Source of the DNA: a virus
Length of the DNA stretch: 40,884 bases
Reading direction: 5' to 3' (one strand)
Virus genome (UHGV): UHGV-2008032
In this document: positions 1 through 40,884 of the stretch, in pieces
How positions within the stretch are numbered: the stretch's first letter is position 1
Layout of the letters: every line of letters starts with the position of its first letter
Notes under the pieces: model-generated
Seen by the model: only the letters and a program-made list of their open reading frames with translations
The model's database searches: none
What the model was told of the DNA's origin: nothing
Translations under genes and position numbers: made by a program

Positions 1-641
1 CAGCCGAAACCGACGCAGAGCTGCGCATTCGGCAGGGGCAAAGCGTCGCGCTACCATCGATCACACCGTTTGAAGGTGTCGACGGTGCAATAGCTAACGT
101 TGCTGGCGTGACACGTCACAAGCTGTATGAGAACGACACGGGGGCAACCGACAGCAACGGGCTGCCGCCGCACTCAATTTCCGCCATCGTCGATGGTGGG
201 GATGTTACCGAAATAGCCCAGACCATCAGGGGGAATAAAGGGCAGGGAACGGCAACCTACGGGACAACTTCTGTCACGGTGCCGGATACTTACGGTAATC
301 CTCACGTCATCAGTTTTTCACGCTCTACCGATGTGCCAATTTTCGTAGCCATTACCCTGAAAGTTTTTACCGGGTATACCTCTCAAATCGGCGAGCAGAT
401 CAAACAGGCTGTTGCCGACTATATTAACGGCCTGACAATTGGCGACGACGTTCTGCTGAGCCGTATTTATTCCCCGGCAAACCTTGGTGTTGTGAGCGGC
501 GGTAATGCCCGATATTACGACATTCAGGAGCTGCTCATCGGCAAATCCTCTGACTCAGTCGCAAGCGGAAATATCGATATTGCTTATGACGAATCTGCGT
601 CATGCGTTGCGAGTCACGTCACTATCACGGTGACCTCATGA
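1..641 (+). CDS. Baseplate J-like protein, C-terminal part (5' truncated by window start)
   Basis: Frame open from position 3 with no start codon; stop TGA 639-641; sits before gpI-like, fibre and Tfa genes as in P2 V-W-J-I-H-G. Confidence 0.6.
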   Translation, partial: AETDAELRIRQGQSVALPSITPFEGVDGAIANVAGVTRHKLYENDTGATDSNGLPPHSISAIVDGGDVTEIAQTIRGNKGQGTATYGTTSVTVPDTYGNPHVISFSRSTDVPIFVAITLKVFTGYTSQIGEQIKQAVADYINGLTIGDDVLLSRIYSPANLGVVSGGNARYYDIQELLIGKSSDSVASGNIDIAYDESASCVASHVTITVTS

Positions 642-1318
642 GCAAATACACCGAACTGATCACTAACTACCATGCTACCAAGCCACTCTTTTTTGACCAT
701 ATAGATCTGAGCACCCGCCCGCTGATTGATGTGTCCAGCACTATGTCAGGGCTTATAACAGCCTTCGATATCGATACTGCTGTCGGTGTACAGCTCGACA
801 TCCTCGGTCTGTGGATCGGACGCAGTCGCATAGTCAGCCAGCCAATTAGCGGAGTTTATTTCAGCTGGGACACTGACGGGCTTGGGTATGACCAGGGCAT
901 CTGGCAAGGGCCATATGATCCTGATTCTGGCTATACGACGCTAAGCGATGAGACGTACCGCATCATTCTGAAAGCGAAAATCGCTATCAACAACTGGGAC
1001 GGTCGGAACGACTCTCTGCCTCCCATCCTTGACGCTGCTACCGCAGGCTCAGGCCTGAGGATGCAGATCGTCGACAACCAGGACATGACGATTTCGGTCT
1101 GGGTTTTCCCTGAAACTGATATTTCTGATGTGTCTCTCGAACTGATCGCCGCTATCAAACAGGGCTATCTCACCGTTAAATCAGCTGGCGTATGGGCCGG
1201 TGATGTTGAAACGCCTTCGGTAGAAACACCGTCAGAAGGCTCTAAATTCTTTGGGTTTGATATGGATAACGAATACATCGGCGGGCTCGATGTTGGAGCA
1301 TGGGGGACTTTACTCTAA
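638..1318 (+). CDS. Baseplate/tail protein, P2 gpI-like (DUF2313-like)
   Basis: ATG 638 overlaps upstream stop (ATGA); position between J-like and tail fibre genes. Confidence 0.5.
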   Translation: MSKYTELITNYHATKPLFFDHIDLSTRPLIDVSSTMSGLITAFDIDTAVGVQLDILGLWIGRSRIVSQPISGVYFSWDTDGLGYDQGIWQGPYDPDSGYTTLSDETYRIILKAKIAINNWDGRNDSLPPILDAATAGSGLRMQIVDNQDMTISVWVFPETDISDVSLELIAAIKQGYLTVKSAGVWAGDVETPSVETPSEGSKFFGFDMDNEYIGGLDVGAWGTLL

Positions 1319-2199
1319 TGGCAACAAATAACTTTAAAGCGTTCGCGCTTGATCCTAACGCTAACGTCATGTCACAGGCAGACTGGGAAGCGCTTCCGGC
1401 GCTGCTGTCTGGTTTTACTGCCGGGAAGGCCTCCAGTGCGCAGGTTAACAAGGCGTTGCGGCAGAGCAGTACCATGGCAGCTGTTATCGCGCAATTCATG
1501 GCTGATAAAACAGGACAGGATGTACTGGATAATGGTAACACCAGCCAATTAGAGGCGATATTTGCCAGTGCAATCCAGGGGCGTCTAATCAATGTCCGTG
1601 TGTTTACATCATCCGGGACTTACACGCCAACCAATGGAACAAAGTCGATTATCGTCGAAGTGCAAGGAGGAGGCGGAGGTGGTGGTAATGCCAAGGCCAC
1701 TTCGTCCACCACATATACATTGACCTCATCGGGAGGGGCTGGTGGGTATGCTAAATCCAGACTTACCAATCTTGCCGCCTCTTATTCTGTAACTGTAGGA
1801 GCAGGAGGCGCGGGAGGTGTTTCTGGAGGGCAGTCAGTTTTTGGCTCTATTACATGCGGAGGAGGAGGTGCTGGCAGCCAAATAGGCGGGTCTTATACAG
1901 CATCGAGCAGTGTAGTAACACTTGGCGCATCAGGAGGCGATGCTTCGGGTGGCAATATAGTTAATGTTCCTGGTTCGAGTGCCGATCCGTCACTTTTAAT
2001 CGCTGGCGGGGCTGTGTCTGCTGTTGGTGGAAATTCAGTCATCGGTACTGGTGGGAAAGGTGCCGGTTCTTCTTCTGCTACCGGACTTCCTGGAACACTA
2101 GGCGGCGGTGGTGGTGGTGCTAATGCCGCTGGAAATACTACGTTAATTGCTGGCGGTAAAGGCGGTGACGGTATTGTTATAATTTGGGAGTTTGCATGA
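1318..2199 (+). CDS. Tail fibre protein with glycine-rich C-terminal repeats
   Basis: ATG 1318 overlaps upstream stop (TAATG); N-terminus MATNNFKAFALDPNANV...ASSAQVNKALRQ typical of fibre N-domains; C-terminus rich in GGxGG repeats; followed by Tfa. Confidence 0.6.
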   Translation: MATNNFKAFALDPNANVMSQADWEALPALLSGFTAGKASSAQVNKALRQSSTMAAVIAQFMADKTGQDVLDNGNTSQLEAIFASAIQGRLINVRVFTSSGTYTPTNGTKSIIVEVQGGGGGGGNAKATSSTTYTLTSSGGAGGYAKSRLTNLAASYSVTVGAGGAGGVSGGQSVFGSITCGGGGAGSQIGGSYTASSSVVTLGASGGDASGGNIVNVPGSSADPSLLIAGGAVSAVGGNSVIGTGGKGAGSSSATGLPGTLGGGGGGANAAGNTTLIAGGKGGDGIVIIWEFA

Positions 2200-2594
2200 T
2201 GGCTATTTACGCATTAGTTAAAGACGGCGTTGTAGAAAACACAGTCATCTGGGATGGGGGAGGTGATTTGTTTCCTGACTACCAGGCGGTTGAACTGAAC
2301 GAAAATGAAACCGCTGGTCCGGGATGGACTTATGACGGAACTGAGTTCTATCCTCCAGTTGAACCGGAAAAGAGCCATGAAGAGTTGGTGGTTGAGGCTG
2401 AGCAGCAGAAAGAAGCTTTATTGTCAGAGGCGCAGACAACGATAAGCCTTTGGCAAACTGAACTGCAACTTGGCATCATCAGCGACGAAGATAAGGCAAG
2501 TCTGATCGCGTGGGTTCAGTACATCAAAGCCCTTAAGGCGGTCGACACGTCGAAAGCTCCGGATATCACCTGGCCTGTGCCACCAGCGACTTAA
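2196..2594 (+). CDS. tfa: Tail fibre assembly chaperone (Tfa)
   Basis: ATG 2196 overlaps fibre stop; C-terminal ...LIAWVQYIKALKAVDTSKAPDITWPVPP typical of Tfa proteins. Confidence 0.7.
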   Translation: MMAIYALVKDGVVENTVIWDGGGDLFPDYQAVELNENETAGPGWTYDGTEFYPPVEPEKSHEELVVEAEQQKEALLSEAQTTISLWQTELQLGIISDEDKASLIAWVQYIKALKAVDTSKAPDITWPVPPAT

Positions 2595-2608
2595 TTTCAT
2601 TTTGGCGA

Positions 2609-2623
2609 TGTGCCATATTTGTG
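2609..2623 (+). repeat. Arm-type integrase-binding repeat TGTGCCATATTTGTG (P arm)
   Basis: Exact 15-bp direct repeat of 2827..2841; related TGTGCCATT at 2661..2669; flanks the tRNA-derived core. Confidence 0.5.
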
Positions 2624-2732
2624 TCATACGTGGTAAATCGCCTTTCACTATCTTGCGTCATGTGCCATTGAGTTATGCAATGTGAATGCGGCAATGTACA
2701 TGTAAAACAGTTAGTTAAAAGTGATTCTACTA

Positions 2733-2778
2733 ATTCGTAATGCGAAGGTCGTAGGTTCGACTCCTATTATCGGCACCA
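2733..2778 (+). other. attP-like core: 3' 46 nt of a tRNA-Thr(CGU) gene (anticodon loop through CCA), not an intact tRNA
   Basis: ATTCGTAATGCGAAGGTCGTAGGTTCGACTCCTATTATCGGCACCA folds as anticodon loop TTCGTAA, T-arm GTAGG/TTCGACT/CCTAT and acceptor 3' strand plus CCA; upstream sequence has no acceptor or D-arm; integrase stop lies 15 bp away. Confidence 0.65.
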
Positions 2779-2792
2779 CTAACCACGCGGGT

Positions 2793-3956
2793 TCACGCGA
2801 TATTCACCAGTTCAGCAAAAGCGCCTTGTGCCATATTTGTGCCATTCCCCGCCAGAAATGAGTCGATTTGCATGGCATGCTGCGTCAGGTGATTCGGTGC
2901 CAGATGGGCATAACGCTGTACCATCTCGATACTTTCCCACCCGCCCATTTCCTGTAGCGCACTGAGTGGCACGCCGGACTGTACAAGCCAGCTTGCCCAG
3001 GTGTGCCGCAGGTCATGGAAGCGGAAATTTTCTATTCCCGCCCGCCTTAACGCTGCTCGCCATGCCGTGTTAGCATCAGACCGCATTTTGCGCACTGCCT
3101 TTGTTCTCGTTCCATCCGGGCGAACGGATGATTCAGTGTGAACAAAGACCCACCGGTTATGTTTCCCCAGCTGCTCCCGCAGCACCTTACAGGCCGATTC
3201 GTTCAGGGCGACCCCAATCGCCCTTCCTGCTTTCGCGTCCTCGGGGTGAATCCACGCGACCTTCCTCTGCATATCAATTTGTGACCACTCCAGATCGGTG
3301 ATGTTCGACCTGCGCAGCCCCGTCGCCAGTGCAAAAATAACAACTGGCTTCATATGCTCGGGAAGTTCCCGGATCAGGTTCGCCGCTTCCTCTTTGGTTA
3401 GCCAGCGAATACGCTTATTTTTCGGCACCGGGCATTTGATGTTCGGCGCCTTGGCTATCCATCGCCATTCGTTGGCCGCACATCGTAACAGCGCCCGGAT
3501 GAAAGCAAGGTGCGTCGCCTTCGTCGCCAGCGACGCTGGTTTATCCTTAAATTCAGGAACCGGCTTACCTCTTCGCAGCAGGCTGTCCCGTTTCGCCTCC
3601 CAGTTCATTCGATGTTTGCGATTAACCATCGAACTCACCGCCGACAAGATCCTGTCTTCCGTGATTGCTGACAGGTCCATTCCTTTGAAGTGCATTCTCC
3701 AGAATCCGATCCGGCTTTTGTCATCGTCCAGGCTTTTCTTGTGCTGCTTTTCGTTAAGCCAGCGAACGCACGCTTCATCGAACGTTCTCGGCTTAAACTC
3801 ACCCATCTTATCAACTCGCCATGCTTCAGCTTTCAGCTGATCATAGAGCTCCTGCGCTTGCCTTTTGTCCGTTGTCCCAAGAGACCGTCTAATTCGACTT
3901 CCACCAGGCGTAACGAAGTCGCAGTGCCACGTACCGGCACGTTGTTTGATTGACAT
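2793..3956 (-). CDS. int: Tyrosine integrase
   Basis: 387 aa; N-terminal arm-binding-like domain; C-terminal HDLRHTWAS ... VQRYAHL catalytic motifs; adjacent to att core. Confidence 0.9.
2827..2841 (+). repeat. Arm-type repeat TGTGCCATATTTGTG (P' arm, inside int 3' end), tandem with TGTGCCATT
   Basis: Exact copy of 2609..2623 on the other side of the core. Confidence 0.5.
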
Positions 3957-4180
3957 GCTTTAACCTCCTGCACATCAACCGCATTCACCGCGCTATTGTG
4001 TCTCACAGACTTAAGCGCCGCAATGCAGTCTGACTTGCAAATGCGATATGGGCTTTTAGGTTTATCTGGATTTATCTTTGCGGCCTGAAGTCGTCCACTT
4101 CGTATCCACTGCGTGATAGTGCCTTTGTCTACCTTCAGATACGATGCTGCCTCTTCACGAGTGAAGATTTCTTCTTCCAC
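3833..4180 (-). CDS. xis: Excisionase-like HTH DNA-binding protein
   Basis: GTG start at 4180 with GGAG 6 nt upstream; helix-turn-helix [25 protein letters not shown]; 3' end overlaps int start by about 120 nt. Confidence 0.5.
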
Positions 4181-4267
4181 TTGGAATCTCCATTTATTGA
4201 GTTGGTATTATTGCGGTAGGTCTGGATATCTTGAGAAATGAACAGGCCTCATCGAGTGTGAGGCGGG

Positions 4268-4612
4268 TTAGTCCTTGCGTAGCTCGCTAATTCTTCTGTA
4301 AGTCTCTGGTGCTTTGTTTCCGTGTATCTTCATTTCAGACTTCAACAGAGCAACGAGGGAATCCCATTCGTTGAGGATGCCTTTGAATGCCGGAACGCGC
4401 TTTGCAACCTTGTTGAATGAATCTCTGATTTCTGGAATCTGCTCAACAAGTGCAACGCATCGCCGAAAGTCTGCTGCGTCATGGGGAGCACCGAAGTAAT
4501 GACCATAGATATTCTTTTTCAGTCCACATGCGATTGAGGCAAGAGTTGCGCTACTGATGCCAACATCGCCAGTCGATTGCCATTTCAAAACCTTCATAGC
4601 CAAATCTGACAT
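4268..4612 (-). CDS. Hypothetical early protein
   Basis: Start placed at internal ATG 4612 with GGAGA 6 nt upstream; the longer ORF start at 4639 lies inside a terminator stem. Confidence 0.45.
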   Translation of the reverse strand: MSDLAMKVLKWQSTGDVGISSATLASIACGLKKNIYGHYFGAPHDAADFRRCVALVEQIPEIRDSFNKVAKRVPAFKGILNEWDSLVALLKSEMKIHGNKAPETYRRISELRKD

Positions 4613-4624
4613 TTCTTGTCTCCA

Positions 4625-4646
4625 ATAAAAAACCGCCATCAGGCGG
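4625..4646 (-). terminator. Intrinsic terminator within the leftward operon
   Basis: Stem CCGCC/GGCGG with 4-nt loop followed on the minus strand by a U-run (forward A-run 4625-4632). Confidence 0.4.
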
Positions 4647-4712
4647 CTTGGTGTTCTTTCAGTTATTCAATTCGAATATTGGTTACATTGTTTTCATATA
4701 TGAATAAATAAA

Positions 4713-4892
4713 TTAGCTTTTTTCGTTGCCTTCGCTTTCTTTATTAATTTTAACAAACTCGTTTTTACCACGCTCTCCAAATGCGTCTTTAGAGTCGTTG
4801 TATCCGCAATCGCAGCACACATAATCTCCAGACCATCCACGCATTGTTTTTTCTTTTGCAATATTTCCAGAACCGCATTTTGGACAAGACAT
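4713..4892 (-). CDS. Small zinc-ribbon protein (CxxC...CxxC)
   Basis: ATG 4892 with GGAGG 7 nt upstream; MSCPKCGSG...CCDCGYN cysteine pairs. Confidence 0.5.
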   Translation of the reverse strand: MSCPKCGSGNIAKEKTMRGWSGDYVCCDCGYNDSKDAFGERGKNEFVKINKESEGNEKS

Positions 4893-4988
4893 ATCACTAC
4901 CTCCAAAGCATGAGTGAGATGACAACGTAACATTGATTGGAGATTAACAATAGATTGCTGATGTAAAAGATATGTATAAGCTTCGCTT

Positions 4989-5555
4989 TCAAAGTGGAGG
5001 CTCTGGTAGCGGCATCCAGTGAGTTACGTCATCCAAGATATTTCCTGATAAATACGTGAAAGCTCTATATTTTTTGTAATCAATTGGATTTACAACCCAG
5101 TTCCAATATGCGGCCACGATTTCACCTTGACTAAATGCCAGTAACATTTTGGTTTCTTCCGGCATTCGCTCACTACAGCTTATCCAACCATCCGGAGTTA
5201 CCGGAGAGTTGCCCGATAGCTCGTTCAACTTGTAAGTTTGGCTTACGAGTTCGGCTTCCAGTTCTGCTATGCGCTTTTTTGCTGCTTCCAGCTCGCCAAG
5301 CAGCGCCAAGACGGTAGCCGGATTGGCTGCAGCGATGAATTCAGCATTGGCCTGCTGTTCCATTTGGAAATCTTCATCGAAACCGCTTTCAGGATGCGCT
5401 CCTTCAATTCTGCAAATGGGAAGATATCCAACAACGTCACGATGAATTAGCGCATCATCACAATCAAATCGGCTCTCTCCATATTCGAGCGACCACACCC
5501 CACACGTTGCTTTCTCTGCCGCTTCACGCAGTGCCTGATAGTCAATCTTGCTCAT
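4989..5555 (-). CDS. Ead/Ea22-like protein with C-terminal DUF551-like domain
   Basis: N-terminal ...YQALREAAEKAT...ANAEFIAAANPATVLALLGELEAAKKRIAELE pattern; C-terminal DGWISCSERMPEE...WMPLPEPP. Confidence 0.55.
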   Translation of the reverse strand: MSKIDYQALREAAEKATCGVWSLEYGESRFDCDDALIHRDVVGYLPICRIEGAHPESGFDEDFQMEQQANAEFIAAANPATVLALLGELEAAKKRIAELEAELVSQTYKLNELSGNSPVTPDGWISCSERMPEETKMLLAFSQGEIVAAYWNWVVNPIDYKKYRAFTYLSGNILDDVTHWMPLPEPPL

Positions 5556-5556
5556 G

Positions 5557-5856
5557 TCACATCACCCTGAATCCGTTGCATTTACGTAAGAAATCGCAGA
5601 TATAGCCCTTCATTTTTTCATGCCAATCTCGATCATTCCCATTGCACCACCCATCAGGTGGAGTCCAGTTTTCTATCAGAGCAGCCATTTTCTTTGCTTT
5701 CGCCGGAGTAGCTGTTGCGGTATCGCAGTAATGACGAGTGTCAACAAACTTATCCATGCCATCGATATCAAGTACGCAAAACCATGTGTGATTCGGAATT
5801 CCTACAGGTGGTATTTGTTGCCCACGTCGGCGTTTATCAATGAGATATACACTCAC
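5557..5856 (-). CDS. Hypothetical early protein
   Basis: 99-aa ORF abutting neighbours on the same strand. Confidence 0.4.
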   Translation of the reverse strand: MSVYLIDKRRRGQQIPPVGIPNHTWFCVLDIDGMDKFVDTRHYCDTATATPAKAKKMAALIENWTPPDGWCNGNDRDWHEKMKGYICDFLRKCNGFRVM

Positions 5857-6320
5857 TGGTTACCTCCTTTGCGAAGCTCTGCGGCGAACTCGTTAAGTGA
5901 TATGTAGCAATCTCCAAATGTTAACGAACCGCTCGACTGCATATGCTCCATAGCCATCTCCACGCCCTGCGCCCGTACTTCAGCCAGGAAAGCATCGGTG
6001 GCTGGGGTTTCAGTAACATCATCTTCCCATTCGCTAAACTCCTCACGACAAAAGTCATTAAATTCCTTCTCAGATTGCTTAAGCGAGGTATTTTCAGCAG
6101 CCATCTTCGCGCATTTAGCCTCAAGGTTATCAATCGTGATTCCAGCAGAACGACACTCCCGCAACGCCGTTTCTAGTTTTGATTCAAGTTCACCGAACTT
6201 ACGCACCAGATATTCAGCGTTTGTTTCGTTAACCTTTAAATCTCGGGGGATGCATTTACCTTTCAGAAAACCATCCATCTCAATTAGTGACATTTGTTTC
6301 ATTTCTTCCCACTCCGCCAC
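5853..6320 (-). CDS. Hypothetical early protein (coiled-coil-like)
   Basis: 155-aa ORF in the leftward operon with 4-nt overlap to the downstream gene. Confidence 0.4.
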   Translation of the reverse strand: MAEWEEMKQMSLIEMDGFLKGKCIPRDLKVNETNAEYLVRKFGELESKLETALRECRSAGITIDNLEAKCAKMAAENTSLKQSEKEFNDFCREEFSEWEDDVTETPATDAFLAEVRAQGVEMAMEHMQSSGSLTFGDCYISLNEFAAELRKGGNQ

Positions 6321-6458
6321 ATTGCATTCAGATATTTGTTGTCATTAACAGAACCGAAATATTTCTCTTAAGCAATTCCTCTCTCGATGGCATTGGCTTT
6401 ACGCGTTGGCGAATAATCATTTCTGCCGGAAGAATGCCGGGATTGTATGCAAGTCCTC

Positions 6459-6749
6459 TCATGATTTACTCTCCACGAACTGGTCAACGGCCATGCTAAG
6501 TGACACACCTAAAGTATCGATATGCTGCTGAATATCCTGTAGCGTCCGCGCTTGAGATAACAGAATTTCACGGTTGCATAACTCTTTAACCAGATGCTCA
6601 AACTTGCTGTAATAACCGATACGGCTTAGTGTTTCTTTCCCTGCATTCTCACCTTCTTTGATAATTCCTCTTTCGCTAAGAATCAGGTCGTGTTTGGTTC
6701 CGGTAATAACGTATTTGCCGAGGTCGATGTTTAGCTTCATTGTTTTCAT
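6459..6749 (-). CDS. Hypothetical early protein
   Basis: Start placed at ATG 6749 ([11 protein letters not shown]...) with GAGGAA upstream, just after the stop of the 6760..7056 gene; the longer track ORF would overlap it. Confidence 0.4.
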
Positions 6750-6759
6750 TGTTAATTCC

Positions 6760-7056
6760 TCAGTCATTACTGATAGCGCCATAGCGTGAGCGGTAATTAC
6801 GCAGGCGCGGGTCGATATATTCAGGGAAGTGGGTATATGTGGCTTTGCGGAATGGTCGGATTGATGTCTGGTAAATTCGCTCTCGTTCTTCTTTCTCTGC
6901 AAGCCATATACAGTGGCGAAATTCCTTTTCTTCTTTCGTTTCCTGCGGTAGCGACATTATCCGGTCGTAGTTTTTCCTGAATTTATCCAGCACCTCCGAT
7001 ACGGAATTGCCGGAACAGCGGCGCGCGTCGTCCGCACCATACAGAGGCGCTGGCAT
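6760..7056 (-). CDS. Hypothetical early protein
   Basis: 98-aa ORF in the leftward operon. Confidence 0.4.
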   Translation of the reverse strand: MPAPLYGADDARRCSGNSVSEVLDKFRKNYDRIMSLPQETKEEKEFRHCIWLAEKEERERIYQTSIRPFRKATYTHFPEYIDPRLRNYRSRYGAISND

Positions 7057-7069
7057 GATTTTCTCCTGA

Positions 7070-7585
7070 TTAAATTGCGTGAATAGCGTGACGAGGGAAG
7101 GGGAGGGTTACTGGCGCAAAAGGTATATCGTCGTCAAACTCCATAGGTGGTTCGCTGTGATTTACCTGCTTCTGAGGCTGCTGTTTTTGTTGCTGACCGT
7201 TATTTCGCTGAGGTGAAGACTGTTCATTGCTTCCTTGCTTGCCACCAAGCATTTGCATGGTTCCACCAACGCCCACGATAACTTCGGTAGTGAACCGATC
7301 CTGTCCGCTTTGATCCTGCCATTTTCTTGTCCGCAATTTTCCTTCAAGATAAACCTCAGAGCCTTTTCGCAGATATTCGCTGGCAATTTCTGCCAGTTTC
7401 CCGCTCATTACCACACGGTGCCACTCCGTCTGCTCCTTTTGCTCTCCAGTTTGCTTATCACGCCATTGTTCTGACGTAGCAACTATAAGGTTTGCAAATG
7501 CCGTTCCTGATGGTGAATATCTGATTTCTGGATCATGCCCAAGGCGACCAATAATGATCACCTTATTTACGCCTCTACTTCCCAT
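7070..7585 (-). CDS. ssb: Single-stranded DNA-binding protein
   Basis: OB-fold-like N-terminus, Gly/Gln-rich linker, acidic C-terminal tail DDDIPF. Confidence 0.85.
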
Positions 7586-8293
7586 TTATGCCGCCTGTTT
7601 TAGTTCGTTAACTCTGATGTTCATTACCTGAACGCATTTAGCCTGCGCATCCTCATTGCCAGCCATTAATTGCCAGTCATGCTGATAACGTTCTATGAGT
7701 TTTTTCTTGTCAGTTTCTGTTGATGCATAATCGCTGAAGTCTTTCAGGATTTGTTCGCAGTCAACCGATGGAGATTTCTGGTTGGTATTTTCTGGTGATG
7801 GTTTGTTATCTGATGCTGGGATTGCCCAGCCCGGCAGCGATGGAGGGAGCCAGTAAAATCCTGTTCCATCCTTCAGTTTTGCCCTGTGCCACCCCTGTTT
7901 TTTATCGGGAGATGTTTGTGCGAAACCTTCCTCAAGGTTATACAGATACCGACCGATTCCCCACTGAACGGCAGCGCGCTTCATTGCACCGGAACGACCA
8001 CCTTTGACGGCTTCTACCTGCGTGTTTTCAGCAGCATCCCATTTGGTTACCCATTCGGAATCAATCTTTATTGATATGCCGCATTCAACGCCGCCGTTGT
8101 TGGGAATATCGCGGTATTCATTGCGCCATCCTGCTTTGCCACAAACATCGTCAAGGCGTTTCATGATTGCCCGGTTCGTAACATAAGCCAGCACCATAGC
8201 CCACACCTTGCCATCGCGTGTTTTACCGCTTTGCTGTATTCGCCATTCGATATCTTCAGGGCAGAATGGCTCATCGAATTTGTTCAAATCCAT
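7586..8293 (-). CDS. Single-strand annealing recombinase, Rad52/Sak-like
   Basis: Motifs ...GKAGWRNEY...SGAMKRAAVQWGIGRYLY resemble Rad52-family annealing proteins; immediately upstream of ssb. Confidence 0.55.
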   Translation of the reverse strand: MDLNKFDEPFCPEDIEWRIQQSGKTRDGKVWAMVLAYVTNRAIMKRLDDVCGKAGWRNEYRDIPNNGGVECGISIKIDSEWVTKWDAAENTQVEAVKGGRSGAMKRAAVQWGIGRYLYNLEEGFAQTSPDKKQGWHRAKLKDGTGFYWLPPSLPGWAIPASDNKPSPENTNQKSPSVDCEQILKDFSDYASTETDKKKLIERYQHDWQLMAGNEDAQAKCVQVMNIRVNELKQAA

Positions 8294-8392
8294 AATTCAC
8301 CTCAGAATGGACATGGCCCAAGGAAATAACGCTGGTTTAATACTTCGACTCGGGACAAATTAAGGCATACCCGCATTCCTTCGCGGTCACCA

Positions 8393-8551
8393 TTATGGCG
8401 ATACCAGAGAGCTTTCTGCGTGTACATGCGTCTCTGTAACTTGCTCTCCTTCACTGTGGTTGCAAGTGACATGAATATCTCCTTCGTTACCGATTAATTC
8501 TTTCATCTGACGAATGAATTCTTCGTCTGACCAGTTATCTGTAAAACTCAT
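8393..8551 (-). CDS. Small hypothetical protein (52 aa)
   Basis: Hand-translated; ATG overlaps upstream stop (ATGA); below the ORF-track size cut-off. Confidence 0.3.
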   Translation of the reverse strand: MSFTDNWSDEEFIRQMKELIGNEGDIHVTCNHSEGEQVTETHVHAESSLVSP

Positions 8552-8700
8552 TTCCTGCGATACCACGGAATGTTGATCGCTGATTTCATCGCTTTATTTG
8601 CTTCAAGCCACATTTTGGAATCACCAATAAATCTGGCTATTACTGCTTTGTTCTGTGCAGCACGAAGCATCTGGTGATTGATGGCTATTTCATTGCGCAT
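8548..8700 (-). CDS. Small hypothetical protein (50 aa)
   Basis: Hand-translated; GGAGG upstream; stop overlaps next start (ATGA). Confidence 0.3.
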   Translation of the reverse strand: MRNEIAINHQMLRAAQNKAVIARFIGDSKMWLEANKAMKSAINIPWYRRK

Positions 8701-8819
8701 AACGCCTCCAGTTGTTTCTTTGCTGCTCTGATTAATTGTTTAACTCGGCGTGATAATTCAGATTCGTGCGGGTAGAAAGCGGACATGACGCCGCTACCCG
8801 CGAGCTGAAAGTGCATCAT
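8685..8819 (-). CDS. Small hypothetical protein (44 aa)
   Basis: Hand-translated; AGGAG 6 nt upstream of ATG. Confidence 0.3.
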   Translation of the reverse strand: MMHFQLAGSGVMSAFYPHESELSRRVKQLIRAAKKQLEALCAMK

Positions 8820-8902
8820 GGGTAACTCCTTATATTTGATTGCATAACGAAAACGCCTCGAGTGAAGCGTTATTGGTATGCGGTAAAGCCGCGCTCAGGC
8901 GG

Positions 8903-9151
8903 CTACTCTATTTCTTCTTCGAATGATTTTATTAGTCGGTCAATAACATCATCCGTTTCAATATCATTTCCGTCTGATTGCTTTAATACATCTATTGATT
9001 CTGCAGCGGTAAATTCCATCGCTGTGAGAAACTCGACAATTGCACACTCAACGACATATCGTTCTTCATCTGTACGACATGAGATAAAAGAGCATTTAAT
9101 TGCTGTTATTACTTTTTGTTTAAGCTCTGCAGGGTAATCAGTTTTTATCAT
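8903..9151 (-). CDS. Small acidic early protein (82 aa)
   Basis: Strongly acidic C-terminal half (...DGNDIETDDVIDRLIKSFEEEIE); first gene after a leftward terminator. Confidence 0.5.
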   Translation of the reverse strand: MIKTDYPAELKQKVITAIKCSFISCRTDEERYVVECAIVEFLTAMEFTAAESIDVLKQSDGNDIETDDVIDRLIKSFEEEIE

Positions 9152-9163
9152 CGTTTACTCCGT

Positions 9164-9193
9164 CAAAAAAATTGCCCTCACATTAGAGGGCAA
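9164..9193 (-). terminator. Intrinsic terminator in the leftward operon
   Basis: 8-bp stem TTGCCCTC/GAGGGCAA followed on the minus strand by an 8-nt U-run. Confidence 0.6.
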
Positions 9194-9408
9194 AGAAGAT
9201 TTCCAATAATCAGAACAAGTCGGCTCCTGTTTAGTTACGAGCGACATTGCTCCGTGTATTCACTCGTTGGAATGAATACACAGTGCTGTGTTTATTCTGT
9301 TATTTATGCCAAAAATAAAGGCCACTATCAGGCAGCTTTGTTGTTCTATTAACCAAGTTCTCTGGCAATCATTGCCGTCGTTCGTATTGCCCACACCATT
9401 GATTCTTA

Positions 9409-9495
9409 TCAATAGTCGTAGTCATACGGATAGTCCTGGTATTGTTCCATCACATCCTGCGGATGCTCTTCGAACTCTTCAAATTCTTCTTCCAT
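9409..9495 (-). CDS. Very acidic micro-protein (28 aa, MEEEFEEFEEHPQDVMEQYQDYPYDYDY)
   Basis: Hand-translated; GAGGTG 4 nt upstream of ATG. Confidence 0.3.
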   Translation of the reverse strand: MEEEFEEFEEHPQDVMEQYQDYPYDYDY

Positions 9496-9557
9496 ATCTC
9501 ACCTCAAATAAGTGGTTTGCTGCCAAAACAATGAACCATCCGGAAATTCCAGATAGT

Positions 9558-9785
9558 TCATAATTCACTCTTCAATACTTCCAACTTACTAATCGCCGAT
9601 AGATATCCGCGCTGATAGGGCATCATCATTCCTTCGAGCTTGCCACTTCTTAACTCCTCCCTGAGCAATTGTATTGCTTGATCAATAACCTCTGCCTTAG
9701 CGTCCTTTATGGCTTGCTTGCGGGGCTTTGCTTTCTGCTTTGGCAGATTTCTCAAGCATGATGGAATGTATGTCTGATTCATCAC
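9558..9785 (-). CDS. Hypothetical early protein downstream of N-like gene
   Basis: 75-aa ORF abutting the stop of 9786..10058. Confidence 0.4.
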   Translation of the reverse strand: MMNQTYIPSCLRNLPKQKAKPRKQAIKDAKAEVIDQAIQLLREELRSGKLEGMMMPYQRGYLSAISKLEVLKSEL

Positions 9786-10058
9786 TTACCTGGCTGTCAG
9801 TTGTTTTGATTTCCGGTAGCCTGCCGAGTAAATGGCTACGTTTGGCAGGCAAATACTTCCACTGCATTCTTCTGCCTTCTTGCAGCGAAGGCTTCCTAGT
9901 GATGCTGCTTTATCTGCTCTGACGCAACCAGAGAGCTTTAGCGCAATTTTTCGTGACAATCGCTGTTCTTGCATTGCCTGTTCACGTTGAGCCTGTCTGC
10001 GTGCTCTGCGGCGATTTCTGGCGTTATCGTCAGCCAGATATGTAATGACTACTGTCAT
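9786..10058 (-). CDS. N-like antitermination protein (arginine-rich motif)
   Basis: N-terminal NARNRRRARRQAQREQ arginine-rich motif; first gene downstream of PL and nutL, the position of lambda N. Confidence 0.5.
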   Translation of the reverse strand: MTVVITYLADDNARNRRRARRQAQREQAMQEQRLSRKIALKLSGCVRADKAASLGSLRCKKAEECSGSICLPNVAIYSAGYRKSKQLTAR

Positions 10059-10165
10059 GTTGACCTCCGATGATTGACTTTGGCGGTGACGCGCCGGGTG
10101 CTTATCTTCCGGTTGCCGTCGTGCAGCTGCACTTCACGTCACCCCAAAGCCAACTACTCTTTGGT

Positions 10166-10207
10166 TCCCGCATTTCGGCGGGACAATCCCATCAATGTTA
10201 AAGAGCC
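10166..10207 (-). promoter_or_regulatory. nutL (boxA GGCTCTTTAACA + boxB hairpin)
   Basis: Minus-strand boxA then 6-bp boxB stem TCCCGC/GCGGGA with loop CGAAAT, identical to the boxB at 11396..11415. Confidence 0.65.
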
Positions 10208-10252
10208 TGCCAATCTGTTCCGTTTGGCTACCAGCTTCCTGCTGATGGCTAG

Positions 10253-10281
10253 ATAATCACAAATTGTGGTCGTACTGTCAA
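10253..10281 (-). promoter_or_regulatory. PL candidate promoter (TTGACA-17-GATTAT)
   Basis: Minus-strand -35 at 10281..10276 and -10 at 10258..10253, overlapped by operator sites. Confidence 0.55.
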
Positions 10282-10316
10282 CACGAAATGTGATTGTTTT
10301 TATCACAACCCGTGTT
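10256..10316. promoter_or_regulatory. OL operator cluster (three 15-bp sites, consensus ATCACA-N3-YGTGKT)
   Basis: Sites at 10256..10270, 10281..10295 (reverse) and 10302..10316; same motif as the OR sites. Confidence 0.55.
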
Positions 10317-10357
10317 TACATTGATTTTAAAGGTAATTTAATTTTCTTTGGGCAACA

Positions 10358-10380
10358 AAAAACCCGCCGAAGCGGGTTTG
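10358..10380 (-). terminator. Terminator downstream of cI (U-rich on both strands)
   Basis: Stem AAACCCGC/GCGGGTTT with loop CGAA; U-run follows on the minus strand, 23 nt past the cI stop. Confidence 0.65.
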
Positions 10381-10402
10381 ATGTTTTTAAGTGGCGGGTA
10401 TA

Positions 10403-11044
10403 TCAGGAGAATTTCATCATCATCTGCACTGCTACGCCGATTATCTTGCAGTTGCCGTCGATTGGGATCAACGGATAGGCAGGGTTAAGCCCTTTCAGGT
10501 ATTTGTTACCGCCATCAATGATTAGCTTCTTGAACGTGGCTTCATTAGCATCTGTCAGCTTCGCAACTACCAGGCTTCCATTAACGGCTTCCTTTCCAGT
10601 GTCGAACAGAACCAGCATACCCTCAGGAACGCTAAGGCCGGTAGGAGCTGTCATTGAGTCGCCCTGAACCCTGAGCCAGAAGGCGTCACCGACAACGTGA
10701 CAATCTGATTCATACCACTCATCCACTGCCTGAGGGTTGTACGGCTCTACGGCCTCACTCCATGCACCTGCGCTAACCCAGCTAATCAACGGAAACTTTT
10801 CCCCTGGCTTGTATTGTCCCTGATAGTTGTCGCCAAAAAGCAGTTCTGCCGGAGCGACACCCAAAGCTTTAGCTATTACCTCTGCGTCATCAACACTAAC
10901 GCTTCTGGTTCCTGATTCATAGTTGCCGATCCGAGATTGTGAAGCCCAGCCGCAAAGCTCCGCAAGAGCCTTCTGTGTAAGCCCTTTATCTTCCCGTAAT
11001 CGCTTGATACGCGCGGCGATAGTTTCTGTTCTGTTCATGCGCAT
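10403..11044 (-). CDS. cI: CI-like repressor (HTH plus LexA-like S24 autopeptidase)
   Basis: N-terminal XRE-type HTH; C-terminal GDSM serine and downstream lysine; divergent from cro; -10-like TATAAA abuts the ATG, so the mRNA may be leaderless. Confidence 0.85.
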   Translation of the reverse strand: MRMNRTETIAARIKRLREDKGLTQKALAELCGWASQSRIGNYESGTRSVSVDDAEVIAKALGVAPAELLFGDNYQGQYKPGEKFPLISWVSAGAWSEAVEPYNPQAVDEWYESDCHVVGDAFWLRVQGDSMTAPTGLSVPEGMLVLFDTGKEAVNGSLVVAKLTDANEATFKKLIIDGGNKYLKGLNPAYPLIPIDGNCKIIGVAVQMMMKFS

Positions 11045-11049
11045 TTTAT

Positions 11050-11111
11050 ATCACATTCCGTGGTTTAAGGCTTTACACGATTTGTGTTGACTATCAATCA
11101 CAATGTGTGTT
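11050..11111. promoter_or_regulatory. OR operator cluster (three sites) with PR
   Basis: Sites at 11050..11064, 11075..11089 (reverse) and 11097..11111; PR -35 TTGACT 11087..11092, -10 about 11110..11116; cro ATG at 11149. Confidence 0.55.
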
Positions 11112-11148
11112 TAATAAAGACTGAGTGAACTAGCTCTTAAGGAAACCT

Positions 11149-11364
11149 ATGAACAACATTGCCAACGAACGGAAAAAGCTTGGCATCACTCAATCTGCGT
11201 TAGCAGGCGCGTGTGGCTGGAACCAGTCCCGCTTAGCTAACTACGAGTCAGGTATCCGGACTCCAGATTTAGAGTCGTGCCGTAGCCTGGTAAAGGCGCT
11301 GAATAAATTGGGGAGCAAGACAACGCTAGATGGCTTGTTCCCGCCGCGTAAGAACGCCGCATAA
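11149..11364 (+). CDS. cro: Cro-like HTH repressor
   Basis: 71 aa, XRE-type HTH; SD AAGGA; divergent from cI. Confidence 0.75.
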   Translation: MNNIANERKKLGITQSALAGACGWNQSRLANYESGIRTPDLESCRSLVKALNKLGSKTTLDGLFPPRKNAA

Positions 11365-11370
11365 GCAAAT

Positions 11371-11415
11371 TGCTCTTTAACAGTCATGGTCCTCATTCCC
11401 GCCGAAATGCGGGAA
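11371..11415 (+). promoter_or_regulatory. nutR (boxA TGCTCTTTAACA + boxB hairpin)
   Basis: boxA 11371..11382; boxB stem TTCCCGC/GCGGGAA with loop CGAAAT at 11396..11415; near-identical to nutL. Confidence 0.65.
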
Positions 11416-11472
11416 TACAACGCGCATAAGTTGATGCGCATAACTTCTTATTTGTTAAGGAAATACTTACAT

Positions 11473-11751
11473 ATGGAACTTACAAGTACTCGCAAGAAAG
11501 CGAATGCAATTACAAGCAACATCCTAAATCGAATTGCTGTACGTGGTCAGCGAAAGGTTGCCGACGCGTTAGGGATTAATGAATCGCAAATTTCGCGATG
11601 GAAAGACAGCTTCATCCCCAAAATGGGAATGCTTCTTGCTGTTCTTGAATGGGGTGTTGAAGACGAGGAGTTGGCGGAACTGGCTAAGAAAGTAGCCAGA
11701 ATGCTGACAAAAGAAAAAGCCCCGAAGAACGGCGAATTCTTCGAGGCCTGA
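11473..11751 (+). CDS. cII: CII-like transcriptional activator
   Basis: ...[26 protein letters not shown]... matches the lambda CII helix-turn-helix region as recalled; start could instead be ATG 11434. Confidence 0.65.
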
Positions 11752-11785
11752 TGTAGAAAGACTGGATCAATCCACAGGAGTCATT

Positions 11786-11932
11786 ATGACAAAACAACTC
11801 AGTCCTTACCAGGACAAAATTCACAAACACATACTACGTGATCGCTTCCTGTCCAGCTTCAAGCAGCCTGGTCGATTCCGGGCTGAGTTGGAAAAAGTGA
11901 AGCTGATGCAGAAGGAGAAAGGTCATGAGTAA
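11786..11932 (+). CDS. Small hypothetical protein (48 aa) overlapping the O-like start
   Basis: Hand-translated; AGGAG 5 nt upstream of ATG; 8-nt overlap with the next gene. Confidence 0.3.
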
Positions 11933-12824
11933 CATATCTAATCTAGCCGAAGCCAGAGAGGCCAGAAGGCTACAACAACCGCATCAAAGCAGCGGTAAGG
12001 GGTATGCCTTGCTGCACCGTAAAATTATGGATGTGCCGTTTTACAAGGACGCAGAAGCTGCGCATCTGTGGGTTCACTTAATCCTCAAAGCAAAGCATAC
12101 GCCTGAGTATGTAATGACTGACGCAGGAGAAATTCTGGTAGGCAGAGGGAAGCTACTTGGCGGTAGAAACTCTCTGGCGTTTGAAACAGGACTCAAACCA
12201 GATCGCGTTCAGTACCTGCTTAGAAAGTTCAAAAAACTCGGCATGATTGACTGGGTTTCACACGGTAAATTCTCAGTTTTCTCGGTAGAGAAATATGACG
12301 ATTATCAGTCAAATTTTGTACCAGCAGATTACCAGCAAATTACCACCTCAAAGCCAGCAATACCAATGCCTGCAAGCAATACTGTACCAGCAGATTACCA
12401 GCAAATTACCACAGATAAAGAATATAATAATATTATCTCTAATACTGACGTATTAGAGAGTACCGCAGCAGACAAAAAGTCTGACAAGAAAAAACCTTCC
12501 GTTAGCTGTCAGGATGTTGTCGATGCTTACCACGAAATCCTTCCTGAAGCGCCAAGAATCCGCGCACTGAATGACAAGCGTAAAAACCAGATCCGAACGT
12601 TCTGGCGCAAAGCCGGAGTGATAACCCGCCAGCTTGACGGGCATGGGTTCACGATGCAGGACTGGAGAAATTATTTGAGCTACGTAGGCGAAAATTGCCG
12701 ATGGATGTTCGAAGAGCGTCCAAACCATCAACGCGGAACTGTCTGGCACAAAAAGGGATTTGATTTCCTGCTTAACGATAATACCTACCTGAAAGTTCGT
12801 GAGGGTGAACACGATGACCGATAA
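11925..12824 (+). CDS. Replication initiator, lambda O-like, with internal origin iterons
   Basis: Position after cII and before the helicase; contains direct repeats and an AT-rich block as lambda ori does inside O. Confidence 0.6.
12317..12412 (+). repeat. Origin-like iterons: two perfect 30-bp direct repeats TGTACCAGCAGATTACCAGCAAATTACCAC
   Basis: Copies at 12317..12346 and 12383..12412, each with two ATTACCA sub-repeats; AT-rich stretch 12413..12460 follows. Confidence 0.6.
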
Positions 12825-14250
12825 TTTTTATGCGCCGCCCCATAGCATCGAGGCAGAGCAGGCGGTGATTGGTGGATTGCTTCTGGATGATGACAGCAGT
12901 GAGCGCGTCCAGAAAGTTCTGGCGATGCTGAAGCCTGATTCATTTTACAGCCGACCACACAAAATCATTTTCGAAGAAATAACCAGAATGCACCGTGAGC
13001 AAAAGCCAGTAGATGGCCTGACGCTTTTCGATGAACTGGAGCGTAAATCGTTAACTGTGTCTGTTGGCGGTTTTGCTTATATAGCTGAGATCGCAAAGAA
13101 CACGCCAAGCGCCGCAAACATCGTTGCCTATGCAATGCAGGTTCGCGAAACCGCAATGGAACGCTACGCCATCAACCGCATGACTGAAGCGACGGAATTG
13201 CTCTATTCCCGCAACGGAATGACTGCGACGCAGAAGTACGAAGCTATTCAGTCGATTTTCACGCAACTGACAGACCATGCAAAAACCGGATCGCGTCGCG
13301 GCCTTCGCTCATTTGGTGAGGTTATGGAAGACTGGGTTAGCGACCTTGAGAAGCGATTTGACCCGTCAGGCGAACAACGAGGAATGAGCACAGGGATCCC
13401 ATCGCTGGACAGGATGCTGTCACCGAAAGGTCTGGTGAAAGGCTCTCTGTTTGTCATTGGCGCTCGCCCTAAGATGGGGAAAACGACGCTATACAGCCAG
13501 ATGGCAATCAACTGCGCAGTGCATGAGAAAAAGCCCGCTCTGATGTTCAGCCTTGAAATGCCCGGTGACCAGATACTGGAAAAACTGGTAGGACAGAAGT
13601 CAGGTGTTAACCCGAATATTTTTTACCTTCCGGCGACAAATGACGCTGATGACGGCTATCAGGGTGATTACGATGGTGACTTCAACAGGGCGATCGAAAC
13701 AGCCAATCGCTTGAGTGAAATCGACCTGCTTTACATCGACGACACGCCGGGATTATCTCTGGCTCAAATAGTCAGCGAAAGTCGTCGAATCAAGCGAGAA
13801 AAAGGATGTGTTGGCATGATTCTGGTCGATTACCTGACACTAATGACTGCTGAGAAGGCCGATCGCAACGACCTTGCTTACGGCATGATCACCAAAGGAC
13901 TGAAGAACCTTGCCAAAGAGCTTGATTGCGTTGTTGTGCTTCTGACGCAGCTTAACCGCGCACTGGAAAGCAGAACCAATAAACGCCCATTACCAAGTGA
14001 CTCACGAGATACAGGGCAGATTGAACAGGATTGCGATTATTGGGTGGGGATCCATCGTGAAGGTGCTTTTGATGACAGTGTTCCACCTGGTGAAACCGAA
14101 CTAATCCTTCGTCTCAATCGTCATGGCAATACCGGCACGGTGTATTGCATTCAGGCAAATGGCTCTATTTATGACACAGACCAACAGTCCGCTGAAATGC
14201 GCCGCCGTGAACGCGAGGAACCGCAATCCAAGAAGAAAGGAGGATTCTGA
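12814..14250 (+). CDS. Replicative DNA helicase, DnaB family
   Basis: Walker A GARPKMGKTT; DnaB-like N-terminal domain; ATG 12814 overlaps the upstream stop. Confidence 0.85.
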   Translation: MTDNFYAPPHSIEAEQAVIGGLLLDDDSSERVQKVLAMLKPDSFYSRPHKIIFEEITRMHREQKPVDGLTLFDELERKSLTVSVGGFAYIAEIAKNTPSAANIVAYAMQVRETAMERYAINRMTEATELLYSRNGMTATQKYEAIQSIFTQLTDHAKTGSRRGLRSFGEVMEDWVSDLEKRFDPSGEQRGMSTGIPSLDRMLSPKGLVKGSLFVIGARPKMGKTTLYSQMAINCAVHEKKPALMFSLEMPGDQILEKLVGQKSGVNPNIFYLPATNDADDGYQGDYDGDFNRAIETANRLSEIDLLYIDDTPGLSLAQIVSESRRIKREKGCVGMILVDYLTLMTAEKADRNDLAYGMITKGLKNLAKELDCVVVLLTQLNRALESRTNKRPLPSDSRDTGQIEQDCDYWVGIHREGAFDDSVPPGETELILRLNRHGNTGTVYCIQANGSIYDTDQQSAEMRRREREEPQSKKKGGF

Positions 14251-14334
14251 TGACCATCTACATCACTGAGCTAATAACAGGGGCTATTTACACAGTAGCC
14301 CTTTTTTATTGGATTAAGAACGAGGGGGATCCTG

Positions 14335-14547
14335 ATGGACACCGTTAACGGAATGTGTTCAGACGCACCGCGTGCCAAAAAATGTAAATGCGGAAAATCA
14401 CCGACAATATTCGACATGGAGAACGGGTGCCAAATCTACTGCGCTAACCACGCTGCTGTGGCGGCCGCGAATTATCGCAGTGCGGTAACGGAGTGGAATA
14501 ACCTGAAATCTGTTAGAGAGGGAAGTCATGAAAAAACTAACCTTTGA
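14335..14547 (+). CDS. Small cysteine-rich hypothetical protein
   Basis: 70 aa; GAGGGG upstream of ATG; CKCG...CQIYC pattern. Confidence 0.4.
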   Translation: MDTVNGMCSDAPRAKKCKCGKSPTIFDMENGCQIYCANHAAVAAANYRSAVTEWNNLKSVREGSHEKTNL

Positions 14548-14968
14548 AATTCGATCTCCGGCGCATCAGCAAAACGCTATTCACGCAGTACAGCAAATCC
14601 TTCCAGATCCAACCAAGCCAATCGTAGTGATCATTCAGGAGCGCAACCGTAGCTTAGACCAAAACAGGAAGCTATGGGCCTGCTTAGGTGACGTCTCTCG
14701 TCAGGTTGAATGGCATGGTCGCTGGCTGGATGCAGAAAGCTGGAAGTGTGTGTTTACCGCAGCATTAAAGCAGCAGGACGTTGTTCCTAACCTTGCCGGG
14801 AATGGCTTTGTGGTAATAGGCCAGTCAACCAGCAGGATGCGTGTAAGCGAATTTGCGGAGCTATTAGAGCTTATACAGGCATTCGGTACAGAGCGTGGCG
14901 TTAAGTGGTCAGACGAAGCGCGACTGGCTCTCGAATGGAAAGCGCGATGGGGAGACAGGGCGGCATGA
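14528..14968 (+). CDS. ninB: NinB recombination protein
   Basis: Sequence closely matches lambda NinB as I recall it ([28 protein letters not shown]...). Confidence 0.8.
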
Positions 14969-15147
14969 GACGACAGCGACGAAGTATCACCGACATAATC
15001 TGCGAAAACTGCAAATACCTTCCAACGAAACGCTCCAGAAATAAACGCAAGCCAATCCCGAAAGAATCTGACGTAAAAACCTTCAACTACACGGCTCACC
15101 TGTGGGATATCCGGTGGCTTAGAGAACGTGCGAGGAAAACAAGGTGA
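14965..15147 (+). CDS. ninE: NinE-like protein
   Basis: 60 aa; ATG overlaps the ninB stop (ATGA); resembles lambda NinE. Confidence 0.55.
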
Positions 15148-15314
15148 TTGACCAAAATCGAAGTTACGAACAAGGAAGTGTCGAGCGAGCTTTAACGTGC
15201 GCTAATTGCGGTCAAAAGCTGCATTTTCTGGAAGTTCACGTGTGCTCCGATTGCTGCGCAGAACTGATGAGCGATCCGAATAGCTCAATGTGCGAGGAAG
15301 AAGACGATGAATGA
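15144..15314 (+). CDS. ninF: NinF-like small zinc-binding protein
   Basis: Hand-translated 56 aa; GTG overlaps the ninE stop; ...[22 protein letters not shown]... resembles lambda NinF. Confidence 0.5.
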
Positions 15315-16032
15315 GTTAATAAATGGCAATGCCATCAAAATGACAAGCATTGAAATCGCTGAGTTGGTAGAAAGCCGCCATAGCAATGTAAAAGTATCCA
15401 TAGATAGATTGGTGAAACGTGGCGTTATCAAGCCTCCTGCATTGCAGCACACTAACATAATCAATTATTTAGGTGTTATTACCGGGAAGCGTGATTTCTA
15501 CGTCTTCGAGGGCGAACAAGGTAAGCGAGACAGTATTGTCGTTGTTGCCCAGTTGTCGCCAGAGTTCACCGCTCGCCTTGTTGACCGCTGGCGAGAGCTT
15601 GAAGAAGCTGCGGTTAATATCCCCAAAACGCTACCAGAAGCGTTGCGCCTTGCTGCTGATCTTGCTGAGCAGAAAATGCAACTGGAAAACCAGCTCGCAA
15701 TTGCCGCACCTAAAGTTGAGTTTGCCGATCGCGTTGGCGAGGCCAGCGGAATTTTGATTGGAAACTTTGCAAAGGTTGTCGGTATTGGTCAAAACAAACT
15801 GTTTGCATGGATGCGCGATCACAAAATCCTTATTGCTTCAGGTTCCCGGCGAAATGTGCCAATGCAGGAATATATGGATCGCGGCTATTTCACAGTGAAA
15901 GAAACAGCGGTCAACACAAATCACGGAATACAGATATCGTTCACCACAAAAATCACCGGGCGTGGTCAACAGTGGCTGACCAGAAAGCTGCTCGATAACG
16001 GAATGCTGAAAGTAACAGGGGAGGCTGCTTAA
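15307..16032 (+). CDS. Rha-family regulatory protein with KilAC antirepressor C-terminal domain
   Basis: N-terminal Rha-like region; C-terminal ...FAKVVGIGQNKLFAWMRDHKIL... KilAC-like. Confidence 0.6.
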   Translation: MNELINGNAIKMTSIEIAELVESRHSNVKVSIDRLVKRGVIKPPALQHTNIINYLGVITGKRDFYVFEGEQGKRDSIVVVAQLSPEFTARLVDRWRELEEAAVNIPKTLPEALRLAADLAEQKMQLENQLAIAAPKVEFADRVGEASGILIGNFAKVVGIGQNKLFAWMRDHKILIASGSRRNVPMQEYMDRGYFTVKETAVNTNHGIQISFTTKITGRGQQWLTRKLLDNGMLKVTGEAA

Positions 16033-16322
16033 TGGCTAACCTACGCAAAGAAGCGCGCGGCAGAGAATGCCAGGTACGTATTTACGGCGTATGCAATGGC
16101 AACCCTGAAACTACAGTTCTGGCACATTACCGGATGGCTGGAATTTGCGGAACGGGAATGAAGCCTGACGACCTGATCGGCGCATGGGCTTGTAGTGACT
16201 GCCACGCGGAGATCGACCGACGCACCCATAATCTCGACAACAAAGACGCCAGACTTTACCACCTCGAAGGCGTAATCAGGACGCAGGCGATACTGCTGAA
16301 GGAGGGGAAGATTAAGTCATGA
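16032..16322 (+). CDS. DUF1364 protein (YbcO-like putative nuclease)
   Basis: ...ARGRECQVRIYGVCNGNPETTVLAHYR...CSDCHAEIDRRTH pattern resembles DLP12 YbcO as I recall it; precedes rusA. Confidence 0.55.
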   Translation: MANLRKEARGRECQVRIYGVCNGNPETTVLAHYRMAGICGTGMKPDDLIGAWACSDCHAEIDRRTHNLDNKDARLYHLEGVIRTQAILLKEGKIKS

Positions 16323-16681
16323 ACGAATATCAGTTTGTGCTTCCTTACCCGCCGTCGGTGAACACCTACTGGCGAAGACGGGGAAGCCAATACTACATCA
16401 GCGATAAAGGCCAGAAATACCGAAAAGACGTTCAGCAAATCATCCGCCAACTCAAGTTAGACATTTTCACCAAATCACGACTCCGCATCAAAGTCATCGC
16501 AGACGTTCCAGACTCCCGCCGCCGCGACCTCGACAACATCCTGAAAAGTTTACTCGACTCCCTTATCCACGCCGGATTTGCGGAAGACGACGAGCAATTC
16601 GATGACATTCGCGTAATTCGTGGTGTGAAAGTACCAGGTGGAAGACTTGGAATAAAAATCACCGAACTGGAGAACGCATGA
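16319..16681 (+). CDS. rusA: RusA Holliday-junction resolvase
   Basis: 120 aa; ...YPPSVNTYWRRRG...RRRDLDNILKSLLD... RusA-like. Confidence 0.8.
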   Translation: MNEYQFVLPYPPSVNTYWRRRGSQYYISDKGQKYRKDVQQIIRQLKLDIFTKSRLRIKVIADVPDSRRRDLDNILKSLLDSLIHAGFAEDDEQFDDIRVIRGVKVPGGRLGIKITELENA

Positions 16682-16863
16682 ACGCCACAATTCAAACGAT
16701 ACCAGAGCTTCTTATCCAGACACGAGGCAATCAGACCGAAGTGGCGAGGATGCTTTCCTGTGCAAGAGGAACAGTGCTCAAGTACAACCGAGACAGCAAA
16801 GGTGAGCGTCACGTAATAGTTAACGGCGTCCTGATGGTAACGCCAGGCAAAAAGGGAAGATGA
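16678..16863 (+). CDS. ninH: NinH-like small DNA-binding protein
   Basis: ...YGNQTEVARMLSCARGTVLKY... matches the lambda NinH pattern. Confidence 0.6.
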   Translation: MNATIQTIPELLIQTRGNQTEVARMLSCARGTVLKYNRDSKGERHVIVNGVLMVTPGKKGR

Positions 16864-17381
16864 TGAGCATAAGAGAACTAAACCTCACCAAAGAACAGCA
16901 CGATTGGCTGAATTGCTGGCTTGAACTGTGGGGCGCATGGGTTTATTCAGGTCGTCTGGAAAAGCGCATGAGCAGCGTAATAGCGAAGTTCATGGAGAGC
17001 GTAGAGCCGGGAAGAGTTATGACAAGGCCAATGTGCAATGATGATGATGGAATGTTGATTTCTCAGGTCGTCGATTCCGTCATGTACATTGACAAGAAAG
17101 CCTTTGGCATCCTCCTCAGCTACTACGCTCATGGTTCATCTAAGCGAGCAATTGCATCCTACTATCACGCGACTGCAAAGCCACGCAAGATGTGTGGACG
17201 TGGTGGCGAGGGATGGAGAAAACCTTCACTGGCAACCTGTAGAAACGAAATTGACGACATCCTGAAAGCGTCGTTATTTGTTTTGTACCAGCCAATGCAA
17301 AATGCTTTCAAAATGCGTAAACGTGTTGAGAAAGTTAAGCATGTTGCTGTTAAAAGCCTTGACATGCAATTATCCATTTAG
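16860..17381 (+). CDS. Late-gene antiterminator Q-like protein
   Basis: Last gene of the nin region; ...WGAW...RPMCNDDDGMLI... pattern resembles Q-family proteins; followed by a strong promoter. Confidence 0.6.
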   Translation: MMSIRELNLTKEQHDWLNCWLELWGAWVYSGRLEKRMSSVIAKFMESVEPGRVMTRPMCNDDDGMLISQVVDSVMYIDKKAFGILLSYYAHGSSKRAIASYYHATAKPRKMCGRGGEGWRKPSLATCRNEIDDILKASLFVLYQPMQNAFKMRKRVEKVKHVAVKSLDMQLSI

Positions 17382-17388
17382 CCATAAT
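17359..17388 (+). promoter_or_regulatory. Late promoter candidate (PR-prime-like): TTGACA-18-CATAAT
   Basis: -35 at 17359..17364 inside the Q 3' end; -10 at 17383..17388 just after the Q stop. Confidence 0.55.
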
Positions 17389-17398
17389 TAGAAGGTAA

Positions 17399-17440
17399 GC
17401 TGCCGTTAGTGACTCTTAAGTTGCAATGGTGGCTTTTTTT
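17399..17440 (+). terminator. Possible tR-prime-like terminator (weak hairpin plus T7 run)
   Basis: 9-bp stem with three G-U pairs and a 17-nt loop, then TTTTTTT at 17434..17440. Confidence 0.3.
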
Positions 17441-17598
17441 GTTTGCACAACAGGTAAGAGCATTGAACCCGCAGACCTCGCGGAATTGGTGAAAGGTGCC
17501 GCGCAGTGCTCTTATCGTTGTGGTGAACTCAATGGCGAGCTAGCAGATAGGCGACAGTGAAAATACTAGTCATGTAGCTGACCGCCGCGCGTACTGCA

Positions 17599-17647
17599 AT
17601 CGGCAGCGCACCGATGGAAGCCGGTTCGATTCCGGCCGCCACAACCC
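17599..17647 (+). other. tRNA-like remnant (anticodon-arm-like and T-arm-like hairpins, no acceptor or D arm)
   Basis: ATCGG/CAGCGCA/CCGAT hairpin then GCCGG/TTCGATT/CCGGC T-arm with canonical GGTTCGATTCC loop; no matching 5' half found. Confidence 0.25.
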
Positions 17648-17808
17648 AAACTGAGCCGTAGCCACTGGCTATCCTGAATTCATCAGTGATAGTTACGCTG
17701 CGGCCTTCTACACATGACCTTCGTGAAAGCGGGTGGTTCAATTCTGCTGTCTTCTTCACGTTAAAAGAGGAATTAGGCTTCGAAAATGCAAAAACTTGCA
17801 AAAATGAC

Positions 17809-17836
17809 TTGAAAACGAGTTTTGAAACTGCATAAT
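17809..17836 (+). promoter_or_regulatory. Candidate promoter TTGAAA-16-CATAAT upstream of the cargo leader
   Basis: -35 at 17809..17814, -10 at 17831..17836 in an AT-rich spacer. Confidence 0.35.
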
Positions 17837-17918
17837 TCCTATATGCTCGGACGTCAAAGGCGAAAGAGCTTACCCACCAGCGAAGATGCCTTGTGCGGAG
17901 CGGTGGGAAACACATTCA

Positions 17919-17947
17919 AGCCCTTGCAGAAATGCAGGGGCTTTTTT
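17919..17947 (+). terminator. Strong intrinsic terminator 31 nt upstream of the first cargo gene
   Basis: 10-bp stem AGCCCTTGCA/TGCAGGGGCT with GAAA tetraloop followed by TTTTTT. Confidence 0.7.
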
Positions 17948-17977
17948 ATTGGCTCAGTGCCACCAGGTGAACACCGT

Positions 17978-18529
17978 ATGCACACGGCGATCATTTGCGC
18001 TTCCGGACCTTCCCTCACCCACGACGACTGCCAGAAAGCCATTGGCGCTGGATTACCCGTTATTGCGGTGAATTCTTCATGGCGCGCGGTGCCGGGATGC
18101 TCTCACATTTACGCGGGTGATCTGCGCTGGTGGGATGTGAACATTCCCGCGCTGCCCGATGGCCCCGAACGCTGGTCATGTAACCGGAGAGCACACACCC
18201 GATACGGCGTGAGCCTCTTCCCGACAGATACCAGCGGCACATTCAATTCGGGGCAGAGAGCAATCCTGTTCGCTCACTGGCTGGGTGCCAGTAGCATCAT
18301 CCTTCTGGGCTTCGATTGCTCAATCTCAAACGGTAGTCACTGGCACGGCGATCACACAGTCCTCGATAACCCGACAGCAGCGAACGTAAAGCGCTGGCAT
18401 GGCGAGTTTGCCCGGGTTGCGGCGCAGCTGCGTGGAAGCGTCAATATCATCAACAGCAGCCGCCAGACGGCGCTTAATTGCTTTCGTCGCTTACCTCTTG
18501 AAGCTGCGATCAGCGAGGTTACATGCTGA
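17978..18529 (+). CDS. Cargo protein A: CstII/GT42-like or DUF115-like Rossmann-fold putative glycosyltransferase
   Basis: ATG 17978 with AGGTGA 7 nt upstream, after the terminator; motifs IICASGPSL, VIAVNSS, NSGQRAILFAHWLGASSIILLGFDCS, HWHGDH parallel the GNGPSL and YLSGIDFY layout of CstII-type enzymes. Confidence 0.45.
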   Translation: MHTAIICASGPSLTHDDCQKAIGAGLPVIAVNSSWRAVPGCSHIYAGDLRWWDVNIPALPDGPERWSCNRRAHTRYGVSLFPTDTSGTFNSGQRAILFAHWLGASSIILLGFDCSISNGSHWHGDHTVLDNPTAANVKRWHGEFARVAAQLRGSVNIINSSRQTALNCFRRLPLEAAISEVTC

Positions 18530-19464
18530 ATCCTCCGATTTACATCGATGGCATGCTGGGAATGGGAGATACCATTTACCAGCGCGCTTTCGTCAAACAA
18601 CTGCCTGCTGGGACATTCATTAAGACGGCATGGCCGGAGCTTTACGAAGATCTGCCGGTGAAAGTTGTCCGAAGTGACACCACGCTCAGAACGCAGCGTA
18701 AAAATGAGTTTCGCAGTTCGGCAAAGTTTTATCCGCCGCCATCGCCACGACAGACGAAGCGAATATTTTACGGACCGTATGATCTGCGGCGCGGTTCGAT
18801 ATTTGATGCGATGCGACGCCAGTTCGGCGTAACGCCAGCAGCGCTTGATTTGCCATCCTTTGGCCCGTCGCAGTTTACGCACCAAAAGCCGATCGCCGTT
18901 ATCCGTCCGGCAACGGTTCGTTCTGAATGGCGTAGCGACTCCCGAAACCCTGACCCCGATTACCTCCTGCGCGCATCGAGAATCCTGCGGAAACATTTCT
19001 GCGTGATTAGCGTTGCTGATTTGCAGGACGGGGAAGAGTGGCTGGTGGGTGAAGAACCAGAGGCGGATCTGAAAATGCACGCTGGCGAGCTCAATATCAA
19101 AGAGCTGATGCGCCTGGTTGAGCATGCCGCTGTCGTGGTTACGCCTGTTGGCTGGGCGCTGCCCGCTGCCATTGCGTACAAAACACCTGTTTACGTTGTC
19201 GCTGGTGGGCGCGGTGGGCATAACGCTCCCGAGATAGTCACCGATCCGGCGATGGATTTATCCCGCGTTGGCTGGGCAATCCCGGACAATTATTGTCGCT
19301 GCGAAGCGTGGGATCACCATTGCGACAAACGCATCTTCAACTTTGATTCAAAATTCGAGACATGGCTGAATGAAGTCGTTTTATCAGGAACTGAACAGCG
19401 GGCTGGTATTCCTCCCGGAGCTGGGCATCGGTCGTTATCCGGTTCCGGCATCACGCCCGTATGA
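18523..19464 (+). CDS. Cargo protein B: GT-B fold, GT9 (heptosyltransferase)-like putative glycosyltransferase
   Basis: 7-nt overlap with gene A; N-terminal IDGMLGMGDTIYQRAFVKQL and C-terminal AAVVVTPVGWALPAAIAYKTPVYVVAGG resemble the GT9 layout; Cys/His cluster CRCEAWDHHC. Confidence 0.45.
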   Translation: MLNPPIYIDGMLGMGDTIYQRAFVKQLPAGTFIKTAWPELYEDLPVKVVRSDTTLRTQRKNEFRSSAKFYPPPSPRQTKRIFYGPYDLRRGSIFDAMRRQFGVTPAALDLPSFGPSQFTHQKPIAVIRPATVRSEWRSDSRNPDPDYLLRASRILRKHFCVISVADLQDGEEWLVGEEPEADLKMHAGELNIKELMRLVEHAAVVVTPVGWALPAAIAYKTPVYVVAGGRGGHNAPEIVTDPAMDLSRVGWAIPDNYCRCEAWDHHCDKRIFNFDSKFETWLNEVVLSGTEQRAGIPPGAGHRSLSGSGITPV

Positions 19465-19984
19465 CGAGCAGTATTTCGCGAAGTATCAGCAGCTTGCCGA
19501 CACCGAAACAGGCAGAGCCTTAACGCAATCCCGTATTGAGCTGGTGGCGCGCCATTTTCACGGTCCTGTTCTCGACGTTGGTATCGGTGCCGGTCAGTTC
19601 GTCTCTACCCGACCGGGAACGCTTGGGTATGACATTAATCCGGCTGGTATCGCCTGGCTGAACGAGCGGGGCGCATTCGCTGACCTCTACGCCAGTCAGT
19701 GGCGCGCGCTGACGATGTGGGATGTCCTGGAGCACATCGACGAGCCGGAGCTGGCGGTACAGCAGGCTACAGAGTTTGTTTTCGTGTCGATCCCCATTTT
19801 TACCGATGCCGGAGACATTCTTCGCTCGCACCATTTCAGGAAGAACGAGCACATCTGGTATTTCACTGACGACGGTATTAAGCGCTGGTTTGCAGAGCAG
19901 GGCTTCGAATGCGCTGAACAGAACACAATCGAATGCCAGTTAGGGCGTAAGGGCGTCGCTTCGTACGCTTTCCGCCGCGTTTAG
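19370..19984 (+). CDS. Cargo protein C: class I SAM-dependent methyltransferase
   Basis: Motif I VLDVGIGAGQF, acidic loop YDINPAG, WDVLEHIDEP; no DPPY/NPPW DNA-methylase motif; start overlaps gene B by 95 nt. Confidence 0.55.
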   Translation: MKSFYQELNSGLVFLPELGIGRYPVPASRPYDEQYFAKYQQLADTETGRALTQSRIELVARHFHGPVLDVGIGAGQFVSTRPGTLGYDINPAGIAWLNERGAFADLYASQWRALTMWDVLEHIDEPELAVQQATEFVFVSIPIFTDAGDILRSHHFRKNEHIWYFTDDGIKRWFAEQGFECAEQNTIECQLGRKGVASYAFRRV

Positions 19985-20058
19985 TCCCCTCTTAGCCCAT
20001 TGCATTTGGGTTTATTCCAGTTTCGCACACATCACCCGCAAACAGGCGAGGTCAACCT

Positions 20059-20217
20059 ATGAATAGCTCTCACGGGATTTTTGAACAAACCATGAAATGG
20101 ATCGCGCTATATCTGCCGTCAGTTTACGCCGGGTTATGCGCTCTGGGCATCTCAGCGCTTATCGACATACGCGCAGGGAAGCCGAAACTCTACACCGCCA
20201 CTGGCGCGCTAAATTAA
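20059..20217 (+). CDS. Small hydrophobic protein (52 aa) upstream of the holin
   Basis: Hand-translated; GAGGT 7 nt upstream of ATG; one predicted membrane segment. Confidence 0.3.
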   Translation: MNSSHGIFEQTMKWIALYLPSVYAGLCALGISALIDIRAGKPKLYTATGALN

Positions 20218-20248
20218 ATAGAGCAAATCCCCTTATTGTGGGTAAGAC

Positions 20249-20572
20249 ATGAAGATGCCAGAAAAACATGACCTGTTAGCCGCCATTCTCGCGGCAAAGG
20301 AACAAGGCATCGGGGCAATCCTTGCGTTTGCAATGGCGTACCTTCGCGGCAGATATAATGGCGGTGCGTTTACAAAAACAGTAATCGACGCAACGATGTG
20401 CGCCATTATCGCCTGGTTCATTCGTGACCTTCTCGACTTCGCCGGACTAAGTAGCAATCTCGCTTATATAACGAGCGTGTTCATCGGCTACATCGGTACT
20501 GACTCGATTGGTTCGCTTATCAAACGCTTCGCTGCTAAAAAAGCCGGAGTAGAAGATGGTGGAAATCAATAA
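20249..20572 (+). CDS. S: Class I holin, lambda S-like with dual start
   Basis: [20 protein letters not shown]... closely matches lambda S as I recall it, including the Met-Lys-Met dual-start motif. Confidence 0.9.
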
Positions 20573-21032
20573 TCAACGTAAGGCGTTCCTCGATATGCTG
20601 GCGTGGTCAGAGGGAACTGATAACGGACGTCAGAAAACCAGAAATCATGGTTATGACGTCATTGTAGGCGGAGAGCTATTCACTGATTACTCTGATCACC
20701 CTCGCAAACTTGTCACGCTAAATCCGAAACTCAAATCAACAGCCGCCGGACGCTACCAGCTTCTTTCCCGTTGGTGGGATGCCTACCGCAAGCAGCTTGG
20801 CCTGAAAGACTTCTCTCCGAAAAGCCAGGACGCTGTGGCATTGCAACAGATTAAAGAGCGTGGCGCTTTACCGATGATTGACCGCGGTGATATTCGTCAG
20901 GCAATCGACCGTTGCAGCAATATCTGGGCTTCACTGCCGGGCGCTGGTTATGGCCAGTTCGAGCATAAGGCTGACAGCCTGATTGCAAAATTCAAAGAGG
21001 CTGGCGGAACGGTCAGAGAGATTGAGGTATGA
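20556..21032 (+). CDS. R: Endolysin, lambda R-like lytic transglycosylase
   Basis: [39 protein letters not shown]... closely matches lambda R as I recall it. Confidence 0.9.
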
Positions 21033-21466
21033 GCAGAGTCACCGCGATTATCTCCGCTCTGGTTATCTGCATCATCGTTTGCCTGTCATGGGCTGTTAAT
21101 CATTACCGGGATAACGCCATCGCCTACAAAGCCCAGCGCGACAAAGCCACATCCATCATCGCTGACATGCAGAAGCGTCAACGTGATGTAGCAGAACTTG
21201 ACGCCAGATACACAAAGGAGCTTGCTGATGCTAACGCGACTATCGAAAGTCTCCGTGCTGATGTTTCTGCTGGTCGTAAGCGCCTGCAAGTCGCCGCCAC
21301 CTGTGCAAAGTCAACGACCGGAGCCAGCAGCATGGGCGATGGAGAAAGCCCAAGACTTACAGCAGATGCTGAACTCAATTATTACCGTCTCCGAAGTGGA
21401 ATCGACAGGATAACCGCGCAGGTTAACTACCTGCAGGAATACATCAGGACGCAATGCCTGAAATAA
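21029..21466 (+). CDS. Rz: Inner-membrane spanin Rz
   Basis: N-terminal membrane anchor and coiled-coil periplasmic domain; overlaps the R stop. Confidence 0.85.
21228..21413 (+). CDS. Rz1: Outer-membrane lipoprotein spanin Rz1 (embedded in Rz, +1 frame)
   Basis: ATG 21228 inside Rz; lipobox LVVSAC; proline-rich mature region. Confidence 0.7.
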
Positions 21467-21498
21467 TTTTTTTGCAAATCACAAAGTCAATTTAATGA

Positions 21499-21520
21499 GC
21501 CTCGCGATGCGGGGCTTTTT
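21499..21520 (+). terminator. Intrinsic terminator after the lysis cassette
   Basis: 7-bp stem GCCTCGC/GCGGGGC followed by TTTTT. Confidence 0.5.
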
Positions 21521-21664
21521 ATATCTGAATTTCACAGCGCATCTCACGCGCATATTAACGAGAGCCTTTCAGTAAGCGAGCCTGAGAAATGCCGTTATAG
21601 GTGGCGACCTCTCTCGGGCGGCTTTTCTGTGAGACAGGCTCACTTTCTAAAAGGTAAAGACGCT

Positions 21665-22183
21665 ATGAATCATCAATTGGCTAATCTCGATTTCCGGGAC
21701 ATGGTGGTTGTTTCTGGTGATCGCGTGATCACAACCTCCCGCAAGGTAGCAGCTTACTTCGACAAGCAGCATCACCACATCATTCAGAAAATCGAAAAGC
21801 TAGACTGTTCGGATGAATTTCTAACCAGCAACTTTTCGCGGGTTACCTATGAACACAAGGGTAATCAGTATGTTGAATATGAAATTTCCAAAGACGGCGC
21901 GATGTACATCATCATGTCGTTTACCGGCAAAAAAGCTGCCGCCATCAAAGAGGCGTTTATCAAAGCATTTAATTGGATGCGTGACAGGCTGATGGAGATG
22001 GCTCACTCATACCAAAGAGAGCACAACGAGTTAATGCTGGAGTTCATGAAGGAAAAGGATGTTGCCAGTATGTCAGGACGCTTGCTGAACCGCTGGGGCA
22101 GGATCAAAAAACCGCAACTCATAGCAAGAATCGAAAGGCTTGAGCAGCAGGCGCAAATATCGATCCCCGGACTGCCAAAGTGA
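21665..22183 (+). CDS. Rha-family phage regulatory protein
   Basis: ...SRKVAAYFDKQHHHIIQKI...MSFTGKKAAAIKEAFIKAFNWM... Rha-like; start placed at ATG 21665. Confidence 0.55.
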   Translation: MNHQLANLDFRDMVVVSGDRVITTSRKVAAYFDKQHHHIIQKIEKLDCSDEFLTSNFSRVTYEHKGNQYVEYEISKDGAMYIIMSFTGKKAAAIKEAFIKAFNWMRDRLMEMAHSYQREHNELMLEFMKEKDVASMSGRLLNRWGRIKKPQLIARIERLEQQAQISIPGLPK

Positions 22184-22535
22184 CCATTCCAAAGCCCATC
22201 TACGGGTGGGCTTGATAATGAAACCGTGATTTACATCCCCACAATCCGGGTATGTAAAAGATAGTTCAGGCGAGAACAGATTTAACTAAATCTGTGCACC
22301 ACCAGTTACGGCAGTACCACGAAGCAACCCAAGCCAGTAAGTGGGGAAATAACACTGGCAGCCACTGAAAGATGAACCTCCAGCCTTATGGCAAAAAAGA
22401 TTCTTTGTGGTGGCGGGCTGATGGAAAGACATCGGTTATTGCAGAGACCATTCAATGAGTGGTCTCGACAATGGCTTATACCCTACACGGGATAACTTAA
22501 CTGATATCCCTTTTAACGGATAAACGGAGCCAATA

Positions 22536-23033
22536 ATGGCAAAGCTCACAGACAAACAAGAGCTGTTTGCCCATCCGGATGATGTGTATGTCGGAGAGTG
22601 TGTGATTTATACCGGCTACATAAATAAGCGAGGGTATGGGCAGAAGCACATTTCACGAAAGCCGCACTACGCACATCGAATCGCATACTGCGAAGCTAAC
22701 GGAATTTCGCTAGATAGCATCAAGGACCTGGTTGTTAGGCATAAATGCGATAATCCATCATGCGTGAATCCTGACCATCTGATTATAGGTACTGTCGCTG
22801 ACAATAATCGTGACAGGTCAAGGCGAGGCAGAAACTCATACCCTGACCGTTCAGGTGAAAAGAACGGAATGGCGAAATTAAAAGAGTGCGATGTCATCTG
22901 CATTCGACGTGAATATGTCCGCGGGAGCATTGGTAGGGGGCTTAGATCCTTATCAGAGAAATATGGCGTATCGACGACCATGATTGCTGACATCGTTAAT
23001 TATAGAAATTGGAGCAACGTTTCGGGGGTGTGA
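22536..23033 (+). CDS. HNH endonuclease (terminase-associated)
   Basis: H-N-H motif region ...HRIAYCEANG...RHKCDNPSCVNPDHL...; immediately upstream of the small terminase. Confidence 0.75.
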   Translation: MAKLTDKQELFAHPDDVYVGECVIYTGYINKRGYGQKHISRKPHYAHRIAYCEANGISLDSIKDLVVRHKCDNPSCVNPDHLIIGTVADNNRDRSRRGRNSYPDRSGEKNGMAKLKECDVICIRREYVRGSIGRGLRSLSEKYGVSTTMIADIVNYRNWSNVSGV

Positions 23034-23034
23034 T

Positions 23035-23589
23035 TTGAAACAGCTCACACCTAAGCAGGAACTGTTCTGCCGGGAATATTTAAAAGATTTAAACGCCACT
23101 CAGGCAGCTATCAGGGCGGGTTACAGCGAGAAAACTGCTCGCGCCACTGGTAGCGAGAACCTGTCAAAACCTGACATAGCAGATCGCATTGCTGAGCTAA
23201 AGGCTGAACGCAATGAAGAGGTAGGTATAGACGCTGCCTATGTATTGCGACGGCTGACTGAAATCGATCAGATGGACGTGCTTGACATTCTGCTTGCCAA
23301 TGGCGAACTGAAGCCCATTAAAGACTGGCCTAAGGTATGGCGCACAACGCTATCAGGAATGGATGTCGTCGAGATGGCATCAGCAGATAGTGCTGCTCTC
23401 CTGAAGAAAATCAAATGGCCTGATAAGGTTAAAAACCTTGAGTTGCTCGGGCGTCATGTTTCTGTTCAGGCGTTTAAAGACAATGTCAAAAATGAAGTGA
23501 CTGGTGCTGACGGAGGACCAGTCAGAACAGAAATTACCAACTTAACGCCGGAGCAGGCTGCAGAAGCGTATAAAAAAATGATGGGCTAA
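23035..23589 (+). CDS. Terminase small subunit
   Basis: ...[28 protein letters not shown]... small-terminase-like; TTG start 23035 chosen just after the HNH stop, but TTG 22984 is possible. Confidence 0.6.
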
Positions 23590-23591
23590 GT

Positions 23592-25214
23592 ATGCCGTTA
23601 CCATTTCCCTTCGATTTTAAACATCCTGATTACCAGATGGTTTTTGAATGGCGGATGGAACGCTTACAGCGCATTCGCCAGAACCCTGAAATATTGCCAG
23701 CACTAAAACAGTTTTACCGAACCAACCCGGCTCAGTTCATCATCGACTGGGGCATGACAACGGACCCGCGTAATATTGATTATGGCCTGCCGGTGACCAT
23801 TCCGTTTTTACTCTTCCCTAAGCAGGAGGAGTGGATCCACTGGATTATGGAACGCTGGGGCAATCGGGAGAATGGTATTACCGAAAAATCCCGTGAAATG
23901 GGACTCAGTTGGACCGCGATCGGACTGGCCTGCTCGCTTTGTCTCTTCAACAAAGAAATGGTCATCGGCTTCGGCTCCCGTAAAGAGGAATACGTCGACA
24001 GCACCGGTGACCCGAAGGCGCTGTTCTGGAAGGCGCGAAAGTTCGTGGAAACACTGCCCATCGAGTTTCGTGGTTCGTGGGACGAGAAGAAGCATGCGCC
24101 GTATATGCGCGTTGAGTTTCCAGATACTGGCGCGGTTATCAAAGGCGAGGCTGGCGACAATATCGGACGTGGTGACCGTACCACGCTCTACCTGGTGGAT
24201 GAAGCTGCATTCCTCCAGCGTCCTCTGTTGATTGATGCGGCGCTGTCGCAAACCACCCGTTGCCGTATTGACCTGAGCTCGGTTAATGGCATGGCGAACC
24301 CGTTCGCGCAGAAGCGCCACGGCGGAAAAATACCAGTATTCACGTTCCACTGGCGAGATGACCCGCGCAAGGATGAAGAGTGGTATCGCAGGGAGTGCGA
24401 GAAAATCGACAATCCGGTGGTGGTGGCGCAGGAACTTGACCTGAACTACAGCGCATCTGCGGAAGGCGTCCTGATCCCGTCCGACTGGGTACAGGCTGCC
24501 GTCGACGCGCATATCAAACTTGGTATTCAGCCAACGGGCAAGCGACTGGGCGCGATGGACGTCGCCGACGAAGGCAGGGACAAAAATTCCTTTTCCACCC
24601 GTCATGGCTTCCTCCTGGAGAATGTGCGGGAATGGTCCGGTGTGGGCAGCGACATTTATCAGTCCGTCGAGAAGGTCTTCGGTTTTTGCGAACAGGACAA
24701 CCTCGAAGAGTTTCGCTTTGACGAGGACGGGCTGGGCGCTGGCGTTCGCGGCGATGCACGCGCTATCAACGAACTGCGTAACGCTGCGCGCCGACCGTCA
24801 ATACTCGCCACACCGTTTCGAGGTAGTGGCGCGGTATTTGATCCGGATGATGAAGCTATTCGCGGGGACAACGGGCAAGCCGCCCGCCTGAACAAGGACT
24901 TCTTCGCTAACGCCAAGGCCCAGAGCTGGTGGCGGTTACGTAAACTTTTTCAGAATACCTGGCGCGCCGTGGTTGAAGGTATGGCTTACAACCCGGACGA
25001 AATCATCTCAATCAGCAGTAGCATGGCACTCAAAGATAAACTCATCATCGAGCTTTCGCAGCCGACCTATTCCATTAATGGTGTGGGAAAAATCGTTATT
25101 GATAAACAGCCTGACGGCACCAAGTCGCCGAACCTCGCCGACTCGGTGATGATCAGCTACGCGCCAATGAATTCAGCCCTGAACATCTGGGAGCTGCTAG
25201 GGAGACAGGCCTGA
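23592..25214 (+). CDS. Terminase large subunit
   Basis: 540 aa between small terminase and portal; acidic nuclease-like C-terminal region. Confidence 0.75.
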
Positions 25215-26680
25215 TGGCACGAAACAAGCAAGCCTCTCAGCGAACGGCGCAGGCCACCGCTGATGGCTACGAGAACTTTGTCGCCCGCGTGGGGATGCAG
25301 ACGCCTAACCAGCATTCAGCATCGACCTACCGGGCGAACTTCACCAGCCGCAACCGCATGCTGGTGGAATGGTCCTATCGTTCGTCCTGGATCATCGGCG
25401 AAGCGGTCGACGCTATCCCGGATGATATGACCCGCAAAGGCATTCGCATTACTTCGGAAATTGATGCAAAAGATCGCGGCATTCTCGAATCACAACTTGA
25501 TGAGTTGCAGATCTGGGATGCGCTGAACGACGTGCTGAAATGGTCTCGCCTCTACGGCGGCGCGGTCGGCTTCATCATGATCGAGGGGCAGGCACCAATG
25601 ACCCCGCTGCGGCTCGAAACCATTGGAGAAGGCAAGTTTAAGGGCATTCTCCCGCTTGACCGCTGGATGATTAACCCGGTGCTGACCCGTCGCATTAAAG
25701 AGATGGGGCCAGATCTCGGCAAACCTGAGTTTTACGACGTGGTGACCACTGCAACGGGCATCCCGGCCTGGCGCATCCATCACAGCCGCCTGATTCGCTT
25801 CGACGGGGTGACGCTACCATTCCAGCAGAAGATGACCGAAAACGAATGGGGAATGTCGGTTGTAGAGCGTATCTGGGATCGGCTTACTGCGTTCGACAGC
25901 GCCACTGTCGGCGCGGCGCAGCTTGTCTACAAAGCGCATCTGCGTACCTACAAAGTGAAAAAACTCCGTGAGCTTATTGCGCTGGGTGGCCCCGCGTTCG
26001 AAGCGCTGCTGAAGAACATCGATCTGATTCGCCAGTTCCAGAGCAATGAAGGCATGACGCTGATGGATTCCGAAGATACTTTCGAAACCCACCAGTACAG
26101 CTTCAGTGGTCTGGATGACATTCTTTCGCAGTTCGCTGAGCAGATCAGCGGTGCCGTTGGTATCCCGCTGGTACGCCTGTTCGGTCAATCCCCGAAAGGC
26201 TTCTCTACTGGTGATGCAGACCTCGCCAACTATTACGACCGGGTGAGTTCATTGCAGGAGCGCCGCTTACGGATTCCGATGCGCCGGATACTGGACATTA
26301 TGCACCGCTCGGAACTCGGTAAGCCGCTGCCGGACGATTTCACGTTTGAGTTTAACCCGCTCTGGCAAATGTCTGATGTCGATCGCTCAACGGTGGCGTT
26401 AAACACTACCAACGCAATCAGTACGGCGCTGGGTGATGGTCTGATGACACTGAAAGCCGCTATGACCGATTTGCGCGAAAATTCTGACGTAACCGGCATC
26501 GGGGCATCCATTACCGACGAGGACATAGAGAATGCCGAAGACGAAGCGCCGCCAGGCATCGGCGAACTTGGCGACAAACCGCCAGAGTCGCCAGGCGGAG
26601 ATCCGATATCGAACGAGCCTACGGCAGATAGCGCGGGCGGTCGGGGATATCGTAAATGGGCGCTACGATGGTTCAAATGA
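25214..26680 (+). CDS. Portal protein
   Basis: 488 aa after the large terminase; disordered acidic/Gly-rich C-terminus. Confidence 0.65.
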   Translation: MARNKQASQRTAQATADGYENFVARVGMQTPNQHSASTYRANFTSRNRMLVEWSYRSSWIIGEAVDAIPDDMTRKGIRITSEIDAKDRGILESQLDELQIWDALNDVLKWSRLYGGAVGFIMIEGQAPMTPLRLETIGEGKFKGILPLDRWMINPVLTRRIKEMGPDLGKPEFYDVVTTATGIPAWRIHHSRLIRFDGVTLPFQQKMTENEWGMSVVERIWDRLTAFDSATVGAAQLVYKAHLRTYKVKKLRELIALGGPAFEALLKNIDLIRQFQSNEGMTLMDSEDTFETHQYSFSGLDDILSQFAEQISGAVGIPLVRLFGQSPKGFSTGDADLANYYDRVSSLQERRLRIPMRRILDIMHRSELGKPLPDDFTFEFNPLWQMSDVDRSTVALNTTNAISTALGDGLMTLKAAMTDLRENSDVTGIGASITDEDIENAEDEAPPGIGELGDKPPESPGGDPISNEPTADSAGGRGYRKWALRWFK

Positions 26681-27305
26681 TAGCGTTACCGAAATAATGG
26701 ATGCGCTGGAGCGCTACAGCGAAATCATCACCCCCTGGGCGACTAAGGTTGCTGAGAGCTTCACCGCCGACATTGCGCGCCAGAATGAAAAGCAGTGGCG
26801 TCAACACAGCCGGAACATCAGCGCAGAGCTGCGCAACATGGTTGACCGCGCCCCGGTAGGCCAGGTGATGAAATCCATCGTCGCCGAGCAAATTAAGTAC
26901 ATCAAATCTCTGCCTCTTGAGGCCGCCGATCGGGTGTATGACATTCAGAACAAGGCCATCGAGGCCGTTGTGTCTGGTGGCCGCGCTGAACCATTCGCGA
27001 AAGAGATAGCAGCGTCCGGTGACGTGTCACGCTCACGAGCGAACCTTATCGCCCGGACTGAGCTTGGGCGCGCAACCGGCGCGCTCGATCAGGCGCGTGC
27101 GCTGTCAATCGGCTCGAATGGTTATATCTGGCGTACAGCCGAAGATGGCGACGTCCGGCATTCTCATCGAGAGATGGAAGGGAAGTTTGTCGAATGGGGC
27201 CGACCTCCAACGCTTGACGGCATGACCGGTCACGCTGGCGAGCTCCCGAACTGCCGCTGTTACAAAGAAATCGTCTTCCCCAACCCTCATTCTTATCTCG
27301 CCTGA
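26532..27305 (+). CDS. Head morphogenesis protein, Mu F-like
   Basis: C-terminal ...LIARTELGRATG...DGDVRHSHREMEGKFV...HAGELPNCRCYKE... MuF-like; start 26532 has GAGGA upstream but overlaps the portal by 149 nt. Confidence 0.6.
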   Translation: MPKTKRRQASANLATNRQSRQAEIRYRTSLRQIARAVGDIVNGRYDGSNDSVTEIMDALERYSEIITPWATKVAESFTADIARQNEKQWRQHSRNISAELRNMVDRAPVGQVMKSIVAEQIKYIKSLPLEAADRVYDIQNKAIEAVVSGGRAEPFAKEIAASGDVSRSRANLIARTELGRATGALDQARALSIGSNGYIWRTAEDGDVRHSHREMEGKFVEWGRPPTLDGMTGHAGELPNCRCYKEIVFPNPHSYLA

Positions 27306-27319
27306 ATCGCAGGTAAACC

Positions 27320-28540
27320 ATGAAATATTTTTTCAATACCCGGCTGGGGGAAACCCGCTATCAGCTGGCTGACGGCTCGTTGCTGTGCAAAGACGTGCCG
27401 ATAGGACGAACAGGTAAGCAGCTCTATGGTGCTGATGACCTGCCAAAACTGAAACCCGATAAGTTCGGTGAAATAGTCGTCACGCGTTCTCCTGAGCAGG
27501 TATTCCATCCCGCCACGCTTGCCTCATTCGAAGGAATGAGTATCACGGTGTTGCATCCCGAGGATGAAAACGGGGATGTGCGGCTGGTCAACCCCGAGAA
27601 CTGGAAAGAGCTTGCGGTCGGGCATCTTCAGAACGTTCGGCGCGGGACTGGTGATCAGTCTGATTTGATGCTGGCTGACCTTATCGTCAAAGACGAAAGC
27701 GCCATTCAGCTTATCGAAGATGGCCTGCGTGAAGTGTCGTGTGGCTATGACGCGGAGTACGAGCAGACCGAGCCAGGTAAAGCCGAGCAGGTCGATATTA
27801 CCGGAAACCATGTGGCTCTTGTCCCTAAAGGCAGAGCCGGAAATCGTTGTGCAATTGGAGACAGAGACACAATGGCAAATCAAAAGAAAAGCTGGTGGAC
27901 CCGCATGCGCACGGCCATCAAAACGGGTGACGCTGACACCATGAACGAACTGCTGGACTCTGCGCCAGCGGCGGTAACGGGTGACGAAGGGGATCTGCCG
28001 AGCGGCGTTAACCTCAACATTAACCTTTCACCGCAGCAACCATTGCCGGACAAAAAGCCGGAAATGGGCGGAGAGCCAACCGGCGACGGCGAGGACGATA
28101 TCAAAACCTTGCTTAAAGCCCTGCTGGCTAAGCTGGAAGGAAATGCGACGGGCGATAACGACAATAAGCCTGACGATAATCCGACCGGTGACGGCGAGGA
28201 CGATGAAGAGGAAACCACGATTACTGGTGACTCAGCCTGGCGTGCCGAAGTTATCGTTCCGGGTATCGATCTGAGCCGTAAGATGAAACCGACCGCGTTC
28301 AAACGCGAGGTTCTGGCTTCCGCTGACAAAACGCTGGTTCGCCAGATAGTCGGCGATGCGGATATCCGCAAATTGCCGAAACAATCGGTCAACATGGCGT
28401 TTAATGCCGTGTCAGAGATTGCCAAAGGGCGAAACACCCGCAGCACCACGGGCGATGCACAACGTCCAAATATGGGCATGACCAGCATCGCTTCCCTGAA
28501 CAAACAAAACGCCGACTTCTGGTCTAACCGCAAAGGATAA
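27320..28540 (+). CDS. Putative head scaffolding/maturation protein
   Basis: 406 aa with a long acidic low-complexity middle region, between MuF-like and capsid genes. Confidence 0.45.
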   Translation: MKYFFNTRLGETRYQLADGSLLCKDVPIGRTGKQLYGADDLPKLKPDKFGEIVVTRSPEQVFHPATLASFEGMSITVLHPEDENGDVRLVNPENWKELAVGHLQNVRRGTGDQSDLMLADLIVKDESAIQLIEDGLREVSCGYDAEYEQTEPGKAEQVDITGNHVALVPKGRAGNRCAIGDRDTMANQKKSWWTRMRTAIKTGDADTMNELLDSAPAAVTGDEGDLPSGVNLNINLSPQQPLPDKKPEMGGEPTGDGEDDIKTLLKALLAKLEGNATGDNDNKPDDNPTGDGEDDEEETTITGDSAWRAEVIVPGIDLSRKMKPTAFKREVLASADKTLVRQIVGDADIRKLPKQSVNMAFNAVSEIAKGRNTRSTTGDAQRPNMGMTSIASLNKQNADFWSNRKG

Positions 28541-28544
28541 TCCA

Positions 28545-29048
28545 ATGACTGCATATCTGTACCGGATGCCTGTTGGCATTGCCGGGGCTATCTCTCGCCC
28601 GCAGGACTTAACCGTCGAACCGGTGGTCCTTAAATCCGATAACGCCTTTGCTGCCTATGGGCTGGCTGGTAAATACGATGATGACGGTTTTTTCGTGCCG
28701 CTGGAGGACGGTGACACCGCCGACAAGGTGAAGGGGATCTACGTTCGTCCGTATCCGACCACATCGCAGCCAGACATGGTTCGCCAGGTGGGGACGGATA
28801 AGAATTTCCCGGGCGACGCCATGAAACGTGGCTACATGACCGTTAACCTTGGATCTGGCTTCGATGCCAGCACCATCAAAAAAGGTGATCCTGTCTACGT
28901 GGTCGTTTCGCTCGATTCAACCATTGACGTGCCGCTGGGCGGCTTCATGTCCACGTCCGTCAGTGGCAAAAACGTGGCGCTGACCAACGCCGAATTCACA
29001 GGGGCCGGTGACGCTAACGGCAATGCAGAAATCTCCTGGAAGATTTAA
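28545..29048 (+). CDS. Putative capsid decoration or accessory head protein
   Basis: 167 aa immediately upstream of the major capsid gene. Confidence 0.35.
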   Translation: MTAYLYRMPVGIAGAISRPQDLTVEPVVLKSDNAFAAYGLAGKYDDDGFFVPLEDGDTADKVKGIYVRPYPTTSQPDMVRQVGTDKNFPGDAMKRGYMTVNLGSGFDASTIKKGDPVYVVVSLDSTIDVPLGGFMSTSVSGKNVALTNAEFTGAGDANGNAEISWKI

Positions 29049-29059
29049 GGAACAGACGA

Positions 29060-30001
29060 ATGATTACTTTTGATCAGGCAACAGTTGATAGCTCTGGTGC
29101 CTTTCTCATCGGGGAGCTGGAGCGACTCGACCAGACGCTGAACCTGCCACTGGTGGGGTACACCTGGACCCGCGATATCCAACTGCGTGAAGATGTCTCC
29201 ATCGCAGATGACATTTCCAGCTGGACGAATACCAGCTTCGCCGCTGCGGGTACTGGCGCAAATCCGAATGGCAAAAACTGGGTAGGCAAAGACTCAACCG
29301 CTATTGCTGGCGTAAACGTGGATATCGGCAAATCCGGTAACCCGCTGAATCTCTGGGGCATGGAACTGGGCTGGACCGTTGTAGAGCTGGCAGCAGCTCA
29401 GCAGGTAGGTCGCCCGATTGACACCCAGAAGTACGACGGGATGCAGCTCAAATGGCAGATGGACAACGACGAGCAGGTGTATGTTGGCGATTCCGCATTA
29501 AACCTGAAAGGCCTTGTTACCCTGAACGGTGTTCCTGTCAACAACGCTGCCAAAACGTGGGCAACCTCAACACCGGACGAAATCCGCGCAAGCATTAACC
29601 AGGTGCTGTCTGATGCGTGGGCCGCTTCTGGTTACTCTGTGGTTCCGCGTGATTTGCTGATCCCGCCAGAGCAGTTTGCTCTGTTGTCCAGCATCATCGT
29701 TTCATCTGCGGGTAACCAGTCCCTGTTGACGTACCTTCAGACCAACACCATCAGCTATCACCAGAACGGTGTTCCGCTGAATATCCGCGCGGTTAAATGG
29801 CTGAAAGGCCGTGGTGTGGGGAATAAGGATCGCATGGTTGCGTACACCAACGATAAAAAATACGTCCGCTATCCGCTGGTGCCGTTGCAGAGCGTTCCTA
29901 TCCAGTATCGCGGTCTGTATCAGATTGCGACCTACTACGGCAAGCTCGGTGCGGTTGAGCCAGTGTACAAAGAAACCATTTCGTACGTTGATGGCATTTA
30001 A
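29060..30001 (+). CDS. Major capsid protein
   Basis: 313 aa in the expected position; followed by a strong GC hairpin. Confidence 0.6.
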   Translation: MITFDQATVDSSGAFLIGELERLDQTLNLPLVGYTWTRDIQLREDVSIADDISSWTNTSFAAAGTGANPNGKNWVGKDSTAIAGVNVDIGKSGNPLNLWGMELGWTVVELAAAQQVGRPIDTQKYDGMQLKWQMDNDEQVYVGDSALNLKGLVTLNGVPVNNAAKTWATSTPDEIRASINQVLSDAWAASGYSVVPRDLLIPPEQFALLSSIIVSSAGNQSLLTYLQTNTISYHQNGVPLNIRAVKWLKGRGVGNKDRMVAYTNDKKYVRYPLVPLQSVPIQYRGLYQIATYYGKLGAVEPVYKETISYVDGI

Positions 30002-30007
30002 CAGCCA

Positions 30008-30027
30008 TATGGCCCCCTTGCGGGGCC
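30008..30027 (+). promoter_or_regulatory. Stable hairpin just after the capsid gene
   Basis: 8-bp stem ATGGCCCC/GGGGCCAT with loop TTGC; no U-run. Confidence 0.4.
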
Positions 30028-30042
30028 ATTAAGGATGACCCA

Positions 30043-30264
30043 ATGGCAAAAAATAATGCAGTAATACACGTACATACCCCGTTTGTGCTCACGCTTCCCG
30101 ACGGTTCGCGGCGCGAGTTTGTTAAAGGCCGTCATGCAGTGGAGGAAGACGTTGCCACGCACTGGTTCACTCGTGCGCACGCGGAAGTATCCGTTGGCAA
30201 AGCCACAGACGCGCGTAACGAGGTAAAAAATGCCAAAGAATCAAAGTCTGCCAACGGTAAGTGA
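30043..30264 (+). CDS. Small head-associated hypothetical protein
   Basis: 73 aa; AAGGA 8 nt upstream of ATG. Confidence 0.4.
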
Positions 30265-30637
30265 TTTTCGCCGCGACTTCCCGCAGTTTGTTGACCCTGC
30301 CAAATATCCCGAAGCGCAAATCCAGTTTCGTCTGAATCTGGCCGATGAACTGCTGAGCGAAAACGTCACCGGCAAAAAGTTGTTTCCGTACTTTGCCGGG
30401 TTGTTCGTTGCGCACTACATGACGCTCTGGGCGGCAGACAGCAGAGCGATGCTGGCTGGTGGTCCGGGCGGTTCAACCAATGGTGTTCAATCCTCTAAGT
30501 CCGTTGACAAGGTAAGCGTCAGCTATGACACCAGCGCGACGCTGAATCCTGATGCAGGTTTCTGGAATAACACCCGATATGGCGTTGAATTTTATCAGTT
30601 GATCACGATGTTCGGTGCAGGTGGTCGCCAGCTATGA
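30230..30637 (+). CDS. Head-tail connector/adaptor-like protein
   Basis: 135 aa; GAGGT upstream of ATG; position between capsid and tail genes. Confidence 0.4.
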
Positions 30638-31188
30638 GTTTCAAAAGCGGTGTAACAACGAGGGTGGATAACGCTAAGGCCATTCTGGATGCGCTCAGGT
30701 CGCTAACCAAAAAGGATGTGCTGGTCGGCATCCCTTCGGAAGACAGCGAGCGTGAAGATGTTCAGTTTGGTAATGCCGGGATCGGCTATGTCAACGAATA
30801 CGGCTCACCAGCGCAAAACATCCCCCCACGCCCGCACCTGACCCCCGGCGTTAAATCGGTAGAGGAACAGACAGTGCCGCAGCTCAAAGCAGCGGCGCAG
30901 GCTGCGCTTGATGGAAATGCGGTGGGGGCGGAAAGAGCGCTCAACCGTGCCGGAACGCTGGCCGCTAATGGCGTCAGGCGTTACATGACTATTACCGGCT
31001 TTACACCGCTTGCTGATAGCACCGTTGAAGCCCGCGCACGTCGAGGTCGCAAAGGGGCGAAAGCTGAGCTTGCCCGACGCGCTGCTGGTGAGTCTCCTGG
31101 AACCGATCTGGTGAAACCGCTAATCGACACCGGGCAATATCGCAGAGCTATTACCCATATTGTGAGGGATAAAGATGCCGACTCTTGA
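30634..31188 (+). CDS. Head-tail joining hypothetical protein
   Basis: 184 aa, overlapping-stop arrangement typical of morphogenesis operons. Confidence 0.4.
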
Positions 31189-31561
31189 TGTAACAGACGT
31201 GCTTTTTGACCCCGATTTTTGCGACTTCAACCTGTGGGTAACGCGTCGCGCGCAAACGGTGGACGATGACGGGATCGGCAGCGACAGCGAAGTTAAAACG
31301 CAGTTTGCCGGGGTTGTTACTGTTGACCGCTCCCTGGAAAACCGCCGCATGCAGGCCGGGCAGGTTATCAGCGGCGCGATTCTCATCGTGACAACTGAGC
31401 GGCTGACACAGGGGCAGACTGGCCGTGATGCCGATATCGTGACGTATCAGGGCCGTGATTATCGTGTGACATTCGTCGACCCGTATACCGCTTACGGTGC
31501 TGGCTTCGTCCAGGCGCATTGCGAACTGTTGCCGTTTGATGGGGGTACTCCCGTTGAGTAA
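31175..31561 (+). CDS. Head-tail joining hypothetical protein
   Basis: 128 aa, overlaps neighbours. Confidence 0.4.
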   Translation: MPTLDVTDVLFDPDFCDFNLWVTRRAQTVDDDGIGSDSEVKTQFAGVVTVDRSLENRRMQAGQVISGAILIVTTERLTQGQTGRDADIVTYQGRDYRVTFVDPYTAYGAGFVQAHCELLPFDGGTPVE

Positions 31562-32102
31562 TAACACCAGCACAGAGCGCGGCTGGCTGACACCCACCAG
31601 CGGCGATCCGGCTTATGACGAAGCGCTCGACAGGCTGTTAAGCCAGTGGATGCGTAACGTTTCCGGTCTGTCTGCCGGGATGGTTCGTCCGCGCTGGCAG
31701 AAAAATCAGCCGCCACTGCCACCCGTTGAAACGAACTGGTGCGCGTTTGGCGTTACCGGGTTGCTCATTGATAACAACCCTGCATTCACCGGGCAGACTG
31801 AAGAGGGCGCTCAGCTCTGGAGGCATGAAACGTTCGAGTGCATGGCGTCGTTCTATGGTCCGGCGGGGATGGTGTATGCGTCCCGGTTTCGTGACGGTAT
31901 ATCTGTACCGCAGAACAACGCAGCACTGAATGCGCTGGGGCTGTCTCTTGGCGATTACACAGGTCTGACTCCCTTCCCCGAACTTATCAACCAGCAATGG
32001 GTTCGCCGTTACGACATGACGGTGCGACTGCGCCGGAAGGTTGTCCGCGAGTATGGCATCAAATCGCTGGTGGAAGTGCCAGTCACCTTTTTTGGAGAAT
32101 AA
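31539..32102 (+). CDS. Tail completion-like hypothetical protein (start uncertain)
   Basis: ORF frame from 31497; ATG 31539 or TTG 31554 are the plausible starts. Confidence 0.35.
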   Translation: MGVLPLSNNTSTERGWLTPTSGDPAYDEALDRLLSQWMRNVSGLSAGMVRPRWQKNQPPLPPVETNWCAFGVTGLLIDNNPAFTGQTEEGAQLWRHETFECMASFYGPAGMVYASRFRDGISVPQNNAALNALGLSLGDYTGLTPFPELINQQWVRRYDMTVRLRRKVVREYGIKSLVEVPVTFFGE

Positions 32103-32105
32103 ACT

Positions 32106-33266
32106 ATGACGCAGGGCTTACCTGTATCCAACGTTGTAAACGTTGATGTGATCATCTCGCCGAAAGCGGCTACTGGTCGTAACTTCGGCGCATTGCTAAT
32201 CCTTGGCTCTTCCACTGTCATTCCGGTGACAGAACGTACTCGCCTATATGCTTCCATTGAGGACATTGGCGAAGACTTCGGTGTCGACAGCCCGGAATAT
32301 AAAGCAGCGCAGGTTTTCTTCAGCCAGTCACCGAAGCCGACACAGGTTTATGTTGGTCGCTGGGCGAAGACGCTGAGTTCTTCCGAGAGTGGAGATACTG
32401 AAACTATCGTGCAAGCCGTTAATGCCTGCCTGCAATATACCAACTGGTATGGGCTGGTTGTCGCTGATGATGTTGTCGCTGGTGGCGATGTGCTTGATGC
32501 TGATGACGTGATTGAGGTTGCTAAACTCATCGAAGCGTCCAGCCTGAGCCGCATTTTCGGGGTAACATCTGCTGACGCCGAGATTATCAGCACGACTTCG
32601 ACGACTGATGTTGCGTCGAAATTAAAGGCTGGCAAGTATTCCCGTACCTTTGTTCAGTATTCCACCAGCAGCCCTTATGCGGCTGTTTCAGCTTTCGGTC
32701 GCGCGTTTACTGTCAATTTCAACGGCAGCAATACCACCATTACCCTGAAATTCAAACAGGAACCGAGCGTAACCTACGAAACGCTGACGGTAGGACAGGC
32801 GGCGGCTGTGGATGCGAAGAATGCGAACGTGTTCGTGTACTACGCCAACGACACGGCGATCCTGCAACAGGGCGTCATGGCGAACGGTGACTTCTTCGAC
32901 GAGCGCCACGGGCTCGACTGGTTGCAGAACTACGTTCAGACCAACCTCTATAACCTGCTTTACACCAGCACCACCAAAATTCCGCAGACTGATGCCGGTG
33001 TGACCCGTCTGCTTTCCAACGTTGAACAGTCCATGGATCAGTCCGTCACGAACGGTCTGGTAGCGGCTGGCGTGTGGAATGGTGGACCTATCGGACAGCT
33101 GAATTCCGGCGATACGCTGACCAAAGGTTATTACGTGTATGCGCAACCTCTTTCAGAACAGGCGCAGGCCGACCGAGAAGCTCGCAAAGCACCGTTAATT
33201 CAGGTGGCCTGTAAGCTGGCTGGCGCAGTTCATTATGCCGATGTGCAGATCAACGTGGTTCGCTAA
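32106..33266 (+). CDS. Tail sheath protein
   Basis: 386 aa immediately upstream of the tube gene. Confidence 0.55.
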
Positions 33267-33276
33267 GGAGCGATAA

Positions 33277-33717
33277 ATGGCAACTTATTCTTTTCTCGAT
33301 GTAACCGCGTCGCTCACCGGGCCGACCGGCGTTATCGATCTTGGTCAGGGTTCTGCCAACTCTGAGGAAGGTATCACCCAGACCATGGGCGGCAACAAGA
33401 ACACTATGACCATCGGTGCCGATGGCGAAGTGATGCACAGCCTGCACGCCGATAAGTCAGGCACCATTACGGTGACGCTGCTGAAAACCTCCCCGGTGAA
33501 CAAGAAGCTGTCTCTGGCGTATAACGCGCAAAGCCAGTCCTCTGCCACCTGGGGCAATAACGTGATCGTCATTCGCAACACGGCATCGGGTGATATTTCT
33601 ACTGCGCGTTCGTGCGCATTCCAGAAACAGCCTGATTTCAATAACGCCAAAGAGGGCGGGACTGTTTCCTGGGTGTTCGACTGCGGCAAGATTGACCAGC
33701 TGCTCGGGGAGTTTTAA
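33277..33717 (+). CDS. Tail tube protein
   Basis: 146 aa between sheath and chaperone genes. Confidence 0.55.
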   Translation: MATYSFLDVTASLTGPTGVIDLGQGSANSEEGITQTMGGNKNTMTIGADGEVMHSLHADKSGTITVTLLKTSPVNKKLSLAYNAQSQSSATWGNNVIVIRNTASGDISTARSCAFQKQPDFNNAKEGGTVSWVFDCGKIDQLLGEF

Positions 33718-33720
33718 CGC

Positions 33721-34146
33721 ATGGAATTCGAAATTAAAGGCGTGAAATATCGCACCGCAAAGCTCAGCGTTTTCGAACAGCTGAAGGTGTCCCGCAAGCT
33801 GTTGCCGGTGCTGGCCGGGATGGTTTCTGACTTTCGGAGCGTTCAGGAGAAGATCAGCAGCAAAGACACCGAAGGCGCGATGGCTACCATCCTGCCAAAG
33901 ATTGCCAATGCTGTGTCCGATCTGAGCGATGGCGACGTGGACGCTATCCTGTTCCCCTGCCTTTCCGTTGTTTCACGCGAGCACATGAAAGGCTGGGTGC
34001 CGGTCTGCCAGCATGGCGAAATGGCGTTTGACGATATCGACCTGCTGACCATGCTGCAACTGGTGGCGCGGGTGGTCGCCGACTCGCTGGGAAATTTTTT
34101 GCAAGGACTCCCTACCAGCGAGACGCCCACCCCGCCAGCGGAATAA
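33721..34146 (+). CDS. Tail assembly chaperone (zero-frame product)
   Basis: 141 aa directly upstream of the tape measure gene; contains a slippery heptamer near its 3' end. Confidence 0.6.
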   Translation: MEFEIKGVKYRTAKLSVFEQLKVSRKLLPVLAGMVSDFRSVQEKISSKDTEGAMATILPKIANAVSDLSDGDVDAILFPCLSVVSREHMKGWVPVCQHGEMAFDDIDLLTMLQLVARVVADSLGNFLQGLPTSETPTPPAE

Positions 34147-34334
34147 CCTTCAACAGCCTGCCGGGCGGTGAAGATTTTATTCTTCGTCCGGCGCTTGCCT
34201 TCCAGATTGACCAGAAAGACCTTAACAGCGGTGCGGTAGACCTCTGCCGCATCGCGCTTCTCAATGACTACCTCGACATGCGCGAGGATAACGACGCCCG
34301 GGTAGATAAATGGAGAGCGGCCAATGAGCGGTAA
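34095..34334 (+). other. Programmed -1 frameshift site T_TTT_TTG and -1 frame extension of the tail chaperone
   Basis: Heptamer 34095..34101 in the zero frame (aaT TTT TTG); -1 frame is open from there to TAA 34332..34334, which overlaps the tape measure start. Confidence 0.55.
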
Positions 34335-36339
34335 CGCAGATACGATTAAAGATTTCCTTGTTTCGCTGGGATTCGATATCGATCAGGCTGGCGCTAATAA
34401 GTTTGAAGCCGTGCTGAAAGGCGTTACCGCGAACGTTCTGAAGGTCGGCGCGGTGGTGAAAGGCGCAGCGCTGAGCATTGTCGGATTTACCACCCAGATC
34501 GCGAATGGTCTGGATAAAATTTACTGGGCATCCCAGCGGACGGGGGCCAGCGTCCAGGGCATCAAAGCGCTGGGCTATGCCGCATCGCAAACTGGCGCCA
34601 GCGCTGAGTCGGCCATGTCCTCCCTCGAAGGGTTGGCTGGCTTCATGCGTAGCAATCCGGGGGCGGAAGGGTTCCTGAACCGTCTTGGTGTCCAGACCCG
34701 CGATGCCAGCGGAAAGATGCGTGATACTGCTGCCATCTTTACTGGCGTTGGGCAAAAGCTCAACAACATGCCGTATTACCGCGCGAAGCAATACGCGCAG
34801 ATGCTCGGCATCGATGAAAACACGCTGATGGCGATGCGCAGAGGGATGGGGCAGCTCAGTTCTGAGTACGCGTTGACGGCAAAGCGTATTGGTTTTAATG
34901 CTGAGTCAGCGGCTAAACAGTCCAATATTTTCATGACCTCCATGCGTAATCTGACGATGACGCTTGGACAGGCGAAAGACAAGATTGGCTCTAACCTAGC
35001 TGGTGGCCTTGCTGGCAGCATTGATAACTTCCGCAGGCAGATACTCGACAACTGGCCGAAGATTGAAGCGGTCATCACGAAGATCATCAAAGGAATTCTC
35101 TGGGCAGGTGACGCGATTACCCGCGTGTTATGGCGAACTGGGCAAGCTGTTGAGGGTGTGATCGCCTGGTTCAAAAAGCTGAACCCAGCCACGCAGCAGC
35201 TTATCGCATTGTTCAGTGGGCTGTTGGTTGCATGGCGGCTGCTAAATACCGCTTTCATGTCATCACCCTTGGGCATGATAACGACGCTTATTATTGCACT
35301 TGGTCTGCTCTTTGATGATTACCAGACGTGGAAAGAAGGTGGCAAAAGCCTGATTGACTGGGGGAAATGGAAGACTGAAATTGATCAGGCCGTCAAAATG
35401 ATTGGTGACCTGAAAAAGACTGTTACGGACCTGACAAAAGCGCTGGCTAAGTTGCTCGGTATTGACCCCAAGTCATGGTCCCTAAAGTGGGATTTTAGCA
35501 ACTTCATTTCGCAAATGGGTGAGTTCGGCAAGATGCTGAACATGATCGCCGACCTGCTCAACGCCATTAAAGATGGCCGCTGGGCTGATGCCGCCAGCAT
35601 CGGCAAACAGATGCTTAATCAGGGCAGCGAAAATCCGTCAGCGATGCCGATGGTAACAGACAGCGCCAACGGAACCGCCGACTGGATTAAAGAGCACTGG
35701 GGATTCGATCCTCGCAGCGTGGGCCGAACGGTGCGCGGCTGGTTCGGTGATGATGAGCCTGAACAGCTCGGCCAGTCAGTTAAGCGGCCACAGCCAACCA
35801 AAGCAGGCTCTGAACTGCTGGGATGGATGCAGCCGATGTTTACCAACCTGGAACAGCTCTACCGGCTTCCGGAGGGGTTATTGCGCAGCGTGGCCATAAC
35901 GGAATCGGGCGGTAATCAGTTCGCCGTTTCAGGCGCTGGCGCGAAAGGTCTGTTTCAGTTTATGGATGGCACGGCGCGCGACATGGGCCTGCGTGGCAAT
36001 GATGTATTCGACCCGGAAAAGTCAGCTCAGGCAGCCGCTAAGTACCTCAGCCAGCTGTTGCGGCAGAACGGCGGAGACCTTAGCAAAGCACTGGCATCAT
36101 ATAACTGGGGGATCGGGAATGTTAAGCGTTATGGAATGGGGCTAATGCCGCAGGAAACGCGCAACTACATTCCGAAAGTAATGAGCAATATGCCCACCAG
36201 CGCCCCGGTGATTCAGCAGGAAACGAATATTAACATCCACGGTGTTTCCGATCCGCGTGAAGCTGCCCGTTTGACTGTTGACCGTCAAAAGGGCGTGAAT
36301 TCACAGTTAACCCAGCAACTCCCCGCAGGACCGAGATAA
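34324..36339 (+). CDS. Tail tape measure protein with C-terminal lytic transglycosylase-like domain
   Basis: 671 aa; central hydrophobic segments; C-terminal ...ITESGGNQFAVSGAGAKGLFQFMDGTARDMGL...NWGIGN... SLT-like. Confidence 0.75.
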   Translation: MSGNADTIKDFLVSLGFDIDQAGANKFEAVLKGVTANVLKVGAVVKGAALSIVGFTTQIANGLDKIYWASQRTGASVQGIKALGYAASQTGASAESAMSSLEGLAGFMRSNPGAEGFLNRLGVQTRDASGKMRDTAAIFTGVGQKLNNMPYYRAKQYAQMLGIDENTLMAMRRGMGQLSSEYALTAKRIGFNAESAAKQSNIFMTSMRNLTMTLGQAKDKIGSNLAGGLAGSIDNFRRQILDNWPKIEAVITKIIKGILWAGDAITRVLWRTGQAVEGVIAWFKKLNPATQQLIALFSGLLVAWRLLNTAFMSSPLGMITTLIIALGLLFDDYQTWKEGGKSLIDWGKWKTEIDQAVKMIGDLKKTVTDLTKALAKLLGIDPKSWSLKWDFSNFISQMGEFGKMLNMIADLLNAIKDGRWADAASIGKQMLNQGSENPSAMPMVTDSANGTADWIKEHWGFDPRSVGRTVRGWFGDDEPEQLGQSVKRPQPTKAGSELLGWMQPMFTNLEQLYRLPEGLLRSVAITESGGNQFAVSGAGAKGLFQFMDGTARDMGLRGNDVFDPEKSAQAAAKYLSQLLRQNGGDLSKALASYNWGIGNVKRYGMGLMPQETRNYIPKVMSNMPTSAPVIQQETNINIHGVSDPREAARLTVDRQKGVNSQLTQQLPAGPR

Positions 36340-36965
36340 TGGATATTTTATCAGCGATTTTTCGCCAGCAATCCCGGCGAATTGGCCTGCTGATCCCCAG
36401 CGTGGTCGTCTCCGAAAAGCATTCTGATGCGCTCGAAATTACTGAGCATCCGGTGGAGAAGCCAACAACGAATAGCGCGTCGGGTTTCATCGCCGATCAT
36501 GCGTATAAGCGTCCCAGCGAAGTCACAATGGAATGCGGCTTTGCTGGTGGCGGTTCGTTGCTGGACTTCATCGATACATCTTCAATCGGCCTCAGCGCCG
36601 GGCTTAGCCCAAAAGAAACATACCAAAAGCTGCTGGATATGCAGCTTGAGCGCGTGCCATTCGATGTGGTTACCGGGAAGAGGGTGTACACCAATATGCT
36701 GGTGCGTGCCATTGAGGTGACGACCGATAAAACCAGCGAGAACGTGCTGAACTGCACGCTTACCCTGCGTGAAGTCATCATAACGCATACAAAAAATGTC
36801 ACCGTTGCTGATAAATCCGATATGCAGGACGGGGTTAGTACATCTGCGGTGCAGAATTCCGGGACTAAATCCACCACCCCAGTAAATGAATCGGTAATTA
36901 AGTCAACAGGGTGGTTTGATGGACTAAAAGGAACCAGTCTTGGTAACTCTATAGGTATCCAATGA
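36339..36965 (+). CDS. Tail/baseplate assembly protein (hypothetical)
   Basis: 208 aa, follows the tape measure gene. Confidence 0.35.
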   Translation: MDILSAIFRQQSRRIGLLIPSVVVSEKHSDALEITEHPVEKPTTNSASGFIADHAYKRPSEVTMECGFAGGGSLLDFIDTSSIGLSAGLSPKETYQKLLDMQLERVPFDVVTGKRVYTNMLVRAIEVTTDKTSENVLNCTLTLREVIITHTKNVTVADKSDMQDGVSTSAVQNSGTKSTTPVNESVIKSTGWFDGLKGTSLGNSIGIQ

Positions 36966-37267
36966 ATGTAACTGAAATCCCTTTATCGCCGGATAACCAG
37001 CTATTTCGCATTCAGTTAGCAGAGACAACATACACGCTGAGAGTCATTTGGCGTGATTCTGCTGGCTGGATTCTGGATGTACAAGATAGCAGTGGCGAAC
37101 CGCTTCTTTCTGGCGTGCCGCTGGTAACCGGTGTAAATCTTCTTGAGCAATATCCTCAACTAGGTATTAACGGGGCGCTGCTCGTTGGCTGCGATGTAGG
37201 CGCACCGGACGAGCCCACCAAAACCAACCTCGGCACATACAGCCACCTCATTTTCGTGCAGGAGTAG
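36962..37267 (+). CDS. Tail/baseplate assembly protein (hypothetical)
   Basis: 101 aa, overlapping-stop arrangement. Confidence 0.35.
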   Translation: MNVTEIPLSPDNQLFRIQLAETTYTLRVIWRDSAGWILDVQDSSGEPLLSGVPLVTGVNLLEQYPQLGINGALLVGCDVGAPDEPTKTNLGTYSHLIFVQE

Positions 37268-37269
37268 AA

Positions 37270-38334
37270 ATGTCTCTTAACTGGATGCGCCATTTTGAGT
37301 TGCAGCTGTTGGACCAGAACGGGCAGGGTATTTCCCTGTCTGATTTTAAGGTCACGTTCCAGATCGAGTGGGCAGATACACGCTGGCCGCGCGTGGCAAA
37401 CGTGAAAATTTACAACCTTTCGACCGATACCACGAACAAGATACTGGGGCAGGAATTTGCCAAAATTCGCATCATTGCCGGGTATGACGGTATTGCGCCG
37501 GATGTTGATGCGAGCCAGGTTGGTGTCGCCCGGGAGATTTCACCAGACCAGGTAGGGCAGGTGAACGGTCAGAACTACGGCCTGATATTTGACGGTGATA
37601 TTCGCTTCACCGTCACCGGGAAGGACAACATCACCGATTCCTGGGTGCTGATTCAGGCCATCAGTAACCACGAAGCGTTCCTCTACGCGACTACCATCAC
37701 CACGCTTGCCGCTGGTTATACCGTTGCGGACCTGCACCGGGCGACTATGCAGGATTTCAACGCGTTCGGCGTGACGCAGGGCATTACCGGTGACTTTCCT
37801 GATACCGTGTTTCCTCGTGGCCGTGCGATTTATTCATCCACCCGTAACGTGATGGATAATATTGCTGCGCAGTGCAAAGCGACATGGCAGCTGGTGGATG
37901 GTCAGGTCCAGATGGTGCCGGAGGATAAATATATTCACGAAGCCATTGTGTTGAATGCCGATACTGGCCTGATCGGTATGCCGCAACAAACGATGGGCGG
38001 CGGAGTAAACGTGCGGTGCCTGATAAACCCAAACATCCGTATTAATGGTCTTATCCAGCTCGATCAGGCTTCGGTGTACCGCGCTGCGCTCGGCAATAGC
38101 GAAATCGCTCAGTCGCCCGGGCGTATCACCGAAACGGAAGAGAACGGCAACCGCGTGCTGACAGGTACGACGTCACAGGCTGCCAGCATTGCGACAGATG
38201 GCGTTTATATCGTCAAAGCTATCGACTATACTGGCGACACCAGAGGTCAGGCGTGGTACATGGATTTGATGTGTTTTGCGCGTGGGGCTCGCGAGCTTTA
38301 CAGCCAGAATGCCATGCTGAAAACCAACTATTGA
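37270..38334 (+). CDS. Putative baseplate hub / tail protein, P2 gpD-like
   Basis: 354 aa; size and position after the tape measure gene. Confidence 0.4.
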   Translation: MSLNWMRHFELQLLDQNGQGISLSDFKVTFQIEWADTRWPRVANVKIYNLSTDTTNKILGQEFAKIRIIAGYDGIAPDVDASQVGVAREISPDQVGQVNGQNYGLIFDGDIRFTVTGKDNITDSWVLIQAISNHEAFLYATTITTLAAGYTVADLHRATMQDFNAFGVTQGITGDFPDTVFPRGRAIYSSTRNVMDNIAAQCKATWQLVDGQVQMVPEDKYIHEAIVLNADTGLIGMPQQTMGGGVNVRCLINPNIRINGLIQLDQASVYRAALGNSEIAQSPGRITETEENGNRVLTGTTSQAASIATDGVYIVKAIDYTGDTRGQAWYMDLMCFARGARELYSQNAMLKTNY

Positions 38335-38344
38335 GGTGAATATT

Positions 38345-38689
38345 GTGAAGCGTGTAGCAGCCGTAATTTTTCTGCTGACTTCGTTTTTATCCTTGAGTGC
38401 ATTTGCTGATTCACAATGTGGTAACTACAGGGTGCACTGGGCGGATGATGGGCTTGCAAGAATTAATGGCGCAAAACCAGAAACTCAAAAAATCACTTTT
38501 CTGAAAAAAGAAGGTGATTATAACAATGTAAAATTTGAGTGGGTTGTTGCTACCGATCAACCCGGTCGCTGGGTGGGAATGGAGTTCATTGGGCGCAACG
38601 GAAAAGCCATTCTCAATGTCCAGTGGCTGCAAGCCAGCATGAATGCGCCGCGTCAGTATGCAACATACGACTGCCGAAAAGTAAAATAG
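38345..38689 (+). CDS. Secreted protein (signal peptide, two Cys) within the tail cluster
   Basis: GTG 38345 with GAGGTG 6 nt upstream; MKRVAAVIFLLTSFLSLSAFA then DSQC...; Cys near each end of the mature protein. Confidence 0.5.
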   Translation: MKRVAAVIFLLTSFLSLSAFADSQCGNYRVHWADDGLARINGAKPETQKITFLKKEGDYNNVKFEWVVATDQPGRWVGMEFIGRNGKAILNVQWLQASMNAPRQYATYDCRKVK

Positions 38690-38707
38690 CCCGCCAGATA
38701 GGCGGGC
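38689..38707 (-). terminator. Hairpin between convergent accessory genes (terminator-like for the minus-strand gene)
   Basis: 7-bp stem GCCCGCC/GGCGGGC with loop AGATA; U-rich tract follows on the minus strand. Confidence 0.45.
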
Positions 38708-38712
38708 ATGCG

Positions 38713-39003
38713 TCAAAAATATTGAGCTTTAATTATAATAAACACAATAATTACGAACAGGATGTTTCTAATTATTTTTTGCTTATGAGTAAGTTGTTTT
38801 TTTTCTGTCGATTTCCCGGGAGAGTAAAGGTTAGTGGTATGCGACAGCCCCGTGCCGGGAAGGCCATTTGTCATCTTTACGCCTTTTTTCCCGATGTTAA
38901 TGGTGGAACCTTTACCACCAATTGAAGTGCTTACTCCGCTTTTGCTAATGTTGATCGCGAGTCCGGGCGCAATCCGGATTCTTTTGCGAAATCTAAAGCC
39001 CAT
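38713..39003 (-). CDS. DUF4236-like protein with C-terminal transmembrane helix
   Basis: MGFRFRKRIRIAPGLAINISKSGVSTSIGGKG...GLPGTGLSH signature; C-terminal IIRNILFVIIVFIII; AT-rich context; AGGAG 6 nt upstream of ATG. Confidence 0.55.
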   Translation of the reverse strand: MGFRFRKRIRIAPGLAINISKSGVSTSIGGKGSTINIGKKGVKMTNGLPGTGLSHTTNLYSPGKSTEKKQLTHKQKIIRNILFVIIVFIIIKAQYF

Positions 39004-39191
39004 TTGTTACTCCTGTAGTCAAGAATGCGATGGTGCAGGTCCACTCTATGGCGGCTTCATGGCTGAAATTGATTTTTAATGCTTACTTGTTGCAAATATA
39101 TCCTAATACACCTTGTGAATATGTGCCATTGCAGCGGAAAAGCCTTACTTCACACTGATGTAGCTTAGTTACTAAGAGATAATTGATACCA

Positions 39192-39215
39192 AACCAGCTT
39201 CGGCTGGTTTTTTTA
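39192..39215 (+). terminator. Intrinsic terminator 10 nt upstream of the baseplate spike gene
   Basis: 7-bp stem AACCAGC/GCTGGTT with loop TTCG followed by TTTTTTT. Confidence 0.65.
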
Positions 39216-39225
39216 TGGGGTTTTT

Positions 39226-39966
39226 ATGCCAATTCCTACTCAATCACAGATCGGCGGCGAGCAGCAGACCGCGCAGGCCATTGCCGATTCGGTGTCTACT
39301 CAGATGCGCGTAGCGATGCCTGGCATCATTCAGTCGTTCGATCCTGACGCTGTAACCTGCACAGTAGAGGTGGCGCTTCGCGGTATTGTTGGCGACGACT
39401 CCACCGAATTAAAACCGCTGGTGGATGTGCCTGTCATCTTCCCGCGCGGAGGCGGTTGCACGCTGACCTTTCCGGTAAAAGAAGGCGATGAGTGCCTGCT
39501 GATCTTTGCCGACCGTTGCATCGATTTCTGGTGGCAGAGCGGCGGCGTTCAGGAGACCGTCGACCCGCGCCAGCATGACTTATCTGATGCGTTCGCCATC
39601 GTTGGCCCGCAGTCGCAAGCGCAAAAAATCAGCGGTATCAGTACCAGCGCCGCGCAGCTGCGAACCGATGATGGTGTGGCGTTCGTAGAGGTTTCCGCAG
39701 GACATAACATCACCGTTCAAACACCGGGCCAGCTCACGGCTACGGCTGAAGGTGGAACGACAATCACATCCCCGACTATCACGCTGAACGGCAACGTAAC
39801 GATTAATGGCAATCTGTCTCAGGGAATGGGAGAAAGTGGTGGTACTGCGACGATGCTTGGGCCGGTTACGGTAACGAATGATGTGACAGCTTCAGGTATA
39901 AGTGTCGCCACGCATAAACATGGCGGAGTTCAGACAGGCGGGGGAACTACTGGAGGGCCGCAATAA
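39226..39966 (+). CDS. Baseplate spike protein, P2 gpV-like
   Basis: 246 aa; C-terminal ...VATHKHGGVQTGGGTTGGP; precedes gpW-like and J-like genes. Confidence 0.55.
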   Translation: MPIPTQSQIGGEQQTAQAIADSVSTQMRVAMPGIIQSFDPDAVTCTVEVALRGIVGDDSTELKPLVDVPVIFPRGGGCTLTFPVKEGDECLLIFADRCIDFWWQSGGVQETVDPRQHDLSDAFAIVGPQSQAQKISGISTSAAQLRTDDGVAFVEVSAGHNITVQTPGQLTATAEGGTTITSPTITLNGNVTINGNLSQGMGESGGTATMLGPVTVTNDVTASGISVATHKHGGVQTGGGTTGGPQ

Positions 39967-40319
39967 TGCGATACCGACGAGAAGATGCTGACGGCGATTA
40001 CACTTTCGGGCAAGGTGACGACACCTTCCTTATCGACAGTCCGGAATGTGTCGCCCAGGCCGTAAAAACCCGTTTCGAGCTCTGGCGCGGTCAGTGGTTT
40101 CTCGATCTGACGGAAGGCACGCCGTATGTTCAGTCAGTGCTTGGGAAACAGCGATCAGACGTCTACATCCTGGCTATACGCGAACGCATACAGGACACGC
40201 CGGGCGTTCTGTCGATTCTTTCCTTCGATACCAATTATGACGGCACCAGCCGCCGCGTCACTTTCACTTCCTCCATTGACACAATCTACGGCCAGACGAC
40301 TGTAACAAGCGAGGCATAA
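39966..40319 (+). CDS. Baseplate wedge protein, gpW/gp25-like
   Basis: 117 aa; position between spike and J-like genes; overlapping start and stop. Confidence 0.5.
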   Translation: MRYRREDADGDYTFGQGDDTFLIDSPECVAQAVKTRFELWRGQWFLDLTEGTPYVQSVLGKQRSDVYILAIRERIQDTPGVLSILSFDTNYDGTSRRVTFTSSIDTIYGQTTVTSEA

Positions 40320-40884
40320 ATGGCTTTGAACCTCGACACGCTGGGGCTATCGGCAACGGTAACCGCCCAGGGGATTAGTGCGCCTGATTACCAGACAATC
40401 CTCGATACACTGACCAGCTATTTCAGGCAGATTTACGGTAGTGATGCCTACCTCGAACCAGACAGCAAAGATGGGCAAATGGTCGCGCTGGTGGCTCTGG
40501 CTGTGCATGATGCTAACAATACCGCTATCGAGATCTACAACTCGTTTTCACCGACGACAGCGCAGGCCGCAGCGCTTAGCAGCAATGTGAAAATTAACGG
40601 GATCACGCGAAAAGTAGCGACAAACTCTACTGCTGACCTTCTGTTAACCGGTACGGCGGGCACGACTATCACGAATGGCTCCGCACGGGATAAAAACGGC
40701 ATTATCTGGAATTTTCCCGCGAGTGTAGCAATCGGGGTTGATGGTACTGTGCTGGTGACGGCCACATGTGCGAATAGCGGTTCGGTTGCGGCGATGGCCG
40801 GGACTATTACCACCATTAACACACCGACTCGCGGCTGGGTGTCGGTAACCAACCCTGCTGCGGCTATTGTCGGTTCACCAGCCG
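40320..40884 (+). CDS. Baseplate J-like protein, N-terminal part (3' truncated by window end)
   Basis: ATG 40320 overlaps upstream stop; 188 codons open to the last base; joins in frame with 1..641. Confidence 0.6.
   Translation, partial: MALNLDTLGLSATVTAQGISAPDYQTILDTLTSYFRQIYGSDAYLEPDSKDGQMVALVALAVHDANNTAIEIYNSFSPTTAQAAALSSNVKINGITRKVATNSTADLLLTGTAGTTITNGSARDKNGIIWNFPASVAIGVDGTVLVTATCANSGSVAAMAGTITTINTPTRGWVSVTNPAAAIVGSPA

Follow-up and report, generated by a model that had tools for sequence, protein, structure and literature searches.

A coliphage genome opened inside its baseplate J gene is very probably complete and cyclically permuted

Salmonella phage SEN34 is a temperate phage that combines lambdoid early, regulatory and lysis genes with a contractile-tail structural module (PMC5261728). 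It is assigned to Brunovirus, within the lambda-supercluster 'temperate 26', and together with Citrobacter phage Omnitron and Hafnia phage yong1 it is among the described relatives of the genome analyzed here, UHGV-2008032 (40,884 bp as presented; hereafter the window, meaning the whole stretch at full length). Escherichia relatives also exist (vB_EcoM-606R2/611R5/683R1/689R2); the window TerL shares 98% identity with the TerL of vB_EcoM-606R2, a phage on which a literature search found nothing. The window follows this plan of SEN34 and is a temperate, SEN34-like myovirus whose early genes are lambdoid. The J gene and the attachment region are listed with the sections that treat them; the remaining features are as follows.

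1–40878, no strand: proposed complete genome of a SEN34-like temperate myovirus as one unit, opened at an arbitrary point in J
638–1318, + strand: DUF2612/Wedge-1 baseplate protein, start overlapping the J stop (ATGA)
1318–2199, + strand: tail fibre with glycine-rich domain
2199–2594, + strand: tail fibre assembly protein (Caudo_TAP), the last gene ahead of attP
10403–11044, − strand: CI-like repressor (HTH and Peptidase_S24)
11925–14250, + strand: replication module, with O-like initiator, iteron-like repeats (12312–12412) and DnaB-like helicase
16860–17381, + strand: Q antiterminator
20249–21466, + strand: lysis cassette (holin, endolysin, Rz-like)
23035–26680, + strand: packaging genes, TerS (Terminase_2), TerL (540 aa) and portal (Phage_portal_3)
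26697–36339, + strand: head and tail genes, head part (MuF-like, Pa193_gp24-like, cement, major capsid and connector proteins)
26697–36339, + strand: head and tail genes, tail part (sheath, tube, chaperone, tape measure)
36339–40319, + strand: baseplate genes upstream of J (Dit-like hub, plug, E217_gp41-like)
38713–39003, antisense within the baseplate block: DUF4236 gene
39226–39966, + strand: gpV-like spike
39966–40319, + strand: sheath initiator

The gene set is complete, comprising int, cI, O/DnaB, Q, lysis, TerS/TerL, portal, head, tail, baseplate and fibre genes. The cargo genes have no match in NCBIfam, and PDB sequence searches with the two cargo proteins returned none.

The window ends and the J gene

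The J gene is divided between the two ends of the window.

40320–40884, + strand: 5' part of J, start ATG 40320; its last 6 nt (40879–40884) duplicate window 1–6
1–641, + strand: 3' part of J, stop TGA 639–641; bases 1–6 are the same as 40879–40884
40320–40878 joined to 1–641, + strand: true J gene, 1200 nt, 399 aa

The open frames at both ends are as originally predicted. From the ATG at 40320 a frame extends for 188 codons plus 1 base to base 40884, and a frame from base 3 stays open up to the TGA at 639–641, while the remaining two frames are closed close to both ends. Joining the ends bluntly, head to tail, keeps the frame and yields a 401-aa product. An in-frame join arises by chance in 1 of 3 cases and is weak evidence alone; homology is what counts. 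When the joined product is aligned to baseplate J proteins, the check suggested with the original prediction, it gives a single match to Pfam Baseplate_J (PF04865; E 4e-14, 52.9 bits, above the gathering cut-off of 21.1). This match pairs residues 85–344 with profile positions 4–252 of 255 in one stretch, and the domain runs straight across the junction at residue 189. The 399-aa form aligns with the solved wedge protein 9zd7 gp88 without a gap at the junction (E 2e-35), and its alignment with 7kh1 gp16 spans residues 11–397. The neighborhood is that of a baseplate wedge locus, with a sheath-initiator gene upstream of J and a DUF2612/Wedge-1 gene downstream (Pfam DUF2612/Wedge1 at 638–1318, E 5e-45). 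The upstream 117-aa gene product gave no match at E≤0.01 in our own Pfam scan; on identical contigs it carries PF10934 Sheath_initiator, and in RefSeq it is named 'contractile injection system sheath initiator'. The window ends form one colinear J protein and not two fragments, and this J is a predicted baseplate wedge protein. If the window were instead a linear fragment, its ends would be unrelated partial J-like genes with other DNA beyond them; the one observation in favor of this is that the window stops on either side. Beyond the Pfam domain that crosses it, the junction is unbroken in 55 E. coli genomes (those in which at least 80% of the 2-kb junction query was covered in one piece) and in phage records, and contigs at 100% identity pass through it. 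The linear reading is effectively refuted and its probability is negligible.

The same six bases, CAGCCG, form both the start and the end of the window (1–6 = 40879–40884), a coincidence expected by chance in about 1 in 4096 cases. Aligned with the prophage of E. coli S1, whose J is 399 aa, the blunt join shows a 6-nt insertion exactly at the junction; this places a 6-nt overlap between the window ends and gives a real product of 399 aa (…GSPAETD…, not …GSPAAAETD…). Because 6 is a multiple of 3, the 401-aa and 399-aa versions are both in frame. The prediction that the two ends belong to one J gene, continued in frame, stands, but the join is not blunt: the proposed codon assembled from 'g' and 'ca' and the 401-aa length are artefacts of the overlap. 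The collapsed J product is identical to the J called on 3 other contigs of the same phage.

A real blunt join would mean a tandem CAGCCGCAGCCG in J, that is, a two-alanine insertion giving 401 aa, on a 40,884-bp circle opened between the two copies. The ends do join bluntly in frame, the two extra alanines would fall in a linker of low conservation immediately ahead of the conserved ETD-ELR motif, and hexamer slippage is known in nature. However, the collapsed junction has 37 exact matches in IMG/VR and the duplicated junction 0, four assemblies that cross the junction at 99.995–100% identity carry one CAGCCG copy, all relatives have a 399-aa J, and there is a single copy in all of them and in five near-identical assemblies. 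A real duplication also needs a break at exactly one position of about 40,884. We regard it as very improbable, and the collapsed, 399-aa form of J is used below.

Sister assemblies and circular topology

Five other assemblies carry the same phage nearly base for base, and the length of each exceeds 40,878 bp by a plausible assembly k-mer.

k119_19209: 40,997 bp = 40,878 + 119
JGI Ga0495776_008131: 40,977 bp = 40,878 + 99
NODE_448: 40,933 bp = 40,878 + 55
BAEC15 scaffold_476: 40,933 bp = 40,878 + 55
k127_16078: 41,005 bp = 40,878 + 127

For both MEGAHIT contigs the excess equals the k given in the contig name, and NODE_448 has an exact 55-nt terminal overlap. The overlap was checked directly in NODE_448, and the other values (55, 99, 119 and 127 nt) come from length and coordinate arithmetic, with the contig ends of the JGI and k127 contigs verified. 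Four of the five sister contigs span the collapsed junction with 0 gaps, and the five jointly cover 40,878/40,878 positions, without gaps and with no more than 1 mismatch. The six linearisation points are all different (window 1, 2680, 12803, 28462, 37157 and 39752). The five are independent as assemblies but not necessarily as samples, and some may re-assemble one sample or related ones.

In circular contigs produced by de Bruijn graph assemblers (MEGAHIT, SPAdes), a terminal overlap of one k-mer is the usual signature of a complete viral genome. The window resembles such contigs in its arbitrary breakpoint inside a gene and in ends that repeat each other, but differs in the length of the overlap, which at 6 nt lies below any assembler k; this overlap looks like one that was incompletely trimmed. 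Completeness tools usually require a terminal repeat of 20 nt or longer, and a 6-nt repeat alone would fail such thresholds. A physical end inside J, of the cos or direct-terminal-repeat type, was considered and rejected; the breakpoints of the other assemblies are at different places, and ends of this type are found close to terminase genes.

Attachment site, excision and packaging

The attachment region follows the tail fibre assembly gene.

2733–2778, + strand: attP core, 46 nt that match the 3' end of tRNA-Thr thrW exactly
2793–3956, − strand: tyrosine integrase, 387 aa

An intact attP lies between the genes for tail-fibre assembly and integrase. The left arm corresponds to one end of an integrated relative in E. 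coli EC2001 and the right arm to the other, and in that relative the arms are ~43 kb apart. ARAGORN found no tRNA in the window; the att core is no more than a 46-nt piece of a tRNA, and it is the sole host-like DNA. Integrated relatives at thrW adjoin proA. Judging from the att anatomy, the phage would integrate and excise through integrase-driven recombination between the attP core and the thrW 3' end. Look-ups with the integrase and cargo genes returned only long chromosomal contigs; the look-up with TerL showed the ends of metagenome contigs. Two candidate lines of evidence were set aside: the exact attP string occurs in two IMG/VR contigs, but these are other phages that share the att/int region only, and the Omnitron record, although flagged circular, begins at the att core (its position 1 = window 2735).

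The sequenced DNA included the attP junction, which is why the genome closes as a circle, and this closure points to excised, replicating or packaged phage DNA rather than a simple integrated prophage. Two head-to-tail prophage copies at thrW, with an attP-like junction between them that the assembler collapsed, would give the same assembly graph as a free circle, namely a cycle through attP. Relatives are commonly integrated as prophages at thrW, and the end of the JGI contig coincides with the final base of the att core, a position that fits an attR branch and hence an integrated copy in that sample. Nevertheless, an internal repeat search of the window found none >35 nt, leaving no second copy of any segment above that length, and the window carries no host DNA apart from the core. 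All 7 contigs with the exact TerL in the collection fall in the 20–50 kb class (0 chromosome-sized), and attP reads come more commonly from an inducible temperate phage that excises and replicates. The J halves exclude a pair of related but distinct phages: they are adjacent in one gene, with 100% identity to single-copy contigs. Tandem prophages, which the original prediction had already called less parsimonious, are unlikely.

The five assemblies recover the attP-containing circle essentially without SNPs, and at least one of them is labelled human gut in its contig name. It is possible, though we advance it only tentatively, that a clonal SEN34-like coliphage is actively excising or replicating in the gut rather than persisting as a silent prophage. 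The position of the JGI contig end at the att-core boundary hints that integrated and excised forms coexist in that sample.

Packaging sequences could not be identified in SEN34 (PMC5261728). In the window, TerS belongs to Pfam Terminase_2, and TerL has no Pfam or NCBIfam match. The TerL nuclease domain resembles Sf6 gp2 (E 4e-27), and the full-length protein is 39% identical over 95% of its length to the TerL of the 9NA-like phage Solent; TerL is about equally close to 8dkr and to Pbunavirus-type terminases. The 9NA-like phages use pac-directed headful packaging (PMC8954984). On this TerL and TerS homology, headful (pac) packaging is the likely though uncertain mode, and virion DNA would probably be terminase-cut in this way and hence circularly permuted.

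With the topology read from other assemblies of the same sequence, we are highly confident that the window represents one complete, cyclically permuted genome of a temperate E. coli phage, with a true unit of 40,878 bp. The circle would have been opened at an arbitrary point in J, leaving 6 redundant bases at the two ends, and closing it through the overlap would restore the J wedge protein. The circular or permuted complete genome first proposed from the open ends is borne out by the junction contiguous in E. coli genomes, by sister contigs of 40,878 + k and by the intact attP. The J junction is an ordinary assembly feature with no new biology, and the earlier interpretation, although supported, is routine. 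The genome is best recorded as a 40,878-bp circular unit, with J annotated as one 399-aa protein in place of two truncated ORFs or a 401-aa product, and a better starting point for the record would be attP or a site ahead of the terminase genes. An end repeat of 6 nt, too short for standard completeness checks, can thus mark a complete genome when sister assemblies are available.

Comparison with known phages

The predicted J resembles the Baseplate J, gp47 and T4 gp6-type wedge proteins of simple contractile baseplates, for which solved structures include 9zd7 gp88, 9ndy gp023, 7kh1 gp16, E217 gp44 (8eon), Pam3 gp22 (7yfz) and Mu gp47 (9ki1). It shares with these a colinear alignment that includes the conserved ETD-ELR motif just past the junction. 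Nothing in it is otherwise notable, and 399 aa is typical for the short forms.

At the genome level, no deposited phage covers the window at species level. Omnitron aligns with 67% of the late region (92% identity) and covers only 52% of the 40,878-bp unit, and SEN34 matches only 37% of window 16000–40878 at 86% identity. The ICTV genus criterion is about 70% nucleotide similarity over the whole genome. Compared over the late region only, the window appears to fall short of this value for Brunovirus; we therefore describe it as sharing the architecture of that genus and do not file it there. It further differs from the SEN34 group in an early region that is mosaic with other lambdoid prophages, in a different cargo cassette and in an HNH endonuclease before TerS.

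The attachment site places the phage beside a different set of elements. In the Enterobacteriaceae, thrW is used by P22, Sf6, HK620 and CP4-6. Like these thrW-integrating phages and islands, the window has an attP core that is the 3' 46 nt of thrW, so that integration regenerates the tRNA; unlike P22, its virion module is that of a myovirus.

The baseplate J gene at the window ends

The two ends of the window lie within a baseplate J gene (J), which is divided as follows.

40320–40884, plus strand: 5' part of J, open from its ATG to the last base (188 codons and one base)
1–641, plus strand: 3' part of J, open from base 3 to a TGA at 639–641

Both open frames are as originally described, and the remaining two frames are closed near both ends. 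Joined bluntly head to tail, the two parts are in frame and code for a 401-residue product, to which Pfam Baseplate_J aligns as one stretch (residues 85–344, profile positions 4–252 of 255; E 4e-14, 52.9 bits against a cut-off of 21.1) spanning the junction at residue 189; the expectation that the joined product aligns as one J protein was thus borne out. One blunt join in three would be in frame by chance, and the weight of the predicted adjacency is carried by homology, not by the in-frame join.

The hexamer CAGCCG forms both the first six and the last six bases of the window. First, a 2-kb query spanning the junction finds single-piece matches in 55 E. coli genomes and in Citrobacter phage Omnitron, and the matched spans are 6 nt below the query length. 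Second, alignment to the E. coli S1 prophage, whose J is 399 aa, leaves a 6-nt gap exactly at the junction. Third, the single-copy junction string has exact matches in 37 IMG/VR contigs, and the duplicated string has none in that database. The true join therefore collapses the repeat; a genuine CAGCCG duplication would require the contig to have been broken at precisely that site, and conflicts with every other copy of the sequence. The true unit is accordingly 40,878 bp and J 399 aa (…VGSPAETDAELR…). The original prediction of a circular or permuted complete genome was correct in its interpretation, but its 401-residue product needs a 6-nt, two-residue correction, as the ends overlap. The 399-aa J aligns, with no gap at the junction, to the solved baseplate wedge proteins 9zd7 gp88 (E 2e-35), 7kh1 gp16 (residues 11–397), E217 gp44, Pam3 gp22 and Mu gp47.

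Recurrence of the phage in other assemblies

Exact-protein look-ups located the same phage, with 0–1 mismatches, in five further public metagenome assemblies, at least one of them labelled human gut; the five are independent as assemblies and may share samples.

Contigs carrying the phage (length; excess over 40,878 bp; where opened, in window positions)
ERZ27239493 k119_19209 (k119): 40,997 bp; 119; 12803–12921
JGI 3300045988 Ga0495776_008131 (JGI): 40,977 bp; 99; 2680–2778
ERZ1742070 NODE_448: 40,933 bp; 55; 37157–37211
ERZ28567694 BAEC15-1 scaffold_476: 40,933 bp; 55; 39752–39806
ERZ918452 k127_16078 (k127): 41,005 bp; 127; 28462–28588

The names of the two MEGAHIT contigs give a k equal to the excess, and NODE_448 has an exact 55-nt terminal overlap. 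The contig pieces match the collapsed unit full-length with no gaps and no mismatches, save one mismatch in k127. Four of the five (k119, JGI, NODE_448 and k127) cross the window junction, the J called on three is identical to the collapsed product, and jointly they cover all 40,878 positions. Linearisation points differ in all cases, including that of the window itself (opened at position 1). Such differing breakpoints are the standard signature of an assembly-graph cycle opened arbitrarily by each assembler, and the split in J is of the kind that routinely arises when a circular phage assembly is linearised. The recurrence reflects either the re-assembly of related samples or the wide sharing of a clonal gut coliphage. 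A linear contig carrying two unrelated J fragments is refuted by the single-piece matches in 55 E. coli genomes, the S1 alignment and contigs that run through the junction at 100% identity.

A tandem dilysogen, the alternative raised at the outset, would yield the same assembly graph, but nothing supports it as the source of the circle: the exact TerL occurs in seven contigs only, all of the 20–50 kb class and none chromosome-sized. Neither host DNA nor internal repeats longer than 35 nt were found in the window, which thus gives no sign of a second copy.

The attachment site, excision and packaging

2199–2594: tail-fibre assembly gene
2733–2778: 46-nt att core
2793–3956, minus strand: integrase

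Integrated relatives have the tail-fibre end at one extremity and the integrase end at the other: the S1 prophage terminates after its tail-fibre assembly gene, adjoining dacD, and in the EC2001 prophage the integrase adjoins tRNA-Thr thrW/proA, with the tail-fibre assembly gene about 43 kb off. In the window the two genes are adjacent; positions 2544–2778 match one end of the EC2001 prophage and 2733–3100 the opposite end, and the 46 nt common to both arms match the 3' end of thrW exactly. The window therefore holds an intact attP, whose core Int would recombine with thrW. Its gene order, judged by these comparisons, is that of the excised form, broken inside J.

The sequence closes as a circle through both J and attP. 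Since k exceeds the 46-nt core, assembly of a silent single prophage would run on into host flanks; the sequenced DNA probably included excised, replicating or packaged phage DNA. The JGI contig stops precisely at the final base of the att core, its 99-nt terminal k-mer being window 2680–2778. A circular path starting and ending at the att-core node is the expected product of an attP/attR branch, which suggests that this sample contains both integrated and excised copies.

A headful mode of packaging is probable: the nuclease domain of TerL is similar to Sf6 gp2; full-length TerL shares 39% identity with its counterpart in the 9NA-like phage Solent, from a group with pac-directed headful packaging (PMC8954984); and TerS is a Terminase_2 protein. 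The call is weak because Pbunavirus-type terminases are about as close, TerL lacks a family match, and the paper describing SEN34 (PMC5261728) identifies no packaging site. Circular assembly from intracellular DNA would be expected under any packaging mode. TerL itself (23592–25214) is clearly identified by PHROG 2 and PDB nuclease-domain matches; neither Pfam-A nor NCBIfam yields a match at E<=0.001, and no solved structure matches its N-terminal ATPase half.

Genome content and relation to known phages

Gene order, rotated to attP
1. int
2. P22/lambda-like early-left genes: Rad52-like, SSB, Abc2-like
3. CI-like repressor, cro/cII-like genes
4. O-like initiator with iterons, DnaB-like helicase
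5. nin region (NinB, RusA and others), Q
6. three-gene cargo cassette
7. holin, endolysin, Rz-like
8. Rha-like regulator, HNH endonuclease
9. TerS, TerL, portal, MuF-like
10. capsid genes, sheath, tube, tape measure
11. hub, plug, spike, sheath initiator, J, Wedge-1, fibre, fibre assembly protein

Inside the O-like initiator gene, a direct pair of 35-nt repeats (12312–12346 and 12378–12412; 94% identical, 66 nt apart) is likely an iteron-type origin, as in lambda. A DUF4236 gene (38713–39003, minus strand) lies antisense in the middle of the baseplate operon and is conserved, in the same position, in both the S1 and the EC2001 prophage. The HNH_3/His-Me finger endonuclease gene (22536–23033) directly upstream of TerS is present in some relatives and missing from others, the S1 prophage among them; it resembles a mobile homing endonuclease rather than the HNH protein of HK97-type packaging.

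The cassette (17822–19984; GC about 56% versus 47–49% nearby) lies between Q and holin, where lambdoid phages usually carry morons. It encodes an MptE-like protein (PHROGs phrog_4603 'alpha-2,3-sialyltransferase', E 9e-49; Pfam PF01973 below cut-off), a 313-aa protein (phrog_6804) with no match in Pfam, NCBIfam or PDB, and a methyltransferase (Methyltransf_23). Many E. coli prophages that have this structural module also carry the cassette, which may be a surface-glycan modification (lysogenic conversion) module. Two long opposite-strand ORFs overlap within the cassette (18352–19221, minus; 18523–19464, plus); public assemblies differ in which they call, and a PHROG match exists for the plus-strand ORF alone.

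None of the closest deposited phages covers the whole window: Omnitron is 92% identical across 67% of the late region and spans 52% of the entire unit, the vB_EcoM-606R2 group reaches 89% over 42%, and SEN34 86% over 37%. By the genus criterion, on the part tested, the phage falls outside Brunovirus. In Salmonella phage SEN34 the early genes are lambdoid and the tail is that of a myovirus (PMC5261728); the window genome has the same architecture and represents a new phage of this known kind.

Follow-up and report, generated by a model that had tools for sequence, protein, structure and literature searches.

A Pam3 gp24-type tail fibre with a glycine-rich tip, predicted from the genome of a temperate phage of Enterobacterales

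The best-described fibre of the kind considered here is gp24 of the cyanophage Pam3 (7YPX, 7YFW), in which N-terminal helices are followed by a TNF-like β-sandwich and a glycine-rich domain with about 12 glycine motifs packed as a multilayer extended lattice (PMC9608196, PMC9942802). Fibres of this type are homotrimers that form a 3:3 complex with their chaperone, gp25 in Pam3. Pam3 fibres are anchored to the baseplate wedge by disulfides through N-terminal cysteines, a feature that may not extend to the whole family, and the wedge subunit that bears them is gp23 (PMC9942802). An enterobacterial myovirus fibre of like architecture is TFP_Y (297 aa), from the lytic, 50-kb Jedunavirus vB_KpnM_SCNJ1-Y of Klebsiella (OQ689083); LPS recognition and gating of DNA ejection have been demonstrated experimentally for this protein, and its host-range mutations fall in the glycine-rich domain (PMC12671077). 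In T-even phages, the gp38 adhesin (Salmonella phage S16 gp38, 6F45) likewise uses a polyglycine-type lattice of glycine motifs to present hypervariable loops (PMC9608196, PMC9942802), but it is a monomer that caps gp37, its middle domain is a β-helix rather than a TNF-like sandwich, and its 10 motifs are stacked in three layers. Finally, the Mu G, P1 C and e14 P segments pair two tip-plus-chaperone cassettes in opposite orientation next to a serine invertase.

The fibre gene and its baseplate neighbourhood

We analyzed a stretch of 40,884 nucleotides (the window), the closed 40.9-kb genome of a phage that is temperate and contractile-tailed and that infects Enterobacterales, in distinction to the cyanophage Pam3. 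A reading of the sequence alone had placed a short tail fibre at positions 1318-2199. These coordinates are correct: a plus-strand ORF of 293 amino acids spans 1318..2199, its ATG overlapping the stop codon of the preceding gene (TAATG), its TGA lying at 2197-2199, and its product ending in ...GGKGGDGIVIIWEFA. A second possible ATG at 1300 would add six residues, and most homologs start with MATNNFK. The designation as a tail fibre is likewise well founded: the protein belongs with PHROG tail-fibre families 863, 11303 and 6202, and the gene is located directly 3' of wedge genes (Baseplate_J, DUF2612) and directly 5' of a gene for a Caudo_TAP chaperone. The product is the phage's one short tail fibre; no second fibre gene was found in the closed genome.

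The gene that precedes the fibre (602..1318, plus strand) encodes a wedge protein (DUF2612/Phage_Wedge1; PF11041, E 6e-45; named Phage_Wedge1 in the table for locus L005) that corresponds by position to Pam3 gp23. The Baseplate_J wedge gene lies on the plus strand at both extremes of the window, with its 5' part at 40320..40884 and its 3' part at 1..641 (phrog_6 baseplate wedge; PF04865 in L005); because the reading frame is continuous across the junction, resuming at position 1, the ORF spans the end and the start of the window. Its homolog in Omnitron, the nearest phage, is one ORF of 399 amino acids. The baseplate genes come in the order Dit_like, Pam3_gp18, hub, Apex spike, Sheath_initiator, Baseplate_J, Phage_Wedge1, fibre, chaperone, an arrangement like that of the gp17-gp25 parts list for Pam3 (PMC9942802, PMC9608196). 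As in Pam3, the fibre follows the wedge genes, a Pam3_gp18-like plug protein is present in the baseplate, and the fibre is the only type in a small contractile-tailed phage. TFP_Y also has a DUF2612 homolog directly before its gene.

An E. coli protein labelled 'hypothetical protein' (P0001) is 99% identical to the fibre. In 5,426 complete E. coli genomes, megablast returned a sole match, confined to one genome and to the initial 137 nt of the gene; despite this near-empty result, the 99%-identical protein is present in draft E. coli assemblies. NCBIfam holds no model for the fibre, its chaperone or the wedge protein, and searches of the window for tRNAs and Rfam families found none.

Architecture and fold of the glycine-rich tip

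The fibre consists of two parts. Its N-terminal domain (residues 1-87; 1318..1578, plus strand) is predicted to be helical, with AlphaFold2 (AF2) helices at residues 40-65 and 75-85 modelled in the monomer at low pLDDT (46-76). The domain is conserved under different tips: its mean column entropy is 1.04, it is 62-78% identical to fibres of Klebsiella, Yersinia, Salmonella and Citrobacter phages that bear other tips, and it is conserved among fibres encoded beside DUF2612 genes. We infer that it docks the fibre on the baseplate and holds the trimer together. The sole cysteine of the protein is C180, and the N-domain has none; because of this, disulfide anchoring of the Pam3 type cannot apply and the mode of attachment must differ.

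Residues 88-293 (1579..2196, plus strand), the putative receptor-binding tip, were assigned as a TNF-like β-sandwich plus glycine-rich domain on the basis of Pfam family PF21722 and of profile and fold matches to Pam3 gp24. The PF21722 (Gly_rich_2) match covers residues 98-289 at 37.2 bits (cut-off 24.3; model positions 2-223 of 226), and most homologs of the fibre bear a precomputed Gly_rich_2 domain too. Single-sequence phmmer against the PDB yielded nothing even at E 10, and only a family profile (A1, 88 sequences) reached the Pam3 fibre (7ypx_A, E 1.7e-7; 7yfw_a, E 6.7e-7). This profile match starts at residue 79 and extends from a neck motif, GRL..V, to a C-terminal strand, G.GIvIv.EY.

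Structure prediction gave a consistent picture. The AF2 monomer of the fibre has an overall pLDDT of 83.9, with block means of 83-98 (most >88) across residues 90-293 and about 13 β-strands predicted in the glycine-rich part; the glycine motifs themselves are predicted to be neither helix nor strand, and lie in blocks of mean pLDDT 83-98. The top Foldseek match of this model in the PDB was Pam3 7ypx_A (E 4.5e-10, probability 1.0, TM 0.54/0.62), the moderate TM being due in part to a different placement of the N-terminal helices, followed by glycine-rich tail-tip proteins of mycobacteriophage Bxb1. The two fibres are of similar size (280-289 aa for gp24), but they are only about 22-24% identical and their N-terminal domains are unrelated in sequence. 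A resemblance to the glycine-rich domain of ALK/LTK has been reported through Pam3 gp24 only (PMC9608196). We considered that domain (PF12810) and rejected it for the fibre: Pfam at E up to 1 gave PF21722 alone, and no ALK/LTK chain was among the best 50 of 69 Foldseek matches.

The distal two-thirds of the fibre had been described as about 40 percent glycine. The enrichment is real and far above the background of the window, although the figure overstates it for the entire domain: glycine makes up 29% of residues 99-293 (57/195) and 32.5% of the stretch from the first to the last motif, and only single 30-aa windows peak at 40-47%. The whole fibre is 21% glycine. By comparison, the median over 106 stop-free stretches of ≥100 aa in the window is 6.3%, and the runner-up among 195-aa stretches anywhere in the window reaches 15%. 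For the 125-residue glycine-rich domain of Pam3 gp24 alone, 39% has been quoted, against 29-32% here. Glycines are grouped into 13 short motifs (GGGGGGG, GGAGG, GAGGAGG, GGGGAG, GTGGKGAG, GGGGGG, GGKGGDG and several GG), the region uses all four glycine codons, and a search of the gene for tandem DNA repeats found none.

In the family alignment, the glycine columns are invariant or nearly so, residues 186-260 are hypervariable, with variable stretches at 187-212, 218-236 and 246-260, and insertions have hot spots after fibre residues 166 and 231. TFP_Y is 36% identical to the fibre over residues 70-222 (BLASTP E 9e-8) and 31% identical over 221 profile-aligned columns, its first 60 residues being unrelated. 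On this alignment, TFP_Y mutation T169I falls in the insertion after residue 166 and S209G at G206, both between glycine motifs.

The sequence-only reading had also called the domain unusually glycine-rich and an unusual determinant of host range. Neither qualifier withstood comparison with other phages. The domain belongs to a curated Pfam family with thousands of members and a solved structure; clustering at 50% identity leaves 3,896 representatives of Gly_rich_2-type domains, which nearly always occupy the extreme C-terminus of the protein, and a further search gave 247 viral fold matches. Thousands of members occur in Enterobacterales prophages and in other viruses, and one enterobacterial relative has been studied experimentally. 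A tblastn search of phage genomes was uninformative about the frequency of the tip: it reached residues 1-115 only, because the low-complexity filter masks the glycine-rich part. The glycine-rich tip is thus a real but ordinary host-range module built on a widespread receptor-binding fold.

A dedicated chaperone and a mobile cassette

The gene that follows the fibre (2196..2594, plus strand, with a start at 2196 or 2199) overlaps the fibre stop codon and encodes a Tfa assembly chaperone of 131-132 aa (PF02413, Caudo_TAP; 94.8 bits, cut-off 22.1). Its residues 62-130 match Mu TfaU (5yvq_B, E 3.6e-6). The AF2 model (pLDDT 85.7) comprises strands within residues 2-33 and helices at 60-90 and 96-113, and its sole significant fold match in the PDB was the Pam3 chaperone gp25 (7ypx_a, E 5.9e-4, probability 1.0). 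Unlike the Pam3 protein, the window chaperone has a C-terminus of the enterobacterial Caudo_TAP type (Mu U/lambda Tfa).

While this helical C-terminus is the generic Caudo_TAP part, the β-rich N-domain (residues 1-56; nt about 2199-2366, plus strand) is peculiar to fibres with glycine-rich tips. At 61 of 65 IMG/VR loci with a glycine-rich tip, and at none of 9 with other tips, the ORF next after the fibre begins with this ~56-aa domain; the loci are not independent of one another, many being near-identical prophages. The domain has no Pfam family (it corresponds to PHROG 14370, 'unknown function') and is found either alone or fused to the Caudo_TAP helical tail; about half of the related glycine-rich fibres carry only a mini-chaperone of 57-78 aa. 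We suggest, tentatively, that a glycine-rich tip with its ~56-aa mini-chaperone might constitute a minimal, self-contained receptor-binding cassette.

Comparison with other loci indicates that tip and Tfa behave as a swappable unit. The segment at 1591..2580 (plus strand), delimited by blastn breakpoints, shares 85.7% DNA identity with a side-fibre locus of lambdoid type (L003); at the protein level, fibre residues 88-293 are 85% and Tfa 91% identical. In L003 the shared tip and Tfa sit on a lambdoid side fibre that adjoins a J-type tail-tip gene, and the locus also bears an inverted alternative tip (Gp53-like_C), a separate Tfa for it, and a serine invertase. Omnitron, whose DNA homology to the window extends through nt 1502, shares the fibre N-terminus, yet its tips are Gp53-like_C and Collar and it encodes an invertase, a Mu G-type layout on the window's own fibre N-terminus. 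L003 and two other relatives (L002-L004) resemble the Mu G, P1 C and e14 P segments in having two opposed cassettes beside a serine invertase, with a hix/gix-like core, AAACCTTGGTTT, at the junction of constant and variable parts. The L003 core was located by hand alignment only, an automatic inverted-repeat search of that locus giving no convincing crossover sites; because the partner half-site of the core is degenerate, inversion in L003 is deduced from gene layout alone. In the window phage, in contrast to these systems, there is neither an invertase nor a second tip, and the glycine-rich tip is fixed. The cassette seems to travel between baseplate fibres of contractile tails, side fibres of lambdoid type and fibre segments switched by an invertase.

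Proposed mode of action, receptor and implications

Together, homology of both proteins to 7YPX chains in sequence and fold, synteny, variability, the breakpoints of the cassette and the association of the chaperone N-domain with glycine-rich tips indicate that the gene product is very probably a simplified Pam3 gp24-type tail fibre made of one protein, the receptor-binding protein of the phage. By extension from the Pam3 structures, three chains would join through the helical N-domain (residues 1-87), which would be plugged into the DUF2612/Baseplate_J wedge, while residues 88-293 would form the TNF-like β-sandwich. Its inter-strand loops may extend as roughly twelve long glycine-rich motifs, hydrogen-bonded side by side through their main chains; packing this close would leave no room for a side chain and would therefore require glycine. 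Both this polyglycine-type packing and a distal position of the variable residues are carried over by analogy with Pam3, the short non-glycine segments at the loop turns presumably creating a hypervariable distal surface that touches the host receptor. Folding of the fibre would depend on the chaperone from the adjoining gene, whose ~56-aa β-rich N-domain may grip the flank of the TNF-like/glycine-rich body while its helical C-terminus trimerises and gathers the three chains. Transfer of tip and chaperone between phages as one cassette would then bring about a change of host range.

The tip is the strongest candidate for receptor binding, as the sequence-only reading had supposed: homology to Pam3 gp24, the cassette swaps, its use as an alternative tip in a presumably invertible segment and the TFP_Y mutations (PMC12671077) all point to it. 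Our best guess for the receptor, by analogy with the 31-36% identical TFP_Y, is LPS. It is less likely that the fibre binds an outer-membrane protein instead, in the manner of T-even gp38 adhesins. The two share a common design, conserved glycine motifs that frame hypervariable loops, and S16/PP01-type gp38 proteins are reported to bind OmpC and other outer-membrane proteins (PMC12892980, PMC12032242). However, TFP_Y, the sole characterised close architectural relative, recognises LPS (PMC12671077), and gp38 itself was rejected as a match: it gave no PDB sequence hit, and S16 gp38 (6F45) was not among the best 50 of 69 Foldseek matches (E up to 10). No gp37-like fibre shaft gene was found in the window. 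Because TFP_Y is only 31-36% identical and the loops between the glycine motifs differ, its receptor is not transferable, and the sequence does not decide between the two candidates.

It is improbable that the glycine-rich domain is a rigid scaffold and that Tfa stays on the virion fibre tip to act as the adhesin. Some proteins of this class, T2-type gp38 and, reportedly, Mu Tfa, do stay on the fibre; the Caudo_TAP C-terminus of Tfa is related to Mu TfaU; and strict co-variation of the Tfa N-domain with the tip points clearly to contact between them. But in the Pam3 complex the distal loops are covered by the chaperone, which according to the authors must depart before virion maturation (PMC9608196). 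The 57-78-aa mini-chaperones, moreover, are all that about half of the related glycine-rich fibres possess, and recombinant TFP_Y alone blocked LPS-triggered DNA ejection, with host-range mutations in the fibre (PMC12671077). Hardly tenable is a non-binding role, as a disordered low-complexity or collagen-like spacer or as an enzyme (a depolymerase, or one that modifies LPS): despite the strong compositional bias that BLAST masks and the 'binding or catalysis' left open by the TFP_Y authors (PMC12671077), the part is predicted with high confidence and matches an ordered, solved structure, has no collagen-type G-X-Y periodicity (longest run, 2 triplets) and no DNA tandem repeat, and matched no enzyme family in Pfam, PHROGs or NCBIfam and, among the Foldseek matches listed, no enzyme fold better than E 0.4.

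The reading as a Pam3 gp24-type fibre raises no new question about phage biology; its main value is in annotation. In prophages of E. coli, Enterobacter, Klebsiella, Hafnia and others, this protein and its relatives, which number in the thousands, are now labelled 'hypothetical' or 'glycine-rich domain-containing protein'; they can be read as receptor-binding fibres of this type, each with a dedicated chaperone. Host-range prediction and fibre-swap engineering can both draw on the boundaries of the cassette (fibre residue ~88-92 to the end of Tfa) and on the variable loops of the tip (after residue 166, and at 186-260). If the mini-domain suffices to fold the tip, the pair would be the most compact portable module for host range in enterobacterial phages, and convenient for engineering.

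Glycine content and fold of the fibre

The fibre ORF (1318-2199, + strand) is intact and encodes 293 aa, starting MATNNFKAF and ending in GGKGGDGIVIIWEFA. It shares bases with both neighbours: the ATG with the stop codon of the gene before it (TAATG), the stop codon with the start of the gene after it (ATGATG). Glycine accounts for 21% of the whole protein, 29% of residues 99-293 (57/195) and 32.5% of the stretch from the first to the last glycine motif, with 30-aa windows peaking at 40-47%; the "about 40 percent" that a sequence-only reading had given for the distal part is therefore an overestimate. The bias itself is real and is an evolved feature of the protein. Across 106 stop-free stretches of ≥100 aa in the window, median glycine content is 6.3%, and no 195-aa stretch elsewhere in the window exceeds 15%. 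The fibre carries 13 short glycine motifs. Replication slippage as their source is ruled out by the lack of any DNA tandem repeat in the gene and its use of all four glycine codons; a collagen-like repeat is ruled out by the absence of G-X-Y periodicity.

PHROGs assign the protein to tail-fibre families, and Pfam PF21722 (Gly_rich_2) covers residues 98-289 with a score above threshold. A database search returned >3,800 relatives, mostly ~300-aa proteins of Enterobacterales prophages, the closest of which (99% identity) is labelled "hypothetical protein". We built a profile from 88 full-length relatives and searched it against the PDB, which retrieved the fibre of cyanophage Pam3 (7ypx_A, E 1.7e-7; 7yfw_a, E 6.7e-7) in an alignment spanning the neck motif GRL..V to the C-terminal G.GIvIv.EY strand. 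AlphaFold2, run on the same alignment, gave a model with an overall pLDDT of 83.9 (block means of 83-98, most >88, from residue 90) that places the glycine motifs outside both helices and strands. The Pam3 fibre was also the best Foldseek match to this model in the PDB (E 4.5e-10, probability 1.0, TM 0.54/0.62), followed by glycine-rich tail-tip proteins of mycobacteriophage Bxb1; there was no other significant match. These family, profile and fold matches bear out the earlier assignment of the gene as a short tail fibre.

The adjacent chaperone, Tfa (2196-2594, + strand), is a Caudo_TAP family member whose C-terminus matches Mu TfaU (5yvq_B, E 3.6e-6). Its AlphaFold model (pLDDT 85.7; strands within residues 2-33, helices at 60-90 and 96-113) has a single significant fold match in the PDB: 7YPX chain a (E 5.9e-4, probability 1.0), the Pam3 chaperone gp25 complexed with the fibre. 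The two partners thus match the two partners of one solved complex. Tfa does belong with the fibre, and the pair consists of a fibre of Pam3 gp24 type and its chaperone. In the published structures Pam3 gp24 is a trimer with a wedge-docking N-terminal helical domain, a TNF-like sandwich and a distal glycine-rich domain, whose 12 motifs pack into a lattice four layers deep, with main-chain hydrogen bonds holding it together; variability rises distally, and receptor binding has been proposed for the lattice tips (PMC9608196, PMC9942802). The helical C-domain of the Pam3 chaperone trimerises (PMC9608196). The present pair differs from that of Pam3 in having a C-terminus of Caudo_TAP type on the chaperone, a somewhat lower glycine content, and an unrelated N-terminal anchoring domain on the fibre; this domain is without cysteines, so Pam3-style disulfide attachment cannot apply.

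Such a fibre is not "unusual", as had been supposed: it belongs to an established Pfam family with a solved member. A search with residues 88-293 against 1.84 billion cluster representatives yielded 3,896 hits at E ≤1e-3 (703 at E ≤1e-10), in proteins that are 210-735 aa long and nearly always carry the domain at their very C-terminal end. Among predicted viral structures Foldseek found 247 matches (E ≤1e-3), including fibres from phage Goslar and from Xanthomonas phage FoX6, a protein of cyanophage syn9 and giant-virus glycine-rich proteins.

Genome and baseplate module

The Baseplate_J wedge gene, first in the local order (+ strand), runs in frame from 40320-40884 into 1-641, over the junction of the window's two ends. 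This makes the window a complete, circularly permuted temperate phage genome of 40,884 bp and not a fragment. The DUF2612/Phage_Wedge1 gene (602-1318, +) directly precedes the fibre, which lies between wedge and chaperone; after a roughly 200-nt gap 3' of Tfa comes the integrase on the opposite strand (2793-3956, -). No second fibre or tailspike gene was seen in the window. Genes for sheath, tube, tape measure, hub, spike and a gp25-like sheath initiator indicate a contractile tail. The tape measure protein (34324-36339, +) has, towards its C-terminus, a lytic transglycosylase (SLT) domain at roughly residues 500-630.

A near-identical prophage in an E. coli draft genome (L005) shares 96.9% DNA identity over window 1-2750, and its baseplate proteins match the Pfam families Dit_like, Pam3_gp18, Apex, Sheath_initiator, Baseplate_J and Phage_Wedge1. 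The counterpart in this prophage (818-1123) of window 36962-37267 (+) is the match to Pam3_gp18, the baseplate "plug". The whole baseplate module (Pam3_gp18, wedge, fibre and chaperone) resembles the Pam3 minimal baseplate.

The interval between Tfa and integrase, window ~2600-2792, is the probable attP region. Nearby, homology to the integrated L005 prophage ends at 2750, and the record of Citrobacter phage Omnitron begins at 2735. The integrase has ~82% DNA identity to its counterparts in HK/mEp lambdoid phages, and the records of those phages annotate an attachment site of thrW type. No tRNA genes (ARAGORN) or Rfam families (gathering threshold) were found in the whole window.

The chaperone N-domain and fibre tips

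The first ~56 residues of Tfa (window 2199-2366) form a separate domain; no Pfam family covers it, and its PHROG is 14370, "unknown function". We sampled 80 IMG/VR loci with the fibre's N-terminal domain, 74 of them scorable. An ORF opening with a homolog of Tfa residues 1-56 lay directly 3' of 61/65 fibres with glycine-rich tips and of 0/9 with other tips, a count that is descriptive only because the loci are not independent samples. Several of these nine have a Tfa whose C-terminus is nonetheless closely similar (up to 79% identity). Roughly half of the 61 ORFs are just 57-78 aa, the N-domain alone; such stand-alone ORFs lie just 3' of the fibre genes in loci L006, L007, L017, L035, L058 and L084. 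This mini-chaperone is a mildly new side point.

Tip exchange and receptor binding

Omnitron (CP115737) is the nearest sequenced phage, with 92% identity over the structural half. Shared DNA extends through nt 1502, inside the fibre N-terminal domain, and resumes at nt 2609; nt 1503-2608 is the replaced block, in which the window has just its fixed glycine-rich tip. Between the shared ends Omnitron has an invertible two-tip segment (record 36500-41923) on the common N-terminus: one tip is Gp53-like_C with its own Tfa, the other a Collar-domain tip with an inverted Tfa, and a serine invertase accompanies them.

Window nt 1591-2580, encoding fibre residues 92-293 and nearly all of Tfa, recurs at 85.7% DNA identity (85% protein identity for the fibre part, 91% for Tfa) in three loci with a lambdoid side fibre (L002-L004). 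There the tip is joined to an unrelated 168-aa N-terminus, 3' of a lambda-J-type tail-tip gene, and is adjoined by an inverted Tfa, an inverted Gp53-like_C tip and a Resolvase/HTH_7 invertase (L003 2485-4963). In L003 a hix/gix-like core, AAACCTTGGTTT, lies ten codons before the tip at the constant/variable junction; its partner, where the inverted tip begins, is degenerate. The layout of these loci is that of the Mu G and e14 P segments, and judged by it the L003-type segment looks like an e14/Mu-G-like host-range switch using a Gly_rich_2 tip. The glycine-rich tip as one arm of putatively invertase-switched segments is likewise mildly new.

Across the fibre family the glycine columns vary little or not at all. 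Hypervariability is seen at residues 186-260, and insertions concentrate after residues 166 and 231. TFP_Y, the 297-aa fibre of Klebsiella phage vB_KpnM_SCNJ1-Y, is 31-36% identical to the window fibre and its gene likewise follows a DUF2612 gene. With two substitutions in TFP_Y the phage could again infect an LPS mutant, and recombinant TFP_Y stopped LPS from triggering DNA ejection (PMC12671077). Of the substituted residues, T169 aligns into the insertion that follows window residue 166 and S209 pairs with G206, both in loops between glycine motifs. LPS is our best guess for the receptor of the window phage, which may instead be an outer-membrane protein. Given Pam3 homology, tip exchange and the TFP_Y mutations, the proposal that receptor binding probably resides in the glycine-rich part holds as likely. 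Together, the Omnitron replacement, the recurrence in lambdoid loci, the variability and TFP_Y point to the tip as a host-range module that can be swapped.

Follow-up and report, generated by a model that had tools for sequence, protein, structure and literature searches.

A putative thrW-directed attP of the P22/SfX type, with candidate integrase arm sites, in a circularly permuted phage genome

The segment at positions 2609–2846 of the window, by which we mean the whole 40,884-nucleotide stretch of phage DNA analysed here, is very probably the attP of a temperate phage that combines a baseplate-type tail module with a lambdoid early region and integrates in the manner of lambda and P22. Such a site belongs to a known, textbook type found in enterobacterial temperate phages that integrate at thrW. 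Judged by its sequence, it would fall among the lambda-type attP sites served by a heterobivalent tyrosine integrase, within the P22/SfX subfamily and with thrW as the target. The comparisons described below thereby lend support, at the sequence level, to the attP interpretation given in the first-pass annotation, which had the site run from 2609 to 2841; the start is correct, while the end lies at 2846. The features of the region are as follows.

2184–2594, plus strand: tail-fibre assembly gene, the last late gene (Pfam Caudo_TAP, E = 6.7e-27)
2609–2617, plus strand: P1, candidate arm-type Int site TGTGCCATA, 124 bp left of the core
2620–2628, plus strand: P2, candidate arm-type Int site TGTGTCATA, 11 bp after P1, conserved across related P arms
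2661–2669, plus strand: P3, candidate arm-type Int site TGTGCCATT, 72 bp left of the core
2675–2732, plus strand: conserved block from P3 to the core, with direct repeats GCAATGTGAATG (2677–2688) and GCAATGTACATG (2691–2702)
2733–2778, plus strand: attP common core, the 3' 46 nt of the thrW tRNA-Thr(CGU), tRNA positions 31–76 through CCA
2733–2751, no strand: strand-exchange interval, core positions 1–19, from natural allele differences in two lysogens
2793–3956, minus strand: int, 387-aa tyrosine integrase of the P22/SfX subfamily (Pfam Phage_integrase PF00589, E = 1e-42)
2827–2835, plus strand: P'1, candidate arm-type Int site TGTGCCATA, 49 bp right of the core, inside the int 3' end
2838–2846, plus strand: P'2, candidate arm-type Int site TGTGCCATT, 11 bp after P'1
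3833–4180, minus strand: xis, 115-aa excisionase (recombination directionality factor; Pfam HTH_17), overlapping the int start

The tRNA core and its neighbouring genes

The core at 2733–2778 (ATTCGTAATGCGAAGGTCGTAGGTTCGACTCCTATTATCGGCACCA) is identical at 46 of 46 positions to an annotated tRNA-Thr (anticodon CGT) of E. coli 730V1, a 76-nt tRNA of which the phage core covers positions 31–76. ARAGORN detected no complete tRNA anywhere in the 40.9-kb window, so the 5' 30 nt of the tRNA are truly missing from it. The earlier claim that this segment is the 3' 46 nt of a tRNA-Thr(CGU) gene without its 5' half is therefore borne out, and the alignment to thrW-type tRNAs that had been proposed as a check gave an exact match to the thrW 3' end. 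An Rfam scan of 2500–2950 at a permissive E-value returned no tRNA match, only chance matches to mir-471, Plastid-ycf2 and a snoRNA; such a scan cannot detect a 3' tRNA fragment lying in mid-sequence, and identity to the annotated tRNA was used instead. The identical 46-bp thrW core has been published as the attP, attL and attR core of SfI, SfII, SfV, SfX and P22, and as the attP core of SfIV (PMC3636060).

To the left, the tail-fibre assembly gene, whose homologue in E. coli 730V1 is annotated as a tail fiber assembly protein, stops at 2594, leaving 14 bp to the first repeat, and marks the left limit of the non-coding P arm. Neither the open reading frame list nor Pfam revealed gtr or other cargo genes between this gene and the P arm, and the 14-bp interval leaves no room for gtr, which confirms the earlier remark that no gtr genes separate the tail fibre genes from att. 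In P22, by contrast, gtrABC lies left of attP, whereas in the window the tail-fibre assembly gene abuts the P arm. SfI, SfII, SfIV and SfV likewise carry gtrABC immediately upstream of attP (PMC3636060), while the present phage has no conversion genes there; it is thus a phage without O-antigen conversion cargo at a place where its Shigella and Salmonella relatives carry such genes.

[quoted passage not shown] The same layout is seen in P22: its int also converges on the late genes and reaches its stop 14 bp short of the core, and its xis overlaps the int start. The two integrases are equal in length (387 aa). In an ungapped alignment of 385 residues, the window Int shares 65% identity with P22 Int, while its identity to mEpX2 Int is 64%; its sequence shows the motifs LRRSN, HDLRH and RYAH. 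Xis is 84% identical to the mEpX2 excisionase, with the first 79 residues identical, and 44% identical to P22 Xis.

Candidate arm sites and the integrase N-terminus

The 15-mer TGTGCCATATTTGTG occurs exactly twice in the 40.9 kb, at 2609–2623 and 2827–2841, against a chance expectation of 0.08 even when two mismatches are allowed; both its coordinates and its sequence had been given correctly in the first-pass annotation. Each copy represents two adjacent 9-bp sites with a spacing of 11 bp. Altogether, five 9-mers of the form TGTG(C/T)CAT(A/T) are found on the same strand at offsets of −124, −113, −72, +49 and +60 from the core. The strict form TGTGCCATW has five matches in the whole 40.9 kb, where 0.78 are expected, and four of these five fall within 2609–2846; the remaining 9-mer near the core, TGTGTCATA at 2620, is one base off this consensus. 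The inventory made earlier was accurate as far as it went, since TGTGCCATT is indeed present at both 2661 and 2838, but it had missed the degenerate copy at 2620. The right-hand repeats lie inside the int 3' end, as had been noted, and P'1 and P'2 together encode, on the opposite strand, the Int residues NGTNMAQ. The first seven bases of P1 are kept in 28 unique related P arms, and P'1 is kept in every close Int relative.

These repeats are supported as candidate Int arm sites by their position, number and orientation, which resemble those of P22- and SfX-type attP sites, and by the covariation between repeat and Int N-terminus. In both P22 and the window, five same-strand repeats are arranged as two tandem pairs with 11 bp spacing plus a single site. 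The P22 offsets of −125, −114, −60, +49 and +60 are essentially like those of the window save for P3. The P22 repeats, among them P1 TGGGACAAA, P2 TGGGACATA (about −114) and P3 TGGGACGTG (−60), are reportedly the Int arm sites footprinted by Smith-Mungo et al. in 1994. The motifs themselves differ, with TGGGACA in P22 and TGTG(C/T)CAT in the window.

A closer match is provided by the SfX-type module of Shigella phage SfX and the coliphages mEpX2, HK542, HK75, HK446 and mEp213, in which attP is annotated as 'similar to thrW tRNA'. The core is the same, and the arm motifs (TGTGCCGTA / TGTGACATA / TGTGCCATC / TGTGCCGTA / TGTGCCATT) are nearly identical to those of the window at matching offsets, which in mEpX2 are −123, −112, −71, +49 and +60. 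In mEpX2 and HK542, TGTGCCGTA occupies the P1 position and TGTGCCATC serves as P3 at −71/−72; the P2 equivalent of mEpX2 is TGTGACATA at about −112 to −114, and P'1 of HK542 also lies at +49. The virion modules are different, as the window encodes baseplate J, DUF2612 and tail fibre proteins whereas the SfX-type phages have an HK97-like siphovirus module.

Among approximately 110 relatives, integrases with WHCDF or WYCDF N-termini are accompanied by tandem repeats of the TGTGCC/TGTGTC type and those with WYAS, WYGS or WYAD by TGGGAC, and this pairing holds whichever tRNA is targeted. In line with the SfX-like arm motif, Int residues 1–50 are 78% identical to SfX-type Int and 60% identical to P22 Int. 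The remainder of the protein is only 54–68% identical to SfX-type Int, so that the window Int is a separate lineage or a mosaic. The covariation offers a rule by which arm-site specificity could be predicted from the Int N-terminus (WHCDF-type for TGTGCC, WYAS/WYGS-type for TGGGAC), and the uncoupling of arm specificity from the targeted tRNA could help to choose or engineer integrases.

It is very unlikely that the TGTGCCAT repeats are something other than arm sites, be it chance occurrences, by-products of coding sequence or sites for Xis or a regulator of int transcription. P'1 and P'2 do lie within coding sequence, and Pfam detected no arm-binding family in Int at E ≤ 0.001, reporting the catalytic domain alone. 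On the minus strand, a weak resemblance to a promoter at 2627–2599 also overlaps P1 and P2; a promoter and terminator scan of 2300–4400 gave counts near the shuffled expectation and nothing convincing in the att region. However, four exact TGTGCCATW 9-mers and a one-base variant fall within 240 bp, on both arms and at the offsets of P22's own repeats. Moreover, the tandem repeat is kept family-wide in an Int C-terminal tail that is otherwise poorly conserved (33–37% identity), and its sequence varies together with the Int N-terminus, which fits a constraint at the DNA rather than the protein level. The Xis sites of lambda are confined to one arm, whereas the repeats in the window are present on both.

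Among the 28 unique relatives, no part of the P arm is better conserved than the block between P3 and the core (2675–2732). Its elements GTGAATGCGG and AACAGnTAGTTA are shared with mEpX2, which also has the same first 79 residues of Xis, and the block is a candidate region for binding by Xis and/or DNA-bending proteins.

Lysogen junctions and the crossover interval

Lysogens show the site divided precisely at 2733. The attL side consists of the thrW 5' half, the 46-mer, the P' arm and int, and the attR side of a second 46-mer preceded by the P arm and the tail-fibre flank. E. coli 730V1 carries an intact tRNA at attL and, some 42 kb distant, the 46-bp duplicate at attR, with the right and left flanks of the window on the corresponding att sides. 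At 23 IMG/VR prophage loci, the thrW 5' half (29–30 of 30 bases) runs directly into the 46-mer, followed by the P' arm and the same integrase; at approximately 30 further IMG/VR loci, the P arm leads into the 46-mer, beyond which lies host or island DNA of unrelated sequence. The intact tRNA and the 46-bp duplicate that the first-pass annotation had anticipated at prophage ends were thus found in 730V1, and the core is likewise present at both prophage ends in the two lysogens discussed below. Lysogens of the Sf phages have attL and attR, the two halves of the site, beside proA (PMC3636060), and proA adjoins attL here as well. For annotation, these junctions define the exact prophage ends, with attL/attR boundaries at 2733 and 2778, and thrW as the target.

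Natural allele differences locate the crossover within the core. In two lysogens, Trabulsiella guamensis and IMG genome 2811995317, the attL copy of the core has the phage alleles at positions 20, 34 (and 38) and the attR copy has the host alleles; the Trabulsiella genome is a draft in which the prophage ends are on different contigs. This places the exchange to the left of core position 20, that is, within the first 19 bp of the core (2733–2751). The anticodon loop TTCGTAA (2734–2740) is the likeliest candidate for the 7-bp overlap region, by analogy with the 'anticodon-centred' class of tRNA att sites, in which the identity block extends from the anticodon stem-loop to the 3' end and crossover occurs in the loop (PMC4383910). 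Here, the identity block begins at tRNA position 31, and the exchange interval at core positions 1–19 includes the loop at positions 2–8. The GenBank record of P22-pbi annotates a 'core' at positions 8–30 of the 46-mer; read as 8+7+8 bp, this would put the overlap at positions 16–22, in conflict with the anticodon loop, but the tolerated heterology at core position 20 argues against that reading.

E. coli EcPF16, which has a variant core at attL and its next core copy, a canonical one, 12.3 kb away, was rejected as a crossover marker; an arm of P22 type (TGGGACA) stands in front of the second core, which therefore belongs to another element or a deletion hybrid. The T20G/A34C core variant was also rejected as a phage-specific marker, as it is found in attL, attR, attP and apparently native thrW contexts.

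Combined, these features would fit a scheme in which the catalytic and core-binding domains of Int bind the 46-bp core, which matches the 3' part of host thrW exactly, while the N-terminal domain would bind the five arm sites. The P arm supplies three of these and the P' arm two, which lie within the last codons of int itself. The folded attP complex would then recombine with thrW. In the integrated state, the 5' 30 nt of host thrW and the phage 46-mer make a complete tRNA-Thr(CGU) at attL, followed by the P' arm and int, and attR consists of the P arm and the displaced host 46-mer. Excision would be the reverse reaction, helped by the adjacent SfX-type Xis.

The IHF consensus and relation to phage Omnitron

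There are two minor departures from P22, namely a mosaic integrase and the lack of an IHF consensus beside the core. The consensus WATCAANNNNTTR (at most one mismatch) is absent from −180 to +110 in the window and in contig L094, in a scan that covered the consensus only; real IHF sites can deviate from it. Each of P22, mEpX2 and HK542 has a perfect copy of the consensus at +5, and the spacer between core and P'1 in the window is unrelated to that of the SfX-type phages, without their IHF consensus AATCAATAAGTTA. The bending step may therefore differ between this attP and its relatives.

That the site is a decayed att remnant of a phage no longer able to integrate is nevertheless highly improbable. 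The absence of the IHF H' consensus that relatives possess would agree with decay, but int and xis are intact and the core matches thrW without a mismatch. In addition, an Int of 92–100% identity with the same P' arm is found at thrW in E. coli, Citrobacter, Trabulsiella, Enterobacter, Kosakonia, Dryocola and Silvania, where the differing host flanks indicate repeated recent integrations. The IHF consensus is missing across this whole Int/attP clade, yet the clade is widely integrated, and P22 Int can recombine without IHF (PMC7581858).

A functional attP being the preferred reading, a more speculative proposal, to which we give a rather low probability, is that the clade arose as a natural chimera. 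A distinct core-binding and catalytic body would have been combined with an arm-binding domain and Xis of SfX type, the IHF site beside the core would have been lost, and the P' arm would be folded without IHF or by another bending factor or intrinsic curvature. If true, this would represent a compact, host-factor-independent thrW integration module across many Enterobacteriaceae genera. The current understanding of site-specific recombination is unchanged by the present site.

A close relative is Citrobacter phage Omnitron (CP115737.1), which is 96% identical to window positions 2609–4073, covering the P arm, core, P' arm and int, and 89% identical in the baseplate region. The window represents an entire phage genome, circularly permuted and close to that of Omnitron, and the site is therefore a true attP. 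A tandem-prophage junction at thrW, in which the attR of one element would abut the attL-side arm and int of the next, is ruled out for practical purposes by this circular-permutation comparison: such arrays are common at thrW (in 730V1 and L128 the attR core gives way directly to a P' arm of P22 type with another integrase, and in EcPF16 a window-type attL is paired with a P22-type attR arm), but here the last and first bases of the window are contiguous inside a baseplate J gene of circular Omnitron, as expected of one permuted 40.9-kb genome, Omnitron and contig L094 have the same P–core–P' junction, both arms carry the same TGTGCC motif, and the window contains neither host DNA nor a complete tRNA.

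The P arm sites of Omnitron (TGTGTCATT, TGTGTCACA and TGTGCCATC) differ slightly from those of the window. The Omnitron record is unannotated, and its circular sequence has been opened inside the att core.

The attP core and its junctions in lysogens

The segment 2609–2846 of the window is a typical attP of the thrW-integrating P22/SfX phages: its core is known from the literature, its layout conforms to that of the family, and its Int belongs to a lineage not individually characterised. The core, ATTCGTAATGCGAAGGTCGTAGGTTCGACTCCTATTATCGGCACCA at 2733–2778, is identical to positions 31–76 of the annotated 76-nt tRNA-Thr (anticodon CGT) adjoining proA in E. coli 730V1. The first-pass annotation had assigned this 46-mer to the 3′ end of a thrW-type tRNA-Thr(CGU) gene lacking its 5′ half, and both points hold, as the alignment gave full identity and ARAGORN found no complete tRNA in the whole window. 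The same 46 bases are printed as the attP, attL and attR core of SfI, and the core is stated to be identical in SfI, SfII, SfV, SfX and P22 (PMC3636060). P22-pbi, mEpX2 and HK542 also contain it, annotated there as attP.

At thrW of E. coli 730V1 lies a prophage some 42 kb long. Its proA-side end consists of the 5′ 30 nt of thrW, the 46-mer and then the right-hand sequence of the window into int, with 100% identity to the right flank over the 70 bases shown. At the distal end, the left flank of the window (tail-fibre assembly gene and P arm) is followed by a second 46-mer and unrelated DNA, so that the intact tRNA and the 46-bp duplicate expected in a lysogen are both present. The thrW 5′ half (29–30 of 30 bases) is likewise fused to the core and P′ arm in 23 of 80 IMG/VR loci of Int relatives, these 23 being the ones long enough to show it, and their upstream host flanks differ. 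Together, these junctions support the proposal that integration rebuilds the tRNA. About 30 more loci from two pattern scans have a P arm of the window type, then the 46-mer, then diverse host or island DNA. In Trabulsiella, Enterobacter, Kosakonia, Dryocola and Silvania, an Int of 92–100% identity adjoins tRNA-Thr(CGU), and such an Int is present in E. coli and Citrobacter too.

Candidate arm-type sites and the integrase

The 15-mer TGTGCCATATTTGTG occurs at 2609–2623 and 2827–2841, on either side of the core as first described, and nowhere else in the window even at ≤2 mismatches (shuffle expectation 0.08). Each copy is a tandem pair of 9-bp sites at 11-bp spacing, about one helical turn. 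For TGTGCCATW, the 40.9 kb hold five matches where 0.78 would be expected, and all but one fall between 2609 and 2846; relaxing one base to TGTGYCATW adds TGTGTCATA at 2620. From these matches the repeats resolve into five 9-bp sites, supported as candidate Int arm-type sites, with the short copies noted earlier at 2661 and 2838 both reading TGTGCCATT.

Candidate arm-type sites (offset from the core) and neighbouring genes
2609, + strand, P1, TGTGCCATA, −124
2620, + strand, P2, TGTGTCATA, −113
2661, + strand, P3, TGTGCCATT, −72
2827, + strand, P′1, TGTGCCATA, +49
2838, + strand, P′2, TGTGCCATT, +60
ends 2594, tail-fibre assembly gene (Caudo_TAP), left flank of the att site
2793–3956, − strand, int, 387-aa tyrosine integrase
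3833–4180, xis, 115-aa HTH excisionase, overlapping the int start

Corresponding sites in related phages, P1 to P′2
mEpX2 offsets: −123, −112, −71, +49, +60
HK542 offsets: −124, −113, −72, +49, +60
P22 offsets: −125, −114, −60, +49, +60
mEpX2 and HK542 motifs: TGTGCCGTA, TGTGACATA, TGTGCCATC, TGTGCCGTA, TGTGCCATT
P22 motifs: TGGGACAAA, TGGGACATA, TGGGACGTG, TGGGACATA, TGGGACAGA

All five offsets equal those of HK542, and only the P-arm sites are shifted, by 1 bp, in mEpX2. P22 shares P1 and P2 within 1 bp and P′1 and P′2 exactly, whereas its P3 lies at −60 instead of −72. The same layout, three P-arm and two P′-arm Int arm-type sites, was reportedly described for P22 attP by Smith-Mungo, Chan and Landy in 1994. 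A sixth, weaker copy, TGTGCCACC at 2576–2584 (offset −157), falls within the terminal part of the tail-fibre assembly gene, without clear conservation among related P arms. No gene separates the end of that gene (2594) from the first repeat (2609), in line with the noted absence of gtr genes between the tail fibre genes and att.

P′1 and P′2 fall within the last codons of int, confirming the earlier placement of the right-hand repeat, and are read as NGTNMAQ (VPNMSH in P22). Since the Int tail outside this spot is only 33–37% conserved, the constraint at P′1 and P′2 would act on the DNA. Between P3 and the core, 2675–2732 is the best-conserved P-arm stretch among relatives, with GTGAATGCGG and AACAGnTAGTTA common to the window and mEpX2, and is likely a region for Xis and bending proteins.

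The sole notable departure from known members is the missing IHF consensus. P22, mEpX2 and HK542 have a perfect match to WATCAANNNNTTR 5 bp right of the core (+5), whereas neither the window nor the metagenomic contig L094 has one at ≤1 mismatch between −180 and +110. As P22 Int is able to recombine without IHF (PMC7581858), this is no argument against function. The 48-bp spacer between core and P′1 (2779–2826) holds, instead of the IHF consensus, the near-palindrome CACGCGGGTTCACGCG, which is GC-rich and doubles as the int stop region.

In lambda-family integrases, the arm-binding domain comprises the N-terminal ~60 residues (PMC2629481; PMC2951348). Residues 1–50 of the window Int are 78% identical to the SfX-type Int versus 60% to P22 Int, while the catalytic region is nearer P22 (75%) than the SfX type (68%). 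Xis is SfX-type (84% identical), its first 79 residues being 100% identical to mEpX2 Xis. This mEpX2-like Xis start and SfX-like Int N-terminus, set against an Int remainder only 54–68% identical to the mEpX2/SfX type, suggest past recombination with a breakpoint close to the xis/int overlap (3833–3956).

We surveyed about 110 Int relatives from the 80 IMG/VR loci and 80 species genomes (L142–L221). N-termini of the types TWHCDF, WHCHF and WYCDF pair with TGTGCC, TGTGTC or (A/T)GTG(C/A)C, and WYASF, WYGSY and WYADI with TGGGAC, and the same pairing is seen at tRNA-Thr(CGU), Thr(UGU), Arg(UCU), Lys(CUU) and Met(CAU) targets; the window Int obeys this pattern, with SfX-like N-terminus and arm motif. 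In about half of the species genomes, 14–15 bp separate the int stop from the tRNA end; tandem 8-mers at 11-bp spacing within the int 3′ end, commonest ~41–42 nt in, are likewise kept in about half. Most others show a truncated int, a locus ending before the tRNA, or no repeat at ≤1 mismatch. The layout of stop codon, 14–15 bp and tRNA end occurs at at least five tRNA genes (Thr-CGU, Thr-UGU, Arg-UCU, Lys-CUU, Met-CAU), and the main arm-motif classes number only two. Two classes across at least five targets argue that arm and target specificity evolve independently.

Position of strand exchange

The thrW core varies naturally: T20G together with A34C (window 2752 and 2766) turns T-stem pair 50:64 from U-A to G-C, a compensatory change (loci L006, L016, L017, L020, L062, L066 and L110–L127). 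Because this variant turns up at what seem to be native thrW genes as well as in attL, attR and attP, hosts and phages each carry either allele. Two lysogens were informative for crossover mapping. In IMG genome 2811995317 both ends lie on one 87-kb contig: G20/C34 precede a window-type P′ arm at attL, and at attR a window-type P arm leads into T20/A34. In Trabulsiella guamensis ATCC 49490, attL (L127) has a host 5′ half with G5, then G20, C34 and T38, while attR (L136) has T20, A34 and C38, the last being the host allele as it partners host G5. The rebuilt Trabulsiella tRNA is chimeric, with a host G5–phage U68 wobble replacing native G5-C68 and 50:64 now G-C.

As attL is phage-derived from core position 20 rightwards, these alleles place strand exchange within positions 1–19 (window 2733–2751), heterology at position 20 being tolerated. 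The interval is compatible with the class of tRNA att sites termed anticodon-centred (PMC4383910), and we infer that the overlap region is the anticodon loop TTCGTAA (2734–2740). The P22-pbi record annotates a 23-bp 'core' at positions 8–30, which may be read as an overlap at 16–22; the exchange interval argues against this reading.

Tandem elements at thrW

Tandem elements are frequent at thrW, and we therefore examined whether the window flanks derive from two different tandem prophages. This was rejected, since the joined last and first 350 bases (40535–40884 and 1–350) align contiguously, at 89%, in the baseplate J gene of circular Citrobacter phage Omnitron. Omnitron also shares the P arm-core-P′ arm-int junction (96% identity over 2609–4073), and metagenomic contig L094/L035 likewise carries the P-core-P′ junction. 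By these alignments, the window represents one circularly permuted complete phage genome, cut inside a baseplate J-like gene, with 2609–2846 as its attP. In its tail module (baseplate J, DUF2612, glycine-rich fibre, Caudo_TAP) this genome is similar to Omnitron, SEN34 and Mulock, and it has an early region of lambdoid type (HK620, Sf6, HK022 and mEpX2 at 93–97%).

Tandem arrays at thrW occur in 730V1 (L008, 1574–2706) and IMG genome 2811995317 (L128), where the window-type attR core runs straight into a P22-type P′ arm (TGGGACAAATTTGGGACC), with a second integrase of the tyrosine type behind it. E. coli EcPF16 (L089, NZ_CP054224.1 3555000–3604000) has a ~12-kb prophage remnant with a window-type attL and int and a P22-type attR arm, suggesting that tandem prophages at thrW were fused by deletion or recombination. 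Beyond this remnant lies a heat-resistance island (clpK, yfdX, kefB-GI).

Follow-up and report, generated by a model that had tools for sequence, protein, structure and literature searches.

The xis–ssb interval of a lambdoid temperate phage: a probable patchwork of exchangeable accessory cassettes

Introduction

Positions 4268-7056 of the viral genome UHGV-2008032 (40,884 nucleotides, hereafter the window) are filled by small co-oriented open reading frames, all on the minus strand, and the question that this locus raises is what such a block, placed between xis and ssb, does for the phage. An earlier note, made from the sequence alone, had counted seven genes here, described all of them as uncharacterised, and considered the region a hotspot for host-takeover and anti-defence functions, suggesting profile searches and a comparison of gene content across related phages as ways to check this. 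Both kinds of function have precedents, since P22 Abc2 binds RecC and modifies RecBCD (PMC9836394; a second paper bearing on Abc2 is PMC5928155) and the exo-xis genes of lambda modulate the lysis-lysogeny decision (PMC7093339, PMC10834534). Here we analysed the gene content, family membership and mosaicism of the block, which in our view is very probably the non-essential accessory ('ea') segment in the distal part of a lambdoid temperate phage's early-left operon, built as a patchwork of exchangeable cassettes.

Results

Eight genes in the distal part of an early-left operon

The block lies within a set of minus-strand genes of early-left type, which confirms the position given in the earlier note and is syntenic with the region of P22 running from xis to abc2:

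3833-4180, xis
7070-7585, minus strand, ssb
7586-8293, minus strand, erf (Rad52/Erf, 88.5 bits)
8393-8551, minus strand, Gp33-like gene upstream of erf, homologue of the reported OLD trigger Gp33
8548-8700, minus strand, kil
8685-8819, minus strand, cIII
8903-9151, minus strand, anti-restriction-like gene
9786-10058, minus strand, N-like antiterminator

Transcription would run leftwards, with cIII, kil, erf and ssb following the N-type antiterminator and the block lying further on towards xis/int. The virion genes of the window are of myovirus type (Citrobacter phage Omnitron, 92.6%; SEN34-like) and not those of a P22-like podovirus.

The block itself contains eight small genes rather than seven, the one overlooked being a 44-residue DUF2737 frame at 6328-6462 (PF10930, 68.9 bits):

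4268-4612, minus strand, 114-aa basic protein (pI 9.4), phrog_1229, last gene before xis
4623-4686, minus strand, conserved 64-bp boundary element between the EaG and phrog_1229 genes, with a terminator-like hairpin inside
4713-4892, minus strand, 59-aa four-cysteine zinc ribbon, equivalent to P22 EaG and HK620 HkaD
4989-5555, minus strand, 188-aa acidic protein with an Ead/Ea22 N-terminal domain, a coiled coil and a DUF551 C-terminal domain (PF13935, PF04448)
5557-5856, minus strand, 99-aa DUF7739 protein (PF24881)
5853-6302, minus strand, 149-aa acidic coiled-coil protein of the EaE/HK97 gp37/HkaH/Oad2 family, candidate anti-OLD protein
6328-6462, minus strand, DUF2737 (PF10930), 44-aa frame equivalent to P22 orf56, HK620 hkaI and HK97 gp38
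6459-6749 (start 6749 or 6740), minus strand, 96-aa (or 93-aa) DUF5405 protein (PF17399), equivalent to Sf6 gp24 and HK446 gp29
6760-7056, minus strand, abc2, P22-type RecBCD modifier (PF11043, phrog_656, PDB 8b1t/8b1u)

Several starts had been placed too far upstream and were revised on the basis of ribosome-binding sites and homologues, from 4639, 4925, 6320 and 6902 to 4612, 4892, 6302 and 6749 or 6740, respectively. The phrog_1229 gene has GGAG 8 nt upstream of its ATG at 4612, the EaG gene has GGAGG before the ATG at 4892, and the ATG at 6302 follows from HK620 and Huey. Profile searches assigned families to most genes, leaving 4268-4612 alone without a Pfam match. The five proteins thought to lack recognisable motifs are therefore reduced to this one, the others belonging to DUF7739, DUF5405, the EaE/HK97 gp37/Oad2 family and Abc2; the last is a characterised protein, and three further genes fall in named families. 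The Ead/Ea22-DUF551 fusion and the CxxC...CxxC zinc-ribbon protein had both been recognised correctly, and the genes did not all resolve into housekeeping phage functions. The phrog_154 label 'Replication initiation protein', which has been copied into some RefSeq records, was discarded: no similarity in fold or sequence to known replication initiators was found. Plus-strand frames of at least 60 aa inside the block matched no PHROG family, and no Rfam family reached its gathering score anywhere in the window.

Translational-coupling overlaps join the DUF5405 gene to the DUF2737 gene and the EaE-family gene to the DUF7739 gene. A crude consensus scan, which is no proof of a single transcript, found no sigma-70 promoter-like site in 3800-7700 against 6.3 +/- 2.3 in shuffled sequences, and this fits read-through from an upstream promoter. 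The same result, together with the single strand and the tight or overlapping spacing typical of an early-left operon, speaks against the block being a group of morons or superinfection-exclusion genes expressed from the prophage for the benefit of the lysogen. The block does adjoin the int/xis end of the prophage, a frequent moron site, and a terminator-like hairpin precedes the phrog_1229 gene, but PADLOC matches none of the proteins and we regard such a role as very improbable.

Abc2 belongs to the recombination module

The gene adjoining ssb is abc2. Its product matches PF11043 (E 4.1e-61; 203.6 bits, cut-off 25; residues 1-98 aligned to profile positions 1-97), phrog_656 ('abc2 anti-RecBCD', E 2.3e-56) and, end to end over residues 1-98, the 'Anti-RecBCD protein 2' of PDB 8b1t_A/8b1u (E 1.8e-55). 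It is about 92% identical to P22 Abc2 across all 98 residues, differing by a few substitutions near the C-terminus (THFPEY vs TKFIE). P22 Abc2, known from the RecBCD-Abc2 complex (8b1t/8b1u), also shares its Pfam family and an Erf-type annealing neighbour; P22 has abc1 where the window, like HK620, Sf6 and HK75, has an SSB gene. As erf, the gene of the single-strand annealing protein, adjoins ssb, sequence assigns abc2 functionally to an erf-ssb-abc2 recombination module. By analogy with the P22 protein, for which this activity was shown, the window Abc2 would bind RecC and re-purpose RecBCD for recombination by the phage Erf recombinase.

The block is a mosaic of gene-sized cassettes

Gene order in the block matches the ea regions of P22, HK620, Sf6, HK75 and HK446. 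In P22 the region reads xis-eaC-eaG-eaA-eaI-eaD-eaF-orf45-eaE-orf56-abc2, with the same position, orientation and flanks as in the window, and its equivalents are hkaD-hkaJ in HK620 and genes 19-25 in Sf6. Shared between the window and these three phages are EaG (93-100% identity), DUF2737 (orf56/HkaI), Abc2 (92-97%), the EaE/HkaH type, the Ead/Ea22 N-terminus, the DUF551 tail, Sf6 gp22 (97%) and Sf6 gp24 (96%), as well as the boundary sequences. In contrast to P22, the window carries the phrog_1229 gene in place of eaC and ssb in place of abc1, and its DUF2737 gene is frameshifted.

To see how the cassettes vary we compared 80 viral loci anchored on an Abc2 at least 98% identical to that of the window, abc2 being present in 80/80 by construction. 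DUF2737 was found in 71 loci, Ea22/DUF551-like sequences in 65, EaE-family sequences like that of the window in 52, the phrog_1229 and DUF5405 genes in 19 each, DUF7739 in 13 and EaG in 10. The comparison of gene content proposed earlier thus yields variable cassettes, each present in 10 to 71 of the loci, and the coverage steps drop sharply at gene boundaries. No phage record covers at least 80% of the block (best 59%), and only two of 5426 E. coli genomes do so (best 88%), while portions of it are present in 3569. All cassettes have counterparts in sequenced phages at 75% identity or more, most of them at 93% or more; the EaE-family protein reaches 78% with HkaH and the two halves of the Ea22-DUF551 protein 82-83%. 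These results indicate that the block is a known kind of mosaic accessory region and, from sequence comparison, that only the combination of cassettes is new. The cassettes would be independently exchangeable and joined at short conserved boundary sequences, mostly gene starts and ends.

One such boundary is the 64-bp element at 4623-4686, which shares 97-98% identity with lambda 29102-29165 and with P22. It occurs in about 53 of the 80 loci, the genes flanking it in only 8-20. A terminator scan located in it a hairpin at 4630-4649 (GCCGCC-TGAT-GGCGG followed by a T-run) resembling an intrinsic terminator, and the P22 copy is annotated as the aI RNA terminator. The phrog_1229 gene lies downstream of this hairpin, so antitermination may be needed for its expression.

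On the other side of the element, the EaG zinc ribbon is 100% identical to HK620 HkaD and 93% to P22 EaG, with no significant match among PDB sequences. The top Pfam match of this protein, although sub-threshold, is Lar (PF14354). Lar, a restriction alleviation protein of the Rac prophage, is likewise a small CxxC...CxxC ribbon encoded in a lambdoid early region; since both scores lie below the curated cut-offs (PF14354, 23.1 vs 28.6 bits; TIGR03655, 14.9 vs 39.6), we do not consider EaG a member of the Lar family. Its likeness to the 'Lar-like' gp20 of Sf6 is restricted to the cysteine motif, and literature searches on Lar and on P2 orf83 yielded no information relevant to the genes of the block. 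An overlapping 79-aa frame (4694-4933), annotated in Huey and matching phrog_2945, was rejected as coding because it lacks a Shine-Dalgarno sequence, its substitutions fall mostly at the second codon position and all its homologues are at least 90% identical; diverged homologues, at 73% and 47% identity, were obtained with the EaG frame only.

The DUF5405 cassette is an exact gene-sized insertion between abc2 and DUF2737 in 19 of the 80 loci. Its protein is 96% identical to Sf6 gp24 and passes the DUF5405 profile marginally (PF17399, 23.7 bits vs a cut-off of 21.6); many of its homologues carry the same Pfam tag. No PDB sequence matched it significantly. DUF7739 is recognised more clearly (PF24881, 68.4 bits, cut-off 27, residues 3-93) and appears as a gene-sized cassette in about 14 of the related loci. 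The predicted structures of both proteins gave no convincing fold match. For DUF7739 a DNA-mimic or immunity-protein fold (DMP12, CdiI, YfbM) was considered; the basic charge of the protein (pI 8.65) speaks against a DNA mimic.

One cassette is frameshifted, the others intact

DUF2737 aligns only with profile positions 1-34 of 53 of PF10930, so the match is not full-length. DNA alignment with Huey, HK620 and Sf6 revealed that one base pair is missing here, and the protein is truncated at residue 34, followed by 10 out-of-frame residues and a stop. The ATGA overlap with the DUF5405 stop is retained and coupling to the EaE-family gene is lost. An intact gene of full or near-full length occurs in 69 of the 80 loci. 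Given the frameshift, decay of at least one cassette is possible, or else an error in the sequence. It would also fit a block made mostly of decaying filler, frames carried along by recombination after losing their function, as would the often chimeric or partial database homologues of the phrog_1229 and DUF5405 proteins. Against this, the remaining seven frames are intact with good ribosome-binding sites, length and invariant residues are conserved within their families down to 42-60% identity (about 30% for the phrog_1229 family), and two of the frames have confident AF2 models, which makes general decay a far-fetched explanation.

A homologue of the OLD inhibitor Oad2

The protein encoded at 5853-6302 is a candidate anti-defence protein. 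HK446 gp27 (Oad2) has been described as inhibiting the P2 OLD abortive tRNase directly, evidence that comes from a single preprint (July 2026, bioRxiv 10.64898/2026.07.10.737580), and the window protein is 56% identical to it over its full length (residues 1-149 vs 1-175, E 6e-56). The first 64 residues are near-identical (two substitutions) and both proteins share the C-terminal motif QLRKGGNQ, whereas the middle and the rest of the C-terminal part represent a different variant. Further identities are 78% to HK620 HkaH, 71% to HK75 gp28 and 64% over 58 aa to P22 EaE, and the family alignment shares the motifs MKQM..., EAKCAxLAAEN, ETPATDAFLAEVRAQ and QLRKGGNQ. The order abc2-gp29(DUF5405)-gp28(DUF2737)-gp27(Oad2) of HK446 is that of the window, and both phages have a homologue of the OLD trigger, of Gp33 type, upstream of erf. 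By analogy, the window protein would bind an abortive ABC-ATPase/TOPRIM nuclease of OLD type and prevent it from acting; such a system is set off by phage proteins that disturb RecBCD. This prediction is uncertain, because the protein is closer to HK75 gp28 (71%) than to Oad2 (56%) and this HK75 protein reportedly does not suffice to block OLD defence (bioRxiv 10.64898/2026.07.10.737580).

Could the whole block then be a dedicated anti-defence island, in which most or all of the phrog_1229, EaG, DUF7739, DUF5405 and DUF2737 proteins inhibit specific immune systems, each matched to a defence met in some hosts? The very variable presence of cassettes among loci with near-identical abc2 would agree with this, as would their proximity to genes for a RecBCD modifier and for homologues of Oad2 and of the OLD trigger, and the preprint calls the recombination-linked region a likely anti-immunity reservoir (bioRxiv 10.64898/2026.07.10.737580). 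However, none of the five cassettes matches a known anti-defence family: PADLOC and NCBIfam searches with all eight block proteins returned noise only, and PDB sequence searches with the phrog_1229, EaG and DUF5405 proteins added nothing. The basic charge of DUF7739 argues against a DNA mimic, and the supplementary files of an accessory-gene screen (PMC12373910) contain none of six short peptides from six block proteins. We therefore regard an island of this scope as possible but rather unlikely; the anti-defence reading of the block is partly supported, and the hotspot idea finds backing in the literature on Abc2, Oad2 and the lambda exo-xis genes, but an anti-defence role is suggested for one gene only.

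An Ea22-type chimera and the modulator alternative

The 188-aa protein passes both gathering cut-offs, with PF13935 at 80.9 bits (cut-off 27, residues 2-102) and PF04448 (DUF551) at 76.8 bits (cut-off 22, residues 123-187 on profile positions 1-67 of 68), and a heptad-like stretch, ELEAAKKRIAELEAEL, is seen in its sequence. Residues 1-102 share 83% identity with HK620 HkaG and residues 101-188 share 82% with Huey CDS0023, so that by sequence the protein is a chimera of cassettes found apart in other phages. This architecture (Ead_Ea22 plus DUF551) corresponds to the Ea22 V2 variant of Stx phages (PMC10834534). With lambda Ea22 and the V2 form the protein shares the N-terminal Ead_Ea22 signature, a heptad-rich linker, a swappable C-terminal domain, in this case DUF551, and a gene position flanked by xis and the recombination genes, but similarity to lambda Ea22 is weak (26%, E 6e-4) and the lambda C-terminal domain, of known NMR structure, is absent. 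Ea22 of lambda and Stx phages forms a tetrameric coiled coil and favours lysogeny (PMC10834534), and by analogy the window protein may form a coiled-coil oligomer and shift the balance between lysis and lysogeny.

Extended to the entire block, this would make the cassettes modulators of development or host physiology, tuning the lysis-lysogeny choice, the induction of the prophage or replication and transcription in the host instead of countering immunity, on the model of the lambda exo-xis genes ea22, ea8.5 and orf60a/61/63/73. The position is that of the lambda exo-xis region, the block does contain an Ea22-family protein, and DUF551 also occurs in YfdS of CPS-53, which is linked to oxidative-stress resistance. 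Yet among the lambda exo-xis proteins only Ea22, with its weak similarity, has a counterpart in the block, besides the shared 64-bp junction, and the functions with the best support here, those of Abc2 and the Oad2 homologue, relate to immunity and host nucleases. We give this possibility about as little weight as the anti-defence island, that is, we think it doubtful.

A widespread early-phage family at the xis end

The protein encoded at 4268-4612 matches phrog_1229 (E 5.7e-51) and shares 97% identity with Huey CDS0021. In an exhaustive profile search its family comprised 2841 representative clusters (E<=1e-3, clusters at 50% identity), and S20, P43, D45, D48, R51, C52 and W83 are invariant in 59 members of 29-61% identity. 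It has no Pfam or NCBIfam match and no PDB match by sequence or family-profile search, and ten diverse family members found nothing in Pfam at E<=10. An N-terminal helix-turn-helix, suggested by a G-x-SS-x-T pattern, was dropped as unsupported, given this lack of Pfam matches. Distant members lie in early, replication or recombination neighbourhoods without a conserved partner. The fusions observed in the family, one with a CCA-adding tRNA nucleotidyltransferase and the rest with unannotated extensions, are too thin for any inference.

Discussion

Gene calls, family assignments, synteny and the mosaic structure all describe an ea-type accessory segment, and the biochemical activities that we infer for this particular phage are drawn from its characterised relatives. 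Beyond that, we put forward as a tentative proposal, and a slightly less likely one than either block-wide role weighed above, that the EaE-family protein is active with a shifted specificity, against another ABC-ATPase/TOPRIM nuclease of OLD, Gabija or PARIS type, and that at least one unannotated cassette codes for a new protein of counter-defence or host takeover. The foremost candidate for such a cassette is the phrog_1229 family, with its signature S...P-D-x-x-D-x-x-R-C...W. As a widespread early-phage protein family with neither a Pfam entry nor a solved structure, it is the most useful by-product of the analysis, a candidate for curation and functional screening.

Taken alone, the window contributes little, its cassettes being present almost unchanged in well-studied phages, where they are easier to test. 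Its value is that of a worked example of how the genes downstream of abc2 in lambdoid phages swap as gene-sized units at conserved junctions, in a region where a RecBCD modifier and a homologue of the OLD trigger are found together with an OLD-inhibitor homologue.

Eight genes occupy the interval between xis and ssb

We refined the gene calls with ribosome-binding sites, the start positions of homologues and gene overlaps, and obtained eight genes, o1 to o7 and o5b, numbered from the xis side toward ssb. The uncharacterised genes described in the earlier note proved to be real, but their count of seven was wrong, and four of the starts had been placed too far upstream according to the same three lines of evidence.

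Genes of the block, each supported by its ribosome-binding site, homologue starts and overlaps, and flanking genes
2793-3956, int, flanking gene
3833-4180, xis, flanking gene
4268-4612, minus strand, o1, 114 aa
4713-4892, minus strand, o2, 59 aa
4989-5555, minus strand, o3, 188 aa
5557-5856, minus strand, o4, 99 aa
5853-6302, minus strand, o5, 149 aa
6328-6462, minus strand, o5b, 44 aa
6459-6749, minus strand, o6, 96 aa
6760-7056, minus strand, o7, 98 aa
7070-7585, ssb, flanking gene
7586-8293, erf, flanking gene

Every credible gene in 4268-7056 lies on the minus strand, several of them overlapping by a few bases, and the plus-strand ORFs of the block gave no match to phage families, nor did an Rfam search return any match. 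Sigma-70 promoter-like matches were absent from 3800-7700, compared with 6.3 +/- 2.3 in shuffled sequences. Further upstream on the same strand lie a small gene resembling that of the reported OLD trigger Gp33, kil, cIII, an anti-restriction-like gene and an N-like antiterminator, followed by a cI-type repressor, and this gene order therefore makes the block the distal end of the early-left operon. Its counterparts are the P22 ea region, HK620 hkaD-hkaJ and Sf6 genes 19-25, and its position is that of the lambda exo-xis region. Terminator-like hairpins numbered 8 in 3800-7700, against 4.0 +/- 1.7 in shuffled sequence.

Abc2 and three families of small proteins

The gene next to ssb, o7, encodes Abc2 (Pfam E = 4e-61; PDB 8b1t, E = 1.8e-55, aligned over its whole length) and is 92% identical to the P22 protein. 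Published work has shown that this protein attaches to RecC at the Chi-recognition region and that it is functionally part of the recombination module (PMC9836394; PMC5928155). Its neighbor o6 belongs to DUF5405, with 96% identity to Sf6 gp24, and o4 to DUF7739, with 97% identity to Sf6 gp22; comparison of the sequences showed HK446 gp29 and HK75 gp27 to be near-identical to o6 and o4, respectively. The remaining member, o5b, is a DUF2737 gene with an apparent 1-bp deletion, truncated after residue 34; 69 of 80 related viral loci have this gene at full or near-full length.

The window SSB runs past the canonical acidic tip: at its C-terminus (7070-7117), 15 residues follow ...EFDDDIPF. In Sf6 and Huey, SSB terminates immediately after IPF, and an HNH endonuclease gene separates abc2 from ssb; the C-terminus of that endonuclease is identical to the last 14 residues of the extension. 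Most related loci (29 of 39) have the extended form, as does HK75 gp31. Such a masked tip is unexpected, because the last six residues of HK620 SSB are required to stimulate the HK620 recombinase (PMC5928155).

o5 is related to a reported inhibitor of the OLD nuclease

A literature search on the P22 ea genes led us to a preprint of July 2026 (bioRxiv 10.64898/2026.07.10.737580), in which HK446 gp27 is reported, under the name Oad2, to bind to the P2 OLD nuclease and inhibit it; OLD is presented there as an abortive tRNase activated when RecBCD is compromised. According to the same work, Oad2 is a relative of P22 EaE that is sometimes fused to Ead/Ea22 proteins, and Gp33, a 56-aa protein encoded upstream of erf, is an OLD trigger and suffices for P2 OLD toxicity.

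The o5 protein and Oad2 share 56% identity from end to end (E = 6e-56), and o5 contains the N-terminal, central and C-terminal motifs of the family; its identity reaches 71% with HK75 gp28, 78% with HK620 HkaH and 64% over 58 residues with P22 EaE. The local order in HK446, abc2, DUF5405, DUF2737 and oad2, is the same as in the window. The HK75 protein, to which o5 is closer than to Oad2, was reported not to suffice for inhibition of OLD defence, and anti-OLD activity therefore cannot be assumed for o5 itself. Another gene of the window codes for a 52-aa homologue of HK75/HK446 Gp33 (8393-8551, minus strand; phrog_2123, E = 6.6e-42), whose first 45 residues are, by inspection, identical to those of HK75 gp33 and whose tail differs.

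The Gp33-like gene overlaps a second small gene (8302-8472, phrog_1723), as Sf6 genes 29 and 30 do. An 82-aa gene at 8903-9151 (minus strand) matches phrog_14587, labeled anti-restriction protein (E = 2e-48), and is a further counter-defence candidate of this operon; it sits where HK446 has gp36, with cIII on one side and the N-like antiterminator on the other.

o3 joins two domains and o2 is a zinc ribbon

Both the Ead_Ea22 and the DUF551 domains of o3 score above threshold, an architecture matching the "Ea22 V2" form known from Stx phages (PMC10834534). HK620 HkaG shares 83% identity with the N-terminal 102 residues of o3, and a separate gene of Huey shares 82% with the C-terminal 88 residues; o3 is thus a chimera.

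The o2 protein is P22 EaG (93% identity; 100% to HK620 HkaD), a four-cysteine zinc ribbon that scores under both Lar cut-offs. An overlapping 79-aa frame (4694-4933, minus strand) was considered and rejected, as a Shine-Dalgarno sequence and diverged homologues were found in the zinc-ribbon frame only. This 79-aa frame is open in all 10 distinct homologous sequences compared, also matches phrog_2945 and is the one annotated for the eaG region in phage Huey. The phrog_2945 profile appears to mix translations from both frames, and the evidence favours the zinc-ribbon frame.

o1 belongs to a large family with a sharply conserved signature

Searches with o1 against Pfam, NCBIfam and PDB gave no match, and a word-based search recovered enterobacterial relatives only. 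An exhaustive profile search reached 2841 representative clusters (counted at 50% identity) at E<=1e-3 and 643 at E<=1e-10. Among 59 family members sharing 29-61% identity, S20, P43, D45, D48, R51, C52 and W83 are invariant, giving the signature S...P-D-x-x-D-x-x-R-C...W. These 59 members gave no match to Pfam either, no PDB relative was found, and the corresponding phrog_1229 has neither a Pfam entry nor a solved structure. Close relatives still adjoin int/xis in Citrobacter prophages with different recombination modules, distant ones are found among early replication and recombination genes, and one member is a fusion with a CCA-adding tRNA nucleotidyltransferase.

The block is assembled from exchangeable cassettes

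No phage record covers at least 80% of the block, the best being Huey with 59%; some part of it was found in 3569 of 5426 complete E. coli genomes, but at least 80% of it in only 2. We scored each cassette, or exchangeable gene-sized unit, in the 80 viral loci fetched with an Abc2 at least 98% identical: DUF2737 is present in 71, Ea22/DUF551-like genes in 65 and o5-like genes in 52, followed by the rarer o1 and o6 (19 each), o4 (13) and o2 (10). DNA coverage changes in sharp steps at gene edges, with o6 (6464-6745) and o4 (5555-5851) behaving as exact gene-sized insertions, and four short islands are much more widely shared than their flanks.

Shared islands
first ten codons of o3
5161-5204, start of the DUF551 domain
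ETPATDAFLAEVRAQ motif of o5
4623-4686, 64-bp intergenic element

The 64-bp element has 97-98% identity to lambda 29102-29165 and to P22, in whose annotation the hairpin terminates the antisense aI RNA; in the window, this hairpin and its T-run lie directly upstream of the o1 ribosome-binding site. This site and the first two codons of o1 (ATG TCA; 4606-4622) are common to P22 eaC (locus L086, 3876-3892), and the two proteins are otherwise unrelated, which therefore places the recombination junction between the o1 and eaC cassettes just inside the coding sequence.

The closest homologues in published phages are 78% identical for o5, 82-83% for the o3 halves and 92-100% for the other cassettes; what is new is their combination. 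The block is of an already known kind, unsurprising to a specialist. The earlier proposal of a hotspot for host-takeover and anti-defence functions finds partial support: o7 has a known host-nuclease-directed function, o5 has a homologue reported as anti-defence, and o3 belongs to a family of lysis-lysogeny modulators.

The virion genes (23592-38334) share 92.6% identity with Citrobacter phage Omnitron and are similar to those of vB_EcoM phages and Salmonella phage SEN34, which are myoviruses, and the early-left genes (4000-8300) have near-identical counterparts in P22-like podoviruses and HK97-like siphoviruses. This makes the genome a mosaic across morphotypes, and the presence of myovirus virion genes here again shows early-left cassettes moving between otherwise different phages.

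Follow-up and report, generated by a model that had tools for sequence, protein, structure and literature searches.

Layout of the region

The window, that is, the whole stretch of 40,884 nucleotides which we analysed, is taken from the virus genome UHGV-2008032. On its minus strand, between the gene of a small acidic protein and the gene of a single-strand annealing protein, we find cIII, kil and two further small reading frames which we call ORF3 and ORF4 (Table 1). A sequence-only reading of this DNA had proposed three minus-strand ORFs of 44, 50 and 52 amino acids at this place, linked to each other by ATGA overlaps, equipped with Shine–Dalgarno (SD) sequences and explaining a gap of about 600 bp. 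The three ORFs are present with exactly the limits that were claimed for them. The ATGA linkage holds for kil and ORF3 (8548–8551), whereas cIII and kil are joined by an overlap of 16 nt (8685–8700, ATGCGCAATGAAATAG). Convincing SD sequences precede ORF1 (AAGGAG at 8826–8831, −8.8 kcal/mol) and ORF2 (GGAGG at 8704–8708, −9.3 kcal/mol), but the one of ORF3 is weak (−4.3 kcal/mol). The gap does contain genuine small genes, but the three do not fill the interval 8294–8902 completely. A fourth gene, ORF4, had been overlooked and occupies the remaining 100 nt or so.

Table 1 Genes and features in and around the cIII–kil region of the window
Feature	Position	Strand	Matches and remarks
Rad52/Rad22-type single-strand annealing protein, 235 aa	7586..8293	−	PF04098, phrog_1097
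ORF4, 56 aa	8302..8472	−	phrog_1723; absent from the original finding
ORF3, 52 aa from ATG	8393..8551	−	phrog_2123
kil (ORF2), 50 aa	8548..8700	−	PF06301, phrog_2055
cIII (ORF1), 44 aa	8685..8819	−	PF08134, phrog_550
Terminator-like hairpin (AACGCTTCACTCGAGGCGTT and T-rich tail)	8852..8871	−	between the 82-aa acidic gene and cIII
Acidic anti-restriction/Ral-like protein, 82 aa	8903..9151	−	phrog_14587

A segment of 1 kb shows 100% identity with Escherichia phage ECP1 and 93–99% identity with HK97, HK106, HK022, HK446, Sf6 and H-19B, in which cIII and kil are annotated. Matches to the segment are found in 1116 of 5426 complete E. coli genomes. The identity with ECP1 is limited to the cIII–kil segment and the window is otherwise not ECP1. 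For the first 25 kb of the window the best phage cover is mEpX2, which nevertheless accounts for only 42% at 94.5% identity. Thus, the window is a different, mosaic lambdoid (pro)phage which has this segment in common with ECP1.

Neighbouring genes

The hairpin upstream of cIII has a counterpart in HK97, where a putative terminator is annotated at the equivalent site. The acidic protein next to it has a pI of 4.3 and matches phrog_14587 with an E value of 2.2e-48. In relatives including ECP1 it carries an anti-restriction/Ral-like label; a Pfam scan of the protein gave no Ral hit. In the same operon we also noticed a micro-ORF (9409–9495, minus strand) for a peptide of 28 residues which is extremely acidic and aromatic (MEEEFEEFEEHPQDVMEQYQDYPYDYDY) and which is the hypothetical protein ECP1_058 in ECP1.

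On the other side of the region, the ORF of the annealing protein begins at position 8293 with the SD sequence GAGGTG. From its N-terminus onwards the 235-residue protein matches PF04098 (E = 5.6e-25) and phrog_1097 (E = 4.4e-129, residues 1–235). In the ECP1 record (KY979108) the gene instead starts at an internal ATG which corresponds to position 8197 of the window rather than 8293 and yields a protein of 203 amino acids (3504–4115). We further compared the C-terminus of the window protein with that of P22 Erf (locus L088, 755–1372) and of two other loci (L261 and L264). The Rad52/Rad22-type protein and two ERF-family types have nearly identical C-terminal stretches of about 55 residues (...ILKDFSDYA..KKKLIERYQHDWQL...NIR.NELKQAA). 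As different N-terminal domains carry one near-identical C-terminus, there appears to be domain-level mosaicism inside the annealing gene. Another observation concerns the phage SSB (7070–7585, minus strand), whose C-terminus runs 15 residues past the DDDIPF motif. In bacterial SSBs this motif normally forms the extreme C-terminus, the partner-binding tip.

cIII and kil

The product of ORF1 matches the HK022-type CIII family PF08134 with an E value of 2e-30 (104.7 bits; Pfam gathering cut-off 25), its residues 2–38 being aligned to positions 1–37 of the 37 profile positions, and phrog_550 with an E value of 2.6e-13. Its amino-acid sequence is 100% identical to CIII of HK97. Similarity to the lambda CIII family PF02061 is distant only (E = 0.17), as expected of the HK022 class. 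Within the pL operon the gene has the N/ral region on one side and kil on the other, in the same order as in HK97 and Sf6. As judged by its sequence, ORF1 is CIII of the HK022/HK97 type. We could not detect any difference to this class, the gene of which is found at the same place, after a terminator and directly before kil. The class, comprising HK022, HK97 and H-19B, has been described explicitly together with the mode of action of lambda CIII, an oligomeric, amphipathic-helix competitive inhibitor of FtsH which protects CII (PMC1838920). By homology to lambda CIII, ORF1 would be an inhibitor of the host FtsH protease.

Equally clear is the match of ORF2 to the Lambda_Kil family PF06301 (E = 1.7e-20; 72.6 bits, cut-off 27.6) and to phrog_2055, which covers all of its residues 1–50 (E = 3.1e-35). 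PGAP names the protein "host cell division inhibitory peptide Kil". The gene differs from HK97 kil by four nucleotides, and among 30 haplotypes nearly all polymorphisms are synonymous and at the third codon position. ORF2 is Kil according to these comparisons. Kil of lambda and HK629 stops the assembly of the FtsZ ring in a ZipA-dependent manner and requires its helix-turn-helix core for this (PMC3961180, PMC11762379). Its homologue in the window is therefore expected, by homology to lambda Kil, to be a peptide inhibitor of cell division acting on FtsZ. Both cIII and kil are textbook genes known for a long time; in this sequence class they are contained in the HK022 GenBank record X16093, and PMC1838920 cites them from Oberto et al. 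1989.

The conservation in related phages, on which the earlier proposal had been made to depend, is indeed found: cIII and kil occur in hundreds of relatives and the ORF3 family is encoded in at least 583 IMG/VR stretches.

ORF4, a gene overprinted on ORF3

ORF4 lies in the +1 frame relative to ORF3, with which it has 80 nt in common, and its end is 8 nt away from the start of the annealing-protein gene. It has a strong SD sequence of its own (AAGGAG at 8479–8484, −8.8 kcal/mol) and matches phrog_1723, the family of HK97 gp42 and Sf6 gp29, in full length (E = 9.4e-36). The protein is basic (pI 10.0) and predicted to fold into a hairpin of two helices (pLDDT 75.8).

For the analysis of codon positions we used 70 distinct haplotypes from 131 loci which can be aligned without gaps. 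In the part belonging to ORF4 only, 27 of 42 variants fall on codon position 3. The variants of the overlap likewise fit ORF4, with 10 changes synonymous in ORF4 versus 3 in ORF3. Homologues with 30–38% identity are present in prophages of Salmonella, Citrobacter, Kosakonia and Enterobacter, and these are full-length, including the N-terminus which is encoded in the overlap. On account of the codon-position pattern and of these distant full-length homologues, ORF4 is certainly a gene, so far as this can be read from sequence comparison.

The family is small; an exhaustive profile search returned 32 representatives at E ≤ 0.001. Its genomic position is strikingly constant. In all 58 related loci (58/58) the ORF4-like gene lies 7–8 nt upstream of the gene of a strand-annealing protein, which is of the Rad52/Rad22 type or belongs to one of two types of the ERF family, P22-type Erf among them. 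The junction to the annealing gene has the conserved sequence TGAGGTGAATTATG; the upstream neighbours of the ORF4-like genes vary. When the predicted structure of ORF4 was searched with Foldseek, neither PDB nor BFVD yielded a hit at E ≤ 0.001. The exhaustive profile search had also returned long proteins matched in several stretches, which suggested a TPR/Sel1-like repeat. We rejected this reading: Pfam scans of the long proteins returned noise or low complexity only, and Foldseek had no hit.

Coding status of ORF3

ORF3 matches phrog_2123, the family of HK97 gp42.1 and Sf6 gp30, with residues 1–52 on profile positions 1–52 of 52 (E = 6.6e-42). It is 100% identical to the product of Sf6 gene 30 and is found in the same synteny, after kil and before a gp42/gp29-like gene. 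In 186 loci the frame is hardly ever interrupted. ORF3 is acidic (pI 4.4), and the structure prediction gives a helix at residues 9–20 and disorder for the remainder (pLDDT 58.7). With an alternative GTG start at 8566 the protein would have 57 amino acids. Counting against ORF3 are the weak SD sequence, which is an AGGAA abutting the ATG, and the observation that most ORF4-like genes of the Salmonella clade have no ORF3-like partner.

In the aligned haplotypes, eight of the nine variants of the ORF3-only part are at codon position 3 of ORF3. We note that 29 nt of this part served as the search pattern and that two of the variants are there, at pattern-free positions; outside the pattern it is six of seven variants, with p of about 0.007 by our own binomial estimate. 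The C-terminal 27 residues behave differently and show 19 nonsynonymous versus 3 synonymous changes in the frame of ORF3. In a divergent ORF4 allele the ORF3 tail ...ESSLVSP is changed to ...AGVNVSPEGRS, while ORF4 is conservatively substituted. Because of this pattern of substitutions in the 70 haplotypes ORF3 looks like a gene with a short conserved core. The core would comprise the first 25 residues or so, and the tail looks like a by-product of overprinting ORF4. The idea that the ORFs represent true small genes within the early-left operon can thus be upheld for cIII, kil and the ORF3 family, but in ORF3 the coding-type constraint is confined to the first half.

The beginning of ORF3 recurs in several contexts. 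Three unrelated genes precede ORF3 in different phages, namely kil, a cIII-like gene of 56 amino acids and a gene of 54 amino acids, and its ATG forms an ATGA overlap with the stop codon of each. The core MSFTDNWSDE(E/T)FIR.M starts four sequence types, one of 52/56 amino acids, one of 35 (HK140), one of 60 (SPN9CC) and a variant beginning with MSIADTWSDE. At the nucleotide level, codons 1–16 (8504–8551, 48 nt) are the same in ECP1-type and HK140-type phages (locus L085, 1201–1308), and the next 27 nt contain 14 differences. Since 48 identical nucleotides are followed by such abrupt divergence, the region is also a mosaic recombination junction inside the coding sequence. In the HK140-type phages ORF3 is followed by an ORF of 103 amino acids and RecT, in place of ORF4 and the Rad52-type protein.

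As a cause of the very low diversity in the 5′ region of ORF3 we considered an RNA element. This was rejected, as an Rfam search of the 5′ region gave no match and its predicted RNA folding was nothing unusual (z = −0.32).

Public annotation

The public records are inconsistent with respect to ORF3 and ORF4. In the GenBank record of ECP1 (KY979108, 3229–3399) the homologue of ORF4 is labelled "cIII protein", the true cIII is "hypothetical" and ORF3 is left out. PGAP knows ORF3 as WP_059320584.1, but many PGAP annotations omit it, and ORF4 is absent from both PGAP records that we checked (0/2). None of the four peptides is covered by an NCBIfam model, and our literature searches on HK97 gp42 and gp42.1 found nothing relevant. 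The label "recombinase", which both small families carry in PHROG-derived annotation and also in RefSeq, is unsupported. The practical value of our analysis is annotation clean-up.

Discussion

We suggest that the region is the ordinary cIII–kil segment of a lambdoid early-left (pL) operon, behind which a recombination module begins. For this explanation as a whole we estimate a probability of about 0.88. Gene identities, conservation and overlap geometry are direct observations; the function of the segment would follow from them in these steps. Transcription of the minus strand would start at pL and pass through an N-like antiterminator, the anti-restriction-like gene and the terminator-like hairpin. 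CIII would, as in lambda, competitively inhibit the host FtsH, so that CII is stabilised and lysogeny favoured. Kil, a helix-turn-helix peptide as the lambda homologue, would disrupt the FtsZ rings. Translation of ORF3 probably starts by termination–reinitiation at the kil stop codon (ATGA), that is, by translational coupling. The conserved part of ORF3 would form a short amphipathic acidic helix with W-S-D-E-E-F-I and could serve the strand-annealing protein as an Arf-like accessory. ORF4, translated from its own strong ribosome-binding site, would be a basic helical hairpin with a presumed accessory role in recombination.

It could be argued that the ORFs have arisen by chance in a spacer which does not code for protein, and the window in fact contains many ORFs of at least 44 amino acids, 4.5 per kb with both strands counted. 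The arrangement found here is, however, rarely produced by shuffling the region. Three or more ORFs of this size on the same strand arose in 25 of 5000 shuffles (0.5%) and a coverage by ORFs of at least 85% in 14 of 5000 (0.3%), so the arrangement is unlikely to be due to chance. Together with the hits to curated families, the synonymous bias of the substitutions and the conservation across hundreds of phages and over 1000 E. coli genomes, this leaves practically no room for chance frames, which are already refuted for ORF1, ORF2 and ORF4. A different proposal would be that ORF3 and ORF4 are one gene, which is separated in the window by a frameshift error or read by programmed +1 frameshifting. 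Here HK97 has to be considered. Its record (AF069529) contains two extra nucleotides which fuse both frames to the 83-residue Gp42.1, with Gp42 arising from an internal start, whereas the window has the common unfused form. The extra nucleotides are a C and a G, 5 nt apart (around 8418–8424 of the window; locus L003, 2331–2582), and are either a sequencing artefact or a change specific to the strain. Fused proteins of 81–82 amino acids are also found in the protein database (P0001–P0008), one of them (P0001) on 36 contigs. But each of the database fusions joins the frames at a different position. This argues for sporadic indels or assembly errors and not for a conserved product. Among the 70 haplotypes from the 131 gap-free loci and all other loci that we collected, HK97 alone has the fused form. 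Moreover, ORF4 has a strong SD sequence and a start of its own, and its N-terminus is conserved as protein sequence in comparison with relatives of only 30–38% identity. A prfB-like +1 slippery motif was not found by inspection of the ORF3 stop (CCA TAA T, 8393–8400). As we found neither a conserved fused product nor a slippery motif, programmed frameshifting of the prfB kind was rejected, and we consider a single gene very improbable altogether.

More has to be said for the view that ORF3 is without function and that its open frame is incidental, the 5′ part being merely the leader of ORF4 and a boundary at which modules recombine. This part indeed carries the AAGGAG ribosome-binding site of ORF4, and the 48 nt common to ECP1-type and HK140-type phages end in a mosaic junction. 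The diversity of the ORF3-only part is far below that of kil or ORF4, the SD sequence of ORF3 is weak and its tail unconstrained, ORF3 is missing upstream of most ORF4 genes of the Salmonella clade, and its annotation varies between records. On the other hand, the six of seven variants at codon position 3 outside the search pattern are a coding signature, and the ATG retains its overlap with the upstream stop codon behind three different genes. Of 141 unique sequences almost all keep the frame open, as do four divergent sequence types, which have the W-SDE-FI core and the hydrophobic pattern in common even where the DNA differs. Neither an unusual RNA structure nor an Rfam hit points to a leader element. 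We therefore regard a non-functional ORF3 as improbable and retain the reading of ORF3 as a gene with a short conserved core.

The content of the region is already known, and the genes which the sequence-only reading took to be missed have long been annotated in relatives. This includes the ORF3 family, which is annotated in Sf6 and HK97. The discovery value is accordingly small: cIII and kil have been on record for a long time and the pair ORF3/ORF4 is contained in the genome records of HK97 and Sf6. Of modest interest are the two small proteins heading many lambdoid recombination modules, in particular the ORF4 family, which is linked to strand-annealing proteins and may be a recombination accessory factor.

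Comparison with known systems

Phage Sf6 shows the identical layout, its genes 32, 31, 30, 29 and 28 having the same order, sizes and overlaps. According to the Sf6 records, gene 32 is cIII, gene 31 is kil, gene 30 encodes 52 amino acids ("similar to HK97 gene 42.1"), gene 29 encodes 56 amino acids ("similar to HK97 gene 42") and gene 28 a 235-residue Erf-like protein. Lambda itself is built differently, with ea10 located between cIII and kil, whereas in the window as well as in HK97, HK022 and Sf6 kil starts 16 nt inside the end of cIII.

The head of the recombination module can be compared with P22 Arf, which aids homologous recombination and is not essential for it (PMC12315714); the stimulation of Erf-dependent recombination by Arf is attributed to Poteete et al. 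1991, as cited in PMC12315714. Arf and ORF3 are both small and acidic (47 amino acids and pI 4.05 versus 52 amino acids and pI 4.4). P22 arf lies between kil and erf, and ORF3, too, comes after kil where the recombination module begins. Arf begins with MQHEFSDEEFI and shares [F/W]SDEEFI with the N-terminus of ORF3, which has WSDEEFI. The similarity seen by BLASTP is this motif of seven residues (E = 0.013). With hhalign, the ORF3 family and Arf are aligned over 20 columns centred on SDEEFI with a probability of 31% (E = 5e-4), and the Arf family phrog_2445 matches ORF3 only at E = 0.037 over 22 residues. A Pfam scan of ORF3 at E ≤ 1 gave no hit, the Arf family PF17585 included. Given the shortness of the motif, the 31% and the missing PF17585 hit, we use "Arf-like" for ORF3 as a working hypothesis and not in the sense of family membership. 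With this understanding, ORF3 would most likely support the downstream strand-annealing protein as an accessory factor in the manner of Arf. The arrangement is not quite the same, since P22 arf is directly coupled to erf, whereas in the window ORF4 separates ORF3 from the annealing gene.

It is thus ORF4 which holds the slot of Arf before the annealing gene, yet the two are not homologous (hhalign probability 0.2%). With this value we also rejected the idea that Arf is a fusion protein whose N-terminus is of the ORF3 type and whose C-terminus is of the ORF4 type. As ORF4-like genes adjoin the genes of strand-annealing proteins from two Pfam families with a common C-terminal domain, ORF4 may be the positional and functional counterpart of Arf. 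The most far-reaching version of this idea is that translation of both ORF3 and the overprinted ORF4 yields accessory factors of the strand-annealing protein; we put it forward tentatively and hold it to be somewhat unlikely. In that case ORF4 would be a widespread functional counterpart of P22 Arf.

Follow-up and report, generated by a model that had tools for sequence, protein, structure and literature searches.

The interval 8903-9495 of the virus genome UHGV-2008032 comprises two genuine protein-coding accessory genes of the pL operon, orf82 and orf28, with a small RNA gene and a dead ral gene lying between them. In the account that we favour overall, with a confidence somewhat short of even, the product of orf82 would be a protein-binding inhibitor, and orf28 would be a translated micro-gene located beside the dead ral. 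Both ORFs are already present in public annotation; the analysis newly provides evidence that orf28 is under selection, identifies the ral pseudogene and the small RNA PreS within the interval, and finds the "anti-restriction" label of orf82 to be unsupported. All coordinates refer to the window, that is, to the whole stretch of 40,884 nucleotides that was analysed.

Gene content of the early leftward operon

To judge by its sequence, the window belongs to a lambdoid phage. Escherichia phage ECP1 (Wongtaivirus) has the same gene order and is 99.4% identical over positions 8700-10100, and the mosaic relatives of this stretch are lambda, P22, HK446, mEpX2, and Stx phages. In the order of the early leftward operon, with all genes on the minus strand, the cI-like repressor (10403-11044) is followed by the N-like antiterminator (9786-10058; PF25694, E = 2e-15) and by orf75 (9558-9785), which encodes a basic 75-aa protein of phrog_5305 with no function assigned and occupies the position of lambda sieB. 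Then come orf28 (9409-9495; 28 aa, phrog_16060), the ral pseudogene (9328-9425, with its ATG at 9425), a copy of PreS (LPR1; approximately 9165-9253, the 5' limit being approximate), an intrinsic terminator located by a terminator scan (9172-9193), and orf82 (8903-9151; 82 aa, phrog_14587), the coordinates of orf28 and orf82 being those of the ORF list. The operon continues with cIII (8685-8819; PF08134, E = 2e-30), kil (8548-8700; PF06301, E = 2e-20), two small ORFs, a Rad52-like annealase (7586-8293), SSB (7070-7585), and a full-length gene for the anti-RecBCD protein Abc2 (6760-7056; PF11043, E = 4e-61).

The original prediction described two acidic ORFs in this interval and proposed that they are DNA mimics or anti-restriction factors. 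Both ORFs were confirmed on the minus strand with the boundaries given above. However, they are not the first genes after N, as had been claimed, because the basic orf75 precedes both of them, and the ral pseudogene, the PreS copy, and the intrinsic terminator lying in the same interval had been overlooked.

Calculation of the net charge, suggested as a check of that proposal, identified both products as extreme outliers in the window. The orf82 protein contains 20 Asp or Glu and 9 Lys or Arg residues (net charge -11, pI 4.27) and is the most acidic per residue among 180 window ORFs of at least 60 aa; its C-terminal half, correctly described as acidic, has 13 acidic and 3 basic residues. The orf28 peptide, MEEEFEEFEEHPQDVMEQYQDYPYDYDY, contains 8 Glu, 4 Asp, and 5 Tyr residues and neither Lys nor Arg, and its net charge of -12 is the extreme among 300 window ORFs of 20-40 aa, the runner-up having a net charge of -3. 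The peptide is strongly acidic indeed, whereas its description as consisting almost entirely of Glu, Asp, and Tyr was overstated, as these residues occupy 17 of the 28 positions (61%). Charge alone is weak evidence, since many small phage proteins are acidic. Both ORFs have good Shine-Dalgarno sequences that can be read directly from the minus strand, namely GAGGTGA at 9499-9505, located 3 nt before the ATG of orf28, and GGAG at 9158-9161, located 6 nt before the ATG of orf82.

The PreS copy separates orf28 and ral from orf82. Over positions 9330-9166, which extend from the stop codon of ral through the T-run of the terminator, the window has only 4 differences from lambda, which indicates that it carries PreS, and the 3' end of the latter is formed by a GC-rich hairpin (9193-9172) and a T-run that constitute the early-left-operon terminator. 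In lambda, PreS is an Hfq-dependent sRNA encoded between ral and ea10 and ending at this terminator; it is about 88 nt long, is processed to about 68 nt, raises the translation of host dnaN, and represses alaS (bioRxiv 10.1101/2024.10.31.621285). The same paper names the terminator tL2a; here it is designated by its position (9172-9193) only. No family in Rfam matches the PreS region. Given a terminator between the two ORFs, orf28 would be expressed from transcripts that stop there, and orf82 would require N-dependent read-through. Beyond the T-run, in the direction of orf82, the window is unrelated to lambda, and the ea10/orf82 cassette begins at this point.

Substitution pattern of orf28 and its linkage to ral

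The orf28 peptide is identical to that of lambda orf28 (lambdap47, NP_040623) and matches phrog_16060 over its full length (E = 7e-19, residues 1-28). The lambda gene is annotated at 34271-34357 and overlaps the start of ral by 17 nt. Peptide, position, and overlap are thus the same in both phages, but the downstream ral is intact in lambda and is a frameshifted remnant in the window. No match to orf28 was found in Pfam, NCBIfam, or PADLOC, and it has no sequence match to P22 Abc2 (PF11043). Although lambda is the best-studied phage, its orf28 has been annotated for decades without a function, and no functional study of it was found in the literature; a CRISPRi map scored the gene as non-essential. 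Published expression data were found neither for orf28 nor for orf82, and PGAP leaves orf28 uncalled in E. coli genomes.

We collected 84 oriented loci, mostly from IMG/VR, that were anchored on the ral start. Relatives of orf28 were gathered by DNA search; the default low-complexity filter of tblastn probably masks the peptide. The 28-codon frame is intact in 80 of the 84 loci, including all 20 scorable loci with a ral deletion. Fifteen of its 84 nt are variable, and 11 of these 15 sites occupy the third codon position (binomial p = 0.0018). Among distinct changes, 11 are synonymous (on 10.7 sites) and 8 are non-synonymous (on 73.3 sites). The pN/pS ratio over 80 loci, which is not a formal dN/dS because the loci are related, diversity is low, and allele counts do not represent independent events, is approximately 0.11 in the orf28 frame, whereas the two alternative frames give 1.2 and 2.3. 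This is still a strong selection signal for a gene of only 28 codons.

Within the part of orf28 that does not overlap ral, the frequent non-synonymous changes replace Glu by Asp, and all others occur in only 1-2 loci each. A Tyr-to-Cys change observed in 7 loci falls within the ral overlap, where it also changes residue 3 of Ral from Thr to Ala. An antisense ORF (9442-9534) is not the source of the pattern, since the third codon position of orf28 corresponds to the first position of this ORF. We conclude from the concentration of substitutions at synonymous sites that orf28 is translated into a peptide whose sequence is important; very probably, the peptide is made and is under purifying selection. 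Non-translation of the 28-aa ORF had been named as an outcome that would speak against the proposed role, and here the low pN/pS and the strong ribosome-binding site point in the opposite direction. In species-representative genomes, a degenerate orf28 pattern was found mostly in contigs resembling lambda DNA contamination, which have little bearing on host range.

The alignment columns upstream of approximately position 81 are hypervariable, and columns 81-95 are conserved across the loci. The corresponding mosaic boundary lies roughly 15 nt upstream of the orf28 ATG, just beyond the Shine-Dalgarno sequence, and the homology to lambda starts about 20 nt before this ATG; the elements downstream of the boundary, namely the ribosome-binding site, orf28, and the start of ral, are conserved across the loci. 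The stop codon of orf28 is located 14 nt inside the ral frame, the last 17 nt of the gene overlapping the ral start. In the phage collection, orf28 is always paired with the ral start and was never seen alone, and Stx phages and mEp213 have only the upstream junction in common with the orf28-ral loci. The common upstream mosaic boundary, the strong ribosome-binding site of the module itself, and the overlap show that orf28 and ral constitute one inherited module.

A predicted RNA hairpin (9391-9421, minus strand) spans ral codons 2-12 together with the stop codon of orf28. Minimum-free-energy folding yields this hairpin for the lambda RNA as well as for the window RNA, and the two natural stem variants (A to G and G to A) preserve its pairing. 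This hairpin may serve the translational coupling of orf28 and ral, for which the folds are suggestive only. Ral is active on its own under ectopic expression, and thus orf28 is not required for Ral activity.

In comparison with lambda, ral in the window has lost 103 bp between TGGRCAAT direct repeats, the junction copy being at 9386-9393. The deletion shifts the frame and leaves an 18-codon ORF, MTTTIDKNQWCGQYERRQ, terminated by a stop codon, whereas the 3' part of ral persists out of frame. As read from these frames, ral is dead in this phage and orf28 is intact. The identical 18-codon allele is found in 21 of the 84 loci, and the deletion junction, counted when at least 80% of a junction-spanning query was covered, is present in 318 of 5,426 complete E. 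coli genomes. In PGAP annotation, the deleted ral appears as a 16-aa "antirestriction Ral family protein". In six of six sampled loci, several of which are the same phage, orf82 occurs alongside the ral deletion; the orf82 gene of HK446 has a different upstream context.

The orf82 family and its annotation

Homology of the window to lambda ends 15 nt upstream of the orf82 start (at 9166) and is back exactly at its stop (8903), which indicates a clean gene-for-gene replacement of ea10. Lambda Ea10 (DUF2528) occupies this slot, which is bounded by the PreS terminator and cIII, and is also acidic, but it has no sequence similarity to orf82 and is 122-125 aa long rather than 82 aa. In the 21 loci where cIII was located, the slot between ral and cIII is occupied by at least six alternative cassettes. 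Most of these cassettes are strongly acidic (net charge -13 for Ea10, -11 for orf82, and -7 to -14 for the others); acidity is frequent in this slot and hence is not diagnostic.

The phrog_14587 profile matches orf82 from end to end (E = 2.2e-48, residues 1-82 on positions 1-82). On the other hand, orf82 has no match in Pfam, NCBIfam, or PADLOC, and none of 46 family members has a match in Pfam. The family is small: a search of 1.8 billion proteins yielded 17 representatives at 50% identity, and at 90% identity there are 52 clusters, all of them named hypothetical. Early operons encode its members, both in temperate phages of enterobacteria and in siphophages of Salmonella and Klebsiella; at about 40% identity, relatives are found in siphophages of Salmonella (Saltrevirus type), Klebsiella, and Enterobacter. 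In particular, the homologue in Salmonella phage 64795_sal3 opens an operon beside a divergent intergenic region, the siphophage homologues adjoin ParB-like and RusA genes, and those of Pantoea and E. coli prophages lie amid small ORFs near Erf/SSB or RecT/YqaJ and an integrase. The net charge is negative in all family members (from -3 to -23, with a mean of -12.7). Acidic residues are conserved at positions 40, 49-51, 65, 67, 68, 71, and 79, and Ala17 and Cys25 are invariant.

With an alignment of 46 sequences, AlphaFold predicted a four-helix bundle for orf82 (pLDDT 92.3, pTM 0.81); this model superseded the poor one obtained from the single sequence (pLDDT 59). By this prediction, orf82 is a real, folded, acidic protein. 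A Foldseek comparison of the model with PDB yielded nothing below E = 0.9, and the matches in BFVD are uncharacterised family members only. Structure prediction, which had been recommended as a further check, thus produced a confident fold and no informative structural relative. No similarity in sequence or fold was detected to Ral, Ocr, ArdA, Gam, or any solved structure; comparison with the colicin DNase immunity proteins (Im7 type) gave no significant match in sequence or fold, and comparison with P22 Abc2 (PF11043) gave no sequence match.

The GenBank record of ECP1 labels orf82 as "antirestriction protein ral", and RefSeq calls orf82 and its relatives "anti-restriction protein", the wording being the same as in the phrog_14587 label. 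In contrast, the family is "hypothetical" or "uncharacterized" according to NCBI, PGAP, and UniProt. The candidate assignment of orf82 as a Ral homologue was rejected (hhalign probability 0.07%, no match to PF11058); the true ral remnant is located about 220 bp upstream of orf82. We found no member of phrog_14587 with experimental support for restriction alleviation, and the label is unsupported by any evidence found. It is spreading through RefSeq phage records and is unfit for inferring counter-defence content.

The stretch considered here is classed by Silas et al. as an accessory region containing ral. According to the text of that study, 200 accessory genes were synthesised and expressed in wild ECOR E. 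coli, and conditional lethality and sensitisation were scored with 8 phages in 45 phage-host pairs. One of these genes, UDP0194/orf194, is HK446 AFH20664.1, which is identical to orf82. As hits, the text names orf7, 24, 48, 63, 92, 98, 116, 126, 143, 145, 148, and 184, and the controls named among the hits include Ocr, Ral, and ArdA. The named hits do not include orf194, and Supplementary File 3 has blank follow-up columns for this gene but filled ones for hits such as orf184. Absence from the hits named there is limited negative evidence, and it is clearest against type I restriction-modification (R-M) inhibition, since the screen did detect inhibition of this kind.

Candidate functions of the two proteins

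For orf82, we tentatively propose an inhibitor that blocks a basic surface and acts as a host-takeover or counter-defence factor, although we give this role rather less than an even chance. The protein would be produced after N has enabled transcription to proceed beyond the PreS terminator, and it would act stoichiometrically by binding to a protein. The conserved acidic surface would occupy a basic, probably nucleic-acid-binding, surface of a protein of the host or of a rival element. On present evidence, this target is probably neither type I R-M nor RecBCD. Genes of this accessory region do meet host immunity. The mEp213 gene orf184 (AFM76385) occupies the exact position of orf28-ral, with the same upstream junction and ribosome-binding site, and its product is strongly acidic as well (net charge -17), but it is 107 aa long and unrelated in sequence. 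As described in the text of Silas et al., orf184 triggers the gop-beta-cII abortive system, being a trigger and not an inhibitor of defence.

The original idea that orf82, orf28, or both are DNA mimics or direct inhibitors of R-M or RecBCD was a reasonable guess. By the common size and charge criterion for DNA mimics (small, with pI below 5 and a large negative charge), orf82 fits, and orf28 has a net charge of -12; the strong negative charge is kept across the orf82 family. T7 Ocr, T7 gp5.9, T4 Arn, and lambda Gam resemble orf82 in being small, early, and strongly negative with a pI near 4, and size and charge density are within the range of Arn and Ocr. Moreover, the genes are set in a ral accessory region within an operon that also contains Abc2, orf28 is physically coupled to ral, and the loss of ral could leave a vacancy for another anti-restriction function. 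Precedents among small proteins are T7 gp5.9, a 52-aa acidic RecBCD inhibitor, and T4 Stp, a 26-aa early peptide acting on the type Ic R-M enzyme EcoprrI. The latter is, like orf28, shorter than 30 aa, but it lacks both acidic character and similarity to orf28; this is an analogy only. Nevertheless, no sequence or fold similarity of orf82 was detected to the four acidic proteins listed above, nor to Ral, ArdA, or other solved inhibitors. Ral (PF11058), which belongs to the same operon and module as orf28, alleviates type I restriction and enhances modification, yet it is basic (net charge +3, pI 8.8) and no DNA mimic, whereas orf82 is acidic and unrelated to it. The screen of Silas et al. caught Ocr, Ral, and ArdA, and orf194 is not a hit named in its text. 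RecBCD modulation is already supplied by Abc2, and the "anti-restriction" label is both without support and contradicted by the NCBI, PGAP, and UniProt names. Taken together, direct inhibition or mimicry of this kind by either protein appears quite unlikely to us; for orf82 in particular, restriction and RecBCD are mildly disfavoured.

A role of orf82 in the early programme of the phage itself, in connection with the Rad52-like annealase, SSB, and Abc2 or with cIII and kil, is suggested by its location next to cIII/kil and upstream of the recombination genes, and by the homologues found beside Erf/SSB or RecT/YqaJ in other prophages. In P22-type operons, this region encodes small recombination cofactors, Arf being an example, and an ORF neighbouring orf82 has a weak Arf-like match; furthermore, no defence phenotype is reported for orf82 in the text of the screen. 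However, orf82 is swappable, being found with Rad52-like, Erf, and RecT systems and with ParB-like and RusA neighbours. The association of one cassette with differing recombination systems argues against a specific phage partner, and the same slot in lambda holds the unrelated ea10, which is non-essential in the CRISPRi map. We consider such a role unlikely. Still less can be said for the view that one or both ORFs are unexpressed and their composition is accidental. It could draw on the failure of PGAP to call orf28 and on the lack of published expression data, but the strong ribosome-binding sites of both ORFs, the purifying selection in the orf28 frame, the fold with a pLDDT of 92 that the family-wide alignment yields for orf82, and the extreme charge of both products within the window make it extremely improbable.

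As for orf28, ribosomes finishing its translation would open the hairpin that covers the ral start and promote the translation of ral. The substitution pattern suggests in addition that the peptide itself has a selected function, for which we would put the chances modestly above even. The most economical guess is that it modulates Ral or the type I R-M target of Ral. In this phage, orf28 would either act alone or be a remnant that has not yet decayed. A simpler possibility is that orf28 is a leader ORF only, the translation of which delivers ribosomes to ral while the peptide is functionless, so that the copy in the window is a leftover. Such a leader would agree with the 17-nt overlap of orf28 and ral in lambda, with the hairpin across the orf28 stop and the early ral codons, and with the co-inheritance of the two genes downstream of a mosaic boundary lying just upstream of the ribosome-binding site. 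N-terminal acidic runs are reported to destabilise translating ribosomes and would suit a regulatory leader. But a leader would not need its amino-acid sequence, and yet the substitutions are mainly synonymous along the whole ORF, and intact orf28 is retained in each of the 20 scorable loci with a ral deletion. These observations leave the pure leader doubtful.

The selection on orf28 and its linkage to ral make a simple genetic test worthwhile, and if either orf28 or orf82 did inhibit a host system, it could represent a new family of small inhibitors. A combined variant, which we regard as distinctly improbable, is that orf28 encodes a functional micro-protein acting independently of Ral and that orf82 is the first member of a novel family of inhibitors, its target lying beyond the screened systems. 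In that case, the alternating carboxylate and Tyr/Phe side chains of the orf28 peptide might imitate either a strand of nucleic acid or an acidic tail of the SSB type and block a host DNA-handling or defence protein. Action of orf28 independent of Ral, if true, would explain the presence of the intact gene in many prophages with deleted ral.

RNA elements and the ral remnant around the acidic ORFs

The two acidic ORFs of the early leftward operon, orf28 (9409-9495, minus strand) and orf82 (8903-9151, minus strand), are separated by a copy of PreS/LPR1 with its terminator hairpin (9165-9253, minus strand), which is nearly identical to the Hfq-dependent sRNA of phage lambda. Alignment of window positions 9330-9166 with lambda revealed four differing positions, and a search of the PreS region against Rfam 15 returned no matching family. 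In IMG/VR loci (L004-L089), the ral-to-cIII slot, on the downstream side of this terminator, is filled by at least six alternative cassettes, the majority of which code for strongly acidic proteins (net charge -7 to -14).

The ral gene itself is a pseudogene (9328-9425, minus strand), its frame being shifted by a 103-bp deletion bounded by TGGRCAAT direct repeats. The same deletion junction was observed in 318 of the 5,426 complete E. coli genomes.

A perfect 14-bp hairpin (9531-9561, minus strand; stem arms ATGAACTATCTGGA and TCCGGATGGTTCAT, loop ATT) begins in the final codons of orf75, the basic ORF upstream of orf28, spans its stop codon and runs on downstream. The surrounding RNA has a folding z-score of -4.1. 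The hairpin may function as a processing site or terminator and forms part of the orf75 module, not that of orf28.

Recombination and anti-RecBCD genes

The operon of the acidic ORFs also contains a full-length P22-type anti-RecBCD gene, Abc2 (6760-7056, minus strand; PF11043, E 4e-61). In the phage SSB (7070-7585, minus strand) the usual acidic tip DDDIPF is present; it is internal and not C-terminal, because 16 further residues follow it. Between kil and the Rad52-like annealase lie two small overlapping ORFs of 57 and 56 aa (8302-8566, minus strand), assigned to phrog_2123 and phrog_1723, respectively, both labeled 'recombinase'. The former shows a faint Arf-like match, and the latter has a close relative, orf168, in the library of accessory phage genes of Silas et al.

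Database names and distant matches

Several product names in the GenBank record of Escherichia phage ECP1 (KY979108) disagree with the Pfam matches of the same genes. The name 'cIII protein' is placed on a 56-aa ORF and the real cIII and kil are named 'hypothetical'; 'replication protein O' is attached to the gene called CII-like in the RefSeq copy of the record, and 'antirestriction protein ral' is placed on orf82. The PGAP name 'antirestriction Ral family protein' refers to the 16-aa ral stump.

A search of species-representative genomes with a degenerate orf28 pattern (matches L096-L118) detected contigs of unrelated taxa, among them Pseudoxanthomonas, Nocardioides, Shewanella, Paenibacillus, and a Segatella MAG. 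Most of these contigs look like phage lambda DNA contaminating the assemblies; several are approximately 48.4-48.5 kb long and of low coverage (about 1x in one, according to the contig titles).

Follow-up and report, generated by a model that had tools for sequence, protein, structure and literature searches.

The closest described counterpart of the locus studied here is the early region of phage HK620 (Clark et al. 2001, J Mol Biol 311:657), in which the orders PL-nutL-N and cro-nutR-tR1-cII are the same as in our window, that is, the whole stretch of 40,884 nucleotides of the virus genome UHGV-2008032 that was analysed. GenBank entry AF335538 (HK620) has annotations for N, nutL, pL, OL1-3, tIMM, pR, nutR, and tR1, and both nutL and nutR of the window are base-identical to its nut features through boxA, spacer, and boxB; the comparison with known nut sites that a preliminary description of the window had proposed thus ends in identity. 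HK620 differs from the window in its immunity region (cI, cro, and operators), which in the window is another module, and in the genes found 3' of N; hkaS is absent from the window. The module that replaces the HK620 one is common to phage mEp213, with which the window has its cI-cro-cII genes in common. The same N/nut module is found in ECP1, HK140, HK630, mEp213, and mEpX2, and a 2.3-kb region of the window is 99.4% identical to Escherichia phage ECP1, while parts of that region recur in HK620, HK630, HK140, mEpX2, mEp213, and many Stx phages. At least 555 stretches in IMG/VR encode a close relative of N, and at least 80% of the nutL-N segment is present in 613 of 5426 complete E. coli genomes (~11%). 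Judged from these records, the N/nut feature is already known, having been on record since the HK620 genome of 2001, and is widespread; it matters little beyond allowing the window to be annotated correctly as lambdoid phage DNA whose early switch is of the standard N-dependent HK620 type. A search of the literature found no experimental work on the HK620-type N-boxB pair (NARNRRRARR/CGAAAU), nor did we find a solved structure of this complex.

Among the other N systems, that of phi21 has the N backbone in common with the window: the N of DE3 is 96.8% identical to the window N over residues 34-64, and some homologues carry a phi21-type arginine-rich motif (ARM) on central and C-terminal sequence of the window type. 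Like the window, phi21 has a boxB loop of 6 nt that begins with C, and the same boxA, GCTCTTTAACA. Its ARM is nevertheless another one, GTAKSRYKARRAELIAE as against DDNARNRRRARRQAQREQ in the window (by eye, 5 identities in 18 aligned positions), its loop is CUAACC instead of CGAAAU, and the stem sequences differ, so that the window, with NARNRRRARRQAQRE and CGAAAU, falls outside the phi21-type class defined by GTAKSRYKARRAELIAERR and CUAACC. The complex of the phi21 N peptide with its boxB RNA has reportedly been solved by NMR. The lambda and P22 systems resemble the window in genetic logic, order of elements, and ARM skeleton, and over residues 47-90, its C-terminal half, the window N has 57% identity to P22 gp24, whereas a sequence search with the window N gave no match to the lambda N. 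The loops of lambda and P22 are GNRA-like and 5 nt long (GAAAA/GAAGA and GACAA, respectively), unlike the window loop of 6 nt, in which GAAA is flanked by C and U and which does not belong to the pentaloop class. Lambda also has a different boxA, given as CGCTCTTA in a note of the mEpX2 record, as compared with the longer rrn-like form of the window. The nut spacer of the Stx phage H-19B is reported to contain a second hairpin; folding of the window nut sites predicted no spacer hairpin in either. In the HK620 record, N is described as "similar to H19B and 21 N", and 87.5% identity to N proteins of Stx phages is seen in the last 24 residues of the window N. The identification of the window N with that of H-19B itself was rejected, the latter being a protein of 127 aa with the ARM 12-RSRRRER-18 (PMC3526286).

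The Two nut Sites

The preliminary description had claimed that both divergent early transcripts carry a boxA followed by the same boxB hairpin, and this was borne out. Exactly two copies of the boxB sequence TCCCGCCGAAATGCGGGA are present in the window, one at 10166-10183 (-) and one at 11397-11414 (+), the latter being the core of the nutR hairpin that is common to nutL; the chance expectation is 0.03 matches even at up to three mismatches, and no shuffle reached two. The boxA sequence GCTCTTTAACA also has exactly two copies in the window, at 10196-10206 (-) and 11372-11382 (+). Its count taken by itself is not significant, as at least two matches at one mismatch were found in 15 of 100 shuffles, but the pair is meaningful because a boxB follows each copy closely on the transcribed strand. 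Each early transcript has a single site (Table 1): nutL precedes N on the leftward one, and nutR follows cro and precedes cII on the rightward one, the sites spanning 10166-10207 (-) and 11371-11414 (+), respectively, from boxA to the boxB core. The gap between boxA and boxB had been given as 12-13 nt; measured from the 12-mer of boxA to TCCCGC, this holds for nutL (12 nt) and not for nutR (14 nt), where 12 nt is reached only if one counts to the extended 8-bp stem ATTCCCGC/GCGGGAAT. In both sites the boxA, which NusB and NusE would presumably bind, is near their consensus, and it is close to the rrn boxA, UGCUCUUUAACAA.

Table 1: Features of the early region of the window.
Feature	Position	Strand	Basis
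Intrinsic terminator-like hairpin, further along the leftward operon	4620..4649	-	Consensus
tL1-like intrinsic terminator, UUGCCCUC-UAAUGU-GAGGGCAA then U7	9164..9193	-	Consensus; HK620 tL1 comparably placed
Candidate leftward terminator, hairpin and UGUUUUGG, directly after the stop codon of the gene 3' of N	9531..9561	-	Consensus
N gene, 90 aa	9786..10058	-	Pfam, PHROG, homologue comparison
Long hairpin in N leader, between nutL boxB and N Shine-Dalgarno	10073..10154	-	Fold
nutL boxB hairpin, 6-bp stem UCCCGC/GCGGGA, loop CGAAAU	10166..10183	-	Sequence search and fold
nutL boxA (GGCTCTTTAACA)	10196..10207	-	Base-identical to annotated HK620 nutL
PL-like promoter, TTGACA-17-GATTAT with TG extension, within operator-like repeats	10253..10281	-	Consensus scan, 10/12 matches
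tIMM-equivalent hairpin, T runs on both strands, between end of cI and PL	10360..10379		Consensus; HK620 tIMM in the same place
cI-type repressor, HTH and S24 peptidase	10403..11044	-	Family match; immunity type common to mEp213, unlike HK620
Probable PR, TTGACT-17-TTTAAT, overlapping operator-like repeats	11088..11116	+	Inferred; read from the sequence, missed by the consensus scan
cro-like HTH repressor, first rightward gene	11149..11364	+	ORF and family match
nutR boxA (TGCTCTTTAACA)	11371..11382	+	Sequence search
nutR boxB hairpin, 8-bp stem AUUCCCGC/GCGGGAAU, loop CGAAAU	11395..11416	+	Base-identical to annotated HK620 nutR
Hairpin GCGCAU-AAGUUG-AUGCGC with U-rich tail, just after nutR (tR1 region)	11422..11456	+	Fold; HK620 tR1 directly after nutR
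cII gene	11473..11751	+	Phage_CII, 144 bits
tR2-like intrinsic terminator, between helicase gene and ninB region	14279..14313	+	Consensus and ORF layout

The two boxB hairpins fold with stems of 6-8 bp and a loop of 6 nt, at -10.7 kcal/mol (z -2.0) and -12.5 kcal/mol (z -5.5). They might be taken for ordinary terminators, attenuators, or RNase sites, or for a repeat left by duplication, bearing no relation to the arginine-rich protein. The nutR region does overlap the tR1 annotated in HK620, and phage early leaders are rich in hairpins: the scan of the window called 28 terminator-like sites against 13.6 expected, all of them being consensus matches in a prediction of intrinsic terminators. However, no T run follows either boxB and the scan called neither of them a terminator, each stands at a fixed distance from a boxA, and the identity of the loop tracks the ARM of the adjacent N gene (Table 2). 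In addition, nutL and nutR have little sequence in common outside boxA and boxB, which means that plain duplication is not the explanation. We therefore regard hairpins of this ordinary kind as very improbable and treat the two sites as nutL and nutR in what follows. An Rfam search of the whole window at the gathering threshold returned no family, and thus no curated nut or boxB model.

In the minimum-energy folds of both nut sites, boxA pairs with sequence 3' of boxB (10160-10207, - strand, and 11374-11461, + strand). The candidate pairing is GCUCUUU with AAAGAGU in nutL and UCUUUAACAG with UUGUUAAGGA in nutR, where the second partner overlaps the ribosome-binding site of cII. A regulatory helix between boxA and the 3' flank is no more than a candidate: the fold of a longer nutL leader favours another pairing, and the paired bases are invariant among the relatives, so that no covariation was seen.

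The N Gene and Its Leader

The first leftward gene had been described as N-like with an arginine-rich N-terminus, and the comparisons agree. Its product, translated from 9786-10058 (-), has the arginine-rich N-terminus DDNARNRRRARRQAQREQ; the 90-aa ORF begins with MTVVITYLADDNARNRRRARRQAQREQAM and the ARM occupies approximately residues 10-28 (DDNARNRRRARRQAQREQA). It matches the Pfam family PF25694 N_peptide ("Transcriptional antitermination N peptide") with 57.4 bits at a cut-off of 27.9 and PHROG 271, 'anti-termination protein N-like', with an E value of 4.5e-34, and it is 97% identical to the HK620 N, which is also 90 aa long. Searches with N of the PDB sequences, even at E 10, and of NCBIfam gave no match. 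Its central and C-terminal parts recur in N proteins of the phi21 type, of the P22 type, and of Stx phages. The leftward early operon begins with N: the promoter lies at 10281-10253 (-), the start at 10058, and no family-supported ORF stands between them.

One could also imagine that antitermination is independent of a protein and RNA-based, as at the put sites of HK022, the N-like ORF being a remnant. Nothing specific favours this, other than that some relatives have rearranged N leaders and that, at a mEp213-like locus, one copy of N has a boxB joined to one half of a terminator. The put sites are ~65 nt long and have two stems, unlike the window sites, which are single short hairpins with a boxA. 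The N ORF moreover is intact, with a GGAGG ribosome-binding site upstream, and has the near identity to HK620 N and the Pfam score above threshold given above. A put-like mechanism is thus scarcely credible here, and N is taken as the acting protein.

The N leader of 211 nt folds at -77.7 kcal/mol (z -4.1), and its long hairpin (Table 1) may, by its position, resemble the hairpin that RNase III processes in the leader of lambda N. In lambda this hairpin couples N translation to RNase III.

The gene directly 3' of N in the window (9558-9785) encodes 75 aa and belongs to PHROG 5305, of unknown function. In an Enterobacter prophage (L087, 3773-4072), the gene directly 3' of an HK620-type N matches another family, Pfam PF26859 'Phage_N_antitermin'; its translation has no obvious arginine-rich motif and is unrelated to the 75-aa protein of the window.

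Layout of the Early Region and Proposed Mechanism

The layout of the region is canonical, with PL, nutL, N, and terminators to the left and PR, cro, nutR, the tR1 region, and cII to the right, and the PL-like promoter has the position of the annotated pL/OL1-3 of HK620. Predicted terminators stand 3' of the nut sites in both early operons. The two terminators noted previously in the leftward operon (4625..4646 and 9164..9193) were recovered by consensus as terminator-like hairpins, the core spans of the scan being 4649-4630 (-) and 9193-9172 (-), and the scan placed the core of the tR2-like site of the rightward operon at 14279-14303 (+). The hairpin at 10360-10379, AAACCCGC-CGAA-GCGGGTTT, could terminate transcription in both directions.

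Taken together, the feature is very probably the module for early processive antitermination in a lambdoid phage of the HK620/ECP1 kind, with a cognate ARM-boxB pair unlike those of lambda, P22, and phi21. The elements and their placement, the homology of N, the identity to annotated nut sites, and the co-segregation of ARM and loop in relatives are observed; RNA binding, dependence on Nus factors, and read-through of terminators we infer from the family. In such a module the PL and PR transcripts would each carry a nut site, made up of boxA, a spacer of 12-14 nt, and the boxB hairpin, and the 90-aa N would be translated from the first PL gene. The N-terminal arginine-rich motif of N would bind the hexaloop hairpin of boxB while NusB and NusE of the host bind the rrn-like boxA, and N would join NusA and NusG on RNA polymerase, making it resistant to downstream terminators. 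Leftward, the terminators at 9193-9164 and 4649-4620 would be read through, giving expression of recombination and exclusion genes; rightward, passage through the tR1 region after nutR and through 14279-14313 would give cII, the replication genes, and the nin region, cII being predicted as the first gene to require passage beyond nutR and the tR1 region.

Arginine-Rich Motifs and boxB Loops across Relatives

A profile search of genome contigs with the ARM-conserved alignment gave 600 pattern matches and 0 confirmed relatives, our guess being that the arginine-rich pattern is too unspecific for a contig search; a second contig profile search gave only 4 loci. The comparative set was made up of 256 fetched loci, from IMG/VR and from contigs of named homologues, which are not phylogenetically independent and include some contigs more than once. 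The N ORF, the ARM class, and the first hairpin after boxA were identified in each (Table 2).

Table 2: ARM class of N and boxB loops of the nut sites (number of loci in brackets).
ARM	nutL loop	nutR loop
NARNRRRARR	CGAAAU (116)	CGAAAU (109)
phi21-type	CUAACC (77)	CUAACC (71)
P22-type	GACAA (19)	GACAA core (16; scored CGACAAC)
lambda-type	GAAGA or GAAAA (1 each)	GAAGA (2)
KAREIRKLERAR	GAUUC (12)	GUUUC (12)

In none of the 256 loci was an ARM of the NARNRRRARR, phi21, P22, or lambda class joined to the loop of another of these classes; in the remaining NARNRRRARR loci the upstream regions are truncated or rearranged. Lack of conservation of the boxB hairpins in relatives had been named beforehand as an argument against the N/boxB reading. 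The hairpins are conserved, both exact copies being present in 73 of the 80 IMG/VR loci with a window-type N. Variants give the same picture: in contigs of named homologues with a phi21 ARM the loop is CUAACC or CUAACA in both nut sites, and in variants from Enterobacter and Cedecea that have the NARNRRRARR ARM it is CGAAAU. The N homologues are mosaic, some joining central and C-terminal sequence of the window type to a phi21-type ARM (WKESKGTAKSRYKARRAELIAERR) and others having the window-type ARM on a different C-terminal half, which makes a natural swap test possible.

How far these associations go beyond linkage differs between the two sites. As nutL lies only 106-560 nt from the ARM codons, its co-segregation with the ARM may partly reflect linkage. 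nutR, on the other hand, is separated from N by the immunity module, and at least 11 different, unrelated immunity modules are found between a nutL and a nutR that both have CGAAAU, so that the matching of nutR is not due to linkage to N alone. In these sequences, this argues for selection on the matching of nut and ARM. Within the CGAAAU class the loop and the closing C-G pair are invariant while stem and spacer vary. In the stem (outer stem and one inner pair), three pairs are changed on both sides, and 89.6% of cells are paired as against at most 60% with the partner slid, the basis being only 6 distinct hairpin sequences in loci that are not independent.

An alternative that accepts the N/nut system would deny CGAAAU a specificity of its own, the loop being a product of neutral drift and N cross-reacting with the boxB of phi21, P22, or lambda, or the reverse. 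Every N ARM does have the skeleton A-x-x-R-x-x-x-R-R, a hybrid ARM (SKNRYRARR) is found with CUAGCA and CUAACA loops, suggesting intermediate forms, and the boxB requirements of P22 and lambda are said to overlap. Drift would not be expected to leave 0 of 256 loci in which NARNRRRARR is joined to the loop of phi21, P22, or lambda, or one of their ARMs to CGAAAU, nor to hold the loop invariant while stem and spacer vary, nor to keep nutR matched across the 11 unrelated immunity modules, and we consider this alternative unlikely. The comparison with N-family ARM peptides sets NARNRRRARR apart from the phi21, P22, and lambda classes, and the specificity distinct from lambda that the preliminary description had suggested gains comparative support from the co-segregation of ARM and loop in the 256 loci. 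That NARNRRRARR and CGAAAU form a cognate pair distinct from the lambda, P22, and phi21 pairs is likewise supported, at the level of sequence.

Whether the NARNRRRARR ARM and the C-GAAA-U hexaloop go so far as to make up a fourth recognition mode, functionally orthogonal to those of lambda, P22, and phi21, is a proposal to which we give even chances. In one possible form, GAAA would fold as a canonical tetraloop and stack on a C-U mismatch. If true, it would provide an extra orthogonal peptide-RNA tethering pair and data on how ARM helices read hairpin loops. The table of ARM class against boxB loop on a common N backbone is in itself modestly useful, and such a swap table could guide the choice of orthogonal peptide-RNA tethering pairs or a structural study of the CGAAAU loop.

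Some relatives depart from the classes named above. In L195-L212 and neighbours, the N-terminus MKAREIRKLERARQHKEMKAYCKKIDRAFS is found on a related C-terminal backbone, with the loops GAUUC (nutL) and GUUUC (nutR), and another N-terminus, MNRNQRRMAAYNAMKAAQK, occurs there with loops that are not clearly resolved. Both look like additional ARM-boxB classes from their sequences.

The leader between nutL and N is 106 nt long in most relatives, as in the window, and 179-560 nt long in ~40 loci, which include L010, L011, L021-L025, L052-L054, L057, L062, and L075 and have additional DNA after the nutL boxB, ahead of the start codon of N. The added leader sequence of L062 and L167 encodes a degenerate P22-type ARM (GNAKTNNHRHTR), which lies upstream of the start of N and in frame with it, and the insertion in these loci looks like the scar of an exchange of N modules. 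At another locus (L006, 3610-3650), there is an N copy 98% identical to the window N and without boxA. Here half a tL1-like terminator stem stands in place of the 5' half of boxB (tctttGCCCTC|CGAAATGCGGGAAC), the junction falling exactly at the hairpin loop.
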